Shown here piece after piece: positions 1 through 47,473 of a stretch of DNA of 47,473 nt. The position numbers were made by a program, and so were the translations under genes. The DNA is taken from the IMG/VR virus record IMGVR_UViG_3300031134_000639; one strand, 5' to 3'. Below the pieces are notes generated by a model that made no database searches, was not told the DNA's origin, and saw only the letters and a list, made by a program, of their open reading frames with translations. The stretch is from a virus (Duplodnaviria > Heunggongvirae > Uroviricota > Caudoviricetes). Numbering within the stretch: the first letter of the stretch is position 1; each line of letters starts with the position of its first letter.

Positions 1-83
1 AGAAGCAGATAAGTTGATGTAGCTACAGCCAATATGTGGTTTGTTTCAGTCTGTTAGGAATTGTGTAATAAGTTGGAGGAATA

Positions 84-980
84 ATGTGTAGGACCAAAGA
101 ACTTGGCGGTAGACGCTGTCCTCAACACACTGACCCTGTGAAGCACGCTGCGTATAACGCTCGCCGCCGTGAGTTGTATGCTGCTAAGAAAAACCAGAAG
201 TCGTCTACTCAACCGCTTGAATCTCTTCTCCCTGCGATACACAAAACGCGTGTGTATGGTGTTACTGAAAACTCAAGGTACACTCAGGAGGCTGAAGAAT
301 ACTATGAGAAGATGAAAAAAGAGACTCTGACCGCTTTGAACTCAGATGACTTCTATGTACAAATTATGCTGGATGAACATGATGAACCTGACGAGCTAAT
401 GTCCCTCAACGGTTACAGCACGTCAGGGTATCAAACAATTCGTTCTTACCTTTCACATCCTGATTCCTTTGAGCCTTCTGCCTCTGCAAAGCTAGATAAA
501 ACCATAAAAGGCATTGACTCAGCCATTGAACGTGCGCCTAAAGTTGAACCTCGTCTACTGTACAGAGGAATTAAGATCCCTGCGTTTGTTGAAGATGAAA
601 ACGTTTCGTCATGGGTTGAAGAAAAGTTCCCCGTAGGAGAAGTTATTGCTCAGGATAACTATGTTTCCACAAGCGTTAACCCGTATATGGCCTCATATTT
701 TGGTGAAACCAACTACAATGCTGAAGCCCAGCGTTCCATTCTCATGGAAATTGTTTCTTCCAACGGAGCGCCTTTGGGGGAGGATATATCAGCAAACGCT
801 CACGAACGTGAAATCCTTCTGTCAAGGAAATCCAGATTCAAGATCGTTGCTGTCCACGAGAATGCTGAAGTGCGCATAAATGAAAACATCCTAGGGGCAG
901 GCAAAGGATTTGAATCTGTCAAACCGTTTACTCTCATCCAAGTTGTTGACATAACAGAAAATCAGTACTCTGATTCTTGA
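84..980 (+). CDS. ART1: tagged mono-ADP-ribosyltransferase (VIP2/C2/C3-like)
   Basis: Tag MCRTKELGGRRCPQH; LYRG, YVSTS, HEREILL; SD GGAGG upstream. Confidence 0.9.
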   Translation: MCRTKELGGRRCPQHTDPVKHAAYNARRRELYAAKKNQKSSTQPLESLLPAIHKTRVYGVTENSRYTQEAEEYYEKMKKETLTALNSDDFYVQIMLDEHDEPDELMSLNGYSTSGYQTIRSYLSHPDSFEPSASAKLDKTIKGIDSAIERAPKVEPRLLYRGIKIPAFVEDENVSSWVEEKFPVGEVIAQDNYVSTSVNPYMASYFGETNYNAEAQRSILMEIVSSNGAPLGEDISANAHEREILLSRKSRFKIVAVHENAEVRINENILGAGKGFESVKPFTLIQVVDITENQYSDS

Positions 981-1002
981 CGAGTAGAATAACATCCAAA
1001 CT

Positions 1003-1014
1003 CCGATAGTAATA
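1003..1014 (+). promoter_or_regulatory. CCGATAGTAATA motif, putative phage-specific promoter
   Basis: Exact motif in the gap before ART2; recurs before ART3, ART8, ART14 and ART21. Confidence 0.7.
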
Positions 1015-1045
1015 GCTGTATACCGCAGTCTTAGGAGTCCATGCA

Positions 1046-1945
1046 ATGTGTCGTAGCAAAGAGTTGGGTGGGCGTCGTTGCCCTCAACATACCGACCCTA
1101 CAAAACGTTCTGCGTATAACGCCCGTAGGCGTGAACTGTACGCTTTACGAAAAGCGATTCTAAAGGTTTCACCAGCTGATGCAAGAGAACAACTTCTTTT
1201 GTCTCCTGACGAACCACGCTTGTACACCAACGAAGTTCATGCCGCTGCGTTCATAAAAGAAGCACATGAGTACTATGAGCTAATGATGGAGCAAACTAAG
1301 ACTAAGCTGGGTTCAAAGGATCTTCCTAGCTTGGGCGAAGACTTTGAGTACACAGATGAACCAGATGAGCTACTTGCGTTACATAAATACAGTTCTGATG
1401 GCTACAGGACAATCCGAGAGTATCTTAACGGCAACCTAGCTGCCACTGCCCCGTGGTTGGATGAGAGTAAACTGGAAGCAGAAGTGCAGGGTCTTGACTC
1501 TGCGCTTGAACGTGCACCCGAAGTGGAACCACGTTTACTGTATCGTGGCATTAGGATAACAAGTGACATTCCCAAAGATGAGGTGTCAGGTTGGCTTGCT
1601 GAGAACTTCCCTGTTGGTGGGGTAGTCAGCCAAGCTAACTATGTTTCCACTAGTGTGCACCCTCAGATTGCTGCTAACTTCAGTGATGGTGTGTGGTCAG
1701 ATGACGGCAAGAAGTCTATTGTCATGGAGATTGTCTCCTCAAATGGTGCACCACTAGGGCATGAGATATCTGCTAACCCTGGTGAGTCAGAGGTTCTGCT
1801 TCCTAGGAACTCAAGGTTCAAAGTAGTTGCCGTCCACGAGAACAGCCTTTTCCATGTGAATGACCCGAAGGCGAGTTATGATAACGACTTGTACAGCAAT
1901 GTAACTCTCATCCAAGTAGTTGACGTTACAAACGAAGCTGAATAG
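1046..1945 (+). CDS. ART2: tagged mono-ADP-ribosyltransferase
   Basis: Tag; LYRG, YVSTS, GESEVLL; looks closest to ART1 (DEPDEL, ERAPxVEPRLLYRGI, MEIVSSNGAPLG). Confidence 0.9.
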   Translation: MCRSKELGGRRCPQHTDPTKRSAYNARRRELYALRKAILKVSPADAREQLLLSPDEPRLYTNEVHAAAFIKEAHEYYELMMEQTKTKLGSKDLPSLGEDFEYTDEPDELLALHKYSSDGYRTIREYLNGNLAATAPWLDESKLEAEVQGLDSALERAPEVEPRLLYRGIRITSDIPKDEVSGWLAENFPVGGVVSQANYVSTSVHPQIAANFSDGVWSDDGKKSIVMEIVSSNGAPLGHEISANPGESEVLLPRNSRFKVVAVHENSLFHVNDPKASYDNDLYSNVTLIQVVDVTNEAE

Positions 1946-1955
1946 TATACGTAGT

Positions 1956-1983
1956 TGTCCCCAGAAGAAAACCGATAGTAATA
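1956..1983 (+). promoter_or_regulatory. TGTCCC...CCGATAGTAATA putative promoter of the ART3-ART5 unit
   Basis: TGTCCC 1956-1961, CCGATA 1972-1977. Confidence 0.7.
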
Positions 1984-2014
1984 TCTGGTACCCATTCTTC
2001 ATCGGAGTTTTCTT

Positions 2015-2848
2015 ATGTGTCGCAGTATAGAACTTGGCGGACGACGTTGTCCTTCACACAGTGACCCGTCCGCCACAGCCGCATACAATGCCGTCCGTCG
2101 TCAACGATATGCTGAAGCGAAGAAAACTGGTTCTCCCGTTCTATCTGCTGACTACGATTTCACTCCTCTAGACCAGATGAAGCAACTAGGGGTAACTGAC
2201 CCTAAATTCGTTGAGTTCGTTGACCAAGCTAAAGAGTTCATAGATAAAGTCTACTCTAAAAATTCCAAAGCTAAAACACCTGAAGCAAAAGCTGTCTACG
2301 CTTACACAAACTTGAACTACATTGACATTAGACACCGTATCTACGGAGGTGAGCTTATACATGAGCAGAATGCCTCCAAAGTAGATGCCATGATAGGTAA
2401 CATTGATACTGCTCTTTTGAAAGCTACCCCGCCTGACGAACCGCGTGAACTCTACCGTGGTGTAAGCCTACCTGACCATGTGGCACCTGAAGATGTTAAC
2501 TCATATTTGGCTGAAAATTTCCCTACCGGTGGGGTAATCAGCCAGAAGAACTTCATGTCAACTAGCTTGTCTCCTTCTTTGGCTTCCACCTTTATGGAAA
2601 AAAACCAGAAGCGCTCCAATGGGGTTCTTATTCAGATACTAAGCAAGAAAGGTGCGCCTTTAGGAGGAAAGCTCTCCTGCTTAGGCAACGGAGAAATGGA
2701 AGTGCTGATGCCCCGTGAAGCTAAATTCAAGGTAGCCGAGGTGGTCACAGATATCAAACCAAACGCTGATCCTCATTCTACCGGTAAGCTAGCTCAGATT
2801 ACGCACATTATTCGCTTAGTTGATGTTACAGATGAGGACGAAAGCTGA
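2015..2848 (+). CDS. ART3: tagged mono-ADP-ribosyltransferase
   Basis: Tag MCRSIELGGRRCPSH; LYRG, FMSTS, GEMEVLM. Confidence 0.9.
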   Translation: MCRSIELGGRRCPSHSDPSATAAYNAVRRQRYAEAKKTGSPVLSADYDFTPLDQMKQLGVTDPKFVEFVDQAKEFIDKVYSKNSKAKTPEAKAVYAYTNLNYIDIRHRIYGGELIHEQNASKVDAMIGNIDTALLKATPPDEPRELYRGVSLPDHVAPEDVNSYLAENFPTGGVISQKNFMSTSLSPSLASTFMEKNQKRSNGVLIQILSKKGAPLGGKLSCLGNGEMEVLMPREAKFKVAEVVTDIKPNADPHSTGKLAQITHIIRLVDVTDEDES

Positions 2849-3714
2849 TGTGCCGTACTAAAGAATTGGGTGGAAGACGTTGCCCACAACACACTGACCC
2901 TGTGAAACACGCAGCATATAACGCTCGTCGTCGTGAACTGTACGCTGCCAAAAAGGTTAAGCCTGTTGAAGAGTTCGCATACACGTTTCCTCCTCTTGAT
3001 GTGATTCGCAGGGAGGCCTCTGCTGAGGAGTGGCAGGCATATTGCGAAGACCGCAACAACTTCTCTAACATTATCAACCCTGGCTGGGACGCTGAAGACT
3101 CTAAATGGTCTGACAAAAGATGGGATAGCGCTAAGTGGAAGCCAGAGAAGGCCAAGCTTGATGCAGTTCTATTCTACACAGACGATGGGTTCCCAGAAGT
3201 TCGTAGTTACCTTGAAGGGCTAAACGACCCTGTAGCATTCCACAGCGATGAATATTATGAGAAAGTAGTGAGGAACCTTGACCTTGTCGTCTCTAAAGCA
3301 AAACCGCCTGAGCAGCCACGACGTTTGTACCGTGGTCTTAGCATGCCTAAAGAGCTTGAAGGTGAGCAGGTTGACCAATGGATTGATGAAAGATTCCCTG
3401 TTGATGGCATCATCTCCCAGAAGAACTACATGTCTACGTCTTTGTCTCCAGAGTCAGCTGTTGACTTCTCAAACGTAGACTCTGGAGACTACAGAGAAGG
3501 TAAAGCTGTTGTCTTTGAGATAATGTCTAAGCAGGGTGCTCCCATTGGTGATGGCGTGTCATATCATCAGAACTCTGAACGCGAAGTCCTGATGCCTCGC
3601 AACGCACGATTTAAAGTTGTTGGTGTGCATAAGAAAGTTGTCTTCAATAGCACAGCTTTCATTGCTAAAAGAAATTACGAACACACAGTCATTCAGCTAG
3701 TGGATGCAAGTTAG
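2848..3714 (+). CDS. ART4: tagged mono-ADP-ribosyltransferase
   Basis: Tag; LYRG, YMSTS, SEREVLM; TGATG overlap with ART3. Confidence 0.9.
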   Translation: MCRTKELGGRRCPQHTDPVKHAAYNARRRELYAAKKVKPVEEFAYTFPPLDVIRREASAEEWQAYCEDRNNFSNIINPGWDAEDSKWSDKRWDSAKWKPEKAKLDAVLFYTDDGFPEVRSYLEGLNDPVAFHSDEYYEKVVRNLDLVVSKAKPPEQPRRLYRGLSMPKELEGEQVDQWIDERFPVDGIISQKNYMSTSLSPESAVDFSNVDSGDYREGKAVVFEIMSKQGAPIGDGVSYHQNSEREVLMPRNARFKVVGVHKKVVFNSTAFIAKRNYEHTVIQLVDAS

Positions 3715-3724
3715 GGAGTAGAAA

Positions 3725-4594
3725 ATGTGTCGCACCAAAGAACTTGGCGGGCGTCGTTGCCCTCAGCATACGGATCCTGTAAAACATGCAGCTTACAATG
3801 CTCGTCGCCGTGAACTTTACGCTGAGAAAAAGAAAGTGATGCTGCCTCCTCTAGAAGAGGCTACCACAGCAGAATACGTGTTTCCTCCTCTAGAAGAAGT
3901 ACGCGCTGAACCGTCTAGTTACGATTTGGAATTCTACCGCCAGGATAGGGCTGATTTCTCTAACTCAATCAACCCTGGCTGGGATGCTGATGACTCTACT
4001 TGGGTCCACCATAGGGTTCGTGGACCATGGAAGCCGGAGACAGACAAAAGAGACTCTGTGTTGTACTACACAGATGAGGGCTACAGGGAGATAAGGGACT
4101 ATCTGAACGGTAAAACTGTCACGAAGCCTGATGAGGTGAACGCTATTATGTCTAACCTTGACTCAGCACTTGAGCAAGCTAAGCCACCTGTGGAGCCTCG
4201 TAGGCTTTATCGTGGACTTACTCTTCCTCATGACTTTGAACCTAATCAAGTTCAAGACTGGCTTGGAGAGAACTTCCCCGTAGGCGGTGTCATCAGTCAA
4301 AAGAATTATATGTCAACAACATTGTCCCCAAATGCAGCTGTAGAATTCTCTAAGGCTTATAACAATGACTACAACAATGGCAAGGCTGTCATTTTTGAGA
4401 TCATGTCCAAACAGGGTGCTCCGGTCGGTGAGGGTTTGTCTTATCATGATGATCGCGAACTTGAAGTCCTCATGAAGAGAAACGCCCGGTTTAAAGTTGT
4501 TGCCGTGCACTCGGTAGTCAGTTTTCACAGTAAAAGCTATATTTCAACTAAGAACCTTGACTACACTGTTATCCAGTTGGTTGATGCTGACTAG
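3725..4594 (+). CDS. ART5: tagged mono-ADP-ribosyltransferase
   Basis: Tag; LYRG, YMSTT, RELEVLM; shares FSNxINPGWDAxDSxW with ART4. Confidence 0.9.
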   Translation: MCRTKELGGRRCPQHTDPVKHAAYNARRRELYAEKKKVMLPPLEEATTAEYVFPPLEEVRAEPSSYDLEFYRQDRADFSNSINPGWDADDSTWVHHRVRGPWKPETDKRDSVLYYTDEGYREIRDYLNGKTVTKPDEVNAIMSNLDSALEQAKPPVEPRRLYRGLTLPHDFEPNQVQDWLGENFPVGGVISQKNYMSTTLSPNAAVEFSKAYNNDYNNGKAVIFEIMSKQGAPVGEGLSYHDDRELEVLMKRNARFKVVAVHSVVSFHSKSYISTKNLDYTVIQLVDAD

Positions 4595-4666
4595 GTGAGA
4601 GGCCATATGACCCTCCAGCAGCCTCTGTGCCGGTCGCTGACAAGCTGAAAGAGGGTTCTCGCCCAC

Positions 4667-4678
4667 CCGTAAGTAATA
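4667..4678 (+). promoter_or_regulatory. Variant motif CCGTAAGTAATA upstream of ART6
   Basis: Differs from CCGATAGTAATA only by AT to TA at two adjacent positions; lies in the 144-bp gap before ART6. Confidence 0.45.
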
Positions 4679-4738
4679 AGATACAAGCCGCTTAGAAAGG
4701 CTCTGGCGGCTTAGAAGAACTCTGGAGTAGAACCTGAT

Positions 4739-5668
4739 ATGTGCAGACCCAAAGAGCTTGGCGGTCGTCGCTGTCCTCAACACACTGACCCTGTGAAGCA
4801 CGCTGCGTACAATGCACGACGTAGGGAGTTATATGCTCAGGGCAAAAGGACACCGGAAGCGGTTATCGCTGCTTTTGACTATAGTTTCCCTGCTATGGAT
4901 GCTTTGCGTGTTAATTTGACTAATGAAGAAGAAACTAGAAGGATTGAAAATGCAGTTGCCTTAGCTAAGAAGATAATCCCAGGTTACGATTATCAGGAAG
5001 CTCAAGATGTGCTTTGGTCAGCCGACCACAGAGATTACCAAAGAGATCTAGAGCCTAACCAGGCTTTACTGTTCTACACAGGCGGTCAGTACCGCCTTGT
5101 TCGTAAAGTTATTTTGAATCCTACAAATAAGCTTGATGGTAAAAAGATAATGGTAGATGAAGACTTCCGGTGGATGCAGAGGACATTGACAACAATGGAC
5201 TCCGCAATAGCTGCCGCTGAGGAGCCAGAAGAACCTCGTTTAGTGTATCGCGGAATGAGATTAGATCCCAATGCATCTGATGAGGAGATAGATGCAATGG
5301 TAGACAAAGGGTTCCCTGTAGGCGGCGTGATAAGCCAGGAGAATTACATGTCTACCACCCAGAAGCCTTCTGTTGCTTACCTTCACTTTGGTGACGGGTT
5401 TACTAACAAAAGTGGCGCAGATTCTAAACGTTCTGTTGTGATGGAAATAATGACACGTAAAGGCGCACCGCTAACGTACGGTACTTCCATGTTTCAGGAC
5501 ACGGAGAAAGAAATTCTTATGCCTCGCAATATGAAGCTGAAAATAGTTTCCGTAGACAAAGATGTTGACGTTCAAGTTGAAGGCAGGTATGAGGAAACAA
5601 TAACGGTGAAACGCACAGTTATCCGATTAATTGATGTAGAAGATGACTTAGGAGTAAGCAATGTGTAG
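4739..5668 (+). CDS. ART6: tagged mono-ADP-ribosyltransferase
   Basis: Tag; VYRG, YMSTT, TEKEILM. Confidence 0.9.
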   Translation: MCRPKELGGRRCPQHTDPVKHAAYNARRRELYAQGKRTPEAVIAAFDYSFPAMDALRVNLTNEEETRRIENAVALAKKIIPGYDYQEAQDVLWSADHRDYQRDLEPNQALLFYTGGQYRLVRKVILNPTNKLDGKKIMVDEDFRWMQRTLTTMDSAIAAAEEPEEPRLVYRGMRLDPNASDEEIDAMVDKGFPVGGVISQENYMSTTQKPSVAYLHFGDGFTNKSGADSKRSVVMEIMTRKGAPLTYGTSMFQDTEKEILMPRNMKLKIVSVDKDVDVQVEGRYEETITVKRTVIRLIDVEDDLGVSNV

Positions 5669-6527
5669 AACCGGTGGAAGACGTTGCCCGTCACATAGCG
5701 ACCCTAAAATGGTTACAGAGCGTAACGCCCGACGCCGCGCTGCATATGCTGCTAAAGTTAGCAATGTCATACCTGCTCCGGTATATAATTTCCCTTCAAT
5801 AACGGAGAGTCTGCCGTACATGGATGGTGAAGGAAACAGCCCCGAAGAGAAACAATTCTTCGCTGACCAGAAAGCCTTCTTCGACCTTGTTGACCCTGAC
5901 GCTATCACTGTGCCAGCAGAGAACGAAGACCGAGATCTCACAGAGGAAGAAGCTGAGGAAGCTCGTCTTCGCCATGAAGAGTTCTATACTCTTCGTGACT
6001 ACACTGAGGACAGCTTCAATGATGTGAGAGAGTACCTTATTGACGGTGATATCTTCAATAACGTGGACCATGAAAAGACGGTGGCAAGTCTTGACCGTGC
6101 TATTGCAAAAGCCACCCCTCCTAAGGAGGACCGTGTCCTGTATCGTGGACTGGCTATCCCCGCTGATGTTATAGACGATGAAAGAGTTGACAGTTGGTTG
6201 GAGGAGCGCTTCCCTGTCGGTGGAGTAATCAGCCAGAAAAACTACATGTCAACTAGCGTCAGTCCCTCTGTAGCGAATAATTTCAGTGAGTGGAATAGCT
6301 CAACAGATGACGATGGCATAATCATGCAGATTCTATCCAAAAAAGGTGCACCACTTGGTTTAGGTACATCATACCGTGGCTTAGAAGAAATGGAAGTCCT
6401 CATCCCCCGTGATGCAAAGTTCAAGGTAGTTGAAGTTATCAGGAACACACCGTATGACATTGTTAAGGGTACCAGGACTGTCAGTGAAGAGCGTAAGACA
6501 ATAATCAGGGTTGTTGACGCTAGCTGA
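5661..6527 (+). CDS. ART7: mono-ADP-ribosyltransferase with short tag
   Basis: Short tag MCRTGGRRCPSH; LYRG, YMSTS, EEMEVLI; 8-nt overlap with ART6. Confidence 0.9.
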   Translation: MCRTGGRRCPSHSDPKMVTERNARRRAAYAAKVSNVIPAPVYNFPSITESLPYMDGEGNSPEEKQFFADQKAFFDLVDPDAITVPAENEDRDLTEEEAEEARLRHEEFYTLRDYTEDSFNDVREYLIDGDIFNNVDHEKTVASLDRAIAKATPPKEDRVLYRGLAIPADVIDDERVDSWLEERFPVGGVISQKNYMSTSVSPSVANNFSEWNSSTDDDGIIMQILSKKGAPLGLGTSYRGLEEMEVLIPRDAKFKVVEVIRNTPYDIVKGTRTVSEERKTIIRVVDAS

Positions 6528-6978
6528 AGCGTGCCAAAATGCTGTCACCATGGCCGTTAAAGTGTTCAGTCATGATGAAGCTGTTGTCCTTGAGGAAGCT
6601 AATCAGCTTCCTGTGCTTAGGACTGACTTCAATGTATGTGGTAGCAGCGCCTAAATCCCGAAGATCCCGAGTTACTGTCTCCAACAGTCTCGTGCCATAA
6701 CCTCTACCTGCATAATGCTCTGAAACTTTGAATGTAGAAATCTTTGCTACAGGCATGTTGAAACCATAGCTGTCATTCTCCTGCGGCTTAGTGATAACAA
6801 CAGCAGCATACTCTTGCTGTGAGTTCAATATGACATATGCTTTTCGGGTGGAATCAATGCTGACCTTGTTAGTCCATGCTTCAAAATTATCGTACGCATA
6901 TTGTAGTGAACCGAAGATGGGGTCATCCCAGTTGACTTCGCTTGTAGATAGCGTCATTATCTTAGGCACAGTCAGCAT
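6520..6978 (-). CDS. GNAT-family acetyltransferase (start may be the ATG at 6957)
   Basis: Motif A ISTFKVSEHYAGRGYGTRLLE, then IEVSPKHRKLISFLKDNSF. Confidence 0.75.
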   Translation of the reverse strand: MLTVPKIMTLSTSEVNWDDPIFGSLQYAYDNFEAWTNKVSIDSTRKAYVILNSQQEYAAVVITKPQENDSYGFNMPVAKISTFKVSEHYAGRGYGTRLLETVTRDLRDLGAATTYIEVSPKHRKLISFLKDNSFIMTEHFNGHGDSILARFS

Positions 6979-7090
6979 CTCCAGCGTCTACATGCTTGCA
7001 GAAAATTGTGGGACTAAAGCAGCTATTTTGTGACTTCAAAAGATTCCAATCAGAGTTTTGTTTCAGTTCAGCTAAGAACTTACCTTTCAT
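6962..7090 (-). CDS. Small hypothetical protein (42 aa, MKGKFLAELKQ...), absent from the ORF track
   Basis: Own translation; TGATG-coupled to an upstream open fragment, and stops 4 nt before the ATG at 6957. Confidence 0.35.
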   Translation of the reverse strand: MKGKFLAELKQNSDWNLLKSQNSCFSPTIFCKHVDAGDADCA

Positions 7091-7178
7091 CATACCATAT
7101 TCTTATCACCCCAGCGAACCATAACCTTATGTATGTCGGCCTTATCTAATTCGGTTGGATTCTTGACTGCATTACCGG

Positions 7179-7210
7179 TGTCCCCTCAGCAGAGAAAACC
7201 GATAGTAATA
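7179..7210 (+). promoter_or_regulatory. TGTCCC...CCGATAGTAATA putative promoter of the ART8-ART13 unit
   Basis: TGTCCC 7179-7184, CCGATA 7199-7204. Confidence 0.7.
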
Positions 7211-7239
7211 CATAGTACGTTCAACAAGTTAGGGTAATG

Positions 7240-8118
7240 ATGTGTAGAGCCGGTGGAAGACGCTGCCCGTCTAGTAGCGACCCTGCACTTGCAGCTGACC
7301 GGAACAAGCGCAGGCGAGACCTTTACGCTTCCAAGAAAAGCATGTTTGGCGTAACACAGTTCCCATCTTTGAATGAGAACCACCCATTTGTTGACATTAA
7401 TGGCGACTCACCTGAAGCCTTAGCTTACAAGCAGGCAACAAGAGAATACGTTCAGGCTATAAGAGACCATTATCATGGTAACCCGGTGAAGATAGAGGAG
7501 ATAGAATCCGCTGTCGGTTACTATACTGTTGACGGGTACGAAGAAATTCGTGATTACCTGAACAACTACCAAGTAGCTTCTTCAGGCAAAGAAAAACGTG
7601 TTGTTTACCTTCCTGAAGAGCTAGAGTTTCTGTCTCAACAGATTGAGATTTTAGATGATGTTCTTAAACTCTCCCCTAAGCCATCCGAATCACGTCTACT
7701 GTACCGTGGGCTGGTTGTGCCTCGCAATGTTAGCGAAGCTGACGTAGACAACTGGGCTGAAGATAAGTTCCCGGTCGGAGGGGTTATCAGCCAAAAGAAC
7801 TACATGTCCACCACAGCAAATGCTTCCACTGCATTGTATGAGTTCGCAAGTGATTCCTCCGACCGTTCTGTTATTTTTGAGATCCTTTCCAAAGAAGGTG
7901 CACCTTTAGGCGATGGGTTATCTTATCAAGGAGACTCTGAGATGGAAGTGCTCATGCCGAGGGAAACAAAATTCAAGGTTGTTTCAGTAGACAAAAATGT
8001 AGCTTATGAGAGTGAACAAAAAGCTCATTCTTACGGGCTTGGTGGCCCTCCAGTGTATGAGAAAGAAACAAGGATAGTCACAGTTATTCGTTTGATAGAT
8101 GCAGGAGATGCTAGCTGA
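7240..8118 (+). CDS. ART8: mono-ADP-ribosyltransferase with short tag
   Basis: MCRAGGRRCPSS; LYRG, YMSTT, SEMEVLM; the second of two tandem ATGs matches the paralog starts. Confidence 0.9.
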   Translation: MCRAGGRRCPSSSDPALAADRNKRRRDLYASKKSMFGVTQFPSLNENHPFVDINGDSPEALAYKQATREYVQAIRDHYHGNPVKIEEIESAVGYYTVDGYEEIRDYLNNYQVASSGKEKRVVYLPEELEFLSQQIEILDDVLKLSPKPSESRLLYRGLVVPRNVSEADVDNWAEDKFPVGGVISQKNYMSTTANASTALYEFASDSSDRSVIFEILSKEGAPLGDGLSYQGDSEMEVLMPRETKFKVVSVDKNVAYESEQKAHSYGLGGPPVYEKETRIVTVIRLIDAGDAS

Positions 8119-8996
8119 TGTGCCGTACTAAAGAACTTGGTGGAAGGCGCTGTCCTCAACACACTGACCCTGTGAAGCATGCCGCCTATAATGCTCGTCG
8201 CCGTGAGTTGTATGCAGCTAAGAAAGGCCAGTCTACCTTAAACCCTCTGGATATGTTCCTGCCTTTAGATGCAGTTCGCAGTAGCAGAAAAGGTGATAAA
8301 AGTCTCCGAGCTTCATTGAACCATGACAGTAAAGTTTTCTTTGACTCTCTAGACTCTAAACTCAACGACGAAGAATGGAGTGACTACCAAAGCAAAATTT
8401 ATTTCAATGAAGATGGCAACAACCAGCAGTTGGCTTTGCTTTCCTACACTCACGTCAATTTTTCACACATCCGTGATTATCTGTATGGTACAAAAATAAG
8501 TTCTAGCGGGGACAAACATGTTGTCAAGCCAGAAAAAAGAGCATACTTTGCAGAGACTGTCCAACTGATGGACTCTGCTTTAGAAAAAGCTGTCCCGCCT
8601 AAGACGCCTAGACTTGTGTATCGTGGTTTGAAAATACCCCATCGGGTTGACAATGTTGATTCATGGCTTGACGAAAACTTCCCTGTCGGTGGTGTGGTAA
8701 GTCACAAGTCTTATCTTTCTACTTCAGCTGACCCTGAGACAGCTTTGAAGTTCAGCACCCCACCAATAGGCACGAACAAAGGTGTAGTCATTGAGATGGT
8801 GACTCGCCAGGGTGCATCTCTAGGAAAAGGTACCTCACACTTTGGGAACCTGGAGATGGAAGTGTTAATGCCCAGAGATGCAAAGTTTGTTGTGCACAGT
8901 GTTGACCGTGATGTAGACTACCAATACACTTACAAAGGTGAAGTCAAAACCGGTAAACGCCATATTGTGCGATTCATAGATGAGGGAACTAACTAA
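8118..8996 (+). CDS. ART9: tagged mono-ADP-ribosyltransferase
   Basis: Tag; VYRG, YLSTS, LEMEVLM. Confidence 0.9.
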   Translation: MCRTKELGGRRCPQHTDPVKHAAYNARRRELYAAKKGQSTLNPLDMFLPLDAVRSSRKGDKSLRASLNHDSKVFFDSLDSKLNDEEWSDYQSKIYFNEDGNNQQLALLSYTHVNFSHIRDYLYGTKISSSGDKHVVKPEKRAYFAETVQLMDSALEKAVPPKTPRLVYRGLKIPHRVDNVDSWLDENFPVGGVVSHKSYLSTSADPETALKFSTPPIGTNKGVVIEMVTRQGASLGKGTSHFGNLEMEVLMPRDAKFVVHSVDRDVDYQYTYKGEVKTGKRHIVRFIDEGTN

Positions 8997-9928
8997 TGTG
9001 TAGACCTAAAGAGCTTGGTGGTAGACGCTGCCCTCAGCACACTGACCCTGTGAAACACGCTGCCTACAACGCCCGACGACGCGAACTGTACGCGGCTCAG
9101 AAGCAGGAGAATCAGAAGCCTGAAATTATTTTCCCAGAACTTAGCTTCCTGAGACCATTCTTCACTCTAGAATCAGGAGTAGGACTAGAATACTCAAAGC
9201 AATCAGCTGAGTTCCTTAACACCCTTGACCCAGACTTTGATATAAGCAACTGGGAAGAAAACTATGGTGAGGATGTTTGGGAGGAACGCTTCCCCGACTT
9301 TGGTGAGATGGATGAACGCAAGAGTGTTGAATACTACACTGAGATGGGTCACTATTACATGGGACAGTACTTACAGGATGAAGCCACTGACGGTGAGTTC
9401 TCTGACTTCAAGTATGAGGGTAAACCCTTACACCGTCAGTATGTTATGGATGCTGTCGCTAAAGTAGACTCCGCTTTAGCTAAATCCGATAAGCCTGACT
9501 CAGCTAGAATGCTTTACCGTGGAATGAAAGTTCCCTCCGAAGTACCTTTAGATGAGGTTCCCTCCTGGCTTGCTGAACGTTTCCCTGTTGACGGTGTTGT
9601 GTCGCAGCCAAACTTCATGTCTACTACTTTGAACCCTAAAGTAGCTTCATGGTTCTTCGCTATGGGAAAAGACTCCACTACAAGCCCCGAGAGGGCCGTC
9701 ATCTTTGAGATTATTAGTAAGCAGGGTGCTCCGCTTGGAAGAGGCACTTCCTGTCACGGGTTAGCTGAAGCTGAAGTCCTTCTGCCAAGAGATGCTAAGC
9801 TGAAGGTTGTTTCAGTTGATGAAGGTGCCCCTTTCAAATATGCCACAACAAACGGTGTAGCCGGTGGCCGAAGGACCATTATTCGTATGACTGATGTTGA
9901 AGAAGGAACAGATAATGTGCAGAAATAA
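8996..9928 (+). CDS. ART10: tagged mono-ADP-ribosyltransferase
   Basis: Tag; LYRG, FMSTT, AEAEVLL. Confidence 0.9.
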   Translation: MCRPKELGGRRCPQHTDPVKHAAYNARRRELYAAQKQENQKPEIIFPELSFLRPFFTLESGVGLEYSKQSAEFLNTLDPDFDISNWEENYGEDVWEERFPDFGEMDERKSVEYYTEMGHYYMGQYLQDEATDGEFSDFKYEGKPLHRQYVMDAVAKVDSALAKSDKPDSARMLYRGMKVPSEVPLDEVPSWLAERFPVDGVVSQPNFMSTTLNPKVASWFFAMGKDSTTSPERAVIFEIISKQGAPLGRGTSCHGLAEAEVLLPRDAKLKVVSVDEGAPFKYATTNGVAGGRRTIIRMTDVEEGTDNVQK

Positions 9929-10796
9929 AGAGTCAGGTGGGCGTCGTTGCCCGTCTCATAGCAACCCTGAGTACAGGGCAAGCCTGAATGCTAAGCGTCG
10001 TGAAAAGTATGCTGCCAATAAAGTATTGGTACCTACTACACCTTCTCCTTTCGCGCCCATCAGCGAGAGACGCCTGCTACCTGGTATCGAAGATACAATG
10101 GCTTTCCACAAACAGTCAGACTATCTAAGAGACAACCTTGACTTCCAGCCAGAAGACTGGGAAGAGCATAAAGAAGACGAAGACAACTGGGCACCAGACA
10201 TACTCATGACAGACGCTATTCTCTACTACACTGGGGAAGGCTCTGATGCAATCAAATATCATCTAGACAACGTTGAAACCTCCCTCTCCGGTGGTGACCT
10301 TCACCAGCAAGCCATCGTAGCTAACCTTGACTCCGTCTTTGCTTTGATGCCTGAGCTAGAGGAACCAAGAACAGTGTACCGAGGTATGAAGATACCTTCC
10401 TCTGTAGGAAAAGGTGATGAGAAAGAGCAAGAACAGGCCGTCTCAGAGTGGCTGGATAAAAACTTCCCTGTAGGCAGCGTAGTCAGTCAGAAGAACTATA
10501 TGTCTACCACGTTAGAACCAAACATTGCAATCGGTTTCGCTGAAAGCTTTGACCGTGACGCTAACCTTCACTGTGTAGTGTTTGAGATAAACTCCAAACA
10601 GGGTGTCGCTGTAGGAGAAGGAGTATCCTACCAAGACTTTTATGAAAAAGAAGTGTTGATGCCCCGTCAGGCAAGGTTCAAGGTTGCGCAAGTTTACAAG
10701 GGGACTGACTTCCATTATGAGGCCTCAGGCAGACGAGAGGCGTCAACGAACCTGACAGTGATTCAGCTGGTCGATGCAGATGAGGACAACAGCTAA
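9915..10796 (+). CDS. ART11: tagged mono-ADP-ribosyltransferase
   Basis: Start moved to ATG 9915 (MCRNKESGGRRCPSH); VYRG, YMSTT, YEKEVLM. Confidence 0.9.
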   Translation: MCRNKESGGRRCPSHSNPEYRASLNAKRREKYAANKVLVPTTPSPFAPISERRLLPGIEDTMAFHKQSDYLRDNLDFQPEDWEEHKEDEDNWAPDILMTDAILYYTGEGSDAIKYHLDNVETSLSGGDLHQQAIVANLDSVFALMPELEEPRTVYRGMKIPSSVGKGDEKEQEQAVSEWLDKNFPVGSVVSQKNYMSTTLEPNIAIGFAESFDRDANLHCVVFEINSKQGVAVGEGVSYQDFYEKEVLMPRQARFKVAQVYKGTDFHYEASGRREASTNLTVIQLVDADEDNS

Positions 10797-11707
10797 TGTG
10801 CCGGACTAAAGAACTGGGTGGTAGACGCTGTCCACAGCATACTGATCCTGTGAAGCACGCAGCATATAATGCCCGTCGTCGTGAGCTTTATGCTGCCAAG
10901 AAGAAACCTAAAGCGGATGCTCTCCCAGCACAGTTTCCTGTTCTAGATGCCTTGCGGGTATACCCGGGAACGGATGAATACAATGCTTACCACACTTCAG
11001 CTGTTGAGTTGGCAAAGAAGTATATCCCTGGGTACGACGAAACACGTGCTTCAAGTGAATATTATTCTGCTGACATAGGAACTGATGAATATTCTCCACT
11101 TAACGCAGTCATGTTGTATACGTCTCATCTTCACAGGTTCATTAAAGCGTTCCTTCATGGTGAGAATCCAGAGGATTCCAAATTTGACTTCTTTGATAAA
11201 CCCGCCGCGTGGTATAAGCAGAACATTGATGCTTTAGACGAATTCATAAGTAATGCAGATGAGCCTAATGAGCCTCGCATGCTTTACCGTGGGTTGAAAC
11301 TACCTCAGATGGAAAGTGGTGAAGTAGATTCATATCTGGAAGAGCATTTCCCAGTGGGAGGTGTTATCAGTCAGAAAAACTATATGTCCACAAGTTTAAA
11401 TGCTGACGTTGGCTATGGTGGTTTTAGTGACGCTGTAGACAAGGAAAAATTCGCTGTTGACCCTAAGAGAAGTATTGTGTTTGAGATTGTCTCCAAACAA
11501 GGTGCTCCACTAACTTATGGTACTTCAACCTATGGAGAAGATGAGACAGAAGTTTTGATGCCAAGAGATGCCAAATTTAAGGTTCTATCTGTTCATAAAG
11601 AACAACCTGTTACCTATTATGGTAACCCCAGATTCTCTGCTTTCACTGAACAGCAGACAACTAAAACTATCATCCGACTTGTGGATGCTGAAGGAGATGA
11701 AAACTGA
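10796..11707 (+). CDS. ART12: tagged mono-ADP-ribosyltransferase
   Basis: Tag; LYRG, YMSTS, DETEVLM. Confidence 0.9.
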   Translation: MCRTKELGGRRCPQHTDPVKHAAYNARRRELYAAKKKPKADALPAQFPVLDALRVYPGTDEYNAYHTSAVELAKKYIPGYDETRASSEYYSADIGTDEYSPLNAVMLYTSHLHRFIKAFLHGENPEDSKFDFFDKPAAWYKQNIDALDEFISNADEPNEPRMLYRGLKLPQMESGEVDSYLEEHFPVGGVISQKNYMSTSLNADVGYGGFSDAVDKEKFAVDPKRSIVFEIVSKQGAPLTYGTSTYGEDETEVLMPRDAKFKVLSVHKEQPVTYYGNPRFSAFTEQQTTKTIIRLVDAEGDEN

Positions 11708-12609
11708 TGTGTCGCAGTAAAGAACTCGGTGGCAGACGGTGCTCAAGCGCTCACGACCCTGAGAAGGTAGCTTCCTACAACGCACGGAGAAGAGAGAAGT
11801 ATGCTCTGACGAAAGTTATTTCTCCTGAGACAGCTGCTTTGTTCGCTCCTCTTCATGAAGTTCATCATCTCACTAAAGACATGGAGAGAAAGCATTGGTC
11901 TGAGGCAGGTGAGTTTGCTGGGAAAGCCAACAAGCTTGCTCTCTGGGACAAGTGGACTATGCCTATCCATTTTGATAACTTAGAGTATGGCGATCCTATG
12001 CAGCCCGAGAATATTCTTCCCTACTACACAGAAGGTGGTTACGAAAAAATATCTAACCACCTCAACGGATTCCGTATGGATGAGAACGACCCTGAACGCC
12101 TAGCACATAATCACACTCCTGAGCAAACAGCTTGGCTAGCAGACGTTGTAACTAAAATGGATGGCCTGCTAGAAAAAGCTACTCCACCTGAGGAACCACG
12201 TGTGTTGTACCGTGGTATGGCAATAAAATATACTGTGAAGAAAAAGGATGTAAGAAATTGGGTTGCCGAGAACTTCCCTGTCGGCGGTGTCATCAGTCAA
12301 AAGTCATACATGTCAACAACTTTGAGTGCTGGTACGGCAAGCAGAAAGTTTGCTTACAGTATAGACCCAACAAGTGATCGTTCGGTAATTATGGAGTTCG
12401 TTACTAAGCAGGGTGCTCCGTTGGGTGAAACAACCTCTTTTCTTGGACAAACAGAGAACGAAGTGCTGATGCCTCGTGAAGCTAAGTTCAAAGTGGTCTC
12501 AGTTAACTATGGCGTACCCTACAAGGTGGGAGCAAACTTTTACACCACGGATAAAGTCTCTGAAGGTAAACGAACTGTCATCCGTCTTGTGGATGCTTCC
12601 GAAGACTAA
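11707..12609 (+). CDS. ART13: tagged mono-ADP-ribosyltransferase
   Basis: Tag MCRSKELGGRRCSSAH; LYRG, YMSTT, TENEVLM. Confidence 0.9.
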   Translation: MCRSKELGGRRCSSAHDPEKVASYNARRREKYALTKVISPETAALFAPLHEVHHLTKDMERKHWSEAGEFAGKANKLALWDKWTMPIHFDNLEYGDPMQPENILPYYTEGGYEKISNHLNGFRMDENDPERLAHNHTPEQTAWLADVVTKMDGLLEKATPPEEPRVLYRGMAIKYTVKKKDVRNWVAENFPVGGVISQKSYMSTTLSAGTASRKFAYSIDPTSDRSVIMEFVTKQGAPLGETTSFLGQTENEVLMPREAKFKVVSVNYGVPYKVGANFYTTDKVSEGKRTVIRLVDASED

Positions 12610-13208
12610 AGGTTCTCAGTCGGGCCTGCTAGAGAAGCAATTGAGTGGACTGTCAGACAAGACTCTGGCATATATTTTGGGCGCTTGAACTTGTCAACCA
12701 CATCTTGAGCGTACACGGGTGTGAACCCTGTGTTGGCAGAGTGCGCACGGCATGACTGCCTCGTGCTGCCTTGCTTGTTTCGGGAAAACATGATGGAAGC
12801 CTTTTTGCAGCCTTTCGTCCAGCATTTGTTCAGATAAATGTCAGTGACAATAGCGTTACCTCCACGATACAGGCCATACTGTCCTACTGAGCCGAAAGTG
12901 TAGTCTTTCACATACCCGCCGTCTAAAATAACTCCGAGGGTTACTTCTTTCCTGGACTCAGGAGGTAACTTTTCATCTATCACCTTGAAGCCGCACCAGC
13001 ATCTGTAATCCCAAGGCTGACCGTTCTTGTGCTCATGAGATTTAGCATTGTCAACTGAGCCTAGTACACCATACTGTTCGTCGTGCTTGGATAGAGCAAA
13101 AGAGTACTCATCTGCTTCTGCATCATACAGGAGGATAGCATCAATGTAACCCGAGCAGGATTCAAGATTTTTGACGGTACTAGGTTCAGTCCTTCTGAAG
13201 AGACCCAT
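12606..13208 (-). CDS. Hypothetical Cys/His-rich protein, HxNxQxWD family member 1
   Basis: HKNGQPWDYRCWCGF ... CWTKGC ... CRAH, shared with the ORFs at 13212, 15902 and 18021. Confidence 0.7.
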   Translation of the reverse strand: MGLFRRTEPSTVKNLESCSGYIDAILLYDAEADEYSFALSKHDEQYGVLGSVDNAKSHEHKNGQPWDYRCWCGFKVIDEKLPPESRKEVTLGVILDGGYVKDYTFGSVGQYGLYRGGNAIVTDIYLNKCWTKGCKKASIMFSRNKQGSTRQSCRAHSANTGFTPVYAQDVVDKFKRPKYMPESCLTVHSIASLAGPTENL

Positions 13209-13211
13209 TAG

Positions 13212-13871
13212 CTACTTTTCATTCCTGATGCGGTCAATGTCTTTCCTGGAAGCAATGACACGACCGAAGGGGTAAACAAACTTGGGTTTAGCATGGTTTT
13301 CATTCGCAGGAGCAACAAAAGCATCTTCAGCTTCAGCATAAGAGTAAAAACGTGTGAACGCGCCCTCCTGCAAACTTTTCAGATGATTCAGGCAGGTGGG
13401 AAGAATTCTTCCCAGAGTGTCTTCTGTAAGGCAAGCACAAAGCTCCTCACATTTTTCTGCTACACATAGGCCAACCCGAATTGTCTGTAACTTCTGAGTC
13501 TTTCCTCTTATATTAGACTGATCGTATGGTTCGTATGCTTTGTTTTTACAGTGACCATTGAGTAGAATAAAATCACCCATCAAACTGCTGGATCTGGAGC
13601 TATTGAAGCCCACATTAGTCCCTAGCACGAAACCACACTTTAGCTTACACTTAGGATCCCAAGATTGACTGTTTCGGTGGTTTGTCTCATTGAGACAATC
13701 AACAGTATCAGCTATGAAAGTGACGTAATCAGTCATCCCATGCGTTTTGATTAGGATGCCTTTGCCATCAATGTTAGCCAACTCAATAGTCCTCGAACCT
13801 TTCACTTCCTGCTGCGCTGCAAGAATTGCCAAAGTCTTCTTCGTCATTTTCTGAGTTGTAACAATAGTCAT
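13212..13871 (-). CDS. Hypothetical Cys/His-rich protein, HxNxQxWD family member 2
   Basis: HRNSQSWDPKCKLKCGF ... GKT ... CVAEKC ... CLNH. Confidence 0.7.
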   Translation of the reverse strand: MTIVTTQKMTKKTLAILAAQQEVKGSRTIELANIDGKGILIKTHGMTDYVTFIADTVDCLNETNHRNSQSWDPKCKLKCGFVLGTNVGFNSSRSSSLMGDFILLNGHCKNKAYEPYDQSNIRGKTQKLQTIRVGLCVAEKCEELCACLTEDTLGRILPTCLNHLKSLQEGAFTRFYSYAEAEDAFVAPANENHAKPKFVYPFGRVIASRKDIDRIRNEK

Positions 13872-13877
13872 GGTGCA

Positions 13878-13888
13878 AGTATATCACA
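13878..13888 (-). promoter_or_regulatory. Extended -10 promoter TGTGA-TATACT; leaderless (ATG 6 nt downstream)
   Basis: Minus strand reads TGTGATATACT-tgcacc-ATG. Confidence 0.6.
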
Positions 13889-13934
13889 GAACCAAGCCAA
13901 AAAAGTTTCAGTTTTCGTACGTTAGGTATATGCT

Positions 13935-14759
13935 ATGAACACTTCCGTGCGCAAATGTCAGGCTAAGGACCCAAGCAAATGCTTTGACCCGAACTGCCCA
14001 GAGAAACGTGGTGTCCAGAATGCTTTCAAGCTTGCTATAGCGAACAATGACTTCAGCGCTTACGTGACAGCGAAAGAGCAGGAGTCTAAGCTCACTCCTG
14101 TGTCACTCTCTGAAGTGTGGGACAAGACAAAAGAGTACCCGTGGCTTACAGTAAACAACAAGGATACAGGTGAAACCATAAGTGTTCCTGTCTTGCCTGA
14201 ACGCAAAACATATGATGCTGACACAAATACTCCGCTTAAGTTTGACTCTCTAGAAGACATTAAAGCTCGCTACCCTTATGGTAAAGACATATACGTTAGC
14301 GTCAAAGACTATGCTCACCGTTCCGGCAAAAATAAGCTTCCACCAGGTTTTCTTCTAGCAGACATTTATGTTTCCCCAGCCTTAAGAGGCCAGGGCGCAG
14401 GTCAGCACGTGATGACAGGGATAACTGATTACGCTGACCAGAATAATTTGTCCATTGAACTCATTGCCACAGAAGCTGGTGATGGCACTACAAAGCTTGA
14501 CCAACCTGGGCATAGGGAAGCAGCTATCGCTCACCAGAAACGTTTAGGTAAATTCTATGAGAGAAACGGTTTCATCAAAAACCCGTTCTACCAGCCTTAC
14601 TCTTATGTTGACTATTTAACTCAGGAGCCTCGTCCCATAGATCGTGAAGCTCAATCTAAGTACACTGCTAAAGGTGCTGAAGTCATGTCCCAGCATGCTG
14701 AATACATCCGTTTCCCTAAAGGCAAAGCTACCAAAGGGTGGATGAAAAGCATTTCCTGA
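13935..14759 (+). CDS. GNAT acetyltransferase with an N-terminal Cys-rich extension
   Basis: N-terminus RKCQAKDPSKCFDPNCPEKR; GNAT motif A LADIYVSPALRGQGAGQHVM and LGKFYERNGF. Confidence 0.75.
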   Translation: MNTSVRKCQAKDPSKCFDPNCPEKRGVQNAFKLAIANNDFSAYVTAKEQESKLTPVSLSEVWDKTKEYPWLTVNNKDTGETISVPVLPERKTYDADTNTPLKFDSLEDIKARYPYGKDIYVSVKDYAHRSGKNKLPPGFLLADIYVSPALRGQGAGQHVMTGITDYADQNNLSIELIATEAGDGTTKLDQPGHREAAIAHQKRLGKFYERNGFIKNPFYQPYSYVDYLTQEPRPIDREAQSKYTAKGAEVMSQHAEYIRFPKGKATKGWMKSIS

Positions 14760-14800
14760 TAACATATGATAAAGCTCTGTGAAAGCATAATATAACATCC

Positions 14801-14806
14801 CCGATA
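14801..14806 (+). promoter_or_regulatory. CCGATA motif upstream of the tandem pilin genes
   Basis: acatccCCGATActaa in the short gap before the pilin SD and ATG. Confidence 0.5.
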
Positions 14807-14828
14807 CTAAAAGTTGAAGGGAAAGTTA

Positions 14829-15362
14829 ATGTTCAAACTGATTGAAAAGTTCCGTAGAGATGAGTCTGGTTTTACTCTCATTGAGCTTCTTGTTGTGATC
14901 CTCATTATTGGCATCCTTGCTGCTATCGCAGTTCCCGTGTTCTTGAACCAACAAAAAGCAGCGCAGAGGGCACATGCTAAGTCTGATTTAAGGCAAATTC
15001 GTGACTCCATTGAGATGGCTCGCCTGAAAACAGGTTTGCCTTTGCGTGCTATCACAGGTCAGAACTGCACCAGCTGTTACTTTGAAGACGTCGACCCTCT
15101 TACAGTTCCGAAGACTGACTCAAGATGGCAACGTTACTTCACTGCTATGGAGAAGATCTCTCTTGCAGCGGACACTGATATTACAAGGCTTCTAGATGCC
15201 AACGGTCGTCCATATATCATGGATGAGAACGAAGGCGAAAACGGTGGGTGCTCCAGAGACTACATTGGAACCTACCAGACCCCGTTCGCTGGTCGTGTGA
15301 CAGTCAACATGATCAACTTGACGTACGTCACATATGATTGTATCAACCGAGTTGGTAACTAA
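14829..15362 (+). CDS. Type IV pilin-like protein 1 (prepilin N-methylation motif)
   Basis: MFKLIEKFRRDESG|FTLIELLVVILIIGILAAIAVPVFLNQQK class III signal with E5; SD before ATG 14829; four Cys in the globular domain. Confidence 0.9.
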   Translation: MFKLIEKFRRDESGFTLIELLVVILIIGILAAIAVPVFLNQQKAAQRAHAKSDLRQIRDSIEMARLKTGLPLRAITGQNCTSCYFEDVDPLTVPKTDSRWQRYFTAMEKISLAADTDITRLLDANGRPYIMDENEGENGGCSRDYIGTYQTPFAGRVTVNMINLTYVTYDCINRVGN

Positions 15363-15397
15363 CCTACCCGCTACTTTATTGTACAAGGAGAACAAAA

Positions 15398-15883
15398 GTG
15401 TTCAAATTAATGGAAAAATTTCGTAAAGACGAGTCAGGATTCACTCTCATTGAGTTGCTTGTTGTCATCTTGATTATTGGTGTGCTCGCAGCTATTGCCG
15501 TGCCTGTGTTTTTGAACCAGCAGAAAGCAGCTGTTGACGCAAAGACTCTCACTGACGTTCGTACAGCTACAGTAGTTGCTCAGACTTGGGCAGCGAATAA
15601 CCCTAACGCAACAAAGTTTCCTACCCCAACCACACCAGGCCGTTTTGACACTAATCAAAAGTTCAGTGACGGAAGTAAAGTTCAGGTCATAGGTACCCCA
15701 CAGGATTACTGTATCAAAGCATACAATCCTGACGGTAAACGCTACATCAGTGTAGAAACACCTTACGCCATCTTCGTATCCGCAACAGGTAGAACTGGTT
15801 CAACTTCTAACCTTGGTAGCGCCGGAACAAACACCTGCTACACCGCTGACCGAGGTAACATTACTTACTACGACTTCCAGTAA
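15398..15883 (+). CDS. Type IV pilin-like protein 2
   Basis: G|FTLIELLVVILIIGVLAAIAVPVFLNQQKAA; SD AAGGAG; N-terminus nearly identical to pilin 1, C-terminal domain unrelated. Confidence 0.9.
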   Translation: MFKLMEKFRKDESGFTLIELLVVILIIGVLAAIAVPVFLNQQKAAVDAKTLTDVRTATVVAQTWAANNPNATKFPTPTTPGRFDTNQKFSDGSKVQVIGTPQDYCIKAYNPDGKRYISVETPYAIFVSATGRTGSTSNLGSAGTNTCYTADRGNITYYDFQ

Positions 15884-15901
15884 GCCACTAGCTAATTGTA
15901 C

Positions 15902-16648
15902 TCAGACAAAGTATTTATCTGAGGTTTGCTTAGCAAACCTGGAAAAGAGAGGTGTGTTCTCATACTTTGAGTTTTTTAGCTCTTTTAGAGTAGGTGCTGG
16001 CTGTCCATTCACGTCAACGAAGTCAGGTTTGGGTGTTAGACCATGTGATGGGTCTTCGAGCATTTTGCTAACTTTGTCTCCAGAATAGAATTCATCAAAT
16101 ATTTTCACTCCAGGCCTAAGGTAATGGTTTTCGCAGATAGGGTAGAGCCTATTACTCGCAGAAGACGTGGTGAATACAACTCCATCCTCCTCGCACCCAG
16201 TGAGATAGCACTCAGGAATGATTAGTTTAGTAATCGTTTGTGTTTTACCAATGATGTTGGTGCCATCTGTGGTGTACCCGTTTGATATTTTTACTTCAGC
16301 TAGAATGTTCGTAGGATAGTTATAGAGGTAACTGTCTGTTGGTTTTGACTTGTAACCGAAAAATCCACAGTGTTTTTCACAGGTGGCATCCCACTGCTGT
16401 AAGTTTTTATGGTTGTGCTCGTTGGGACACTGGTTGGTGTCAGCTATGAAAGTTGACTTGTTCTTATTTGCTCGGACATTGCCATAATGCGCCCATGACA
16501 CATCTACATCAGCTACATCAGGCCAGCATGCTTCAAAATGTATTGTGCCGCCAACACGATGCAGTGAGAAGTGCTTATAAGCCGTTATCTCCCCATCAGG
16601 TGAAATAACCCAGCTGCCTTTCTTGGGTTTGAGCTTAAATAGTCTCAT
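15902..16648 (-). CDS. Hypothetical Cys/His-rich protein, HxNxQxWD family member 3
   Basis: HKNLQQWDATCEKHCGF ... SNGY ... GKT ... CYLTGC ... CENH. Confidence 0.7.
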   Translation of the reverse strand: MRLFKLKPKKGSWVISPDGEITAYKHFSLHRVGGTIHFEACWPDVADVDVSWAHYGNVRANKNKSTFIADTNQCPNEHNHKNLQQWDATCEKHCGFFGYKSKPTDSYLYNYPTNILAEVKISNGYTTDGTNIIGKTQTITKLIIPECYLTGCEEDGVVFTTSSASNRLYPICENHYLRPGVKIFDEFYSGDKVSKMLEDPSHGLTPKPDFVDVNGQPAPTLKELKNSKYENTPLFSRFAKQTSDKYFV

Positions 16649-17162
16649 GCGCCACGTTCTTCCATTTGTTAACGAAAGCCTGCATCTGCGTTAGATGCGC
16701 TTGGGTGACACCTGTCATGTCGTTTGTCGTGATCACAAGTGCATCCTCTAGGTTGAACAAGCCTGCGAAGTCTTCTTCTGTTACAGTTCGCGTTGCAATA
16801 TCATCCACCCAGATGAAAGGTCCAGGGTTGACCTCAAGGAAGCTTACAAGTGCTCGCTTCTTAGAGATTTCATCTTTCTCATGAAGGTGCTTGTCCCATT
16901 GTATTGAGCTTTTTGAGTCTAGCTCCCACAGTGGGTCAAGAGTCTCCGGAGCGTTGTCTAGCCAGCCGGTCAGCCAGTGCAGTTCAACTTCTGGTTGACG
17001 CATGAACGCGGTTACAGACTCGTTCCAGTGGAGAGTTGTAGGGATAAGATGCACTCTGCCGTCAGGGTTGACATGTTTGTAACCTACCTTGGCTGAGCTA
17101 GTGTGCTGGAGGGAGTAAATGTTGACGACGCCATCAACGTCGGAGATGAGCTTCACCTTCAT
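16635..17162 (-). CDS. HAD-superfamily phosphatase (Swiss-army-knife RNA-repair-like HAD domain)
   Basis: Motif I LISDVDGVVN, motif II WLTGW, motif IV FIWVDD. Confidence 0.7.
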   Translation of the reverse strand: MKVKLISDVDGVVNIYSLQHTSSAKVGYKHVNPDGRVHLIPTTLHWNESVTAFMRQPEVELHWLTGWLDNAPETLDPLWELDSKSSIQWDKHLHEKDEISKKRALVSFLEVNPGPFIWVDDIATRTVTEEDFAGLFNLEDALVITTNDMTGVTQAHLTQMQAFVNKWKNVAHETI

Positions 17163-17193
17163 AATTTACACCTTTCCTTTTTGAGTATCCTCT

Positions 17194-17202
17194 AGTATAC
17201 CA
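17194..17202 (-). promoter_or_regulatory. Extended -10 promoter TGG-TATACT
   Basis: Minus strand TATGGTATACT upstream of the SD and ATG of the HAD gene. Confidence 0.55.
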
Positions 17203-17341
17203 TAAAGTCTTACCTATTTCATAGGAGCGCTGTAAGCCCCTGTGAGGCTCTAAGCTCCAGAAGGCTCTACGTGTGTGAAAGAGTTGCTTAGATGGCTCTG
17301 CGAGCCTGTGATGGCCGCTGAGGAGGGTTTCTGGGTAAAGA

Positions 17342-17381
17342 AGTGGGACCAGGTGAGAATCTACTTTCACCTGGTCCCACT
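17342..17381. terminator. Inverted repeat (15-bp perfect arms), probable terminator after yceI
   Basis: agtgggaccaggtga / tcacctggtcccact with a 10-nt centre. Confidence 0.7.
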
Positions 17382-17388
17382 AGAAAAA

Positions 17389-17931
17389 TTATGACTGTAG
17401 AACAGCCTGAATATCTAGAGTGAGTGTCACATCATCGGAGACCAACACTCCACCTTTCTCTAAGGCACTGTTCCATGTTAAACCGTGTGCTCCACGGGAG
17501 AGTTTACCTTTTAGCTCAGCGGCAGCTTTAGTTTGACCGTACCCGTCAACGGTGACACCGCCGAACTCGCCTTTAAGAGTAATTGGCTGGCTCACGCCAT
17601 GGATGGTGATTGTTCCCTCAAGAGTGAAGTCATCTCCACCGTCTGCTGTGATTTTAGTTGAAACGAAGTCAATGGTTGGGTAGTTCTCTGCATCAAAGAA
17701 GTCGCCTGACTGAAGGTGACCGTCACGACCAGAATCGTTTGTGTCAACAGAGGCTACGTTGATCTTACCGCTTACCTGACCTTCAAGAGGATTCTCGCCT
17801 GTAATGAAGGTTCCTTCAAAGTCCTTGAAGCGGCCTTTAACTTTTGAGATCATGAGGTGCTTGACTGAGAAGCCTACCTCAGAGTGTGTTGCGTCTACCT
17901 GCCATGTGCCTGCGGGGATGTTGTTAACCAT
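17389..17931 (-). CDS. yceI: YceI family (polyisoprenoid/lipid-binding) protein
   Basis: GTWQVDATHSEVGFSVKHLMISKVKGRF, VASVDTNDSGRDGHLQSGDFFD and LEGTITIHGV are typical YceI segments. Confidence 0.9.
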   Translation of the reverse strand: MVNNIPAGTWQVDATHSEVGFSVKHLMISKVKGRFKDFEGTFITGENPLEGQVSGKINVASVDTNDSGRDGHLQSGDFFDAENYPTIDFVSTKITADGGDDFTLEGTITIHGVSQPITLKGEFGGVTVDGYGQTKAAAELKGKLSRGAHGLTWNSALEKGGVLVSDDVTLTLDIQAVLQS

Positions 17932-18020
17932 TTGTATTATCCTTTCGTTTAATGAATACAGGAATATACAAACGCATGCATCTCAGGTTTATTCCGCACG
18001 CCCGAAAAGCATGTGTCAGC

Positions 18021-18719
18021 TTAACGTGTGCCGAAAGAGAAAGGATGAGATGAAGGTGGAGGAGCCGTGAAGTTGACGTGCTTAGAGATTTTCTGGGCTT
18101 GCAGAACTTTGTCTGCCGGAGTACCCTTCAACGGGTTGACGGTCTTCACCGCCAAAGGCTTGTCCGAAAAGTTAGACAACGCGAAGTTCTCAGTAAGCTC
18201 TTTGAAACTAACCCAACGCCTCTGCTTTTTCTCATAACGACTGATGACTCTCATGTGGTCTTTGCAGTATGGGGAGAGAACACTGTCCTCAAACCCACAG
18301 CTGAAAATCTCGGCCTCCTCCGGGCATCCATTTGCTGAGCAGCCACTCACCTGGATGGCATTCAAAGTGAGGGTCTTGCCAACCATCACAGTCTTACCAT
18401 TCACGGTTTTCTGCACATAACCGTTGCTGAGGGTGACTTCAAGGTTTAACAGGCCCTCTTGTTGTAGGAAGCTTCCTTTAGGGTTACTCGTCAGCGGATG
18501 AACAACAGAACCGCAGGTGCACTGCCAGTCCCAGTCTTGCATGTTCTTATGGGAGATTGCTTTAGAGCAGGTGGTGTCTATAACTCGCCCACAGAGGATA
18601 TCATTGTCCTCACGGAAACCAAACTCCTTGTCAACAGACTCAATCCTGGCGCTGATAAGGCCAGTGTATTCGCTCAAGTCAGATACAGAGTCAGGTGCCT
18701 TCAAAAAGTGTTTCCTCAT
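18021..18719 (-). CDS. Hypothetical Cys/His-rich protein, HxNxQxWD family member 4
   Basis: HKNMQDWDWQCTCGS ... SNGY ... GKT ... CSANGC ... CKDH; ATG 18719 lies 6 nt after TGCTATACT. Confidence 0.7.
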   Translation of the reverse strand: MRKHFLKAPDSVSDLSEYTGLISARIESVDKEFGFREDNDILCGRVIDTTCSKAISHKNMQDWDWQCTCGSVVHPLTSNPKGSFLQQEGLLNLEVTLSNGYVQKTVNGKTVMVGKTLTLNAIQVSGCSANGCPEEAEIFSCGFEDSVLSPYCKDHMRVISRYEKKQRRWVSFKELTENFALSNFSDKPLAVKTVNPLKGTPADKVLQAQKISKHVNFTAPPPSSHPFSFGTR

Positions 18720-18725
18720 CACAGC

Positions 18726-18734
18726 AGTATAGCA
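18726..18734 (-). promoter_or_regulatory. Extended -10 promoter TGC-TATACT; leaderless
   Basis: Minus strand TGCTATACT-gctgtg-ATG. Confidence 0.55.
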
Positions 18735-18770
18735 TACGAAGTTAGAGTGCTGTGCGGACAGTATTATAGG

Positions 18771-19196
18771 TTAGAACAAGCGCCCGTGGGTGAGAATTAA
18801 AGTTATCACCATGAAGAATGACGGGGTGAAGATACCAAAGAAGACGCTGACAACCTTTTCAAATCTGGTGAGGTGAGTGTTAACTAGAGTACTGAAGTTG
18901 TTGAAGAAACCTAAAGCAGCGCAGCTTAACCCAAGAAGAATCATTGACCTGAAAGCAAGCTCTAATCCGGCTCCACCCAGAACATACAGGATGTTCTCTA
19001 GCACACGTGACTGAGGGTAGGAGTTAGTGAAGAACTCGGTTCCGCCGCTACCCATGACAGCGAAGCTAACAACAGCGACAACAAATGAGAATAGCGCTCC
19101 TGTGGCTAACACTAGCAGCAGCATCTTAGCTATACCGTAAGCTGTTACGTTAGCGAAGACAGATTTTTTCTCAGGCTTTAGAAGAACTGTACTCAT
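18771..19196 (-). CDS. Hypothetical multi-pass membrane protein
   Basis: Three long hydrophobic segments; SD-like GGAGAG before ATG 19196. Confidence 0.65.
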   Translation of the reverse strand: MSTVLLKPEKKSVFANVTAYGIAKMLLLVLATGALFSFVVAVVSFAVMGSGGTEFFTNSYPQSRVLENILYVLGGAGLELAFRSMILLGLSCAALGFFNNFSTLVNTHLTRFEKVVSVFFGIFTPSFFMVITLILTHGRLF

Positions 19197-19812
19197 TAGC
19201 TCTCTCCACATTCTCAATTTGTTCGTTTATTACCCACTGGGCTTGGAGTACACCAACGGTGTATGTGACAGCGAGAGCTTGGCGTTTGCCTTCAGATTTG
19301 AACTTCACTGGAATGCTTGTGCTGTTGAGGGCGCTGTTCAGAACTCGGTAGCTTGAGTCAGACAGGTTCGGTTTGCTAAAGTTCATGAGAAGCACCCTCA
19401 TTTTCTTATTCCCATGGTGAAGGTACAGGTTCACGTTGTAGCCACCAACGTTCTCATAGGTTAGGTCAGCCTGTGATACTTCGGCCAGAGGAACCGCCTT
19501 TCTTCCCAATCGGATCTCTTTCGTGCCAAGGTTTATCTCAGGGTGAGGAACAGCGAAACGGTTTAAGCGGATTGAGAGTAGGCTGATTGTGACGACGACA
19601 GCAGCATACACAGCAATCAGAAGCCAAGAGAAAACATTGTCGTTGAAATCATACAGCAGGTAAGCACCTAATGTGGCGAACGCACCCATAATGATGGGAA
19701 CCCTTTTGGGCATGTTTGTCTGATGGGGAAGCTTCACCCATTCATTGTCTGCACGGGAAGCTAGTTTAACCCAGTCGTTACCTTCAATGGTGTCGTCAAA
19801 GTTTAAGCTCAT
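19171..19812 (-). CDS. Two-TM membrane protein with a beta-rich soluble domain (paralog of 21520-22113)
   Basis: Two hydrophobic helices then EINLGTKEIRLGRKAVPLAEV; CCGATA 8 nt before ATG. Confidence 0.65.
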   Translation of the reverse strand: MSLNFDDTIEGNDWVKLASRADNEWVKLPHQTNMPKRVPIIMGAFATLGAYLLYDFNDNVFSWLLIAVYAAVVVTISLLSIRLNRFAVPHPEINLGTKEIRLGRKAVPLAEVSQADLTYENVGGYNVNLYLHHGNKKMRVLLMNFSKPNLSDSSYRVLNSALNSTSIPVKFKSEGKRQALAVTYTVGVLQAQWVINEQIENVERANEYSSSKA

Positions 19813-19820
19813 AGATTAGT

Positions 19821-19826
19821 TATCGG
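19821..19826 (-). promoter_or_regulatory. CCGATA motif 8 nt before ATG (leaderless)
   Basis: Minus strand ctCCGATAactaatctATG. Confidence 0.6.
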
Positions 19827-19856
19827 AGGGTCCAGTCTTAGTCTTCTGAGTACGAC

Positions 19857-20222
19857 CTATCCAAAATAGGCAATAAGAAAAGCGACAGCGGAGCAGACAA
19901 TAGGGATGCTTAGGTTGACTACCTTATGGACCGCCCACTGGTTTCTCTTGTCTTCCCCATTCACTGTGCGTGGAATAAAATAGTCTACAGCGAAGCAGCC
20001 GAGGGTAACCAAGGAGAACAGGAACACAAGCTCAGTTGTTTTCGTGCCCTGGAACACGTAGATGAAGGTGAGCAGCATAGAACAGAAAGCAATCAATGCA
20101 ACTCTGCCGCGAAGCCTCTTCTGCCTGGCGGAACGATACTGGGTAACGTCACCTTTACTGTTCTTGAAAGAAGTTTTAGGGTCTGGCTCGGTCAACTTAA
20201 CGTCGTCCTTGTTTTCAGTCAT
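19857..20222 (-). CDS. Hypothetical membrane protein (3 hydrophobic segments)
   Basis: Hydrophobic stretches; SD AGGAG before ATG. Confidence 0.65.
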   Translation of the reverse strand: MTENKDDVKLTEPDPKTSFKNSKGDVTQYRSARQKRLRGRVALIAFCSMLLTFIYVFQGTKTTELVFLFSLVTLGCFAVDYFIPRTVNGEDKRNQWAVHKVVNLSIPIVCSAVAFLIAYFG

Positions 20223-20305
20223 TTTCTCCTGCTTTCTGATGTAACAACAATGCTACCAGAAAGGTAACCAGAAATCAAACAGGGTGGTACTAAAACAACG
20301 GTAAT

Positions 20306-20316
20306 TGTGGTACAAT
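20306..20316 (+). promoter_or_regulatory. Extended -10 promoter TGTGG-TACAAT
   Basis: Upstream of SD AAGGA and the GTG at 20342. Confidence 0.6.
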
Positions 20317-20341
20317 AGAGCTATATAAGAAAAGGATAATT

Positions 20342-21436
20342 GTGCCTAAGCCTACCCTATACGTTCACTTGAACACTCTCACTGAACTACACAAAGAGTA
20401 CCGCCACAAAGACTTGCTCGCTATTGCTTCAGCGAAAGATACCCCTGAGGCCACACTGCGTTTGCTTGCTGGCGATGAAGACTTCAGCATCCACGGTTAC
20501 GCCCTGAAGAACTCTAACATGCCTCAAGACGTTGTAGACAACTTCGTTAGCAATGCGGTGAAGTTAGAGAACTCTGCTCAACCAGCAACGCCAACAGAGA
20601 TGGCAGCTGCTCACCAGAACAGGTACACCCTGAGACTCATCGCTGCGGAGAACACTAACCTGAGCCTTGCGACTCAGAAGCTTCTGGCAGAGCACCCTGT
20701 CCAACAGCAGGCTCTGGCTTCCAACAAAAACCTTGACCCTAGCGTGCTGAAGCTTCTACTTGAAGACGCTAAAGATGACGCATGGCTTTTCAACAGTCTA
20801 GCTCAAAACCCGTCACTTACTTCAGCGATGGTTGAAGAAGTATATAGCAAGGACAAGCCAGACGTATGGCAGGCCATTGCCGGAGCGAAAGTGGCTCCAG
20901 AGCACATTCTTCAGGAGATCTATGACAACATTTCTACTACAGAAAATGTTACAGTTGTCGCCTACGCACTAGCTAAGAACACTAAAGCCCCTCAGACTGT
21001 GCTAGCTGGGTTAGCCAAAGACTCTGACTCTCACATACGTCAGATGGTTGCAGCTAACCGTGGTACCTCCAGAGAAATTATTCTGGAATTGCTCAATGAC
21101 ACTGAATATTGGGTTCGCTCAGCTGCTGTAAGAAATTCACGTATTACAGCAGCTGATTTGGATACTCTACTTCAGGGTAGTAACGATGATATCGCTATTG
21201 CAGCAGAATCAAAGAAGCTCCCTGCTGACAAACTGCAAGCATTGTTTGAGAAGGCCTTTGCCGACAACAGCAAAAAAGGACGAGCACTGTTTGAAAAGCT
21301 TGTTGTGTCCAAGTCATATAATGAACATCTCAAAAAGCAGAATATTGAACCCCAGGTTGGGCACCCTTACTCTTCTACATCAGAAAAAGTAGCTAGCTCA
21401 ATAATTGAGAGGCTTTTGCTGGGCAAGACTAGGTAG
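20342..21436 (+). CDS. Leucine-rich-variant/HEAT-like repeat protein
   Basis: Repeated ~24-aa helical units such as ALAKNTKAPQTVLAGLAKD, VAANRGTSREIILELLND and AAVRNSRITAADLDTL. Confidence 0.75.
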   Translation: MPKPTLYVHLNTLTELHKEYRHKDLLAIASAKDTPEATLRLLAGDEDFSIHGYALKNSNMPQDVVDNFVSNAVKLENSAQPATPTEMAAAHQNRYTLRLIAAENTNLSLATQKLLAEHPVQQQALASNKNLDPSVLKLLLEDAKDDAWLFNSLAQNPSLTSAMVEEVYSKDKPDVWQAIAGAKVAPEHILQEIYDNISTTENVTVVAYALAKNTKAPQTVLAGLAKDSDSHIRQMVAANRGTSREIILELLNDTEYWVRSAAVRNSRITAADLDTLLQGSNDDIAIAAESKKLPADKLQALFEKAFADNSKKGRALFEKLVVSKSYNEHLKKQNIEPQVGHPYSSTSEKVASSIIERLLLGKTR

Positions 21437-21484
21437 AAAGTGGTGAACACTATTAAATTTAATAGTGTTCACCACTTTCTACCT
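21431..21484. terminator. Perfect 54-bp palindrome between convergent genes, probable bidirectional terminator
   Basis: aggtagaaagtggtgaacactattaaa followed directly by its exact reverse complement. Confidence 0.75.
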
Positions 21485-21519
21485 TTGTATTAAGCTGATC
21501 TTATTAGTACTTATCACAT

Positions 21520-22113
21520 TCAGACAGTTTGCGGGTAAGCATAAGTGCTAATCAGCTGTGTTAGCTGCGCTTTGCCTAACTTGTGTTTCATGACCTTGTT
21601 GCTTGACTCAATTTCCTGCATCTGATCCTGCGGGATGCCTGACCTGTTGATGGTCTCCATGAGATGCTGAAGTTTCTCTTTAGACATGGCAACACCCTGG
21701 TTGATGGTGATAGCAACGTTTGACTCGTTGTCCTTAACGTTGAACTTGAGCTTGTACAATGGTTTAGCGCTTGCATGGTTGCGAGCAGTAACTTCAACAC
21801 TTTGGAGGTAGCTTAGAGGGTAAACTTCTCCTTTGATGCTGAGGTTGTTCTCGCTCAGGTTAGCTTTGACTTTGTACCTTGTGTGTGAGATGAGGAAAGC
21901 TATCAATGCTGCCAGTCCGAAAGCTCCGGCAAGCAACACGATGCGAAGTATCGCTTCTGTGGGCGTGTCTGCTCTAAATAGTCCAACAACTGTCAAACCG
22001 CCGAGCAAGATAGCGGGTGGTAGAAGGATTGTTTTCATGCTCAGACTGTAGCTAACCCAGCCTTGCAAAAGTGAGGTGGGCTTGTTGGTAGGAAGTGGTT
22101 GGTATGCGCTCAT
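21520..22113 (-). CDS. Two-TM membrane protein with a beta-rich soluble domain (paralog of 19171-19812)
   Basis: Two TM helices then KANLSENNLSIKGEVYPLSYL; CCGATA 9 nt before ATG. Confidence 0.65.
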   Translation of the reverse strand: MSAYQPLPTNKPTSLLQGWVSYSLSMKTILLPPAILLGGLTVVGLFRADTPTEAILRIVLLAGAFGLAALIAFLISHTRYKVKANLSENNLSIKGEVYPLSYLQSVEVTARNHASAKPLYKLKFNVKDNESNVAITINQGVAMSKEKLQHLMETINRSGIPQDQMQEIESSNKVMKHKLGKAQLTQLISTYAYPQTV

Positions 22114-22122
22114 GCTGACTTA

Positions 22123-22128
22123 TATCGG
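22123..22128 (-). promoter_or_regulatory. CCGATA motif 9 nt before ATG (leaderless)
   Basis: Minus strand gaCCGATAtaagtcagcATG. Confidence 0.55.
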
Positions 22129-22146
22129 TCTCAAATTCAACTAAAG

Positions 22147-22181
22147 AGGGCCTGTAACCCTAGTTTAGAGTTACAGGCCCT
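22147..22181. terminator. Hairpin downstream of the AIM24 gene
   Basis: agggcctgtaac / gttacaggccct, 12-bp perfect arms. Confidence 0.65.
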
Positions 22182-22197
22182 GCTTCAACTATTTGAC

Positions 22198-22905
22198 TCA
22201 TCCGCCAATGCTGAAACCGCCGCCGCTGCCGCCGCTACTTGGCATAAGGCTTGTAATCCAGGAGGCGAACGCTTTAGGGTTGCGAGTCTGTGTGATAACG
22301 TCTCCGGGGCCTGTAATGTCCATGACAAGTCCTTCACCTGACTTGATGCTACCGAAGATGCCTTTAGCTATTTTGCGGATGCGTACGTTGCATGTGTCCT
22401 CGTACGCTACAAGATGCCCTGTGTCAACAGTGATGGTCTCACCAGCTGCTAGAGAGCTAACATCCATTGCGCCATATGCTGCCATGACAATCTTTCCGTG
22501 GCCTGTTGCTTTGACAAGGAAAGCGCCTTCCCCACCGAAGAAAGTACCTGCGTTACCGAACTTAGCGTCCAAGTTGACTGTCGTGTCGCTAGCTAGCCAT
22601 ACGCCTTTAGTGAGGATAAGAGGGGATGAAGGCCCAATGTCTGCAACGATAACGTCGCCAGCTAGGTTAGGTACAACATCAACCCATCCGCCTTGGGGAG
22701 CACTGAATTTTGAAACGAAGAAGGAGTCACCGGAGAGGAGAGCACGTTTAGCTGCACCGAATAGTCCGCCCTCCATTTTTGACTCAACAACAATGCCGGA
22801 AGACTGCTGGTACATGGCTCCAGCTTCAACGTTAGCTACTTCACCTGCTCTTAGTTTCAGTCTTGCCACTGCGAAAGCTGGGGAGTGTTTGATCTCTACG
22901 TCCAT
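22198..22905 (-). CDS. AIM24 family protein (TIGR00266-like)
   Basis: IKHSPAFAVARLKLRAGEVANVEAGAM, GDSFFVSKF, FFGGEGAF, VDTGHLVAY, SGEGLV; SD GGAG before ATG 22905; Gly/Ser tail. Confidence 0.85.
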   Translation of the reverse strand: MDVEIKHSPAFAVARLKLRAGEVANVEAGAMYQQSSGIVVESKMEGGLFGAAKRALLSGDSFFVSKFSAPQGGWVDVVPNLAGDVIVADIGPSSPLILTKGVWLASDTTVNLDAKFGNAGTFFGGEGAFLVKATGHGKIVMAAYGAMDVSSLAAGETITVDTGHLVAYEDTCNVRIRKIAKGIFGSIKSGEGLVMDITGPGDVITQTRNPKAFASWITSLMPSSGGSGGGFSIGG

Positions 22906-22971
22906 TGTTTTCTCCAATTGGTTGTTCTAAGAAAAGTATCATTGGCTTGCCGTTTGCCTACCTTCTGCTTA

Positions 22972-22977
22972 TATCGG
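22972..22977 (-). promoter_or_regulatory. CCGATA motif upstream of the AIM24 gene
   Basis: Minus strand caCCGATAtaagc; same following bases (taag) as the 22123 copy. Confidence 0.45.
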
Positions 22978-23041
22978 TGGTAGTCCCACATCTTTGATGG
23001 CCTTGATAGGCAGATGACTACGTTGCATTCACGATAAGTGG

Positions 23042-23821
23042 TTAAGAGCGTTTCTCATCTGGGCTAGTGTAACGAATTTCCCCTAGCCCAGCTTTCAACG
23101 CAGGGTGGTCAGCAAGGTAAGCTTCTGTGTTCGCTTTGACTTCGCTCATCTGGCTGGAGTCTGTTAGCTTGATATTAACGCCTCCGTAATATGTGACCCC
23201 AAGTACTGTGTCTTGGGTGAACAGATAGTCAACGAAAGCAAGTCGGTCAGCGATTGCCTCTGGAGTGCTCCCTTCAGGGAACTCAACCGCATATCGCTCT
23301 CTAGCGCTTTTAATCTCAACCCGAGGTGCTTCTATGCCAGACGCTTCGTAGGCCCTGTACACGCCTCTGACGGCCTCTGAGGGGTCAGAAACCTCTGGAG
23401 CTAGAGTCGCTTTGAAATAATAGGAGGCAAGGTTTACTGAAGCTAGGCTGTCATCGTTGTTGAACCTCTGTGACAGGTCAAAAACGTTTTTCTCTACGCC
23501 TTCCTCAAGCTCAACTTTGCCGCCAACCTGGTAGTCAGCATCAATGTCACGTTTGCTACTCTCCTGGTATGCAGCAACCTTGCTGCTGACCTGAATGTAG
23601 TCATCGTATGTGGCTGTGTCATCAAGGACCACGGTAGAGTCAATCTTCCACTCAGGTGGTGTCTTAACAAGATCTAGCCCAGTTGTTACCTTCTCAACAT
23701 GAGGATAGCTTTCCACTGTTTCAATATACTGTTTGGTATCTTCTTTAGCTGCACCGCAGCCTGTCAAAGAAAACACGACAGCAACAGTCAACGCTGCTAC
23801 AGCTAGTTTCTTCATGAGCAT
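23042..23821 (-). CDS. Putative lipoprotein
   Basis: MKKLAVAALTVAVVFSLTG|C: basic N-region, hydrophobic core and lipobox LTGC. Confidence 0.75.
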   Translation of the reverse strand: MLMKKLAVAALTVAVVFSLTGCGAAKEDTKQYIETVESYPHVEKVTTGLDLVKTPPEWKIDSTVVLDDTATYDDYIQVSSKVAAYQESSKRDIDADYQVGGKVELEEGVEKNVFDLSQRFNNDDSLASVNLASYYFKATLAPEVSDPSEAVRGVYRAYEASGIEAPRVEIKSARERYAVEFPEGSTPEAIADRLAFVDYLFTQDTVLGVTYYGGVNIKLTDSSQMSEVKANTEAYLADHPALKAGLGEIRYTSPDEKRS

Positions 23822-23827
23822 GTTAAC

Positions 23828-24502
23828 TCAATTCTTTAGAGCCGAAATTTTGGCGAAATACGATAGGTGCATTTCAATAATTTTCTCAGTTTCACGTTCA
23901 ACAGAGATATCGTCTGTAGTGCAGAACATAGTGATTGCCTCATACAAGGAACGAACCATCCAAGCCATCGTGTGGTCAATCATCCAAGGGTTTGATCCTT
24001 TTGTAAAGTTAGGATACAGGTTCTGTAGAAGGTTCCTGTCCTTCAGTCGTTCCCAGTGGTTGATGCTGTTGGTTGTCATAGCTGCAACTAGACTTGCCCT
24101 GTCACTCTCATAGTTTTGGATGATAAATCTGATGTGTTTAGCCCCAGAGTCATTATTGTACTCTCGCAACCAGGATTCAAACAAAGCAGTAGCAGAGTTG
24201 TTACCTGGCATATAGAAAGGCTCGTCTTCTCTCAGGGCTTTTCCTACCGCAGCGAGAACTTCTGGGAGGAAAAAGTCGGTGCTCATGCCGTCCAAGTAAA
24301 CACATTCGGTGACATGAGTAAGCACGCTGTCAACAAGGCTGAAAACACCACCTAAGTTTGATGCGTTAAAAGAGTACATGCTTTCAATGTAGCTGAGAGG
24401 AATCTCATCGGAGGAGTCATCTGCGCCAGGTGTTATCAACACTGCAAGCTTCTTGACGGTCGGGTAGAACTTCTCTGGTGTTGGCAAACTGACAAGATTC
24501 AT
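23828..24502 (-). CDS. Hypothetical helical protein (possible distant member of the GxPxxY family)
   Basis: Long ORF coupled to 24499; EIPLSYIESM resembles the family motif. Confidence 0.6.
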   Translation of the reverse strand: MNLVSLPTPEKFYPTVKKLAVLITPGADDSSDEIPLSYIESMYSFNASNLGGVFSLVDSVLTHVTECVYLDGMSTDFFLPEVLAAVGKALREDEPFYMPGNNSATALFESWLREYNNDSGAKHIRFIIQNYESDRASLVAAMTTNSINHWERLKDRNLLQNLYPNFTKGSNPWMIDHTMAWMVRSLYEAITMFCTTDDISVERETEKIIEMHLSYFAKISALKN

Positions 24503-25248
24503 GAGGTTTTTCCTTCAGCAGATTTGAGTGTGTTGTTGAGTCGCAGGAAACCGAACACAAGCTCAGCTGCTTCACGCAAGTTCTGCACAGTGTTGTATTC
24601 GTCATCGTCTGTGACAGCTATAGTCGGAGCGCATGTGAACATGGTAAAGAGCATCTGTGGTGACTCTTCAAGACCCAGCGACCAATGCATAAACTTTTTT
24701 TGTCCAACCTTTACCCCAAGTTCTTCTTCTTGCATGAGTTTAAAAGTCTCACTACGGAGCTTACTGAAAGCAATAGCCAGAGGGTGTGCCCAGAAAGCTT
24801 CATAGTAAGAATAATGCATTTCTTCTTTCTTCCAAGAAGAACCTAGCGACTCACGGGTTCTTTGTTTCATGGTGGAAGTAATGAGAGTTCCCATGTGAGG
24901 ATCCTCAGAAAGTGCATTGAAGTCTTTTACGAACCTGATGGCAGCGTAAAAGTAAGGAAAATTAGTTTCCTGCTCACTGGAGTCATTCTCTAGTAGTCTA
25001 CTGAAGCTATCAGCGCCATGAAAACCTGCCAGATGAGGCTTAAGCTCCTCGTGCAAAGAGTCCAGGAAAGACACGAAACCATTGACTATGATTTCACCCA
25101 CAAGATTATCTCGGGAGAGTTCAGATTCATAAAGCTTATCTATGTAAGCTTTAGGTACTCCTGTTGCTACCGTCTTATTTTCGCTATTAGAGAACTCAAG
25201 AGCGTAGGGGAGAAGCACGTCCCTAACCTGCGGGCTTGCATATGTCAT
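24499..25248 (-). CDS. Hypothetical helical protein (GxPxxY family)
   Basis: TGVPKAYIDKLYESELS; SD AAAGGAG; extended -10 TGATAGACT at 25276-25284 (minus). Confidence 0.65.
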   Translation of the reverse strand: MTYASPQVRDVLLPYALEFSNSENKTVATGVPKAYIDKLYESELSRDNLVGEIIVNGFVSFLDSLHEELKPHLAGFHGADSFSRLLENDSSEQETNFPYFYAAIRFVKDFNALSEDPHMGTLITSTMKQRTRESLGSSWKKEEMHYSYYEAFWAHPLAIAFSKLRSETFKLMQEEELGVKVGQKKFMHWSLGLEESPQMLFTMFTCAPTIAVTDDDEYNTVQNLREAAELVFGFLRLNNTLKSAEGKTS

Positions 25249-25304
25249 GTGCTCTCCTTTAAAGTCAACGCCACCAGTCTATCAGACAATGAGCTTAAAT
25301 ACAA

Positions 25305-25310
25305 CCGATA
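25305..25310 (+). promoter_or_regulatory. CCGATA motif upstream of the oxygenase-like gene
   Basis: caaCCGATAgaag, divergent from the minus-strand extended -10 promoter. Confidence 0.5.
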
Positions 25311-25352
25311 GAAGTGAGGATAACTTGTTTAAACTTGGAAGGTAGCAGCTAT

Positions 25353-26033
25353 ATGACCAAAGTACTCTTTAACCGTAACAAGCCGGTGATAGGTAACAGC
25401 ATTGAGGAGCCGTCACAGGAACTCATTGAGACCTCATTGAACTTGCGTCAGGTGTCTCTTGAAGACGCTGTTCGCTACGGTGGACCAATCACCAAGGCAG
25501 CACTGGGAGCCATGAACTTCCGTGGCGACCGTAAGTACATTATCGTTGACACAAAAGTTCACCTGCTGATGCCTAAGTTCACCCCCGCTATCCCAGGTTG
25601 GCACACAGACGGTGTACCTCGTGGTGTTGAGATGGACCCTGCCGGTAAAGGCAAGCCAAACCTTCGCTCACAGGAGGAAGGCCTCGTAACAGCCCCAAGG
25701 TATCACCTTATGACCACAGGCGACTTCTGCCCAACAACGTTCATGACTGAGCCAACAGAGTTTGATGTTGACCTTGAACTGAACAGCGACCTGTACAAGA
25801 ACATCACAGAGCAGGCAAACGCTATGGGCGAGTTCCCAACTATGGAAGCACCAGCTTCAACCATCGTTGAGTGGGACTGGTGGAACGTGCACACTGCTAT
25901 TCCTTCACGTGGACGTGGATGGCGTTACCTGATCCGCGCTGCGGAGACTGACTACATTCCTCCTCGCACAAACCCTGCGGACTTCATCCGCACACAGAAC
26001 CAGGTTTACGTTTCACCTGAGTTTGGCTGGTAA
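25353..26033 (+). CDS. Putative 2-oxoglutarate/Fe(II)-dependent dioxygenase
   Basis: PAIPGWHTDG (HxD), distal His in WWNVHTA, and RYLIR carrying the Arg expected for 2OG binding. Confidence 0.6.
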   Translation: MTKVLFNRNKPVIGNSIEEPSQELIETSLNLRQVSLEDAVRYGGPITKAALGAMNFRGDRKYIIVDTKVHLLMPKFTPAIPGWHTDGVPRGVEMDPAGKGKPNLRSQEEGLVTAPRYHLMTTGDFCPTTFMTEPTEFDVDLELNSDLYKNITEQANAMGEFPTMEAPASTIVEWDWWNVHTAIPSRGRGWRYLIRAAETDYIPPRTNPADFIRTQNQVYVSPEFGW

Positions 26034-26042
26034 GACATAGCC

Positions 26043-26088
26043 TAGAAAGAGGGTGATGTACTCAAATGGGTACATCACCCTCTTTCTA
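26043..26088. terminator. Inverted repeat (19-bp arms) between convergent genes
   Basis: tagaaagagggtgatgtac / gtacatcaccctctttcta. Confidence 0.75.
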
Positions 26089-26089
26089 T

Positions 26090-26344
26090 TTAGCTGGCTA
26101 CATAAACTACTTTCAGGTTCTTGGTTTTAATCAAGTCTTTGCTGTCCCACTCTGACGGAGAGTGGACACTGACAAACTCATGGAAGTAGTGGTATCCGGT
26201 TCTTACTAGAACATCCTTTTCAATGAAACCTTCCAGCAGTTTACCTTCGTCGTCGTAGTAGTCCGGTTCCAAGTCTGTTTCCTCATAGCTGACAAGTGAA
26301 CCTACTGGTAGAGCCTTCAGTTCTTCTTCGGTGATGGTTGACAT
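26090..26344 (-). CDS. Small acidic hypothetical protein (MSTITEEELKALPVGS...)
   Basis: SD GAAAGGG before ATG 26344. Confidence 0.6.
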   Translation of the reverse strand: MSTITEEELKALPVGSLVSYEETDLEPDYYDDEGKLLEGFIEKDVLVRTGYHYFHEFVSVHSPSEWDSKDLIKTKNLKVVYVAS

Positions 26345-26437
26345 TTTGTTGCCCTTTCGTTGGTTGAAATGCCAGCATAGCACACATTTTTGCTGGTCAG
26401 GGGCATATTATTTTAATATATTTTATTGTCGCCAGGT

Positions 26438-26489
26438 AAACGAAGAAGGAGGTTGACCTTGGATTTAAGGTCAACCTCCTTCTTCGTTT
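26438..26489. terminator. Inverted repeat (23-bp perfect arms, 6-nt loop) ending the proS unit
   Basis: aaacgaagaaggaggttgacctt / aaggtcaacctccttcttcgttt. Confidence 0.75.
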
Positions 26490-26492
26490 CAG

Positions 26493-26687
26493 CTACTTAC
26501 CGGGAGGAAGAAGCTCCTCGCCTTTACTAGCCTTCATCTTCGTTCGTCGGCGCTCACCACGCTTCTTCCTGCGCTGGTTGGCTGCTGCATACACACCCTT
26601 ACCCCAGCGCTTCTCCTCCTGGAACTTGTACCAGATGTGGGCAACATGCTCCTGGCCTGGATGCATTGCTCTAACTGTTCTACTCAT
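26493..26687 (-). CDS. Small very basic hypothetical protein (64 aa)
   Basis: ATG 2 nt after the proS stop; Arg/Lys-rich C-terminal half. Confidence 0.55.
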   Translation of the reverse strand: MSRTVRAMHPGQEHVAHIWYKFQEEKRWGKGVYAAANQRRKKRGERRRTKMKASKGEELLPPGK

Positions 26688-26689
26688 AG

Positions 26690-27940
26690 TTAAACTCCTA
26701 AAGCATCTAGAATGTGTCCAAAGGTTACTGTCTCTGTAACGCTAGTAGAGCGAGTCGTGAACTCAAACTCCTTTGTCTCATTCAAGCGTTCACTCATTGT
26801 AACACGATACGGGATACCAAGCAACTCTGCATCAGCAAACTTAGCACCCGGACGGGCGCTGCGGTCGTCAAAGATAACTTTGATGCCAAAACGCTTCAGA
26901 GTCTTGTACGCGTCCTCAAGCTTGCGTGTGAACTCTTCACTCTTGCCAATACCGATCAGGTAAACCTGTGCCGGTGCAATAGACTCCGGCCAAACAAGGC
27001 CTTTGTCGTCAGCAAACTTCTCAGCAATAACACCCATGAGCCTTGTGATACCAATGCCGTAAGAGCCGAGGTGAACAGCTTTACGCTGACCGTCACTGTC
27101 AAGGAAGTTCAGACCCATCTGCTCACTCTTGTGAGTCCCGAAGCTGAAGATGTTACCAACCTCAACTGACTTCAGTGCAACAAAGTCGTCAACTGTCAAA
27201 CCGAATTCAGCAGCCTTCTCAGCAGAGAACACTTCCTCGTTGATGGCAACCTGATTCTCACGGTTAACATAGATAGTGTCCTCACCAGTCTCACAGACAG
27301 TCTGGAACTCGTGGCTGTGCTCAGTGAAAGCACCACCGGAAGCGTGGGTAACATATGTGTCATCACCAAGGCCCAGACGCTTGTACACGCGCTTGTACGC
27401 TTCCATAGCCTCAGCATAGAAAGCATCATGCTGCTCAGCAGAAGCACTGAACGAGTACATGTCCTTCATCAGGAACTCACGGGTACGCATGATACCAGAC
27501 TTAGAGCGAAGTTCGTTTCGGAACTTGTTCTGGAACTGGTAGATGTTCACCGGCAGGTTACGGTAGGACTGAATAAAGCCTTTGACCATCTCAATGGCCG
27601 GTTCCTCATGGGACCAGCCGAAACCAACTTCAGTTCCGTCTTTCAGAGCAGACTTGAACCAAATGTCAACATTCTCATCAGACCATCGGTCTGTGGTCTG
27701 CCACACGTCCTTACGCTGTAAGCTAGCCATGGCTGTCTCGTCGGCGTCCAGTGAGTTCATTTCCTCACGCACGATAGTTTTGATGTTCTCCAGGACAGTC
27801 AGTCCAAGAGGAGTGTATGAGTACACTCCAGCCATGTTCTTGAAAACAAAACCGGCTCTGATAAGAAGCTGCGCATTCAGACTTTTCTCGTCAGATGGTG
27901 CCTCTCTGCTCGTTTTAATGAACGATTTAGTTACTCGCAT
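26690..27940 (-). CDS. proS: Prolyl-tRNA synthetase, short form without the INS editing insertion
   Basis: LLIRAGFV..GVYSYTPLGL, HEE, motif 2 FRNELRSKSGIMRTREFLMKDMYSF, motif 3 GSYGIGITRLMG, anticodon domain DDRSARPGAKFADAELLGIP; only 416 aa. Confidence 0.92.
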   Translation of the reverse strand: MRVTKSFIKTSREAPSDEKSLNAQLLIRAGFVFKNMAGVYSYTPLGLTVLENIKTIVREEMNSLDADETAMASLQRKDVWQTTDRWSDENVDIWFKSALKDGTEVGFGWSHEEPAIEMVKGFIQSYRNLPVNIYQFQNKFRNELRSKSGIMRTREFLMKDMYSFSASAEQHDAFYAEAMEAYKRVYKRLGLGDDTYVTHASGGAFTEHSHEFQTVCETGEDTIYVNRENQVAINEEVFSAEKAAEFGLTVDDFVALKSVEVGNIFSFGTHKSEQMGLNFLDSDGQRKAVHLGSYGIGITRLMGVIAEKFADDKGLVWPESIAPAQVYLIGIGKSEEFTRKLEDAYKTLKRFGIKVIFDDRSARPGAKFADAELLGIPYRVTMSERLNETKEFEFTTRSTSVTETVTFGHILDALGV

Positions 27941-28021
27941 GATGCACCTATCCTTTCAGTTAGTCAATATGATGCCTTGTAAGCATACCACATTTGACCT
28001 AAAGCCGCAATGAGTTTGGGC

Positions 28022-28273
28022 TTACCTACCTTTGCGACCGAGCAGCTTGTTGAAGCGCTCTGAGCCAAGAAGAGACTCAGCTTTGTTGAGAGCAGTTGCT
28101 TTCGCGTTCTGGGCTTTCTCAGAGTTGACAGCATTCGTGACTGTCTCCTTGACTTTAGCTGCCTCCTTAGAAGCAAGAAGCTCATTAGCTTTCTGCTCAG
28201 CCTGGCGCGCTAGCTCTTTTGCTTTGTCAGCAAAGTCGGGAGTGTCGTTGTTGTTTGAGTGCTTTGAAGCCAT
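28022..28273 (-). CDS. Small Ala/Lys/Glu-rich helical hypothetical protein
   Basis: SD AGGAG before ATG; low-complexity amphipathic sequence. Confidence 0.6.
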   Translation of the reverse strand: MASKHSNNNDTPDFADKAKELARQAEQKANELLASKEAAKVKETVTNAVNSEKAQNAKATALNKAESLLGSERFNKLLGRKGR

Positions 28274-28361
28274 GATTCTCCTAATAGTTTTTGTTACCTA
28301 ACCCTATCATATTCTGCGGAACTGTCCTGAAAGTATGCTGAATGGCTGAGCTTGATACAGT

Positions 28362-28392
28362 TGTCCCCTCTTAAGGAAAACCGATAGTAATA
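28362..28392 (+). promoter_or_regulatory. TGTCCC...CCGATAGTAATA putative promoter opening ART array 2
   Basis: TGTCCC 28362-28367, CCGATA 28381-28386. Confidence 0.7.
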
Positions 28393-28426
28393 ACTAGTAA
28401 CCGTACTTAAGCTTCAGGAGTTCTTT

Positions 28427-29281
28427 ATGTGCCGAACCGGTGGTCGCCGCTGTCCTTCATCCACAGACCCTGCACATATAGCAGAATACAACGCTAAGCG
28501 TAGACAAAAGTATGCAGCTAAGACAGGTGGCAAACCATCGTCAGCTTCCAGCCTACAGGCGCTATTTCAGCCTATTGACGAACCAAGGTTTAATGTTCTC
28601 TTTGACCAGGCTGCGATGGACCGTTTCAAGGAGGAGACAGAGCTTTTCCGTTCTGCGATAACAAAACCAGAGTACGAAGTTTTTGACACATACGATGACA
28701 ACTTTGACCCAACAAACTCTGAGCAGGAAGCTTTAATGAGCTACACAGAGAATGGTTACAGGAATGTGCGTGACTATCTTCTTGACCACGAAGGGCAGGT
28801 TGAACCTGGCAGCCATGCAGACAAAGTTATCAGCCTTCTTGACTCCGCTCTGAGACAGGCAACACCTCCAGAGGAATCTAGAATGCTGTACCGTGGCATG
28901 GCTGTACCCCGAGATGTGAAAAATGAGAACGTGACACAGTGGATTGCTGATAAGTTCCCTGTAGGCGGTGTCGTGTCACAGCACAACTACATGTCAACTA
29001 GCTTGTCTTCTTCCACCCCCATAGGTTTTCTTGGTCTACAGTCAGCAGAGGAAGAAAACCGCCGTGTAGTAATGGAGATTGTCTCCAAAAAAGGTGCTCC
29101 CCTGGGAGACAACGTTTCAGTTCATGGTGTAAGCGAAAGCGAAATCCTGATCCCCCGTGATGCCAGGTTCAAAGTAGCCGCAGTACACAGCAAAGTAGAC
29201 TATGTGTACGACGCAGGCCTTGGAGATGCATACGAACTTACTGTTATCCAGCTTGTTGATGCTGAGGAAGAAGAGAAATAA
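28427..29281 (+). CDS. ART14: mono-ADP-ribosyltransferase with short tag
   Basis: MCRTGGRRCPSS; LYRG, YMSTS, SESEILI. Confidence 0.9.
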   Translation: MCRTGGRRCPSSTDPAHIAEYNAKRRQKYAAKTGGKPSSASSLQALFQPIDEPRFNVLFDQAAMDRFKEETELFRSAITKPEYEVFDTYDDNFDPTNSEQEALMSYTENGYRNVRDYLLDHEGQVEPGSHADKVISLLDSALRQATPPEESRMLYRGMAVPRDVKNENVTQWIADKFPVGGVVSQHNYMSTSLSSSTPIGFLGLQSAEEENRRVVMEIVSKKGAPLGDNVSVHGVSESEILIPRDARFKVAAVHSKVDYVYDAGLGDAYELTVIQLVDAEEEEK

Positions 29282-30183
29282 TGTGCCGCAGTAAAGACCT
29301 TGGCGGGCGTCGTTGCCCTCAATACACTGATCCGGTAAAACACGCGGCATATAACGCGCGTCGTCGTGAGCTTTACGCTGCAAGGAAAGCGCCAGCAGAG
29401 GAAGTCACCTTCCTGGACTTCTCTGAAGAGCGCCCATTCTATGATGGTATTCTGTGGCCTCAGGTAGCAAAGTTTGCTGACGAAGCTGAAGCGTTCGCCA
29501 AGATTGTGAACCCAGACTTTGACAGGAAAAGTTGGCGTGACCATATGGGTAGCGAAGTTAGAACATTTGAGACTGAGAACATCAGCGAAGCCGAAGCGCT
29601 AATCTACTATACAGATATGGGCTATACGGACATACGTAACTACCTGGCTCAAGGTACTGTCATGAAGACAAACCGCCGCAAGTACACTGATGAAGAAAAA
29701 GTTTGGATGGACGGTGTCGTATCCAAGATTGACTCGGCTTTAGAGAAAGCACCTAAAGCTAAAGAGCAGAGAACTCTCTACCGTGGTATGCGTATACCCG
29801 CAAGTATTAGCAACATGGATGTTGATGGTTGGATGGACCATGCTTTCCCTGTCGGTGGGGTCATAAGTCAGCCAAGTTACATGTCAACAAGTTTGAACGC
29901 TCACTCAGCTGCTAGCATTTTTGGGGCAAAAATGTCCACAGACACTTCTAGAAGAGCTGTTCTCTTTGAGATTATTTCTAAGCAGGGAACACCTATTGGT
30001 AAAGGCCTGGCTTCCCCCGGTAACCATGAGATGGAAGTTCTTCTGCCACGTAACGCTAAGCTTAAGGTAGCTGAAGTTCATAAAACCGCTCAGTTTTCTT
30101 ATCGTAACCGTTGGAATGGGCTTGACACTGACTATAGAACAGTGATTCGTCTGGTTGATGTAACAGATGAGGATGAAAGCTGA
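29281..30183 (+). CDS. ART15: tagged mono-ADP-ribosyltransferase
   Basis: Tag; LYRG, YMSTS, HEMEVLL. Confidence 0.9.
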   Translation: MCRSKDLGGRRCPQYTDPVKHAAYNARRRELYAARKAPAEEVTFLDFSEERPFYDGILWPQVAKFADEAEAFAKIVNPDFDRKSWRDHMGSEVRTFETENISEAEALIYYTDMGYTDIRNYLAQGTVMKTNRRKYTDEEKVWMDGVVSKIDSALEKAPKAKEQRTLYRGMRIPASISNMDVDGWMDHAFPVGGVISQPSYMSTSLNAHSAASIFGAKMSTDTSRRAVLFEIISKQGTPIGKGLASPGNHEMEVLLPRNAKLKVAEVHKTAQFSYRNRWNGLDTDYRTVIRLVDVTDEDES

Positions 30184-31112
30184 TGTGTCGCACTAAAGAG
30201 CTTGGCGGGAGACGCTGTCCTCAACATACCGACCCTATAAAACATGCTGCATATAACGCTCGTCGTCGTGAGTTGTATGCAGCCAGGAAATTTCAGAGGA
30301 GTGCTTCCACCAACTTGTATGAGTTTCCACCTGTAGACGCTTTCCGAAGCTTCACTAAAGGAGATCAGAAACGTCATGAGAAGGAAAGCGAAAAGTTCGC
30401 AGCCACAATCGTTGAAGGGTATAATCTAGCGGAAGCAAAAGAGGGAAGATGGAATAGCATCAACTCCAAAAACGGCTGTGAGACTTCTAGAGCTTTTATA
30501 CAGTATACAAGTTCAAGTTACCGTGCTTTGCGTGACTTTAACAACCCTAGGCTAAAAGATGATAAGTATGCTGGCGTTTGGAACAACTCCAACAAAGATA
30601 ACTCTGAGAAGCTTCAGAAGATAACTGATTTGTTAGATGCTGCTCTAGCTAAAGCTGAGAAACCTGACGCACCCCGAAGGTTATGGAGAGGAATGCAAAT
30701 AAATCTGAATGTGCCGAAAGAAGAGATTGCAAGTTATCTAGAAGAACGTTTCCCTGTTGGCGGTGTTATCAGCCAAGGAAACTTTATGTCTACCAGCATG
30801 GATGCCCAGCAGGCAATCGCTTTTTCACAGGGTTGGGATAAAGATTATAACAACACAGTTGAGCATAGTATTTTGCTTGAGATTCTTTCACGTGAGGGCG
30901 CTCCTTTAGGTTATGCAACATCAGTTTTCAACGTTGAAGAAGCAGAGACACTTGTGCCAAGAAATGCTAGGTTTAAGGTTGTTTCTATTGACCACAACCA
31001 GGAGGTAGAATACGAAACTAGTTCGCTTTCAGGGCAAAAAGGTAAAAGCAAAGCCTCACGAACAGTGATTCGTCTAATTGACGCAGTAGATGAAGCTGAT
31101 GTGCAGAAGTAA
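30183..31112 (+). CDS. ART16: tagged mono-ADP-ribosyltransferase
   Basis: Tag; LWRG, FMSTS, EEAETLV. Confidence 0.9.
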   Translation: MCRTKELGGRRCPQHTDPIKHAAYNARRRELYAARKFQRSASTNLYEFPPVDAFRSFTKGDQKRHEKESEKFAATIVEGYNLAEAKEGRWNSINSKNGCETSRAFIQYTSSSYRALRDFNNPRLKDDKYAGVWNNSNKDNSEKLQKITDLLDAALAKAEKPDAPRRLWRGMQINLNVPKEEIASYLEERFPVGGVISQGNFMSTSMDAQQAIAFSQGWDKDYNNTVEHSILLEILSREGAPLGYATSVFNVEEAETLVPRNARFKVVSIDHNQEVEYETSSLSGQKGKSKASRTVIRLIDAVDEADVQK

Positions 31113-32043
31113 AGAACTGGGTGGGCGCAGGTGTCCAGCGCATACTGACCCGCAGAAAATTGCTGCATATAATACTGTCCGCCGTCAACGATATGCAGCT
31201 CAAAAACAAATAAACGGTGAAGATCGTCCAGACGAAACTTTTGTTCTAAAAGCTGATGAAGAGTATGGTTTCAGACCCTTCAAAGAAAATCGTGCTACGT
31301 TCCTTTTGGATAGCGTAGAAGGTCAACAGTGGCTTAAGGATGCAGATGTGTTCGCTGAAGCTGTTGATGCTACAGAAGAAGGTGCGAATCTGAAGCCCTG
31401 GCAGTATAGGGTTGACATGCAGACTTCTTTGAGAGCTTACACACAATATGAATACAGCAACATCAAAAGTTACCTGCATGGTCAGAACATGAACGGTAAC
31501 TTGGAGACGATTGAGCCGGTTCCTATGGAAGATGACCAGGTTAAATACACGGTAGAAAAAATGCATCTCATTGACGAAGCCTTAGAGCATGCTGCTGCGC
31601 CAGAATCTGAGAGAGCCTTATACAGAGGAATGCGCGTTCCGAACTGGGTCGACTCTGACCAAATCAAACCTTGGATTCATGAGAACTTCCCTGTTGGTGG
31701 GGTGGTTTCACAGAAAAGCTTTATGTCAACAAGCATGAATCCAACTTTAACAGTTGGTATGTTCAGCGTATCTAAGACGCCCAATGGTAGAGACTCAAAA
31801 GATTCTGACCGTAGTGTTGTCATTGAGATTATGTCTAAGCAGGGTGCTCCTCTGGGTGAACTGTTATCTGAACATGGGAACGACGAAACTGAAATTCTGA
31901 TGCCAAGAGATGCTAAGTTTAGGGTTGTCTCAGTTCATGAGGACGTTCGGTATCTGAGCATGAAACAAAGCCATTATGAGATGAGCGGTATCAAAAGGCC
32001 AAGGCACACTCGCACTGTGGTTCGCCTAATTGATGCAAGTTAA
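31099..32043 (+). CDS. ART17: tagged mono-ADP-ribosyltransferase
   Basis: Start moved to ATG 31099; LYRG, FMSTS, DETEILM. Confidence 0.9.
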   Translation: MCRSKELGGRRCPAHTDPQKIAAYNTVRRQRYAAQKQINGEDRPDETFVLKADEEYGFRPFKENRATFLLDSVEGQQWLKDADVFAEAVDATEEGANLKPWQYRVDMQTSLRAYTQYEYSNIKSYLHGQNMNGNLETIEPVPMEDDQVKYTVEKMHLIDEALEHAAAPESERALYRGMRVPNWVDSDQIKPWIHENFPVGGVVSQKSFMSTSMNPTLTVGMFSVSKTPNGRDSKDSDRSVVIEIMSKQGAPLGELLSEHGNDETEILMPRDAKFRVVSVHEDVRYLSMKQSHYEMSGIKRPRHTRTVVRLIDAS

Positions 32044-32049
32044 CATAGT

Positions 32050-32074
32050 TGTCCCCTTGAAGACAAAACCGATA
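32050..32074 (+). promoter_or_regulatory. TGTCCC...CCGATA putative promoter of the ART18-ART20 unit
   Basis: TGTCCC 32050-32055, CCGATA 32069-32074. Confidence 0.65.
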
Positions 32075-32111
32075 GATATGAGTAATACGTTGTTTGACAA
32101 GAAGGAACCTC

Positions 32112-33101
32112 ATGTGCAGAACTAAAGAGTTAGGTGGGCGTCGTTGCCCTCAACATACTGACCCTGTGAAGCATGCTGCATACAACGCTCGTCGTCGTGA
32201 GTTGTATACTGCTAAGAAAACTCAGAGTGAAGAGGCTAAGGCTGAGGCTGAGGAACAGCCTCTTCACTCTGGCGCATATAAGGTTTCTATAGACAAACTA
32301 GACCAGCCGCGATGGTTCCTAACTAAAGAACATCATGAAGCTGAAGTGAAAAACTCTGAAGAGTACCTAAAAATCCTGCGAGAACAACAGTTAATTCGTG
32401 AGCAGCATGACCCAGATGCTACTGGTCTAACAGCAGCCATCTATGATTGGACAGCCTTAGACTCTCCTCAGATTAGAAACTACCTGAACGGTTATGATGT
32501 TGGCATGTTTGGTATGCAGAAAAGGCAGCCGTTTACTTACGATGCAGAGTCAACTCGTTACTATCAGGACAAAGTTGATACGATGGACGAAGCCCTAAGT
32601 CTCGCCCCTGTACCAGCCGAACCTAGAACAGTCTGGCGTGGCATAAGACTCCCGACACTCCAATCATCAGAGCCACTAGCTGAGTGGGCTGAGAAACATT
32701 TCCCTGTCGGTGAAGTGATAAGCCAAAAGTCTTATATGTCAACAACTTTAGACCCGATGATGGCAAACACACGCTTTACAACAAGCGCAACTCAGGCTCC
32801 TGGAATAATCATGGAGATAAAGACCAAAAAAGGTGCTGTCCTTTTGAATAACGACCTGACTGAATGGTCAGATGAGTCAGAACTGTTACTCCCCCGCGAT
32901 GCTAAATTCAAAATTGTGAAAGTAACACATGACACTAAGTTCTATACTGTAAGTAAACACTCTAAGCACAGTACAGAGAACATGCCTAGCGCAGAAGAGC
33001 TTGAAAAGAACCCAGAGAACATGGACTATCTTCTTAAGAAGAGAATTATTCTTGTCCAACTTGTTGATGCTGACGCGGAAGTAGAGGAAACTGATGTGTA
33101 G
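32112..33101 (+). CDS. ART18: tagged mono-ADP-ribosyltransferase
   Basis: Start moved to ATG 32112; VWRG, YMSTT, DESELLL. Confidence 0.9.
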   Translation: MCRTKELGGRRCPQHTDPVKHAAYNARRRELYTAKKTQSEEAKAEAEEQPLHSGAYKVSIDKLDQPRWFLTKEHHEAEVKNSEEYLKILREQQLIREQHDPDATGLTAAIYDWTALDSPQIRNYLNGYDVGMFGMQKRQPFTYDAESTRYYQDKVDTMDEALSLAPVPAEPRTVWRGIRLPTLQSSEPLAEWAEKHFPVGEVISQKSYMSTTLDPMMANTRFTTSATQAPGIIMEIKTKKGAVLLNNDLTEWSDESELLLPRDAKFKIVKVTHDTKFYTVSKHSKHSTENMPSAEELEKNPENMDYLLKKRIILVQLVDADAEVEETDV

Positions 33102-34077
33102 AACTAAAGAGTTAGGCGGGCGTCGTTGCCCTCAACACACTAACCCTGTAAAACATGCTGCATATAACGCTCGCCGCCGCGAGCTTTATGCTGCTAAGAA
33201 AACTCAGACTAAAGAGGCTAAGGCTGAAGATCAGCCTCTTCACTCTGGCGCGTACAAGGTCTCTATAGACAAACTAGACCAGCCGCGATGGTTCCTAACT
33301 AAAGAACAGTATCATATTGAAAATAAAAACTCTGAAGAATACGAAAAGCTGTTGAATGAGCAACAACTAATCCGTAAGCAGGATAACCCACTTAGTCCTG
33401 ATTTAGTATCAGCTGTATACGACTGGACTGCTCTAAGCTCTCCTGAAATTAGAGACTACCTTAACGGCTACGATGTTGGCGTGTTCGGTATGCAAAAAAA
33501 GCAGCCAATTGTCTACGGTGAACAGCGTGCTCGTTATATGCAGGAGAAAGTAGACGCTCTTGATGCAGCGCTTAAAGTTGCTCCTGAGCCAGATGAGCCT
33601 AGAACAGTTTGGCGAGGTATAAGGCTTCCTGTACTTCAATCACAAAGGCCCTTGTCCGAGTGGGCTGATGAGCACTTCCCTGTTGGCGAAGTTATAAGTC
33701 AGAAGTCTTTTATGTCAACGACTTTAGACCCTGCGCTGGCGAATACACGTTTCACATCAAGTGATTCTGAGGCTCCTGGAATAATCATGGAGATAAAGAC
33801 CAAAAAAGGAGCAGTTATCATGACCTCTGCACTCAGTGAGTGGGCAGATGAGTCAGAGGTGCTGATTCCCCGTGACGCTAGATTCAAAGTTGCTAAAGTG
33901 ACACACAACACTAGGTTCTACACCCGAAACTTGGAGTGCGAATACAGCAGAGAGGACATGCCAAGCATGGAGGAACTTGAACAGGACTCAAAAAACACAA
34001 AATACTTGCTTAAGAAGAACATAATTCTTGTTCAACTTGTTGATGCTGACGCGGAAGTAGAGGAAACTGATGTGTAG
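33094..34077 (+). CDS. ART19: tagged mono-ADP-ribosyltransferase, recent duplicate of ART18
   Basis: VWRG, FMSTT, DESEVLI; colinear and highly similar to ART18 throughout. Confidence 0.9.
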   Translation: MCRTKELGGRRCPQHTNPVKHAAYNARRRELYAAKKTQTKEAKAEDQPLHSGAYKVSIDKLDQPRWFLTKEQYHIENKNSEEYEKLLNEQQLIRKQDNPLSPDLVSAVYDWTALSSPEIRDYLNGYDVGVFGMQKKQPIVYGEQRARYMQEKVDALDAALKVAPEPDEPRTVWRGIRLPVLQSQRPLSEWADEHFPVGEVISQKSFMSTTLDPALANTRFTSSDSEAPGIIMEIKTKKGAVIMTSALSEWADESEVLIPRDARFKVAKVTHNTRFYTRNLECEYSREDMPSMEELEQDSKNTKYLLKKNIILVQLVDADAEVEETDV

Positions 34078-35005
34078 AACCGGTGGAAGACGCTGTCCGT
34101 CTAGCAATGACCCTACGTTAGTTGCCGCTCGTAACGCGCGCCGCAGAGAAGCATATGCCTCCCGTAAAGTAGTGTCAGCGCCTGCGCAAGTGCCATTGAA
34201 GAGCGCAGAGGAATATGGGTTCCAGCCTGTCATAGAGAAGCGTCAGGAGAGTGACATAGCTGAGATGAACAAAGAAAGCAAAAGAGAGCTAGCCGAACTG
34301 TCAGCTGATGAATTAGGTGCAGTCAAGATCTTTACTGGTCCAGCGCATAAATGGATAAATAATGCTTTGTTCGGCAGGAACAACAGTATACATGATGGTG
34401 ACCAGCTTCCTGAAGGACACTCAGGAAGAAATGAAGTTACTTTTGACACGCTAGACAACGTAGGCAACCCTTCTCTCCAGAATCTATTTAAAGTTGTAGA
34501 TAAGCTTGACAGCGCATTAGCTTCCCATAGTTCTAAAGAGCGTATCGTATACCGAGGTAAGAGTTCCAGAAGTTACCGCATACAGAAAGAAGGTGTTTCT
34601 GCATATGTTGATAAAAACTACAGTCTAGGTCAGGAAGTTGTATTTGATGGGTACCAGTCGACATCTTCGTCACCCATGTCAGCTTTGGATTTTGCAGACT
34701 ACAGTGATGGGATAATATTTGAGATGAAAACTGTTTCCGGTTTGAATATCATCTCAAATTCTGATATGCAAGAAGAACAGGAAATTCTTCTTCCCCGTCA
34801 GACACGATGGAAAGTTGTGGGTGTAGAGAAAAACATTCGCTACCGTGCACAGTTTGACTCAGATAATATGACTGTTGTTCAGATGGTTGAAATTGATGAA
34901 ACTGGTAAGGAACTTAAAGAAAGGCAGCTGCCTCAACCTTTGACCCATTCTCAGATACAGAAAACAATTTCAACTGAGGTGGTAGACCCGTGGGTGTCCC
35001 ACTAG
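34070..35005 (+). CDS. ART20: short-tag ADP-ribosyltransferase with a divergent catalytic domain
   Basis: MCRTGGRRCPSS; INNAL helix, VYRG, YQSTS, EEQEILL; lacks the F-P-[VTI]-[GD]-x-[VI]-[VI]-[SA]-[QH] segment and the GA[PSV]-type motif of the others. Confidence 0.88.
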   Translation: MCRTGGRRCPSSNDPTLVAARNARRREAYASRKVVSAPAQVPLKSAEEYGFQPVIEKRQESDIAEMNKESKRELAELSADELGAVKIFTGPAHKWINNALFGRNNSIHDGDQLPEGHSGRNEVTFDTLDNVGNPSLQNLFKVVDKLDSALASHSSKERIVYRGKSSRSYRIQKEGVSAYVDKNYSLGQEVVFDGYQSTSSSPMSALDFADYSDGIIFEMKTVSGLNIISNSDMQEEQEILLPRQTRWKVVGVEKNIRYRAQFDSDNMTVVQMVEIDETGKELKERQLPQPLTHSQIQKTISTEVVDPWVSH

Positions 35006-35022
35006 TCAAACCCGATAGTAAT
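34995..35022 (+). promoter_or_regulatory. TGTCCC...CCGATAGTAAT putative promoter of the ART21-ART24 unit
   Basis: TGTCCC 34995-35000 (inside the ART20 3' end), CCGATA 35012-35017. Confidence 0.65.
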
Positions 35023-35051
35023 GAACAGTAACTTTCATCTGGAGATTAAGT

Positions 35052-35978
35052 ATGTGTAGGACCAAAGAACTAGGCGGTAGACGCTGCCCACAGCACACCG
35101 ACCCCGTTAAACATGCTGCATATAACGCTCGCAGGCGTGAATTGTATGCTCTAAACAAAGCACAGAAAACGGAATCACCCGAGTCCAAGTTCATTCCAGT
35201 CAACCAAGTCCGCACGTATTATCAGGCCTACCAGGATGACAAAGTTTCTCCTCTAGATGAGACAACCCAAAAATTTGTTGATGAAGCTAAAGCTTTCACG
35301 CTTTCTATCAACCCGGACTTCAAAGAAAGTCACTGGATGGACCAGGACTACTACGACTTTGATGAAGCAGACGGAGAAATGAGTCCTGCAAGGTCGCTGA
35401 TCTACTATACAGAGACTGGATACAATCATATGAGGAATATCCTCAACGCTGGTACACCAGCTGACCTGTCTGGTAGGATGCAACGCGAGAAAGCATGGGA
35501 AGACTGGAACAAAACTACCATCGGCGTTATTGACAAAACTATTGCCCGTGCATCAGAACCAGAAGAACCACGCTTGCTGTTCCGTGGAATGCGTGTCCCA
35601 CTTTCTATTCACGCAACCTCAGTAGACAATTGGCTTGACGAAAACTTCCCTGTCGGTGGCATTGTCAGTCAGAAGTCTTACATGTCAACCACCATGAACG
35701 CTGCCACTGCATTGCGAAATTTCGGTAAAGACTACCATGATGAAAACCGTGCTATCATCATGGAAATTGTTTCCAAGAAAGGTGCTCCGCTTGGCCCTGG
35801 CACCTCAGCTTACGGTTTCCAGGAGATGGAAGTACTAATGGCAAGGGAATCCAAATTCAAGATTGTCAACGTAATCAAGGATGTTCAGTACGGTGCTGTT
35901 GACGGTGATAACGTAAAAGTAGAAGGAAAAGTTACTATCATACGCTTAGTTGACATGGCAGATGAGGACAACAGCTGA
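35052..35978 (+). CDS. ART21: tagged mono-ADP-ribosyltransferase
   Basis: Tag; LFRG, YMSTT, QEMEVLM. Confidence 0.9.
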   Translation: MCRTKELGGRRCPQHTDPVKHAAYNARRRELYALNKAQKTESPESKFIPVNQVRTYYQAYQDDKVSPLDETTQKFVDEAKAFTLSINPDFKESHWMDQDYYDFDEADGEMSPARSLIYYTETGYNHMRNILNAGTPADLSGRMQREKAWEDWNKTTIGVIDKTIARASEPEEPRLLFRGMRVPLSIHATSVDNWLDENFPVGGIVSQKSYMSTTMNAATALRNFGKDYHDENRAIIMEIVSKKGAPLGPGTSAYGFQEMEVLMARESKFKIVNVIKDVQYGAVDGDNVKVEGKVTIIRLVDMADEDNS

Positions 35979-36820
35979 TGTGTAGACCTAAAGAATTGGG
36001 TGGCCGTCGCTGCCCACAGCACACTGACCCTATGAAACATGCTGCGTATAACGCTCGTCGCCGCGAGTTGTACCATATAAGTAAAAATGACGTTTCTACT
36101 GCTTTTCCTCTTCTCGACTCAGTTCGGTTGAAAATGAAGGACAACAAAAAAGCTTTACAGAGGTGGACTGATGAACAGATGGAGTTCACCAAGAAAATTA
36201 ACCCAAGCTACACTCCAGAAAGCTGGGAGAGCCATCGGGATGATACTAGCAATTGGCAAGAAACACAGTCTGAAGCTGACGCAATACTTCACTACTCTGA
36301 TTATGGATACAAGCGTATTTCACGCTATTTTAACGACCAAAACTCAGGAATTGAACCTGAAGAAATAGAACCAGTCCTAAGTCAACTTGATTCTGCTTTA
36401 TCTAAAGCAGACAGGCCAGAGGAGCCTCGTTTGCTATATCGTGGGGTGCATCTGGCAGAGCTAAATAACGCGGATTGGGTTGACCGAAATTTCCCTGTCG
36501 GGAAGGTAATCAGTCAGAAGAATTATATGTCAACAAGCTTTGACCCAGAAATTGGTTTAACCTTTGCAGGAAATGGTTCTCTTGTACTAGAAATACTCAG
36601 TAAGCAAGGTGCGCCTATTGGCGAGGGGCTTTCCTACTATGGCTCCGATGAACATGAAGTCCTTATGCCTCGTGAAACAAAGTTCAAGGTGGTGGCAGTC
36701 CACCATGGAGTTTCCTTTAAAGTAAAAGATCAATCTGTTCACCAGCAAGATCAGACCCCTCACGTCACAGTCGTACAACTTGTTGACGCAGACAACGAAG
36801 AAACAGGAGAAGTAAACTGA
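35978..36820 (+). CDS. ART22: tagged mono-ADP-ribosyltransferase
   Basis: Tag; LYRG, YMSTS, DEHEVLM. Confidence 0.9.
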   Translation: MCRPKELGGRRCPQHTDPMKHAAYNARRRELYHISKNDVSTAFPLLDSVRLKMKDNKKALQRWTDEQMEFTKKINPSYTPESWESHRDDTSNWQETQSEADAILHYSDYGYKRISRYFNDQNSGIEPEEIEPVLSQLDSALSKADRPEEPRLLYRGVHLAELNNADWVDRNFPVGKVISQKNYMSTSFDPEIGLTFAGNGSLVLEILSKQGAPIGEGLSYYGSDEHEVLMPRETKFKVVAVHHGVSFKVKDQSVHQQDQTPHVTVVQLVDADNEETGEVN

Positions 36821-37671
36821 TGTGTAGGCCTAAAGAATTGGGTGGCCGTCGCTGCCCTCAACACACTGACCCCGTGAAGCATGCTGCATATAACGCGCGC
36901 CGCCGCGAACTGTACGCTGAGAAGAATACGGCTCCTGCCACTAAAGTTGAGTTTGCTCCAGCAGGTGAACTACGGGAGAACTTCCTGACTAACGAGCCTG
37001 CCCTAAAACAGTGGTTTAAGGACTCTGAAAGCTTCAGAGACAAAATCGTACCAAACTACTCTGAAAAAGAATGGCTTGAATATAGGGATGATGAAGACCT
37101 GTGGAAACCTAGCGAATCTAAACAGGATGCAGTCATGTACTACACAGACTACGGCTTCAAAGAAATCCGCCAGTATTTGAACTATTCTACACCTGAGCGT
37201 AAAGCAAACCTGGAACCTATCATGGGTTTAATTGACTCTGTACTAGCTGAAGCTGAACCACCTAAAGACCCACGAATCCTCTACCGTGGCTTAAGTCTTT
37301 CGGTGCCAGACAAAAAACAGTGGGCTGAGAAACATTTTCCTGTTGGCGGTATAGTCAGTCAGAAAAACTACATGTCTACAACATTAAATCCGATTGTCAG
37401 TATGGACTTTGCGTCAGCATTCACATGGACTGAAGGTGAAGACTCTGTAATCTTTGAAATCCTCAGTAAGCAGGGTGCACCAATCGGACCAGGTTTAGGT
37501 TACCAGAGGTTCACTGAATATGAAGTGCTGATGCCCAGGGAAACAAAGTTTAAGGTAGCAGCTATTCACCATGACGTACCGTTTGGTGCTAAAGGGCAGG
37601 ACACTGCATACAAAAATGTGCGAGCTACCGTGATTCAACTTATTGATGTTGACGAAGAAGGAGACAACTAA
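36820..37671 (+). CDS. ART23: tagged mono-ADP-ribosyltransferase
   Basis: Tag; LYRG, YMSTT, TEYEVLM. Confidence 0.9.
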   Translation: MCRPKELGGRRCPQHTDPVKHAAYNARRRELYAEKNTAPATKVEFAPAGELRENFLTNEPALKQWFKDSESFRDKIVPNYSEKEWLEYRDDEDLWKPSESKQDAVMYYTDYGFKEIRQYLNYSTPERKANLEPIMGLIDSVLAEAEPPKDPRILYRGLSLSVPDKKQWAEKHFPVGGIVSQKNYMSTTLNPIVSMDFASAFTWTEGEDSVIFEILSKQGAPIGPGLGYQRFTEYEVLMPRETKFKVAAIHHDVPFGAKGQDTAYKNVRATVIQLIDVDEEGDN

Positions 37672-38546
37672 TGTGTAGGCCTAAAGAATTGGGTGGCCGT
37701 CGCTGCCCTCAACACACTGACCCCGTGAAGCACGCTGCATATAACGCTCGCAGGCGTGAGGTTTACGCTCAGAAGAAAACGGTTTCAACTCCGGTAGACG
37801 ATGCTGTGACGCGAGCATTCCCTCCGCTTTCTGAACCACGCTCTGTCCCATCAATAGTAAACAATGAGTTAGATAATTTTTATGATGAGTCAAACGACTT
37901 TCGTGACCTCGTATGGCCTGAATATGACGAAGACGAATGGGAGTACCTGGCTAGCTCCGAAAACTGGGTTCCCGAAAATTCACCAGCTGAAGCAATTCAA
38001 CATTATACTAGCCATGGCTACAAAGAATACCGAACTTATAGTCTGGGTAAAATGAAACCTAGCAATATTATGAATGTGACCGCTCAGGCTGTTGCTCACA
38101 TGGACAATGCAATCCAAAGTTGTCCACCGCCAGCTGAGCCTAGAAGAGTCTACAGAGGACTAAGAATCCCCACTGAAATGATGGACGGCGGAAGTCCAGA
38201 AGAGTACATGGAAGAACATTTTCCTATTGGCGGGGTTGTAAGCCAAGAGAGTTTTATGTCAACAAGCTTACACCCAAATATTGCCTATGAGTTCACACGC
38301 TATGGCGCAATGAAAGACGTTCCTGTGCTGTTTGAGATTGTAAGTAAACAGGGTGCTCCTATCGGGGATGGTCTCACCACATCATCTCATGAGTATGAAG
38401 TTATCATGCCGAGGAAAGCTAAATTCAAGGTAGTTGGAGTGCATCATAACGCTAATTTCTCCGCTGTCCAAAAAACTTTCAGAGAACCAGAAACAAACAC
38501 TTACAAGAACATAACAGTCATTCAACTCATGGATGTGAGCGAATAA
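37671..38546 (+). CDS. ART24: tagged mono-ADP-ribosyltransferase
   Basis: Tag; VYRG, FMSTS, HEYEVIM. Confidence 0.9.
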   Translation: MCRPKELGGRRCPQHTDPVKHAAYNARRREVYAQKKTVSTPVDDAVTRAFPPLSEPRSVPSIVNNELDNFYDESNDFRDLVWPEYDEDEWEYLASSENWVPENSPAEAIQHYTSHGYKEYRTYSLGKMKPSNIMNVTAQAVAHMDNAIQSCPPPAEPRRVYRGLRIPTEMMDGGSPEEYMEEHFPIGGVVSQESFMSTSLHPNIAYEFTRYGAMKDVPVLFEIVSKQGAPIGDGLTTSSHEYEVIMPRKAKFKVVGVHHNANFSAVQKTFREPETNTYKNITVIQLMDVSE

Positions 38547-38555
38547 AGACTTTGC

Positions 38556-38599
38556 AGCAAAGAACCCCTGTTGATATATCAGGGGCTCTTTGCTATACT
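38556..38599 (+). terminator. Hairpin terminator closing array 2, overlapping an extended -10 promoter (TGCTATACT 38591-38599)
   Basis: agcaaagaacccctg / caggggctctttgct, one mismatch. Confidence 0.65.
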
Positions 38600-38631
38600 G
38601 GGAGATAACTACTCTACGAAAGGCAGTCAAC

Positions 38632-39243
38632 GTGGCATCACAAGTTCTTGTTAGCCCTCAGACGCCTGCTCTACGCCGTCTATTGGAGCACTTCGCCATC
38701 CCCCTCGGCCTTGTAGATAACAGAAAATCCCTAAAAGAGGTTCTTGCTCTACCAGATTCTTACTTGTACCCAATGTTCTCTCAGGGACTTGATATCCAGG
38801 ACATGATTGACAAAGTCCTACGTCCCAACTGGGTTGAGATGCTTGAGCTTGCCTATGATGAGTTAGATTCAGGCTCAGAAACTAAATTCGTTGACTTACT
38901 ACAGAAATACTCTACTGATTTGAGAGGTTACGAGTCAAGCTTTGCTAACAGCTACAGTAGAGACCATTACCGTAGAAACTTGGATTTGTATAATAAGAGA
39001 AGGTTGCTACTGAAGTTTAATCTTAAGGATGAACTTGAAAAAGCTCCCGCAGACTTTGCTCCACTGAAGTACATGTTCTTCGAATCAAGTGAGGTCGTTA
39101 TGCGAACTCTGTTGGAGACCAACTTGCGGACGCCTGTGTACGACGCTAAACACAACACATTCTCACTGGAGAAGAAGATTTACACGCACTTCAGCTATGT
39201 CCGGAAATTTGCGCGGCTCAAAACAGAACAAGGTGTGGTATAA
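38632..39243 (+). CDS. Hypothetical helical protein (possible distant member of the GxPxxY family)
   Basis: GTG 38632 after SD GAAAGG is preferred to the TTG at 38590; LALPDSYLYPM motif. Confidence 0.6.
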   Translation: MASQVLVSPQTPALRRLLEHFAIPLGLVDNRKSLKEVLALPDSYLYPMFSQGLDIQDMIDKVLRPNWVEMLELAYDELDSGSETKFVDLLQKYSTDLRGYESSFANSYSRDHYRRNLDLYNKRRLLLKFNLKDELEKAPADFAPLKYMFFESSEVVMRTLLETNLRTPVYDAKHNTFSLEKKIYTHFSYVRKFARLKTEQGVV

Positions 39244-39244
39244 T
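39234..39244 (+). promoter_or_regulatory. Extended -10 promoter TGTGG-TATAAT
   Basis: Consensus TATAAT with TG, upstream of ATG 39265. Confidence 0.6.
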
Positions 39245-39264
39245 TCTGGAGAACAGGGAGCAAA

Positions 39265-39963
39265 ATGCAAAACAACAGATGTAGGATAGAGTCTATCCTC
39301 TATGAACACGTTTCCCCATTCTTTCCTGAATATGACTTAGAAGGCGTTCCTGCCACCTATGTCGCAGCAATGAGAAGGTTTGAACTTTCACCTGTACAAA
39401 TTGCCCGAACAGTGTTTGCGCCGCAGATGGAAAAAATGCTCATAGTTGCAACAGAAGAAGCGGAACACGCTTCCGCTAGCCAGTTAGCTGAAATTTTCCC
39501 TATAGCCGAGCATTCCGCTAAAAAGCTTTCAGTTAACAACTCTTACAGCCGTCTAATGAGAAACTATATCTCACAGTTGTCTTCATCTGAGCCAATTTTC
39601 ATCCCCAAATGGGAATACGAAATAATCTTAGGGCTATCAGATGTGAAACTTGATGTTGACAAAGCTGACCTTAAAAAGCAGTTCAATCGCTTTAGGGATC
39701 TAGCAGACGATTTTGTTCCTAAAGCTAGTTCCCCAGTGTGGAATGTAGGCCAAAGAGCTTACACTCTTAAAATGTTTGATCATGCAGCTGAATCTATAGC
39801 TGGGATGCTTTTGTGTGGTGAAGTCCTGTCTTTTGAGGGTACAACACTCATTGATAGTAACTTGAAAACATACGAAGACCGTCTGAAATTGCATTTCAGA
39901 ACAGCAAAAGCCTTTGATAATCTGGCTGTGAAAAAACGTCGTCTAGCTAGAAAAGGCTTATAG
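39265..39963 (+). CDS. Hypothetical helical protein (GxPxxY family)
   Basis: ILYEHVSPFF..LEGVPATY..ELSP. Confidence 0.65.
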   Translation: MQNNRCRIESILYEHVSPFFPEYDLEGVPATYVAAMRRFELSPVQIARTVFAPQMEKMLIVATEEAEHASASQLAEIFPIAEHSAKKLSVNNSYSRLMRNYISQLSSSEPIFIPKWEYEIILGLSDVKLDVDKADLKKQFNRFRDLADDFVPKASSPVWNVGQRAYTLKMFDHAAESIAGMLLCGEVLSFEGTTLIDSNLKTYEDRLKLHFRTAKAFDNLAVKKRRLARKGL

Positions 39964-39964
39964 C

Positions 39965-40648
39965 ATGTCAGTTATTAAGAATGATGAAGCACGCGTAATT
40001 TTGTACTCTGTCTTACGCCCATATTTTGAGGAGAAACACCCAGAGTTGAAAGGCATGCCAACTGAGTACGCCTCACTGTTGGCTGTAGCAGAGATAACCC
40101 CTAAACTAGTCCATGACCAACTTATCCTTGGTCAGGTTATCCCTACACTCACAGCAGGGTTCAACGATTTCAATAGGCTGAGTGAGCTTGAGCAGGAGAA
40201 AGTTTTTGAACGGGCAGAGCAAAAGTTATCCAAAATGACAAGGCCAGCAGAAATTGTGTTCTCTTTCCCGCAGATGGCTCGCATGCTTAAATATTCTGGG
40301 GACATTACCGCCCCACATAATCCCCATGAGGTGTTCACCTCCCTTAAAAACAATCTTTTGGACACGTTTTGGGACTACAGGCCAGCTACGCCAAATGTTT
40401 CTATATCTACAGAGCACGTTGCTTTCACAATGATTATTGACAGTTTTGTTTTCAAGTATGCTTCAGCTTTGACAGTGTGCTTAAATGCGGACAATGAAGA
40501 CCGTTACATGGTTAACGCGATTAGTTGCGTCAGAAAGTTTGGAACAAGCTTTAGGTCAGTCAAGAAGTTTGTTGACGCAGACCCTTCTCTGCTTAGCAAA
40601 ATGGTTCTTCGTGATGACAAAGATTTTCCTGACCAGACCCTTTATTGA
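39965..40648 (+). CDS. Hypothetical helical protein (GxPxxY family)
   Basis: ILYSVLRPYF..LKGMPTEY..EITP. Confidence 0.65.
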   Translation: MSVIKNDEARVILYSVLRPYFEEKHPELKGMPTEYASLLAVAEITPKLVHDQLILGQVIPTLTAGFNDFNRLSELEQEKVFERAEQKLSKMTRPAEIVFSFPQMARMLKYSGDITAPHNPHEVFTSLKNNLLDTFWDYRPATPNVSISTEHVAFTMIIDSFVFKYASALTVCLNADNEDRYMVNAISCVRKFGTSFRSVKKFVDADPSLLSKMVLRDDKDFPDQTLY

Positions 40649-40669
40649 CCACAAAAATTTGTTTGAAAG

Positions 40670-40699
40670 TTGCTTTTTTAGGTACTTGTATGGTAGAAT
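40670..40699 (+). promoter_or_regulatory. Housekeeping-sigma promoter TTGCTT-N18-TAGAAT with TG extension
   Basis: -35 at 40670-40675, TGG then -10 at 40694-40699. Confidence 0.7.
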
Positions 40700-40744
40700 A
40701 GAGGTACATAAAGAGCAAACACTTAATACTATTTTGGAGTAAAT

Positions 40745-42955
40745 ATGAAGGACAATCAGCTTGTAAGGCCTACGCCAGTTCCGACTGACCATGAGACTGT
40801 GACCATGAGCATTGACGATGCCGGACTGGATATCCTCATGCACAACCTGACGAACCTCTACTCCAAGCCTAAGGAAGCCATTCTGCGTGAGTACACTGCT
40901 AACGCTTGGGATGGTCATGTGATGGCTGGCGGTGGCGCACAGCCTGTCCGTGTCAGCACCCCCACAGCTAACAGCCCTTACCTCATCATCCGTGACTTCG
41001 GCGTTGGCCTTTCCGAGGATGAGCTTAAGAACGTTTACGCCCGATACGGTGCATCAACCAAGCGTGACACTAACAAGCAGATTGGCGCGTTCGGCCTAGG
41101 AGCCAAGAGCGCCCTTGCGGTCACCGACCGTTTTGATATTGTCTCTACCAAGGACGGTATCACCAACACTGTCTACGTTGAGAAGAACGAGCGCGGCGTC
41201 GGTGTGTTCCACTTCGTTTCCAGCGAAATCACCTCCGAGCCTAACGGTGTTACCGTTAAGATTCCCATGACCAACTTTGTTGTTCCTGAGGACTTCTTCA
41301 TTGGCTGGGAAGCTGGCAGCATTTCTATCAACGGTGTTGTCAATGACACCAGTAGCGTCCACAACACTGATCTTTTCACACCTCTTCGCAACGGTGATCA
41401 GGTTCTCGGATGGATTGGCAACAACCCCCGTGACCCTTACTCTTACCCTCGCGTAATGAAGGCTGAAATCATCATGGGAGGCGTTCTCTACCCTCTCACT
41501 GATTCAGAGATGACTCAGGCTGATTTCCCTGAGTACGCTCAGCTTCGTTCCTACCACCGTGATGTTTACATGAACCTTCCCATCGGTTCTGTTGACCTGA
41601 CCCCCTCACGTGAAGGTTTGCGTTACACTGAGCGCACCAAGAAGGCCCTCAAAGTCGCTCTGACTGAGATGAAGGACCGAATTCCTTCTCTTCTGAATGC
41701 TGAGCTTCAGAAGATTGATTCACACCCTGAGGTTATCCGCTTTGTTCTTCGTGAGGCTAAGGGTGGCTTCTGGGGCCAGTCTGCTTTCCGTTGGAGGGGT
41801 GAGACTGTACCTGAGTCTATCCCTGTGGCTGATGGTACGCGCTGGATTACTCGTGAGGGAACTGCTTCGCGTCAGAAGATCACTGTTCACTCTAGCACCT
41901 CCGGCAAGATGGCTCTTCAGGAGTGGGACTCTGTAATCGGTAGCACAGTCAGGGTTGTTGAGCTTTCCGGTGAACACCAGAACAGCGACATTGTTAAGGA
42001 CTACAAGACCTACCTTGAGTGGCTTGCTAATACTGACACCAACATCACAAACAAGACCCTTGTGACAACCACAAGTGCAGACTCTAGTAGTGAGTGGGCT
42101 GAGAGCTACTTTGAGCGTGTCAGCTACGATGAGTTCCGTGCTGAGATGAAGCAGTACCGTGCTGACGTTCGTGCGGCGCTGAAAGCTGCGCGTGGGGGCG
42201 TTCCCCGCGCTAAGAAAGAGGTCACCTGGAATGTTCTTCGCAAGGATCCAAAGGATGACGTTTACACTGTCCGCACTGTGAACCAGGAAGATCTGAAGAC
42301 TGAGGAGAAAATTCTTCTTGTGCACCAGTCGCACACTAACCAGATTCTTCAGGGCATGTTCCCCTCCGCTTCACAGCTTAACGGTCAGGGTTACGCTTTC
42401 ATTAGCAACCACAAGAACACTCTTTCACTCATCACCAAGTATTTCCCTGAGTACGAGGTGATCTTCCTTCCTGGTCAGCGTAGTGCTGAGAAGTTCATGG
42501 CTTCTTTCCCTAATGCCGTGCCTGCTGCTTCGGCTCTGAAGGATAAGGCCGCTTCCCTTGTGGATGAGATTCGTATGCACAGTTCAGGGGATGACATTCT
42601 TGAGATTGTCAGAAGCAAGGACTACCGAGTTAGTGCCCAGATTGCTCGCCTCACTGAACTTTACCAGATGTTTGACGAAGCTGGTCGCCTAGGTGATTTG
42701 AGCGAAAGCACCCGTAAGAAGTTTGAGGAACTTGCTGGTCTCAGCGTCAAGAAGCCCCCGCACGTTGCACTGCACTGGTCAGGTTACTCTACCAAGAATG
42801 ACAGCAACTTGATTGCTCGTGCCAACGATGTTCACAGCTTTGTGCTTCGCTACCCGCTACTTGCTACAAGCACCAACCTTATCCGTGAGGAGAAGGAGCG
42901 AGGACTTACACACAGTCTTCTCTACATCAACGGTGTTGACAGCCTAAGCGCTTGA
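40745..42955 (+). CDS. rIIA-like protein with an N-terminal GHKL (HATPase_c/Hsp90-like) ATPase domain
   Basis: LYSKPKEAILREYTANAWD, IRDFGVGLS, YGASTK, IGAFGLGAKS, PNGVTVKIP and the later IGSVDLTPSREGLRY, a pattern typical of phage RIIA proteins. Confidence 0.8.
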   Translation: MKDNQLVRPTPVPTDHETVTMSIDDAGLDILMHNLTNLYSKPKEAILREYTANAWDGHVMAGGGAQPVRVSTPTANSPYLIIRDFGVGLSEDELKNVYARYGASTKRDTNKQIGAFGLGAKSALAVTDRFDIVSTKDGITNTVYVEKNERGVGVFHFVSSEITSEPNGVTVKIPMTNFVVPEDFFIGWEAGSISINGVVNDTSSVHNTDLFTPLRNGDQVLGWIGNNPRDPYSYPRVMKAEIIMGGVLYPLTDSEMTQADFPEYAQLRSYHRDVYMNLPIGSVDLTPSREGLRYTERTKKALKVALTEMKDRIPSLLNAELQKIDSHPEVIRFVLREAKGGFWGQSAFRWRGETVPESIPVADGTRWITREGTASRQKITVHSSTSGKMALQEWDSVIGSTVRVVELSGEHQNSDIVKDYKTYLEWLANTDTNITNKTLVTTTSADSSSEWAESYFERVSYDEFRAEMKQYRADVRAALKAARGGVPRAKKEVTWNVLRKDPKDDVYTVRTVNQEDLKTEEKILLVHQSHTNQILQGMFPSASQLNGQGYAFISNHKNTLSLITKYFPEYEVIFLPGQRSAEKFMASFPNAVPAASALKDKAASLVDEIRMHSSGDDILEIVRSKDYRVSAQIARLTELYQMFDEAGRLGDLSESTRKKFEELAGLSVKKPPHVALHWSGYSTKNDSNLIARANDVHSFVLRYPLLATSTNLIREEKERGLTHSLLYINGVDSLSA

Positions 42956-42969
42956 CTAGTTAAGTAGAC

Positions 42970-43016
42970 AAACCAGTTGGGGTACAGACTTCTAAAGTCT
43001 GTACCCCAACTGGTTT
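42970..43016. terminator. Inverted repeat (22-bp perfect arms, 3-nt loop) after the rIIA-like gene
   Basis: aaaccagttggggtacagactt / aagtctgtaccccaactggttt. Confidence 0.8.
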
Positions 43017-43108
43017 TCTGGGTTGGAAGCAAAAAAGGTGATTTTAACTCATTAAGCATGATTTGATGACATTTTGACTAAAACAAATAACATTTTGAGT
43101 GTGTAAGT

Positions 43109-43114
43109 CCGATA
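43109..43114 (+). promoter_or_regulatory. CCGATA motif 8 nt before ATG (leaderless)
   Basis: gtCCGATAgacgttgcATG. Confidence 0.6.
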
Positions 43115-43122
43115 GACGTTGC

Positions 43123-44295
43123 ATGAAAACATTTATGGATAGTCTACAGAAGCGTAGAATCAATGATAAGGGATTCACTCTTATCGAGCTACTGGTTGTC
43201 ATTCTAATTTTGGCAATACTTGTTGCCATAGCTATCCCTGTTTATCTTAACCATCAGAGGCAAGCGACCATTGCAACGTTAAAGTCTGACTTGACTTCTT
43301 CAACTAGGCTGTTGCCAAACGTGTCCGCTAAAACTGTTGGAGCCTTCCCTAGCCCAGAAAACTTCAAACAAGAAGCTGTGACTAGTAAGGACAATGTGTT
43401 GGCTCTCACAGTTACTGGCACAGGATACTCTGCTGTAGCCTGCATAACTGGTTCGCACTCTTTCTCTGCTACAGATGTTGTATCTTTCCACTACAACACA
43501 ACCACTCAAAAGGTGGAAGCTGGGCCTTGTGATGCAGGTACGACTGGCGGTGGCGGTAACGGAACAACAACTTCAGGTGGTGGAACGACAACTCCTGGAG
43601 GCGGAACGGTAATACCAGCCATCCGAGACACTAACCCAACAGATGCAGGTCTATCTTCACCTGAAGGTATCCCTCAGAGTGGCCCAATCAAGGGAGCTAT
43701 CACATACAGTCCTCAAGCAACTAAGCTTAGCTTCTGCTTCAAAGTTGATGTGACAACTACCTCCACCACTCCAATCGCATGGGAGTATGCTCTAGATTTG
43801 AATGCAGGGCCGTTCTGGGGCGCTAACCCTTCAACCTTCACAGAGTCCTTCGCCTACCAGCAAAAGTCCTTAGACGACGGCCTGTGGGTAGTCAGAGGCA
43901 TTCCTGGCACCTCCAGCGAGATGATATCCGCTGGGGACAAGAGGACCTTTGGTTTCTGTGCTCCTGAAGTACCACAGCCACCATTAAATGCAGCATGGTC
44001 AACTACAACAGTTTCGCCTGATGCAGACAACGACAACAAGTATGCGTGTGTTAACCTAAGCGTTAAAAGCACTTCACTTTACCCTGTGCCATGGACTGCA
44101 ACAGTTGACTTGAAGGAACACTTTAAGTCAATCCAGGGTAAGAAGCCTGTTTTCACTAACCTTACAATGTTGAAAGATAAAGGGGATTCCGTCTATGAGG
44201 TAACCGGTAACGGTTACACAAGCTATGTTTCAGCTTCTGACCCTAGAACTAAATCTCTTATGATCTGCTACTCACCAGGCGGACAACCATGGTAA
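43123..44295 (+). CDS. Large type IV pilin-like protein with a Gly/Thr linker and two C-terminal beta domains
   Basis: DKG|FTLIELLVVILILAILVAIAIPVYLNHQR; GGGGNGTTTSGGGTTTPGGG linker; two Cys-bracketed repeats (FCFKVDV..AWEY..FGFC and YACVNLSV..PWTA..MIC). Confidence 0.85.
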   Translation: MKTFMDSLQKRRINDKGFTLIELLVVILILAILVAIAIPVYLNHQRQATIATLKSDLTSSTRLLPNVSAKTVGAFPSPENFKQEAVTSKDNVLALTVTGTGYSAVACITGSHSFSATDVVSFHYNTTTQKVEAGPCDAGTTGGGGNGTTTSGGGTTTPGGGTVIPAIRDTNPTDAGLSSPEGIPQSGPIKGAITYSPQATKLSFCFKVDVTTTSTTPIAWEYALDLNAGPFWGANPSTFTESFAYQQKSLDDGLWVVRGIPGTSSEMISAGDKRTFGFCAPEVPQPPLNAAWSTTTVSPDADNDNKYACVNLSVKSTSLYPVPWTATVDLKEHFKSIQGKKPVFTNLTMLKDKGDSVYEVTGNGYTSYVSASDPRTKSLMICYSPGGQPW

Positions 44296-44307
44296 GATAC
44301 AGCCGTC

Positions 44308-44574
44308 TTATCTTTTAAATGAGCTAGGATGGTTGCGCCTAGAGCGACTTCTGCCGTAGAAATCAAAGTCAACCATGTTGTCAACAATAGTCAGTGTAAC
44401 AGGGATACTTGTGCCCAATGACACGCTAGTGCCGTCACGGAATTTGAGTATCCTATCTGCGTTCAACGGAGACTCAACAAAACCTTTCACAACTAGCTTT
44501 TGATTAGACGGTGACATGATACCAAACTCGGCAATAACGTAATCGCCTGGTTTCAGTGCCTCAGGTTCAATCAT
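44308..44574 (-). CDS. Hypothetical protein (88 aa)
   Basis: ORF overlapping 44567-45163 in an operon-like arrangement. Confidence 0.55.
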   Translation of the reverse strand: MIEPEALKPGDYVIAEFGIMSPSNQKLVVKGFVESPLNADRILKFRDGTSVSLGTSIPVTLTIVDNMVDFDFYGRSRSRRNHPSSFKR

Positions 44575-45163
44575 CTTCTTTACTCATTTCATTAATGGTA
44601 TCTACTGTGTCTTTAAACAGTACCACACTGCTAGCTGTTGTTTTCGGGTTAAGGAAGAACTCATTGTCTTTCCAAAAGCCGAACACAAAAACATCAGTGT
44701 GTCCGAAAGGCGTGAAGCCAGTATAAGACGGGGAAGAAAGGAAAGCAACAGATTCTTCAGTCAGAGGAACTGTTGGGTGGATGAACACACTTAGCGCTTC
44801 AGAGCCAGTGCCTTGTGGTACAGCGTCAAAAGAAAAACTAAGGTCATCAATGAGCCAGAAAGGCTGCTCCCAGTAGGTTTCATCCTCCGGGGTGAACACA
44901 GAGTGATTTGTTGAAGAAACAAAGTCGTGGTTGTTGAAAATTGTCTCAGAAGGGGAACTGCTTTTTAGATTAACGTTGACCCATTCAGCGTATACATCAG
45001 CAGTCAACGGTGTCGCATTGAACTTACTGAGAAAACGTTTTCGCTGTTCTTTCTCTCTGAGTACAATGTCTGTTATTTTGTTGATAGCAACAGTATCTAA
45101 GGCAGGTTCAGTTGAGCTACGTGTTGGCTCTGTTACCTTCTGTTTTCTGCTGAACAGTTTCAT
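44567..45163 (-). CDS. Hypothetical protein
   Basis: SD AGGAG; extended -10 TGCTATACT at 45196-45204 (minus). Confidence 0.65.
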   Translation of the reverse strand: MKLFSRKQKVTEPTRSSTEPALDTVAINKITDIVLREKEQRKRFLSKFNATPLTADVYAEWVNVNLKSSSPSETIFNNHDFVSSTNHSVFTPEDETYWEQPFWLIDDLSFSFDAVPQGTGSEALSVFIHPTVPLTEESVAFLSSPSYTGFTPFGHTDVFVFGFWKDNEFFLNPKTTASSVVLFKDTVDTINEMSKEDD

Positions 45164-45204
45164 CTGCTTCTCCTATGAAGTAGTATCTTCACCTCAGTAT
45201 AGCA

Positions 45205-45474
45205 TCAAACAGAGAATAGCTCCTCAGCAGCATTAGGGTCCTCAGAGAACACATGAACTGCGAAACTTAGAGTCGGGTAGTAGACTTTAAAGTTGCTCAT
45301 GTCAGAAGCGTAAGTAGTCCAGTTGCCGTAGCACTCAATGGTGTTGGCATCTACCTGCTTGGTTGTGTAGAACATCTTAGACCAGTGCAGTGACATGCCA
45401 AAGTGCTCAGCGGCCTTACGGACACGCTCAGGGTCAACGCCGGTGATAGTAACAACATAGTTCTTGTTGGTCAT
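45205..45474 (-). CDS. Hypothetical protein (89 aa)
   Basis: SD GAAAGGG before ATG; directly downstream of the deaminase. Confidence 0.6.
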   Translation of the reverse strand: MTNKNYVVTITGVDPERVRKAAEHFGMSLHWSKMFYTTKQVDANTIECYGNWTTYASDMSNFKVYYPTLSFAVHVFSEDPNAAEELFSV

Positions 45475-45495
45475 GATGTTCCCTTTCTTGTTTGT

Positions 45496-45927
45496 TCAGC
45501 TAACAGTGTAGACAACAGCCTTGATGCCAGCCTGTGCGATAAGCTCAGCACAAGCATCGCAGGGGCGGCTCATCTTCTCATCACCGTTACGGTTGACCTG
45601 AGCGATGTAGAGCGTTGCGCCACGGGGGTCCTTGACGCGGGAGAGAGCGTCACGCTCAGCGTGGATGGTGAGGTGCGGGTTGTAACCGACAGTCGGGGGC
45701 ATTCCACGGTTGCGCCACTTGTTCATGCCAACGGAGATGACTCGTCCGCCCTTGACGACAACAGCGCCGTGACGGTGGGTCTCAACCTCGGAAGCCTCAG
45801 CCTGGCGAACAGCAAGGTCAAGCAGCGAACGCTGCTTACGGGAAAGCCCGTTGCTGTAGGACTCTAGCGTAATATCTCCCCGGTTGCTCCGGAAAAGGCT
45901 AATGCTAGGGTCAAAGTGCTCCTTTAA
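45496..45927 (-). CDS. Cytidine/deoxycytidylate deaminase-family protein; open frame has no canonical start upstream of the domain
   Basis: Own translation gives LSRKQRSLLDLAVRQAEASEVETHRHGAVVVKGGRVISVGMNK..TIHAERDAL..SRPCDAC (HxE and PCxxC zinc motif); the frame is open up to a TGA at 45928-45930; 5' end uncertain. Confidence 0.75.
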   Translation of the reverse strand, partial: LKEHFDPSISLFRSNRGDITLESYSNGLSRKQRSLLDLAVRQAEASEVETHRHGAVVVKGGRVISVGMNKWRNRGMPPTVGYNPHLTIHAERDALSRVKDPRGATLYIAQVNRNGDEKMSRPCDACAELIAQAGIKAVVYTVS

Positions 45928-46020
45928 TCAGACTCATGCCCGTTTTCACCACTCTCTAAATCGTTGTTGTACTTGCTTACAAGATAACTTTACCACACTC
46001 AACCAGAATGCGCAACTTGT

Positions 46021-46026
46021 CCGATA
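46021..46026 (+). promoter_or_regulatory. CCGATA motif 8 nt before an in-frame GTG (leaderless)
   Basis: gtCCGATAattacttaGTG, with GTG 46035 in frame with ORF 46008-46502. Confidence 0.55.
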
Positions 46027-46034
46027 ATTACTTA

Positions 46035-46502
46035 GTGCAACTCCCTGACACCCTCTCCATTATCCTTATTCTGATAGGAATAGCAGCTATAGTAGGCGTA
46101 GGGTATGCAGTGTACGCAAAAGTAAGAACCTACCGTGAATCAAAGATGCCTGTCATATCTTACCCTGCACGGATGATGATTGTCTCACAGGAGTGGAACA
46201 CAAGAAAGAAGACAAGGGATGTTCGCTCAGCTTTCTACGCATACTGTTACTTCATGGATGAGAAATCTGTTCCACAGTTGAGGAAGGTAACGTCAGGGTT
46301 TGACTTCTATGACATACCAGATGTGTATCAGAAACCGTTTGAAGACCCCTACTACAACAGGTTCCGTTCCAGTATACCGTTCTTCCCGCCTGAGCCTGGA
46401 ACCATCAAAGATATTTTCTTACCCCAGTCCATACCTGTGACAGTAAAAATTCAAGGCCGAAGAGTGTCCTGCGACTTCACCGACCAGGTCAGTACCAAAT
46501 AA
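46035..46502 (+). CDS. Hypothetical protein with an N-terminal TM anchor
   Basis: SIILILIGIAAIVGVGYAVY hydrophobic helix; start inferred from the motif spacing. Confidence 0.6.
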   Translation: MQLPDTLSIILILIGIAAIVGVGYAVYAKVRTYRESKMPVISYPARMMIVSQEWNTRKKTRDVRSAFYAYCYFMDEKSVPQLRKVTSGFDFYDIPDVYQKPFEDPYYNRFRSSIPFFPPEPGTIKDIFLPQSIPVTVKIQGRRVSCDFTDQVSTK

Positions 46503-47064
46503 TATCTGGTGTCTTGACTGTAACAGCTGGGTACAGGGCAGGAGTACGCCAGTCGCCGCCGAACAGCTTATTTAGCCTGGTTGACTCCTCACGGTGATGT
46601 TTCTTCATCTTCTCGTATGCTTCCCTGAACTCTGCATACTCTTTCTGTAGAGACTCACGGTTAGCGTAGGCTTTGACAACATCATCGTAGTACACAGGGT
46701 CGACAAGGATTTGCCGGTTGGACACTAACTCAAAAATGAAGTCAGACAAAAAAGTGAGGTCTTCATTCTCAAATTTCAGCCTGCTACTCGGTTTGGACTC
46801 TTCTTTGACCTCACGAATAGGGCTACCTGAGTATGAGATGGTGAAACCAGAACCATAATACCATCTAGCAGTGTGACTGTCCTCTGTAACAAAACGACGA
46901 CCGTTCGGCATCTGTAACCCACCTGTCTCCTCAGGGAAAGAGATGGCAACAAACTTGCGGTCTTCTACACCTTCAGGGTTGTCAAGCCAACCAACTTGCC
47001 CGAATGGGGTAAAGGCTATGTTCAAGTCAAATCTAAGGCTTTTCTGTCTTACACGCATTTCCAT
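46489..47064 (-). CDS. Hypothetical protein
   Basis: 191-aa ORF; variant motif CGGATA (47073-47078, minus) lies 8 nt before ATG. Confidence 0.6.
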   Translation of the reverse strand: MEMRVRQKSLRFDLNIAFTPFGQVGWLDNPEGVEDRKFVAISFPEETGGLQMPNGRRFVTEDSHTARWYYGSGFTISYSGSPIREVKEESKPSSRLKFENEDLTFLSDFIFELVSNRQILVDPVYYDDVVKAYANRESLQKEYAEFREAYEKMKKHHREESTRLNKLFGGDWRTPALYPAVTVKTPDIIWY

Positions 47065-47079
47065 AATTGCATTATCCGT

Positions 47080-47473
47080 TCAGTAGAGTTTAATATCAAG
47101 GTAGGTGGTATGAGGAGGGCCGAAATTAGCATCTGTCTCAGCAGGGAAAAGAGTCGTGTATCGTTTACCCAGTTCGCCATATTCGCTTCTGGTATCGTTC
47201 CTGATAGTGTTTTCTAGTTCTTTTAGCTGACGAATCTTGTTAATCCTCTCCCAGCGGTATAGGAAAGCATCATTGATTAGATCTTTCTCTTCTTGAGTGA
47301 GGGAGATGAAGATACCGCTTAAAAATGCTTCAGTGATAGCTGCATCAAAAATTTGACCTTCAAAAGAGTAAGTTGAGGAGAACGTACCAAGTTTTTTCTT
47401 ACCGTCAACGTTATCAACAGGTTTAACAGGGAAGTCTGCACCTAGCTTAGTTCGCTGAGTTATACCAGCATAA
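47080..47473 (-). CDS. Hypothetical protein, 5'-truncated by the window edge
   Basis: Own translation: open frame YAGITQRTKLGADFPVK...TYLDIKLY* from the window end to a TGA at 47080-47082. Confidence 0.6.
   Translation of the reverse strand, partial: YAGITQRTKLGADFPVKPVDNVDGKKKLGTFSSTYSFEGQIFDAAITEAFLSGIFISLTQEEKDLINDAFLYRWERINKIRQLKELENTIRNDTRSEYGELGKRYTTLFPAETDANFGPPHTTYLDIKLY

Follow-up and report, generated by a model that had tools for sequence, protein, structure and literature searches.

Phage ADP-ribosyltransferases (ARTs) are a classic tool of host takeover, and known phages carry one to a few of them. T4 has three, Alt, ModA and ModB, which are arginine-specific mono-ARTs of the R-S-ExE type that serve host takeover; Alt bears an N-terminal leader, is packed in the head and is injected, and ModA and ModB, encoded by adjacent paralogs, are made de novo after infection. 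The stretch of DNA studied here (47,473 nt in all, hereafter the window) also encodes R-S-ExE ARTs on a phage-like element, and these likewise begin with an N-terminal tag. Their profile similarity to the Alt-like family phrog_802 is weak (E 1.5e-9 to 5.5e-4, covering part of the domain). The comparison with T4 drawn in a first-pass annotation holds as an analogy. The window ARTs differ from those of T4 in copy number (at least 42 against three) and in the tag, which has no similarity to T4 capsid-targeting sequences, shows no conserved L/I-x-E prohead-protease site at or after its end in the alignment, as T4-type leaders do, and has no S/A/G-x-E cleavage motif at its end. Moreover, neither megablast of the array nor tblastn of one ART (E <= 1e-3) gave a match in 50,697 phage records. 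The C3 and binary toxins and their kin (C3, VIP2, C2-I, iota Ia, CDTa, Plx2A, Certhrax and Vis) share with the window ARTs a single-domain PF03496 fold with a helical lobe, STS, ARTT loop and ExE, and E-x-E is established as the arginine-type ARTT motif for C2, iota, VIP2 and Alt. Identity to these toxins is only 15-22%, however, and the window ARTs lack a signal peptide, adaptor domain and binding component, and lie in tandem arrays on the element behind a basic Cys-knuckle tag.

Other systems resemble the locus in its architecture. Injected polyvalent proteins typically contain ART-PolyVal and Zeta domains, and MuF-fused and 'polyvalent' effectors of phages and conjugative elements were reportedly described by Iyer et al. 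in 2017. The cargo types they carry (ART of the Alt/VIP2 type, ART-PolyVal and Zeta toxin; PMC9503650) recur here, but the window ARTs have the tag only and no MuF, portal or head domain, and each gene encodes one effector, whereas a polyvalent protein joins many domains in one giant chain. A constant short leader, divergent bodies and tandem genes in large phages are also features of T4-type internal proteins with their shared capsid-targeting sequence and of phiKZ-like inner-body paralog clusters, although those leaders are unrelated to the tag and the window bodies are enzymes of one family. As in the ART-ADP-ribosylglycohydrolase (ARH) pairs Tre1-Tri1, DraT-DraG and that of Listeria (PDB 8za7, whose ART chain aligns to the model of window copy p04 with Z 16.1), an ARH adjoins tagged ARTs in three elements; here, however, one eraser faces dozens of writers, and both window arrays are without an ARH. 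Unlike polymorphic toxin genes, the window genes follow one another directly or with a 1-nt overlap, with neither ORFs nor immunity genes between them. In line with the first-pass annotation, we found no described system of such size in the literature (PMC9503650, PMC7824862, PMC13282480).

An ORF scan of the window gave 24 intact ART ORFs of 277-335 aa, all on the + strand, in one array of 13 genes (84-12609) and another of 11 (28427-38546) that together cover ~22.6 kb (Table 1). The sole interruption of the first array is a GNAT gene on the - strand (6520-6978). Six further copies lie directly upstream in the flanking DNA of the same genome and 12 more lie ~36 kb downstream as a third array headed by an ARH gene, giving at least 42 tagged copies in a genome region of ~100 kb. 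The proposed arsenal of 24 is thus correct as a count for the window but not as the whole set. Copy p20 is the most divergent, on a long branch, and one copy of the p18/p19 pair is absent from a contig of run X4.

Table 1. ART genes and promoter-like boxes of the window
Feature	Position	Strand	Description
ART p01	84..980	+	298 aa, tag at residue 1; PF03496 E 5e-19
Box before p02	1003..1013	+	CCGATAGTAAT, exact match, 33 nt ahead of start codon
ART p02	1046..1945	+	299 aa, tagged; closest paralog p01; PF03496 E <= 0.001
Box before p03	1972..1982	+	GTTGTCCCC box upstream
ART p03	2015..2848	+	277 aa, tagged; PF03496 E 8e-15
ART p04	2848..3714	+	288 aa, tagged; used for structure model
ART p05	3725..4594	+	289 aa, tagged; 59% identity with p04; PF03496 E <= 0.001
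ART p06	4739..5668	+	309 aa, tagged; PF03496 E <= 0.001
ART p07	5661..6527	+	288 aa, short-form tag (Cys2, Cys8); PF03496 E 2.5e-12
Box before p08	7199..7209	+	GTGTCCCC box upstream
ART p08	7240..8118	+	292 aa from Met-Cys start; short-form tag without His; PF03496 E <= 0.001
ART p09	8118..8996	+	292 aa, tagged; only 85% identity to sister-strain ortholog
ART p10	8996..9928	+	310 aa, tagged; PF03496 E 1.3e-6
ART p11	9915..10796	+	293 aa from Met-Cys start, tagged; ortholog likewise called at 293 aa
ART p12	10796..11707	+	303 aa, tagged; PF03496 E <= 0.001
ART p13	11707..12609	+	300 aa, tagged; closes array 1; PF03496 E 2e-9
Box before p14	28381..28391	+	GTTGTCCCC box upstream
ART p14	28427..29281	+	284 aa, short-form tag; opens array 2; PF03496 E 2e-15
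ART p15	29281..30183	+	300 aa, tagged; PF03496 E <= 0.001
ART p16	30183..31112	+	309 aa, tagged; PF03496 E <= 0.001
ART p17	31099..32043	+	314 aa from Met-Cys start; alternative ATG three codons upstream possible
Box before p18	32069..32079	+	2 mismatches; GTTGTCCCC box upstream
ART p18	32112..33101	+	329 aa, tagged; 73% identity with p19; PF03496 E 2e-13
ART p19	33094..34077	+	327 aa, tagged; PF03496 E <= 0.001
ART p20	34070..35005	+	311 aa, short-form tag; PF03496 E 1e-12, PF01129 E 1e-6
Box before p21	35012..35022	+	
ART p21	35052..35978	+	308 aa, tagged; PF03496 E <= 0.001
ART p22	35978..36820	+	280 aa, tagged; PF03496 E 1e-18
ART p23	36820..37671	+	283 aa, tagged; PF03496 E <= 0.001
ART p24	37671..38546	+	291 aa, tagged; closes array 2; PF03496 E 1.5e-10

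PF03496 was matched at E <= 0.001 by every window copy and by 64 of 64 family members, with ten copies scoring 28-69 bits against a cut-off of 23.4, and the domain content by Pfam was ART alone. In the alignment all 24 copies retain, in order, the R of [YWF]RG, S-T-[ST] and E-x-E, and R162, S196, E244 and E246 (numbered as in p04) do not vary among 64 sequences. The AF2 model of p04 (pLDDT 88, pTM 0.80) matched known ART structures in Foldseek at E 1e-11, and by VIA its residues ~43-288 aligned with Z 15-17.3 to Plx2A, VIP2, Ia, C3 and Certhrax (rmsd ~3 A over 181-195 residues for the first four). The modelled fold comprises an N-terminal helical lobe and a split beta-sandwich, and only residues 1-42 fall outside it. 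Family membership, the invariant R-S-ExE and the fold matches of the model thus uphold the C2/C3/VIP2-type core that had been read from the sequence, and the enzymes are very probably active arginine-directed mono-ADP-ribosyltransferases. The first-pass annotation had also placed between tag and core a divergent middle region that picks the targets; the divergence is real, but the separate module is not, since residues ~43-288 superpose as a single domain on complete C3/VIP2-type ARTs and the variable part belongs to the ART fold, as its alpha-helical lobe and its surface loops, the ARTT loop among them. Variability of lobe and loops fits differing substrate choice. A scan of IMG/VR found no relatives, and a scan of JGI metagenomes returned 5 loci only, the known 511-kb contig not among them.

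The tag is a shared N-terminus of 36 residues with two invariant Cys and a basic Arg-rich helix. Its motif C-R-x(0-6)-G-G-R-R-C occurs 24 times in a six-frame scan of the window, each time at the start of an ART gene and nowhere else, as expected from the Cys/Arg-rich tag first described; G-G-R-R, N25, R28, R29 and Y32 are invariant. Net charge and pI are +6.6 and 10.4 for the tag and -14 and 5.0 for the body. The tag is strongly hydrophilic, with no hydrophobic stretch (GRAVY -1.3), which rules out a Sec, Tat or lipoprotein signal. We also carried out the proposed search with a tag profile, which retrieved 193 metagenomic protein cluster representatives at E <= 1e-3, almost all with the tag from residue 1; the cargo was mostly PF03496, with ART-PolyVal, Zeta toxin and unknowns besides, and in several uncultivated elements of 0.2-0.9 Mb the tag occurs solely as the opening of effector-type enzymes. 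A portable, cargo-independent module is supported at the sequence level. It is a newly found one, for which we found no published description: the tag had no Pfam or PDB relative (a PDB-sequence profile search gave chance-level matches only), no detectable similarity to known DNA- or RNA-binding domains and no match in phage records, and its sole plasmid match was a weak one on a Paenarthrobacter plasmid. A Kiloniellaceae match from the genome scan proved to be due to chance, lying out of frame in GC-rich housekeeping DNA. A protein-atlas look-up of the tag scored below 0.9 and gave leads only. One family of non-ART cargo, the P0086 group, gave a mediocre model (pLDDT 63.5), and its fold matches were non-significant yet all within the ART superfamily (MbcT, diphtheria toxin, PARP), which is a lead only.

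Between paralogs, synonymous sites are saturated (pS ~0.75), and the copies are old; pN was lowest in the tag (0.19), higher in the core (0.42) and highest in the middle (0.59). Between strains, pN/pS was 0.02-0.23 for 13 of 13 orthologs (0.04 in the tag, 0.06 in the core and 0.22 in the middle), which places every one of them under purifying selection. The tag is better conserved than the catalytic core, with an entropy of 0.66 bits against 1.84, and the helical lobe and loops reach 2.3-2.8 bits; the diversity is located on the protein surface. Because synonymous sites of the tag are as saturated as those elsewhere, gene conversion or a function at the DNA or RNA level is ruled out as the source of tag conservation. 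As for expression, exact copies of CCGATAGTAAT number five, each ahead of an ART operon, and 14 gene junctions have a 1-nt stop/start overlap. The 24 window genes (of at least 42 in ~100 kb) are predicted to be under the control of a single element-specific promoter present in about eight copies, with translational coupling within operons, so that the ART proteins are probably made together. No RNA run was among the listed sequencing runs.

We lean, by a little over even confidence, towards a lineage-specific expansion of ARTs in a giant phage-like element, with the tag routing the enzymes. In each protein a short linker joins the 36-residue basic module to a single, complete ART domain of the C3/VIP2 type, in which the catalytic residues are fixed and the surface (helical lobe, ARTT loop and further loops) varies from copy to copy. 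From this surface variation with fixed catalysis we infer that the copies differ in the set of host proteins they modify: host proteins are the probable targets, and a separate target set for every copy is an evenly balanced call. The tag would most likely bring the enzymes to one common place, and our preferred, still tentative role for it is loading into the virion and ejection with the DNA, by which it would stand in for the MuF fusion or capsid-targeting leader of other phages with the same ART cargo. We draw the link to virion cargo because the ART domains match phrog_802 and the C-terminal ends of the head-protein families phrog_595 and phrog_16619, because the tag also heads the ART-PolyVal and Zeta domains of injected proteins, and because some 44% of the ARTs of phages are found in head-packaging contexts (PMC9503650). 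The lone ARH at the start of the third array would undo or restrain the modification. Doubtful, though conceivable, is the fuller proposal of the tag as an all-purpose loading signal, in which a two-Cys half-site metal 'clasp' and a basic helix would dock on a head component or on packaged DNA; dozens of enzymes would thereby be preloaded and co-injected, the 42 arginine-ARTs being adapted one by one to different host proteins.

Several observations count against packaging: the ART genes lie away from head genes, the tag is unlike T4 capsid-targeting sequences and no conserved protease site follows it, the knuckle half of the tag is also present in Gordonia, Prescottella and one Paenarthrobacter plasmid, on plasmid and chromosomal proteins of Actinomycetota that have no capsid, and, to our knowledge, a single head with 42 different cargo proteins has no precedent. 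The distance from head genes and the wider occurrence of the knuckle favour the reading that the same enzymes are made after infection, like ModA and ModB of T4, with nothing packaged, their tag being an intracellular localisation or nucleic-acid-binding module (metal knuckle and arginine-rich helix) that tethers them to DNA, RNA, ribosome or RNA polymerase. This reading also draws on the charge difference between tag and body, on the invariant tag residues, and on the promoter box, which the ART operons have in common with non-virion genes such as a pilin gene and ORF 25314; the charge and the Arg-rich helix fit nucleic-acid binding equally well. We nevertheless regard tethering as rather unlikely, given a tag with no detectable likeness to known nucleic-acid-binding domains and the related ART domains of cultured phages, which are mostly fused to head proteins. 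Improbable to us is a use of the ARTs as conflict weapons against other phages, plasmids or neighbouring bacteria, a set like polymorphic toxins with the ARH as shared immunity and no host-takeover kit. Toxin-immunity pairs of ART and ARH such as Tre1-Tri1 and that of Listeria, the ARH beside tagged ARTs in three different elements, and a constant N-terminus with many variants (PMC3482391) recall such systems, but the tightly abutting genes leave each toxin without its own immunity gene, the cargo is one enzyme family and not diverse toxin domains, neither a secretion-system domain nor a signal peptide is present, and the orthologs show purifying and not diversifying selection.

The element itself is giant (~0.9 Mb), uncultivated and phage-like, comes from plant surfaces and is probably the phage of a plant-associated actinobacterium. 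The phage assignment is made from an RIIA-like gene (phrog_612, E 8e-77), which most closely resembles genes of Microbacterium, Rhodococcus, Streptomyces and Arthrobacter phages, and from other PHROG matches, with no capsid, portal, terminase or prohead protease gene seen in the ~110 kb read. The occurrence of the knuckle half of the tag in Gordonia, Prescottella and a Paenarthrobacter plasmid also speaks for an actinobacterial host. In a terminase search with a Microbacterium phage Pumpernickel query, none of the best 120 of 802 matches lay on giant contigs. The G+C content of 46% is low for most Actinomycetota and counts against an actinobacterial host. That the element is instead a non-viral giant plasmid-like replicon, or a small-genome symbiont that exports the tagged ARTs to a partner cell, would accord with the unseen virion genes, contigs of 0.73-0.91 Mb within the range of small bacterial genomes, the type IV pilin-like genes that flank the arrays and a ProRS gene. 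It is highly improbable, however, for ~110 kb that holds no housekeeping gene except ProRS, has an RIIA-like gene and several PHROG-only families, and contains the mix typical of huge phages (RNA ligase, HAD_SAK_2, NERD, dCMP deaminase and NT5C); no tRNA gene, rRNA or Rfam family was found in the window.

The arrays recur in independent assemblies from several studies of plants, straw and the phyllosphere. A 624,949-bp ENA contig shows 100% identity across 10,980 nt, a 511,644-bp JGI contig is collinear at 97.5% identity, a Logan contig has 99.3% identity, and contigs from three additional runs of other studies bridge p14-p17 and p21-p24. Tandem paralogs with a common 110-nt 5' segment may mislead assemblers, and Logan contigs do break at the tag repeats, but an assembly artefact or a graveyard of decaying duplicates can be rejected, because four independent assemblies and several studies give the same gene order, none of the 24 frames is interrupted, the catalytic residues are preserved throughout, and pN/pS is far under 1.

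Within the scope searched, the at least 42 intact, individually conserved copies form by far the largest ART repertoire found in any virus. Should every copy have a target of its own, the set would amount to a natural enzyme library for the modification of different bacterial proteins. The binding partner of the tag could reveal how giant phages route many proteins together, and the tag could serve as a handle for tagging cargo. Its knuckle half occurs in culturable Gordonia, Prescottella and Paenarthrobacter, which opens part of the question to laboratory testing. If the tag is indeed a loading signal, the system would parallel, on the viral side, the large sets of effectors that bacterial secretion systems deliver.

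The open reading frame listing of the window contains 24 ADP-ribosyltransferase (ART) genes (p01–p24), all on the plus strand, encoding 277–335 residues and arranged in two blocks. All 24 copies match PF03496 (ADPrib_exo_Tox), with E-values of 1e-6 to 5e-19 for the ten copies scanned individually, as do all 64 sequences of alignment A2, which comprises the 24 window copies and 40 relatives. The catalytic motifs, Arg ([YWF]-R-G), Ser-Thr-[Ser/Thr] and Glu-x-Glu, are present in this order in every window copy, and R, S, E and E are invariant in the 64-sequence alignment. Moreover, a six-frame scan of the window for C-R-x(0-6)-G-G-R-R-C returned 24 occurrences, each of them the start of an ART gene. 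Reading frames, profile matches, catalytic motifs and tag count thus confirm the array, and bear out the first-pass annotation, which had described 24 paralogs (13 + 11) with a shared N-terminal tag and a VIP2/C2/C3-type core. The repertoire is real, intact and remarkably large, and membership of the enzyme family, as distinct from activity, is secure. The two GNAT acetyltransferase genes of this region, together with the ARTs, resemble a protein-modification island.

Coordinates of features in the window and, where a locus (L) is named, on other contigs or genomes
Feature	Coordinates	Strand	Remarks
ART block 1	84-12609	+	13 ART genes
GNAT acetyltransferase gene	6520-6978	-	sole interruption of block 1; same place in sister strains
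Second GNAT acetyltransferase gene	13935-14759	+	just past ART array 1
ART block 2	28427-38546	+	11 ART genes
Two-box sites	1960-1982, 7185-7209, 28365-28391, 32053-32079, 34998-35022		CCGATAGTAAT plus upstream box
Junctions with embedded ribosome-binding site (examples)	2830-2850, 8100-8120, 35960-35980
RIIA-like GHKL ATPase	40745-42955	+	phrog_612, E 8e-77
Three type IV pilin-like genes	14814-15362, 15398-15883, 43099-44295	+	PF07963
Two more pilin-like genes	L003 8044-9177		between upstream ART block and window
ProRS, class II	26690-27940	-	416 aa; core and anticodon-binding domain
Second paralog family	12606-13208, 13212-13871, 15902-16648, 18021-18722	-	200-248 aa
Knuckle-half proteins	L004 6001-7017, L006 4810-5844, L013 8001-8801		267-345 aa; common uncharacterised C-terminal domain

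An assembly artefact, which the first-pass annotation had named as a refutation, is dismissed because the arrays are reproduced in independent contigs and in runs of other studies. Identity of the window to an ENA contig of 624,949 bp reaches 100% across 10,980 nt; a collinear JGI contig (511,644 bp) shows 97.5% identity and a Logan contig 99.3%. Nine metagenome studies of phyllosphere, plant and straw material have runs with the array, contig depth being greatest in run X5, and p14–p17 and p21–p24 are spanned by contigs from three runs of other studies. On the 625-kb contig, six further ART genes lie directly upstream of the window start, with two pilin-like genes between, and twelve more lie ∼36 kb beyond the window end, eleven of which form one row headed by an ADP-ribosylglycohydrolase (ARH) gene (PF03747), so that there are at least 42 ART copies within ∼100 kb. 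A separate 727,572-bp contig from the same sample carries ARH and only three ARTs, and a 48-kb contig carries a single tagged ART adjoining ARH; hence the large copy number is a lineage-specific expansion of an ART-plus-ARH module. In one sequencing run (X4), a contig passes straight from position 33047 to 34024. The 976 nt that it lacks correspond exactly to a single gene-length repeat of p18/p19, two genes with 73% identity and near-identical junctions, so that either the copy number is polymorphic or the assembly has collapsed locally.

The tag occupies residues 1–36 and consists of M-C-R, 0 or 4 further residues and G-G-R-R-C-P-x-[H/S]-x-[D/N]-P, followed by a helix with N-A-R-R-R-x-x-Y-A at its centre; M1, C2, R3, G8, G9, R10, R11, C12, P18, N25, R28, R29 and Y32 are invariant. 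Four copies (p07, p08, p14 and p20) carry a short form without K-E-L-x, and three of these (p08, p14 and p20) also miss the His. Its strong hydrophilicity (GRAVY −1.3) led to rejection of a Sec, Tat or lipoprotein signal. Its mean net charge is +6.6, compared with an average of −14 for the remainder of the protein, and 17 of the 24 copies have no cysteines beyond the two in the tag. A further short motif, [F/Y]-x-P-[hydrophobic]-x-E-x-R, is found ∼10–20 residues past the tag in most tagged R-S-E ARTs and packs against the ART domain in the model of p04.

A profile search of PDB sequences and a Pfam scan found no relatives of the tag. When a profile of 16 tags was searched against 1.84 billion cluster representatives, as had been proposed for phage and MAG databases, 193 proteins matched at E ≤ 1e-3 and 80 at E ≤ 1e-10, nearly all from residue 1. 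Among 101 representatives beyond the immediate family, the cargo was PF03496 in 81, ART-PolyVal (PF18760) in one and Zeta_toxin in one, the remainder having no Pfam domain; one uncharacterised cargo family gave weak fold matches, all within the ART superfamily. Searching with the short form brought in at least ten clusters in which the tag heads ART-PolyVal and one more in which it heads Zeta toxin, all from metagenomic sources and none from NCBI or UniRef, on contigs of up to 907,852, 727,572 and 344,889 bp. Tagged Zeta toxin and tagged ART-PolyVal occur together on a 24-kb contig, and a 240-kb contig carries the tag on an ART-PolyVal-like protein. The Cys-containing first part of the tag, or knuckle half, also occurs alone (M-C-R...G-G-R-R-C-P-S-H-S-[D/N]-P) at the N-terminus of proteins of another family, encoded in Gordonia otitidis, Prescottella subtropica and a 49.6-kb plasmid of Paenarthrobacter ureafaciens, which also encodes an FtsK/SpoIIIE protein. 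The tag is a portable module of the N-terminus that is undescribed so far.

Conservation of the tag is not due to recent duplication, to gene conversion or to a signal in the nucleic acid, since synonymous sites are saturated (pS among paralogs ∼0.75 in tag, middle and core alike) and the same tag peptide is written in different codons from copy to copy. Nonsynonymous divergence (pN) is 0.19 in the tag, 0.59 in the middle and 0.42 in the core. Saturated pS and differing codons for an identical peptide indicate selection on the peptide. Between the window and the 97.5% identical strain, pN/pS was 0.02–0.23 in all 13 orthologous pairs (0.04 in the tag, 0.06 in the core and 0.22 in the middle). 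Every copy is maintained individually, and these pairs gave no sign of diversifying selection at this time-scale. The p09 ortholog (window 8118-8996; sister-strain locus L001 14392-15306) has 85% protein identity, compared with ∼99% for its neighbours, and pS of 0.27, and is likely an allele acquired by recombination. The tree of all 42 copies, including those upstream (u) and downstream (d) of the window, is star-like with long terminal branches, and only neighbouring pairs (p01/p02, p04/p05, p18/p19, p22/p23, u05/u06 and d03/d04) are well supported, which suggests that the tandem duplications took place long ago.

For p04, AlphaFold2 gave a confident model from the 64-sequence alignment (mean pLDDT 88, pTM 0.80). 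Its top Foldseek matches were Vis toxin, VIP2, C3bot2, Plx2A, Certhrax, C2-I, CDTa and iota Ia (E ∼1e-11), and VIA-align gave Z of 15–17.3 over 181–195 residues. Because residues 43/45–288 of the model align to entire C3 exoenzymes or to the catalytic domains of VIP2 and Ia, all of the protein beyond residue ∼43 is one C3/VIP2-type ART domain. The divergent middle region of the first-pass annotation is the four-helix lobe of this domain (59–76, 85–92, 103–122 and 134–149 in p04) rather than a module of its own. Column entropy over the 24 copies is 0.66 bits in the tag and 1.84 in the beta core, and reaches 2.3–2.8 in the linker, helical lobe, post-STS loop, ARTT loop before E-x-E and hairpin 261–277. 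Solved complexes of C3 and Ia show substrate contacts made by the ARTT loop and the loops next to it; variation at these places would be compatible with different targets. E-x-E rather than Q-x-E marks an arginine acceptor (C2, iota, VIP2 and Alt); arginine is thus the predicted acceptor of the window ARTs.

Expression signals recur along the arrays. The window contains exactly five copies of the 11-mer CCGATAGTAAT, each 30–43 nt ahead of an ART start (p02, p03, p08, p14 and p21), and near-matches precede p06, p18, a pilin gene and ORF 25314. At the five two-box sites of the table, which include the near-match before p18, a second conserved box (GTTGTCCCC or close; G-T-T-G-T-C-C-C-C or close) lies 10–13 nt further upstream, so the element's promoter looks two-part. 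Inside predicted operons, stop and start codons overlap by 1 nt (TGATG or TAATG) at 14 junctions, and the Shine-Dalgarno GAGGA or AGGAG is embedded in codons for the acidic C-terminal tail of the preceding gene. Because operon-final ARTs also have shorter and less acidic tails than operon-internal ones, the acidic tail is, at least partly, a by-product of the next gene's ribosome-binding site.

Two head-protein families, phrog_595 and phrog_16619, are matched at their C-terminal ends by the ART domains, which also match Alt-like phrog_802; this suggests that in cultured phages such cargo usually enters the head within a MuF-type fusion. Polyvalent proteins that are injected typically contain ART-PolyVal and Zeta domains. 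A 2022 survey of viral NAD+ systems estimated that ∼44% of phage ARTs lie in packaging contexts (PMC9503650). Given these head-family matches, packaging contexts and cargo, we favour a tag that stands in for the MuF-type fusion and would load ARTs into the virion, or onto DNA entering the cell; its two-Cys half-site may hold a metal jointly with a partner, and its basic helix may contact nucleic acid or an acidic surface. In the leading alternative, the tag would direct ARTs synthesised during infection to DNA, to RNA or to the machinery of transcription and translation. Profile, motifs and fold place the window ARTs in the C2/C3/VIP2 R-S-E family, and they resemble T4 Alt, ModA and ModB in mode of action by analogy only. 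They are neither MuF fusions nor T4-type CTS proteins, with which their tag shares no sequence and no L/I-x-E site, nor are they polymorphic toxins, since the copies are not each followed by an immunity gene.

The RIIA-like protein has its best phage matches in Microbacterium Pumpernickel, Rhodococcus Weasels2, Streptomyces BK-type and Arthrobacter Mimi/Racecar, all actinophages. Together with the actinobacterial knuckle relatives, this points to an actinobacterium of plant surfaces as host, despite a G+C of 46%, which is low for the phylum. The window also encodes a phrog_1843 member, a HAD_SAK_2 protein and YceI; no tRNA genes or Rfam matches were found in it. Its three pilin-like proteins have ∼55 N-terminal residues in common (80% and 57% identity) and unrelated bodies. 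The ProRS is 36–40% identical to bacterial-type ProS and shorter than typical bacterial ProRS. The second paralog family (24–31% mutual identity, E 1e-4 to 3e-19) has no Pfam or PHROG assignment, and its 18021-18722 member has a weak GcrA-like stretch. No virion genes were seen in the ∼110 kb of the element read, and the giant contigs were absent among the best 120 of 802 matches in a terminase search with Microbacterium phage Pumpernickel as query. The element is likely a phage. By look-up, proteins of the window fall on two contigs (885,359 and 884,011 bp) and relatives that bear the tag on two others (907,852 and 727,572 bp). Should these contigs represent complete phage genomes, those of 885,359, 884,011 and 907,852 bp would be larger than BF3, the published record of 841,704 bp (bioRxiv 10.1101/2025.01.14.633092), from which the window element differs in G+C and habitat.

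We found no published description of such an ART array or tag, in keeping with the earlier statement that no described system of this size and architecture was known. A jumbo-phage overview mentions 'several ARTs' and terms a ∼35-copy zinc-ribbon expansion in phage G unprecedented (PMC7824862), the viral NAD+ survey uses neither 'expansion' nor 'paralog' (PMC9503650), and a 2026 review treats ARTs in passing only (PMC13282480). The present analysis contributes the between-strain selection, assigns the middle region to the helical lobe of the ART fold, adds ART-PolyVal and Zeta to the cargo and gives a hint of the host from RIIA. The knuckle proteins of Gordonia, Prescottella and Paenarthrobacter offer culturable entry points for study of the knuckle. 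Host-modifying ARTs of phages are already known, and what is new here is the size of the repertoire and the portable tag.

Follow-up and report, generated by a model that had tools for sequence, protein, structure and literature searches.

The 47,473-nucleotide stretch of viral DNA that we analyzed (the window) contains 24 full-length genes of predicted mono-ADP-ribosyltransferases (ARTs), which probably encode arginine-directed host-takeover effectors of a phage-like element of ~885 kb, comparable to Alt, ModA, and ModB of phage T4 at a far larger scale. In the mechanism that we propose, the 24 enzymes would ADP-ribosylate many different host proteins during infection, presumably for takeover or for the blocking of defences; their diversification lies in the helical lobe and the substrate loops. 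Read in this way, the locus has the appearance of a host-takeover arsenal of unusual size, and not of a toxin-antidote locus.

All 24 genes lay on the plus strand, 13 in array A (84-12609) and 11 in array B (28427-38546), and their products comprised 277-329 residues counted from a Met-Cys-Arg start (table 1). The spacing between copies was -14 to 144 bp, except between copies 7 and 8, where a single gap measured 712 bp. As an earlier note on this DNA had stated, none of the 24 open reading frames (ORFs) contained an internal stop or a frameshift, and the chance of a 290-codon frame staying open was ~1e-6 to 1e-11 per copy; when the 24 genes were masked, a tblastn search of the window with every copy as a query likewise recovered no ART remnant or fragment (best E-value 0.09). 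A promoter-like motif (exemplified in table 1) gave five matches compared with none in shuffled sequences, and six CCGATAGWWAT sites (1003, 1972, 7199, 28381, 32069, and 35012) were located 31-34 nt 5' of an ATG, each ART so served opening a translationally coupled run. These sites suggest that the copies would form about eight transcription units served by a single class of promoter-like site, with translational coupling inside the units.

Table 1. Positions and characteristics of the ART genes and of other features in the window.
Feature	Position	Strand	Length (aa)	Characteristics
ART copy 1	84..980	+	298	LYRG, YVSTS, ERE
ART copy 2	1046..1945	+	299	ESE; promoter-like motif of its own at 1003
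ART copy 3	2015..2848	+	277	EME; motif 1957-1982; stop overlaps copy 4 start
ART copy 4	2848..3714	+	288	ERE
ART copy 5	3725..4594	+	289	ELE; 60% identity to copy 4
ART copy 6	4739..5668	+	309	EKE
ART copy 7	5661..6527	+	288	EME; N-terminal module in short form (MCRTGGRRC)
ART copy 8	7240..8118	+	292 (from MCR start)	EME; motif 7180-7209
ART copy 9	8118..8996	+	292	EME
ART copy 10	8996..9928	+	310	EAE
ART copy 11	9915..10796	+	293 (from MCR start)	EKE
ART copy 12	10796..11707	+	303	ETE
ART copy 13	11707..12609	+	300	ENE; end of array A
ART copy 14	28427..29281	+	284	ESE; N-terminal module short; motif 28363-28391
ART copy 15	29281..30183	+	300	EME
ART copy 16	30183..31112	+	309	LWRG, EAE
ART copy 17	31099..32043	+	314 (from MCR start)	ETE
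ART copy 18	32112..33101	+	329 (from MCR start)	VWRG, ESE; motif 32051-32079
ART copy 19	33094..34077	+	327	ESE; 73% identity to copy 18
ART copy 20	34070..35005	+	311	VYRG, YQSTS, EQE; most divergent copy
ART copy 21	35052..35978	+	308	LFRG, EME; motif 34996-35022
ART copy 22	35978..36820	+	280	EHE
ART copy 23	36820..37671	+	283	EYE
ART copy 24	37671..38546	+	291	EYE; end of array B
Promoter-like motif (example)	1957..1982	+		GTCCC(C)-N10-14-(A)AACCGATAG[TA][AT]AT
GNAT acetyltransferase	6520..6978	-	152	PF00583, E 1.5e-8; between copies 7 and 8 (712-bp gap)
Second GNAT-domain gene	13935..14759	+	274	Cys-rich N-terminus; directly 3' of array A
Three ORFs	38590..40648	+	217, 232, 227	directly after array B

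The family assignment was consistent across the arrays. PF03496 (ADPrib_exo_Tox) was matched by every copy above the curated cut-off of 23.4 bits (E <= 0.001; best E 5.3e-19), and the scores listed for seven copies were 34-69 bits. The [LV][YWF]RG, [YF]xST[ST], and ExE motifs fell in aligned columns in all 24 proteins, which bears out the previous claim of intact catalytic motifs, and the middle residue of ExE occurred in exactly the 11 variants that had been listed. With copy 4 as the reference for residue numbering, R158, R162, G163, S196, T197, E244, and E246 were invariant in the 24-sequence alignment and position 198 was Ser or Thr; R162, S196-T197-[ST]198, and E246 follow one another in the order expected of the PF03496 family, namely the catalytic Arg of beta-1, the Ser-Thr-Ser of beta-2, and the catalytic Glu of the ARTT loop. 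A profile of the 24 ARTs matched Vis, SpvB, VahC, Vip2, Certhrax, CDTa, and iota (E 4e-13 to 1e-7), and in the HMM alignment to Vis these residues lined up with YRG, STS, and ExE. The AF2 model of copy 4 (pLDDT 87, pTM 0.79) predicted the ART fold, with a split beta-sandwich core and an alpha-helical N-lobe, and retrieved C3bot2, Vip2, Vis, C3cer, and iota with Foldseek (E 2.5e-11 to 1e-9, probability 1.00). In addition, a viral structure library returned phage ARTs, some of them joined to portal or head-morphogenesis proteins, together with Alt-like enzymes. Among PHROGs, the ART domain matched the Alt-like phrog_802 and two groups in which ARTs are fused to head proteins, phrog_595 and phrog_16619. 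The sequences thus indicate 24 putatively catalytically competent mono-ADP-ribosyltransferases of the R-S-ExE clade (C2/C3/Vip2/Alt-like). The rule that ExE means arginine has exceptions, in that TccC3 modifies threonine and T4 ModB also attaches NAD-capped RNA. The predicted acceptor of the 24 ARTs is most likely arginine: E244, which marks the Arg-specific R-S-ExE subclass, was invariant, and the use of ExE as a marker in the earlier note agrees both with the report that ExE governs arginine specificity (PMC3102197) and with the closest relatives of known structure, Vis, SpvB, VahC, Vip2, CDTa, and iota.

The copies were mutually only ~37-47% identical and followed one protein plan, consisting of an N-terminal module, ~100 fast-diverging helical residues, and a conserved NAD-binding core in which the substrate-facing loops (the PN-loop region, the ARTT tip, and the beta-hairpin) varied too. 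Pairwise identity was 0.72 in the STS strand and 0.66 at ExE, compared with 0.14-0.31 in the helical lobe, 0.21 in the PN-loop region, and 0.10 in the hairpin. Median pN over all pairs was 0.23 for the N-terminal module, 0.39 for the core, and 0.59 for the variable part, and synonymous sites were saturated in every region (pS ~0.75). Copies 18 and 19 (32112 and 33094) formed the only pair with unsaturated synonymous sites, and their dN/dS was 0.195 over the whole gene, 0.06 in the N-terminal module, 0.10 in the core, and 0.34 in the variable region, not near 1. Related contigs kept each copy at 95-100% identity, whereas paralogs stayed near 40%; in the tree, the copies of arrays A and B were intermixed on long branches, and copy 20 clustered with relatives of 385-411 residues from other metagenomes. 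Neither gene conversion nor evidence of positive selection was seen among the ART copies. Because synonymous sites were saturated while the core and the N-terminal module were conserved, we concluded that the copies are ancient duplicates, each held by purifying selection and not by gene conversion. The saturated synonymous sites, the open frames, and the low core dN/dS of copies 18 and 19 all agree with the earlier proposal of purifying selection on every copy. The companion proposal, that the copies are nonredundant, stood insofar as each copy was retained and the substrate-facing parts had diverged; distinct targets would be an interpretation of this divergence.

A 36-residue N-terminal module, consisting of Met-Cys-Arg, GGRRC, and an Arg-rich helix (NARRRxxYA), headed all 24 ARTs and was the most conserved part of the proteins (pairwise identity 0.77). 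This module was absent from the earlier reading. Only two Cys were invariant in it, with no conserved four-ligand metal site in the module; AF2 confidence was low at residues 1-20 (pLDDT 54-66), and the 36 residues matched no family. A profile search with the module recovered 198 cluster representatives, with the match beginning at residue 1 in almost all, and 139 of the 163 tag-bearing proteins examined matched the ART core HMM. Behind the module, the other C-terminal domains were PF06414 (Zeta_toxin), PF18760 (ART-PolyVal), and unknown domains, one of which, as modeled, appeared to resemble RES, ParT, and diphtheria-toxin ARTs (Z 5-6.6). Tandem arrays of tagged ARTs occurred on other metagenome contigs as well, and a conserved N-terminal part with variable C-terminal toxin domains across genomes is an arrangement of the polymorphic-toxin type.

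The module may be a portable handle that takes ARTs and other effector enzymes of related elements to a common place. The most likely destinations would be the virion, from which the enzymes could be co-injected, or an intracellular platform made of nucleic acid or protein. We tentatively raise the further possibility, to which we give rather low odds, that it represents a new loading/ejection signal or docking handle with which the largest phage-like genome yet seen would deliver at least 40 tagged enzymes at once, mostly arginine ARTs with different targets, plus, in relatives, Zeta-type kinases and other domains of the ART superfamily. If true, this would be a multi-effector injection system made of single-domain proteins and not of one polyvalent protein. 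No head, portal, or protease genes were found near the arrays in the window, and no cleavage site was identified in the tagged ARTs.

The window proteins mapped to a contig of 885,359 bp. At least 14 additional ART paralog clusters were located either on this contig or on large contigs related to it. The window also carried rIIA, a phage-type class II aminoacyl-tRNA synthetase, and many ORFans. The best rIIA matches were in actinophages and one tag relative occurred in Gordonia; the host of this uncultivated phage-like element is probably a member of the Actinobacteria.

No cognate immunity gene was found next to the individual ARTs when the gaps of both arrays and the window ORFs were scanned, and none of the ~40 window ORFs scanned matched a macrodomain, ARH, or NADAR. 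The previous statement that neither a partner nor an eraser lies between the copies was thus upheld as far as these families are concerned, but it had passed over the minus-strand GNAT gene that fills the sole large gap of array A; similarly, the claim that no copy has an immunity partner was right in that the copies do not alternate with immunity genes, but overlooked this gene and the three ORFs that follow array B. The GNAT belongs to no known type of ART immunity protein and may be another host-modifying enzyme. The three ORFs had no detectable family or fold, and they and the array A GNAT could be ART partners of another kind. The other gaps are only -14 to 144 bp, and therefore leave no room for same-strand partners. 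Cryptic inhibitor ORFs, which had been named as a possible objection, were not apparent either: the 65 alternate-frame ORFs of at least 50 residues inside the arrays were shadows, the longest being the reverse complement of the conserved N-terminal module, and a second coding layer is disfavored because synonymous sites are saturated. Since no immunity gene alternates with the ART copies, the window is without a toxin-antitoxin or classical polymorphic-toxin layout, as had been proposed. A host-killing virus would need no antidote beside each gene, and the absence of antidotes here therefore fits the takeover reading.

The ARTs might instead be toxic enzymes checked or reversed by one ADP-ribosylarginine hydrolase, or another trans-acting inhibitor, elsewhere in the element, as in Tre1-Tri1 or Bxa-BAH/Bsi; such an arrangement, which would amount to toxin and immunity or to reversible modification and is compatible with takeover, is the most credible of the alternatives, although we consider it clearly the weaker explanation. 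Bxa offers a precedent as a prophage ART with an N-terminal domain common to diverse toxins and two immunity proteins (PMC11699363), and three unexplained ORFs adjoin the end of array B; neither array, however, holds an eraser or small partner. A single eraser for at least 40 diverged writers would have to act on the product and not on each enzyme, and would therefore represent regulation rather than cognate immunity; moreover, to our knowledge, T4 Alt, ModA, and ModB function without immunity genes. It is unlikely that the copies are largely redundant, serving dosage or supplying versions of a single activity that suit allelic forms of the same target across host strains (a host-range arsenal). 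The core chemistry is the same in all 24, one promoter class suggests coexpression, and positive selection left no evidence, with a variable-region dN/dS of 0.34 in the sole informative pair. Against this, identity is low among the copies, which differ most in the helical lobe and in two loops, PN and ARTT, that contact the substrate in relatives; each copy is far more similar to its counterpart in related contigs than to its paralogs, and pure dosage would favor homogenized copies, yet no gene conversion was seen.

Nucleic acids as targets, or NAD-capped RNA attached to proteins in the manner of ModB, with the Arg-rich N-terminal helix binding RNA or DNA, appear improbable. The second half of the module (NARRRExYAAKK) may resemble an Arg-rich nucleic-acid-binding peptide, this short motif is also found as a repeat in the unrelated proteins P0148 and P0153, and T4 ModB is itself an R-S-ExE enzyme; however, the DNA-targeting R-S-E members pierisin and Scabin have QxE whereas ExE is present in all 24 copies here, and protein-arginine ARTs are the nearest relatives in both sequence and structure. 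We regard it as very improbable that the genes encode secreted exotoxins against eukaryotic cells (e.g., plant or insect actin), with the element carrying them as virulence cargo, as phages do with C2/C3-type toxins. Several of the best solved relatives (SpvB, VahC, Vip2, CDTa, and iota) do ADP-ribosylate Arg177 of actin, but none of the 24 ARTs has a signal peptide or hydrophobic segment, the window contains no binding/translocation (B) component, and the proteins begin with a basic module that contains Cys and not with a secretion leader. Identity to the toxins is only 11-21% across the shared fold, and the presence of at least 24 tightly coupled paralogs in a viral genome is consistent with effectors that act inside the cell.

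Among known systems, the takeover reading finds its closest counterpart in T4 Alt, ModA, and ModB, which are likewise phage-encoded R-S-ExE enzymes with several paralogs per genome, no known immunity gene, and predicted arginine specificity. The ART domain here matches the Alt-like phrog_802 and Alt-like viral models, a similarity confined to that domain and marginal in sequence, and T4 has three copies compared with 24 in this window. T4 Alt, of 682 residues, is a packaged protein that the prohead protease cleaves, whereas every copy here begins with an unrelated 36-residue Cys/Arg module. The C2/C3-like toxins (Vis 4XZJ, SpvB 2GWL, VahC, Vip2, Certhrax, CDTa, and iota Ia) share PF03496, the fold, and the R/STS/ExE residues, with Vis as the best profile match (E 4e-13); they act on eukaryotic cells as secreted or injected toxins, in many cases together with a B component or with delivery domains, and differ from the ARTs of this viral genome, which have no secretion signal and a distinct N-terminal tag.

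The MuF domain spans a few hundred residues and has a role in the capsid, compared with a tag of 36 residues without a family match here. The nearest PHROG profiles are ARTs joined to head proteins. MuF-fused or polyvalent-protein ARTs and the Bxa/Bsi/BAH system of a Bacteroides prophage (PMC11699363) also combine a conserved N-terminal part with interchangeable toxin-type domains (ART, ART-PolyVal, and Zeta toxin) in mobile elements. Bxa is accompanied by two adjacent immunity genes (PMC11699363), whereas none was seen beside the ARTs in the window, and in place of one multidomain protein, a single genome here encodes dozens of single-domain tagged enzymes. Phage ARTs are often packaged and injected, and the highest ART counts reported were those of phage G, with at least 10, and of Bodo saltans virus, with 12 (PMC9503650). 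Like the present element, Bacillus phage G and Bodo saltans virus have giant genomes in which fast-evolving ARTs have multiplied; here, however, the ART count is at least twofold higher in 47 kb alone, and the genes form two coupled tandem arrays with one promoter-like motif and one shared N-terminal tag.

The ART family comprised 24 plus-strand genes in the window, arranged in two tandem arrays, A (copies 1-13) and B (copies 14-24), which were set apart by a 15.8-kb block of genes unrelated to ARTs. Each copy matched the ADP-ribosyltransferase exoenzyme family (PF03496), and 7 of the 24 additionally matched the NAD:arginine ART family (PF01129). The invariant columns of the MAFFT alignment, numbered by copy 4, included R158, R162-G163 of [LV][YWF]RG, S196-T197 of [YF]xST[ST], and E244 and E246 of ExE. 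The aligned R, STS/STT and ExE columns fully bore out the claim of the earlier note that all 24 copies retain an intact catalytic triad; exactly the 11 forms that it had listed were found at the middle residue of ExE, and every copy was indeed without internal stop or frameshift. A tblastn search with all copies, run on the window after masking of the 24 genes, detected no decayed ART fragments or pseudogenes.

A profile of the 24 ARTs matched solved arginine-specific toxins, with Vis as the best stated match (E 4e-13), and further matched SpvB, VahC, Vip2, Certhrax, CDTa, and iota Ia. The AlphaFold2 model of copy 4 (pLDDT 87, pTM 0.79) retrieved C3, Vip2, Vis, and iota with Foldseek at E about 1e-11, and its matches in the viral structure library were phage ARTs, fusions of an ART to a head-morphogenesis or portal protein, and "RNA polymerase ADP-ribosylases" of the Alt-like type; the PHROG profiles matched were phrog_802, of Alt-like enzymes, and two profiles of head proteins that carry an ART at the C-terminus, phrog_595 and phrog_16619. 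That ExE is a mark of arginine specificity and QxE of other acceptors, a rule on which the earlier note drew, is well documented (PMC3102197). The 24 ARTs are intact, under selection, and probably arginine-specific. Among 50,697 cultured-phage records, no relative was matched either by megablast of 12600-28400 or by tblastn of one ART copy; likewise, a scan with the ART alignment found no relatives of the ARTs in IMG/VR, and no look-alike stretches were observed among the other scanned genomes.

The age of the copies and the selection acting on them were addressed by Nei-Gojobori counts on the codon alignment. The median proportion of synonymous differences was 0.75-0.77 in all regions of the genes, which indicates saturation, and the median for non-synonymous differences rose from 0.23 in the first 36 codons through 0.39 for the catalytic core to 0.59 for the variable region. 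Gene conversion was considered as the source of the near-identical N-termini and was rejected, as the first 114 nt were free at synonymous sites (module pS 0.76, as elsewhere); synonymous codons varied freely in the DNA of this N-module, with, for example, CGT, AGA, and AGG used for the same arginines, and the near-identity of the protein is therefore attributed to selection. The chance of a 290-codon frame surviving open under neutral drift this deep was about 1e-6 to 1e-11, and we therefore concluded that purifying selection has acted on every copy for most of its history. The dN/dS ratio was measurable only for copies 18 and 19 (starting at 32112 and 33094), the sole pair young enough, and was 0.195 over the whole gene and 0.06 in the N-module; between the catalytic core and the variable region, the comparison for which the earlier note had called, it was 0.10 versus 0.34. 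Saturated synonymous sites, open frames, and the low ratio in this pair together upheld the proposal of purifying selection on each copy. The ART tree interspersed the copies of the two arrays on long branches, with only four local sister groups; thus, recent tandem bursts do not account for the arrays, which are old and have been reshuffled. Each copy had a 95-100% identical counterpart among database proteins, with paralogs near 40%, and related contigs, 511 and 163 kb in length, carried many of these near-identical counterparts. The window's own contig or large related ones held at least 14 additional ART clusters, all of them less than 90% identical to any window copy.

The mean pairwise identity among the 24 ARTs was unevenly distributed, being high in the N-module (0.77), the STS strand region (0.72), and the ExE strand (0.66), and low in the helical N-lobe (0.14-0.31), the region after STS at the PN-loop position (0.21), and the hairpin 266-277 (0.10); the residues just before ExE, at the ARTT tip, were highly variable. 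These variable elements are the ones that touch the substrate in relatives of known structure (PMC3102197). The pattern is compatible with diversified targets without being proof of them.

The most informative feature of the 24 ARTs, which the earlier note had left out of its description, was the shared N-terminal tag. All 24 proteins start with Met-Cys-Arg, followed by a short spacer, GGRRC, P..P, and an Arg-rich helix NARRRxxYA; only two cysteines of the tag were invariant, and AlphaFold2 confidence was low over residues 1-20. Against 1.84 billion representative proteins, the tag profile gave 198 matches at E <= 0.001, almost all from residue 1, and the ART core HMM was matched by 139 of the 163 tagged proteins examined. 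Other cargos behind the tag were a Zeta-toxin kinase domain (P0143), ART-PolyVal (P0159), a member of a separate ART clade that is known to occur in injected polyvalent proteins, coiled-coil proteins, and, in at least eight clusters, an unknown domain. The tag is thus a portable handle, carried by enzymes of effector type that mostly use NAD. Tagged ARTs also occurred in tandem on other metagenome contigs, and in Gordonia otitidis a relative of the tag adjoined a DnaG-like primase. On a 4-kb metagenome contig (L004), a tagged ART of 448 aa with a long Lys-rich linker lay near a gene for a LigT-type 2H phosphoesterase. In most copies of the window, a second conserved motif, F-[PA]-P-[LI]-[DS]-x-x-R, was observed about 10-15 residues after the N-module (residues 46-58 of the ART proteins), which may act as a docking strand or as a site of processing.

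Behind the tag in P0105, P0111, P0120, P0134, P0141, P0145, P0140, and P0158 (alignment A3) lay an unnamed domain about 200 aa long, with the motifs SKPxxGGLWTSPG and WTDW. The AlphaFold2 model of the P0105 family (pLDDT 72) had no Foldseek match at E <= 0.001; its VIA-align list consisted almost wholly of ART-superfamily toxins at only middling Z (5-6.6), namely, MbcT (6.6), ParT (5.7), and diphtheria toxin (5.5), plus RES, NatT, and PARPs. [quoted passage not shown]

The arrays were also examined for partner genes, all of which had been considered absent. Successive copies were spaced by -14 to 144 bp with a single exception, a 712-bp gap, and the 144-bp and 712-bp gaps held nothing besides a GNAT acetyltransferase gene in the latter; a second GNAT-domain gene followed array A. 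To our knowledge, GNATs are not a type of ART immunity protein. They have been counted with ARTs among the host-takeover enzymes of phages (PMC7824862). On these two grounds, we therefore read the GNATs as further effectors and not as antidotes. No macrodomain, ARH, or NADAR match was found among the about 40 window ORFs scanned. Immunity ORFs hidden in other frames were rejected, the 65 array ORFs of at least 50 aa being shadow frames of at most 114 aa, and the saturated synonymous sites speak against a second coding constraint in the arrays. Directly 3' of array B, three ORFs on the ART strand had no detectable family or fold, with no Pfam or PHROG match and no usable Atlas match (poor Atlas models, pLDDT 0.37-0.38); they may be candidate partners. 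Thus, the absence of partners held insofar as none was recognisable in the window, and it may fail for the genome as a whole; the GNAT gene within array A had been missed and the ORFs after array B could not be placed. The further statement that this is not a toxin-antitoxin or polymorphic-toxin locus stood, as toxin-antitoxin or classical polymorphic-toxin architecture is absent here. On the whole, the observation of the earlier note is real and most of its interpretation was upheld.

Six CCGATAG[TA][AT]AT sites were found, all on the plus strand, each followed after 31-34 nt by the ATG of an ART copy at the head of a run; the full promoter-like motif, (A)AACCGATAG[TA][AT]AT, was confined within the window to positions ahead of ART transcription units. 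GTCCC(C) lay 10-14 nt upstream of five of these sites, and shuffles gave 0 such matches. CCGATAGWWAT was not found in five related loci. Bare CCGATA was located 8-45 nt upstream of several unrelated window genes, a proximity to gene starts that suggests short-leader or leaderless transcripts and a promoter class specific to the element. CCGATA looks to be a promoter element in general use in this phage-like genome, and its extended form at the ART units points to co-regulation of the ART arsenal. Sigma-70-type promoters and intrinsic terminators around the arrays were rejected, as promoter-like sites were not above chance and a modest excess of terminators came to nothing. Within ART runs, stop and start codons overlapped as TGATG, TAATG, or by 8 or 14 nt, and coupled copies had acidic C-terminal tails (such as DEDES, EEEEK, and DEDNS) that were encoded by the purine-rich ribosome-binding site of the next gene, a GAGGA/GGAG stretch. 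Most copies without a coupled successor ended 2-4 residues past the last strand, the exceptions being copies 1, 2, and 20, with longer tails.

The contig to which the window proteins map is 885,359 bp long. Other products of the window are an rIIA-like protein, whose closest matches were from phages of Actinobacteria, YceI and AIM24 homologues, an aminoacyl-tRNA synthetase-like protein, and many ORFans; a tRNA scan of the window found no tRNA genes. Three pilin-like proteins, an unusual cargo in a phage-like genome, shared 45-80% identity at their N-termini. Four Cys-rich ORFs showed weak mutual similarity (BLASTP E 1e-5 to 3e-19) and no significant Pfam or PHROG match, with sub-threshold matches (GcrA, phrog_5840) for 18021-18722 only.

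Coordinates of the features discussed (window positions, except for contig L004)
Feature	Position	Strand	Remarks
Array A	84-12609	+	13 ART genes
Array B	28427-38546	+	11 ART genes
F-[PA]-P-[LI]-[DS]-x-x-R motif	2983-3021		copy 4
GNAT acetyltransferase gene	6520-6978	-	152 aa; inside 712-bp gap; PF00583, E 1.5e-8
Second GNAT-domain gene	13935-14759		after array A
ORFs 3' of array B	38590-40648	+	three ORFs
Promoter-like motif	1003, 1972, 7199, 28381, 32069, 35012	+	
Bare CCGATA	14801, 25305, 43109	+	
Bare CCGATA	19826, 22128, 22977	-	
Tail/ribosome-binding-site examples	2824-2848, 29257-29281, 35954-35978		
Class II aminoacyl-tRNA synthetase-like	26690-27940	-	tRNA-synt_2b + HGTP_anticodon; phrog_35619 phage family, E 2e-85
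Pilin-like proteins	14814-15362, 15398-15883, 43099-44295	+	type IV pilin N-terminal methylation motif PF07963
Cys-rich paralog family	12606-13208, 13212-13871, 15902-16648, 18021-18722	-	4 ORFs, 200-248 aa
L004, LigT-type phosphoesterase gene	575-1006	-	near tagged ART
L004, tagged ART	2353-3699	+	448 aa; near LigT-type gene

Taken together, our analysis is best explained by the ART arrays being a very large host-takeover arsenal, which we propose to work in the manner of Alt, ModA, and ModB of T4. Such a set implies that a broad, multi-target strategy can be built by scaling up ADP-ribosylation, and it provides a natural panel of ARTs of one chemistry with diversified substrate-facing surfaces, in which the part played by the helical lobe and by the PN and ARTT loops in target choice can be studied. 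The presence of the tag only at the extreme N-terminus of effector-type enzymes, in Actinobacteria-linked mobile elements, points to an undescribed addressing mechanism. ARTs are a classic host-takeover tool of phages, with one to about ten per known phage. In published surveys, a viral genome carried at most about 10-12 ARTs (PMC9503650), whereas the 24 ARTs described here, all of them intact, ancient, and individually conserved, lie within 47 kb, and others are present elsewhere in the same genome. Similarly, the largest phage genome quoted in a 2026 review is 735 kb (PMC13282480), a maximum that the 885-kb contig described here exceeds.

Follow-up and report, generated by a model that had tools for sequence, protein, structure and literature searches.

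Among the proteins that bacteriophage T4 injects is the ADP-ribosyltransferase (ART) Alt, and the capsid-targeting sequence (CTS) of this phage comprises about 10 residues, is not known to contain cysteines or an Arg-rich helix, and is cut by the prohead protease once it has bound the scaffold core. In T4, highly diverse counter-defence and takeover proteins share a short conserved N-terminal leader and enter the head, from which they are injected (PMC3012670). ARTs of the Alt/VIP2 type are often fused to MuF (PMC9503650), and ART-PolyVal was named after the polyvalent proteins, which are described as being injected with the DNA (Pfam description; PMC5512222). In PVC/eCIS, an N-terminal leader on toxin payloads suffices for loading into a phage-tail-like injection device (PMC11495950, PMC10097599).

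The window, that is, the whole 47,473-nucleotide stretch of viral DNA analyzed here, which is part of a giant phage-like genome, contains two arrays of ART genes belonging to the Pfam family PF03496. All of these genes (24/24) open with the same Cys/Arg-rich tag of 33-36 residues. The tags listed below all match a tag HMM.

84..12609, + strand: ART array 1, 13 tagged PF03496 genes with intact R, S-T-S and ExE motifs
84..191, + strand: ART01 tag, long form of 36 residues (gene 84-980)
1046..1153, + strand: ART02 tag, long (gene 1046-1945)
2015..2122, + strand: ART03 tag, long (gene 2015-2848)
2848..2955, + strand: ART04 tag, long (gene 2848-3714)
3725..3832, + strand: ART05 tag, long (gene 3725-4594)
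4739..4846, + strand: ART06 tag, long (gene 4739-5668)
5661..5759, + strand: ART07 tag, short, with Cys2 and Cys9 (gene 5661-6527)
7240..7338, + strand: ART08 tag, short (gene 7240-8118; alternative ATG at 7237)
8118..8225, + strand: ART09 tag, long (gene 8118-8996)
8996..9103, + strand: ART10 tag, long (gene 8996-9928)
9915..10022, + strand: ART11 tag, long and divergent (gene 9915-10796)
10796..10903, + strand: ART12 tag, long (gene 10796-11707)
11707..11814, + strand: ART13 tag, long, with CSSAH replacing CPxH (gene 11707-12609)
28427..38546, + strand: ART array 2, 11 tagged PF03496 genes
28427..28525, + strand: ART14 tag, short (gene 28427-29281)
29281..29388, + strand: ART15 tag, long (gene 29281-30183)
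30183..30290, + strand: ART16 tag, long (gene 30183-31112)
31099..31206, + strand: ART17 tag, long (gene 31099-32043)
32112..32219, + strand: ART18 tag, long (gene 32112-33101)
33094..33201, + strand: ART19 tag, long (gene 33094-34077)
34070..34168, + strand: ART20 tag, short (gene 34070-35005)
35052..35159, + strand: ART21 tag, long (gene 35052-35978)
35978..36085, + strand: ART22 tag, long (gene 35978-36820)
36820..36927, + strand: ART23 tag, long (gene 36820-37671)
37671..37778, + strand: ART24 tag, long (gene 37671-38546)

The consensus of the tag reads M-C-R-(x0/3)-GGRRC-P-x-H-x-D-P and continues into a basic helix, N-A-R-R-R-x-x-Y-A; the first ART gene product, for instance, starts with MCRTKELGGRRCPQHTDPVKHAAYNARRRELYAAKK (84-191). 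Among the ORFs of the window, the tag HMM recovered the 24 ARTs with E-values of 5e-27 to 2e-17 and matched no other real ORF. The initial annotation had described an N-terminal module far more conserved than the sequence after it, and the mean pairwise amino-acid identities among the window ARTs agree with this description: the tag reaches 79%, the catalytic core 42%, and the linker and the middle region 20% each. M1, C2, R3, G8, G9, R10, R11, C12, P18, N25, R28, R29 and Y32 are invariant across the window copies. Thus, the two invariant Cys reported at positions 2 and 12 of the long form were found as such, and the His reported as often present corresponds to His15, which occurs in 19 of the 24 copies. 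The short form, which is three residues shorter, had been correctly assigned to ART07, ART08, ART14 and ART20, but its second Cys (after Cys2) is residue 9 and not residue 8 as had been stated. Residues 1-36 carry a net charge of +4 to +8. AlphaFold2 predicted residues 1-17 as coil (pLDDT 65-71) and residues 18-37 as helix (pLDDT about 85 at the centre), giving one helix per tag, in line with the basic helix annotated earlier. A signal peptide is recognized by a hydrophobic h-region of ~10 or more residues following a basic n-region, with the lipobox Cys thereafter. In the first 60 residues of the window ARTs, uncharged hydrophobic runs reach 6 residues at most, and the tag Cys is residue 2 instead of following an h-region, which rules out a Sec, Tat or lipoprotein signal, as had been noted before.

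At conserved residues with degenerate codons, 55% of the codon pairs differ in the tag, compared with 54-59% in the other parts of the gene. As the synonymous sites of the tag are as diverged as those of the remaining gene, the selection acts on the protein, and neither recent gene conversion nor a DNA/RNA signal lies behind the conservation. We also considered F-P-P-L-D-x-x-R, which is located 8-25 residues past the tag, as a second linear motif, and rejected it; this stretch more probably belongs to the ART domain, as its first structured segment.

The three copies tested matched PF03496 with E-values of 5e-19 to 2e-12 (gathering cut-off of 23.4 bits), and R161, S195-T196 and E241/E243, which represent the Arg, Ser-Thr-Ser and ExE motifs, respectively, are invariant in all 24 ARTs. 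Foldseek retrieved Certhrax, Vis, VIP2, iota Ia and C3 at E-values of 1e-11 to 1e-9. The payloads in the window are C2/C3/VIP2-like R-S-E ARTs of the PF03496 family; an invariant ExE motif is typical of Arg-specific enzymes. ART01 additionally matched the C-terminal part of PHROG 595, which is annotated as 'head maturation protease'. The megablast search of the window against cultured phages yielded no match.

Five bipartite promoter-like motifs precede genes in the two arrays.

1957..1982, + strand: GTCCC-N-CCGATAGTAAT, upstream of ART03
7180..7209, + strand: GTCCC-N-CCGATAGTAAT, upstream of ART08
28363..28391, + strand: GTCCC-N-CCGATAGTAAT, upstream of ART14, at the start of array 2
32051..32079, + strand: CCGATAGATAT variant of the motif, upstream of ART18
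34996..35022, + strand: GTCCC-N-CCGATAGTAAT, upstream of ART21

All occurrences of GTCCC-N9-15-CCGATAG in the window (5/5) are upstream of ART genes, while none is expected by chance; rIIA, the tRNA synthetase gene and other genes are preceded by sigma-70-like extended -10 boxes instead. The promoters of the ART operons form a separate class, which differs from the sigma-70-like type found at rIIA and its neighbours. As far as timing may be judged from the promoter class, these operons do not look like immediate-early genes transcribed by the host RNA polymerase.

Beyond the window, the tag profile matched 194 clusters at E<=1e-3 among 1.84 billion protein cluster representatives, and nearly all of the 150 matches listed start at residue 1. 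Across 147 clusters, C2, R10, C12, N25 and R29 are invariant. His15 (+3 from the second Cys) is present in 97 of them, and 28/147 tags have neither a His nor a third Cys near the knuckle. According to the core HMM, PF03496 ARTs account for 128 of the 150 tagged clusters listed. The other payloads comprise an ART-PolyVal enzyme (PF18760) and a Zeta-toxin kinase, both encoded on a single contig, as well as several orphan families. One of these orphan families, A4 (P0077-like), had no sequence match in PDB, and its search of the ESM Atlas gave weak leads only, namely to AcrIF11, ART-PolyVal and RES. A related contig encodes three tagged ARTs and, after them, an ADP-ribosylglycohydrolase that lacks the tag, an arrangement that fits writers leaving and an eraser staying. 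At every locus examined, the tagged genes are found among accessory genes and do not adjoin head or tail genes; PHROG scans of the genes around the high-GC tagged locus L003 gave no useful match.

The tag itself had no match in Pfam (hmmscan, E<=10), including PF04233 and PF06152, and its profile retrieved only chance-level sirtuin rows (E 1.5) from the PDB sequences at E<=10. The tag is an undescribed module, matched by no Pfam family and no PDB chain. The ESM Atlas search with the tag returned look-alikes that all scored <0.9 and vague zinc-ribbon leads, and tblastn against cultured phages gave chance-level rows only and no carrier. No true tag was found in the IMG/VR scans; two IMG/VR loci matched the helix motif only, in a Lys/Glu-rich protein of a small virus. 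A match in a Kiloniellaceae MAG was discarded as spurious, its frame being an alternative one within a HemN-like gene. Judged from sequence, the tag is portable and confined to the N-terminus, and the effector payloads that it heads are unrelated to one another.

A related knuckle with more Cys is carried by proteins of actinobacterial plasmids. Three or four Cys are present in the knuckles of 12 of the 15 actinobacterial relatives, nearly all of which have a His in addition, and this set of putative ligands fits a metal site. These plasmids have no capsid genes in view, and therefore the module is not capsid-specific in all contexts; the knuckle genes adjoin dnaG, mIHF and FtsK/SpoIIIE genes. 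The AlphaFold2 model of a Gordonia knuckle protein is all-helical and matched no fold in PDB, and its matches in AFDB pointed to a link with capsid proteins. The C-terminal domain of the actinobacterial knuckle proteins shares 46% identity with the C-terminus of gp4 of Streptomyces phage SV1 (E 3e-14), a minor capsid protein 2 (PF06152; MuF-like) whose gene is located between those of the portal and the major capsid protein; the domain has matches in 43 phage records. Since the domain that follows the knuckle in one protein is fused to a minor capsid protein in another, the tag occupies the position of a head-protein fusion on the same kinds of payload.

With only two invariant Cys, and His15 in 97/147 clusters, a self-contained four-ligand zinc site is not universal among the tags. 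The structure prediction for two tag copies with one Zn had a score of 0.03, which counts neither for nor against dimerisation. As for the helix, a single hhalign comparison with STPR-type repeats gave a probability of 66%, with 57% identity over 21 columns and an E-value of 5e-5. Against an STPR-like repeat, 54% of the tags scored above the 99th percentile of composition-matched shuffles, a comparison biased by the fact that the repeat had itself been picked up by the tag profile. The Pfam STPR model (PF21107) did not match the tag (hmmscan, E<=10), and the solved FMBP-1 STPR chain (5D23) was absent from the PDB search with the tag profile at E<=10. The tag helix may resemble the DNA-major-groove-binding STPR repeat beyond composition, which does not imply membership of that family. 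STPR helices lie in the DNA major groove and fold on DNA (PMC4856987). Like the predicted tag helix, the STPR (PF21107; Bombyx FMBP-1, PDB 5D23) is an N-capped helix, ~21 residues long and rich in Arg, Ala and Tyr. An individual STPR repeat would be recognized by an S/T-x-P N-cap, a conserved Arg9 and a basic face bearing Tyr. In contrast, STPRs occur as three to seven tandem repeats of 23 residues, mainly in animals, while the tag helix is a single copy fused to a Cys knuckle.

Altogether, we tentatively propose, at somewhat less than an even chance, that the tag is a delivery handle consisting of a metal knuckle and a nucleic-acid-binding helix. The first part, the Met-Cys...Gly-Gly-Arg-Arg-Cys-Pro-x-His knuckle, would probably hold a metal, perhaps with a ligand supplied by a partner. 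The second part would be an N-capped (S/T-D-P) basic helix of ~20 residues, in which Asn25, Arg28, Arg29 and Tyr32 are predicted to share one face, as in helices that bind nucleic-acid grooves. A short, variable and probably disordered linker would connect the tag to the diverse effector enzymes. The tag would keep the effectors with the element's own DNA or its packaging machinery, and the tagged effectors would be loaded late in infection and reach the next cell together with the DNA, the tag being then the functional equivalent of the MuF/minor-capsid-protein fusions and of the T4 CTS. In this scheme, we infer the binding of metal and of nucleic acid, the late expression, the packaging and the injection, whereas the module itself, its selection at the protein level, its N-terminal position, its range of payloads with their overlap with those of MuF fusions, and the separate promoter class are observed. 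The metal-stabilised DNA- or capsid-binding handle loading the ARTs, which the initial annotation had suggested, survives in part: the comparisons of payloads, STPR, Cys/His patterns and promoter class favour it, while the four-ligand site that is not universal and the relatives on plasmids do not. A bolder version, which we consider rather unlikely, takes the tag as a self-sufficient 'ride with the DNA' signal, in which knuckle and groove helix would clamp the effectors on the element's DNA, and any protein fused to it would be packaged and delivered along with that DNA, by giant phages as well as, with the older form of the knuckle, by actinobacterial plasmids.

An intracellular tether without packaging is a real possibility, if less than probable. 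According to this explanation, the enzymes are made after infection and stay on DNA or RNA (the host nucleoid, phage DNA, the ribosome or tRNA) by means of helix and knuckle, so that many enzymes of different specificity are concentrated at nucleic-acid-bound targets such as RNA polymerase, nucleases or defence complexes. The STPR-like helix with its invariant N/R/R/Y face and the net charge of the tag agree with such a role, and so do the position of the tagged genes among accessory rather than virion genes and the plasmid neighbours of the knuckle relatives (dnaG, mIHF and FtsK/SpoIIIE genes). However, a plain nucleic-acid binder need not begin with Met-Cys at residue 1 in almost every match listed, the overlap in payloads with MuF-fused and polyvalent injected proteins is left unexplained, and a Zeta-type kinase has no obvious use for a DNA tether.

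We regard it as improbable that the tag is a shared control handle, either a site at which one chaperone, inhibitor or protease docks, or a switch that the two Cys operate by redox state or metal, by which one partner would restrain or remove dozens of toxic enzymes. The presence of a single tag on many toxic payloads would suit this explanation, as would the two invariant Cys of an incomplete metal site, which could engage a partner or be joined in a disulfide, and the single untagged eraser gene adjoining tagged writers. On the other hand, no candidate partner gene co-occurs at the loci examined, the invariant helix face is more like a nucleic-acid-binding than a protein-docking surface, and known immunity proteins usually attach to the catalytic domain rather than to a leader.

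The initial annotation had further suggested a release switch, in which each enzyme, once it meets NAD+, ADP-ribosylates its own Arg-rich tag, so that the tag is neutralised and the enzyme freed. This is very improbable, even though T4 Alt and ModB self-modify, the ARTs have the invariant ExE motif, and the window tags have five invariant Arg, three of which are invariant across the 147 clusters. The same tag also heads the Zeta-toxin kinase, the unrelated ART-PolyVal fold and other non-ART domains, including non-enzymatic-looking proteins, and the knuckle heads an all-helical plasmid protein. The conserved function is therefore independent of the PF03496 ART, and we dropped self-modification as the general mechanism of release. 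Finally, conservation at the level of nucleic acid, whether through gene conversion among the tandem copies, an element for translation initiation or a hairpin in the mRNA, is hardly conceivable: the helix-coding DNA is quasi-palindromic (the antisense frame gives AAYNSRRRALYAA) and hairpins of -15 to -20 kcal/mol are obtained from several copies, but the palindrome arises because the peptide A-A-Y-N-A-R-R-R-E-L-Y-A-A has largely self-complementary codons, and an mRNA/DNA hairpin is ruled out by the synonymous divergence given above and by the wobble-to-wobble pairs of the stem, which are complementary in 56/120 cases, no more than in shuffles (P = 0.75).

Should the tag prove to be a signal for loading or delivery, the deployment of dozens of host-modifying enzymes by a giant phage-like element on entry would be explained, and giant phages would be tied to actinobacterial plasmids by a common N-terminal module. 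The tag would then also be a new minimal and portable cargo tag of ~36 residues usable for protein packaging, a use with precedents in the T4 CTS and in the signal peptides of PVC. Even as a nucleic-acid tether only, the tag would be an uncatalogued module on about 190 clusters, and searches with it may lead to new effector families in uncultivated viruses.

Among the described systems, the MuF/minor capsid protein 2 fusions and the polyvalent proteins have the same repertoire of payloads, comprising Alt/VIP2-type ARTs, ART-PolyVal, kinases and the domain shared with SV1 gp4. The MuF polymorphic toxins likewise combine a constant N-terminal part with a varying C-terminal effector (PMC5576092, PMC5512222, PMC9503650). 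In contrast to these fusions, the tag is a peptide of 36 residues and not a head protein domain of 300 residues, and the tagged effectors are separate small genes in arrays of up to 13. The leaders of PVC/eCIS toxins are, by description, N-terminal as the tag is, but PVC payloads depend on the AAA ATPase Pvc15 for loading and are directed to the tube lumen, and neither a Pvc15-like gene nor an eCIS cluster was seen here. As the T4 CTS does, the tag stands at the extreme N-terminus and on several unrelated payloads, whereas it has 33-36 residues, two invariant Cys and no evident cleavage site. If the tag were the 'ride with the DNA' signal, its mode of loading would be distinct from those via the scaffold core (T4), head fusion (MuF) and the tube (eCIS).

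The window, a portion of a large phage-like genome, encodes an rIIA homologue (PHROG 612, E 8e-77) and many orphan genes. Two co-directional arrays comprise 24 paralogous genes of 277-329 codons each (ART01-ART24), all of which were assigned to PF03496 ADP-ribosyltransferases (ARTs). The Arg, Ser-Thr-Ser, and ExE motifs were invariant across the ARTs, and an AlphaFold2 model (pLDDT 87) resembled Certhrax, Vis, VIP2, iota Ia, and C3. The arrays and the genes discussed with them are as follows.

84-12609: ART array 1, 13 genes
28427-38546: ART array 2, 11 genes
6520-6978, minus strand: 152-codon ORF splitting array 1 between ART07 and ART08
13935-14759, plus strand: GNAT-like acetyltransferase between the arrays
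14814-15362 and 43099-44295, plus strand: pilin-like proteins with an N-terminal methylation motif (PF07963)
16635-17162, minus strand: weak match to the HAD domain of 'Swiss Army Knife' RNA-repair proteins, accessory gene between the arrays
17389-17931, minus strand: YceI-like protein, accessory gene between the arrays
20342-21436, plus strand: LRV/HEAT repeat protein, accessory gene between the arrays
26690-27940, minus strand: class II aminoacyl-tRNA synthetase, accessory gene between the arrays

In most ARTs, the last ~12 codons encode acidic C-terminal tails with a net charge down to -6 (e.g. 2815-2848 and 29250-29281), and the GAGGA-type ribosome-binding site for the overlapping gene downstream falls in this same stretch. 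The tails may therefore have arisen as a by-product of the coupled translation, or vice versa.

All of the 24 ARTs open with the tag, a module of 33-36 residues made of a knuckle (M-C-R-(x0/3)-GGRRC-P-x-H-x-D-P) and a basic helix (N-A-R-R-R-x-x-Y-A), and the interval 84-200, to which the initial annotation assigned it, is merely the first copy. AlphaFold2 modeled residues 1-17 as low-confidence coil and residues 18-37 as a helix. The window ARTs were pairwise 79% identical in amino acids over the tag and 42% over the catalytic core, with 20% for both the linker and the middle region, in agreement with the earlier description of a module conserved above what follows. The two Cys at positions 2 and 12 and the list of the copies shorter by three residues (ART7, 8, 14, and 20) were also read correctly, except that the second Cys of the short form is residue 9 and not residue 8. 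The tag has no hydrophobic core and is therefore not an export signal, as had been stated. The GNAT-like acetyltransferase bears a Cys-rich N-terminus of its own (C8, C16, and C21), distinct from the tag.

At conserved positions whose residues have degenerate codons, 55% of the codon pairs differed in the tag versus 54-59% elsewhere. Thus, the copies are old and the tag has been kept by selection on the peptide; both gene conversion and a nucleic-acid signal were rejected as the cause of the conservation, as the codon pairs are as diverged as elsewhere. The helix-coding DNA is a quasi-palindrome, of which the antisense frame gives nearly the same peptide (AAYNSRRRALYAA), a consequence of the largely self-complementary codons of A-A-Y-N-A-R-R-R-E-L-Y-A-A. 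For several of the copies, hairpins with energies of -15 to -20 kcal/mol were predicted, and no excess pairing was found at wobble positions (56/120 complementary, P = 0.75).

125-208, minus strand: antisense near-copy of the helix peptide (also in other copies, e.g. 2829-3173 and 35941-36207)

No description of the module was found in the literature, and neither Pfam families nor PDB chains matched it. A profile built from 17 window tags was searched against 1.84 billion cluster representatives and matched 194 proteins at E<=1e-3 (82 at E<=1e-10), with residue 1 being the start of nearly all matches listed. Over 147 tag clusters, C2, R10, C12, N25, and R29 were invariant and M1, R3, G8, G9, P13, P18, R28, and Y32 nearly so, while the His after the second Cys was found in 97, the substitutes being mostly Gln, Tyr, or Ser. 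PF03496 ARTs accounted for 128 of the best 150 matches. The other payloads among the best 150, that is, the protein parts after the tag, include a Zeta-toxin kinase (P0122), an ART-PolyVal enzyme (PF18760) on the same 24-kb contig, and several orphan families, for which Atlas gave only weak leads, some to AcrIF11, ART-PolyVal, or RES and others to kinases of the PolyVal or T7 type. As kinases and non-ART proteins carry the tag, release by auto-ADP-ribosylation, proposed in the initial annotation, cannot be its conserved function, and could be an add-on within ARTs. On a 980-kb JGI metagenomic contig (L002 3621-5858 and 10001-10639), one tagged orphan was accompanied by two ARTs with divergent tags reading MCRGGKDGTIRRC...N-x-R-K-K-V-K-Y, so the profile does not cover the full breadth of the tag family. 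On a related contig (L019 10001-14887), three tandem tagged ARTs are directly followed by an untagged ADP-ribosylglycohydrolase (PF03747). The tag was not found in cultured phages by a nucleotide search with the window or a translated search with the tag. Pilin-like genes and several single-domain FtsK/SpoIIIE ATPases also occur on tag-bearing contigs (L013 15716-16312; L014 9632-10997), and this pairing recurs between contigs.

Relatives of the knuckle were found by scanning species genomes and plasmids. Proteins of Gordonia, Prescottella, Dietzia, and Paenarthrobacter start with MCR-x4-9-G-x-RRCP-x-H-x-[DN]-P followed by a helix, and Rhodococcus plasmids yielded weaker matches. Genes for dnaG, mIHF, and FtsK/SpoIIIE lie near these actinobacterial genes, and on plasmids a small Rmf/CrpP-like gene invariably comes next after the knuckle gene (L006 7092-8328; L007 4810-6070; L009 6001-6997; L010 5001-6279), which looks like a conserved backbone pair. 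We gathered 17 homologues, 15 of which had an intact start; 12 of these 15 possess three or four Cys in the knuckle, nearly all with a His. This is the look of a complete metal site, and the phage tags accordingly resemble a reduced form of it; the Cys-rich actinobacterial relatives appear to be the older. Metal binding by the tag is plausible; with two invariant Cys only, a fourth ligand, if any, must come from elsewhere. The remainder of the actinobacterial proteins was modeled as all-helical by AlphaFold2, with no fold match in the PDB. Their conserved C-terminal domain shares 46% identity (E 3e-14) with the C-terminus of gp4 of Streptomyces phage SV1, a PF06152 'minor capsid protein 2' annotated as MuF-like and encoded between the portal and major capsid protein genes, and matches 43 Streptomyces and Microbacterium phage records.

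In the helix, the i, i+3, i+4, and i+7 spacing of N25, R28, R29, and Y32 places all four on a single face, and the tag bears a net charge of +4 to +8. The profile also matched proteins with the helix motif alone in repeats, for example ten repeats of 23 residues in a Helitron-type protein and five RNA[KR]RRE[KL]YA units in a 226-residue protein. Tandem repeats of the motif alone occur in a small virus protein as well.

P0125 residues 1-255, P0145, and L011 3371-3949: tandem helix-motif repeats (xRNA[KR]RRExYA, or TPEQKAERLARRRELYKAKK)

The Helitron repeats are STPR by Pfam (PF21107, E 1.5e-30) and match the solved STPR domain of FMBP-1 (5D23). Each STPR repeat consists of a two-residue linker and a 21-residue helix along the DNA major groove, with the conserved Arg and Tyr contacting DNA phosphates (PMC4856987). 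Against STPR-type repeats chosen by the tag profile itself, tag columns 16-36 showed 57% identity (hhalign probability 66%), and real tags scored a median of 5.1 bits versus -1.1 for composition-matched shuffles. Neither the Pfam STPR model nor FMBP-1 detected the tag, and STPR has three or more helices whereas the tag has a single one; the likeness seems to be a resemblance, not membership. The resemblance makes nucleic-acid binding the simplest account of the invariant N/R/R/Y face and of the charge.

A bipartite motif, GTCCC-N9-15-CCGATAG(TAAT), was found five times in the window, where none is expected by chance, and each of the five copies precedes an ART gene by about 40-70 nt. As the CCGATAGTAAT box is paired with (T)GTCCC(C) 9-15 nt further upstream, the ART promoter looks bipartite; the copy before ART02 (1003-1013) is without the upstream box. 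Sigma-70-like extended -10 boxes (TG-n-TATAAT type) precede rIIA, the tRNA synthetase, and several other non-ART genes, and none was found upstream of the ART genes in the window.

1957-1982, 7180-7209, 28363-28391, 32051-32079, and 34996-35022: bipartite ART promoter-like motif
40691-40699: sigma-70-like extended -10 box upstream of rIIA
39236-39244, and 27982-27990, 17194-17202, 18726-18734, and 45196-45204 on the minus strand: sigma-70-like extended -10 boxes of non-ART genes
7089-7097, minus strand: sigma-70-like box near the 152-codon ORF

The ART operons thus constitute a separate regulon. Judging from the boxes, they do not look like units of host-polymerase immediate-early transcription; their promoter class would fit late synthesis for loading, albeit being no proof of it.

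At least three kinds of payload carrying the tag occur elsewhere on a head protein or in a polyvalent injected protein. ARTs of the Alt/VIP2 type are head-linked by a match to PHROG 595 'head maturation protease', and their fusions with MuF are known (PMC9503650). ART-PolyVal is named for polyvalent proteins (Pfam description; PMC5512222), and the C-terminal domain shared by the actinobacterial knuckle proteins and SV1 gp4 is the third case. MuF fusions and polyvalent proteins have been read as head-packaged or conjugation-transferred cargo delivered with DNA (PMC5512222, PMC5576092).

We tentatively favor the tag as a delivery or loading handle, probably acting via nucleic-acid binding, as the reading with the widest explanatory reach. 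It accounts for why the tag is strictly N-terminal, why its toxic payloads are unrelated to one another and overlap with those of MuF fusions and polyvalent proteins, why the eraser is untagged, why the promoter class is separate, and why knuckle relatives occur on plasmids moving DNA between cells. The ARTs would be made late, loaded through the tag binding nucleic acid, and delivered. The main rival regards the tag as a nucleic-acid tether that acts solely inside the cell; the location of the tagged genes among accessory genes speaks for it, and we consider it somewhat unlikely. A regulatory handle shared by the tagged proteins seems improbable.

The concept of a common N-terminal leader on diversified effectors is already known. 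The present analysis adds a test of selection at the protein level, a profile of the whole family, a Cys-rich ancestry suggested for the knuckle, a connection to a phage minor capsid protein, the STPR-like character of the helix, and the division between two promoter classes. The tag occupies the same architectural slot as in MuF fusions and polyvalent proteins. In size, chemistry, and probable mechanism, it is unlike the T4 CTS, MuF fusions, and eCIS signals.
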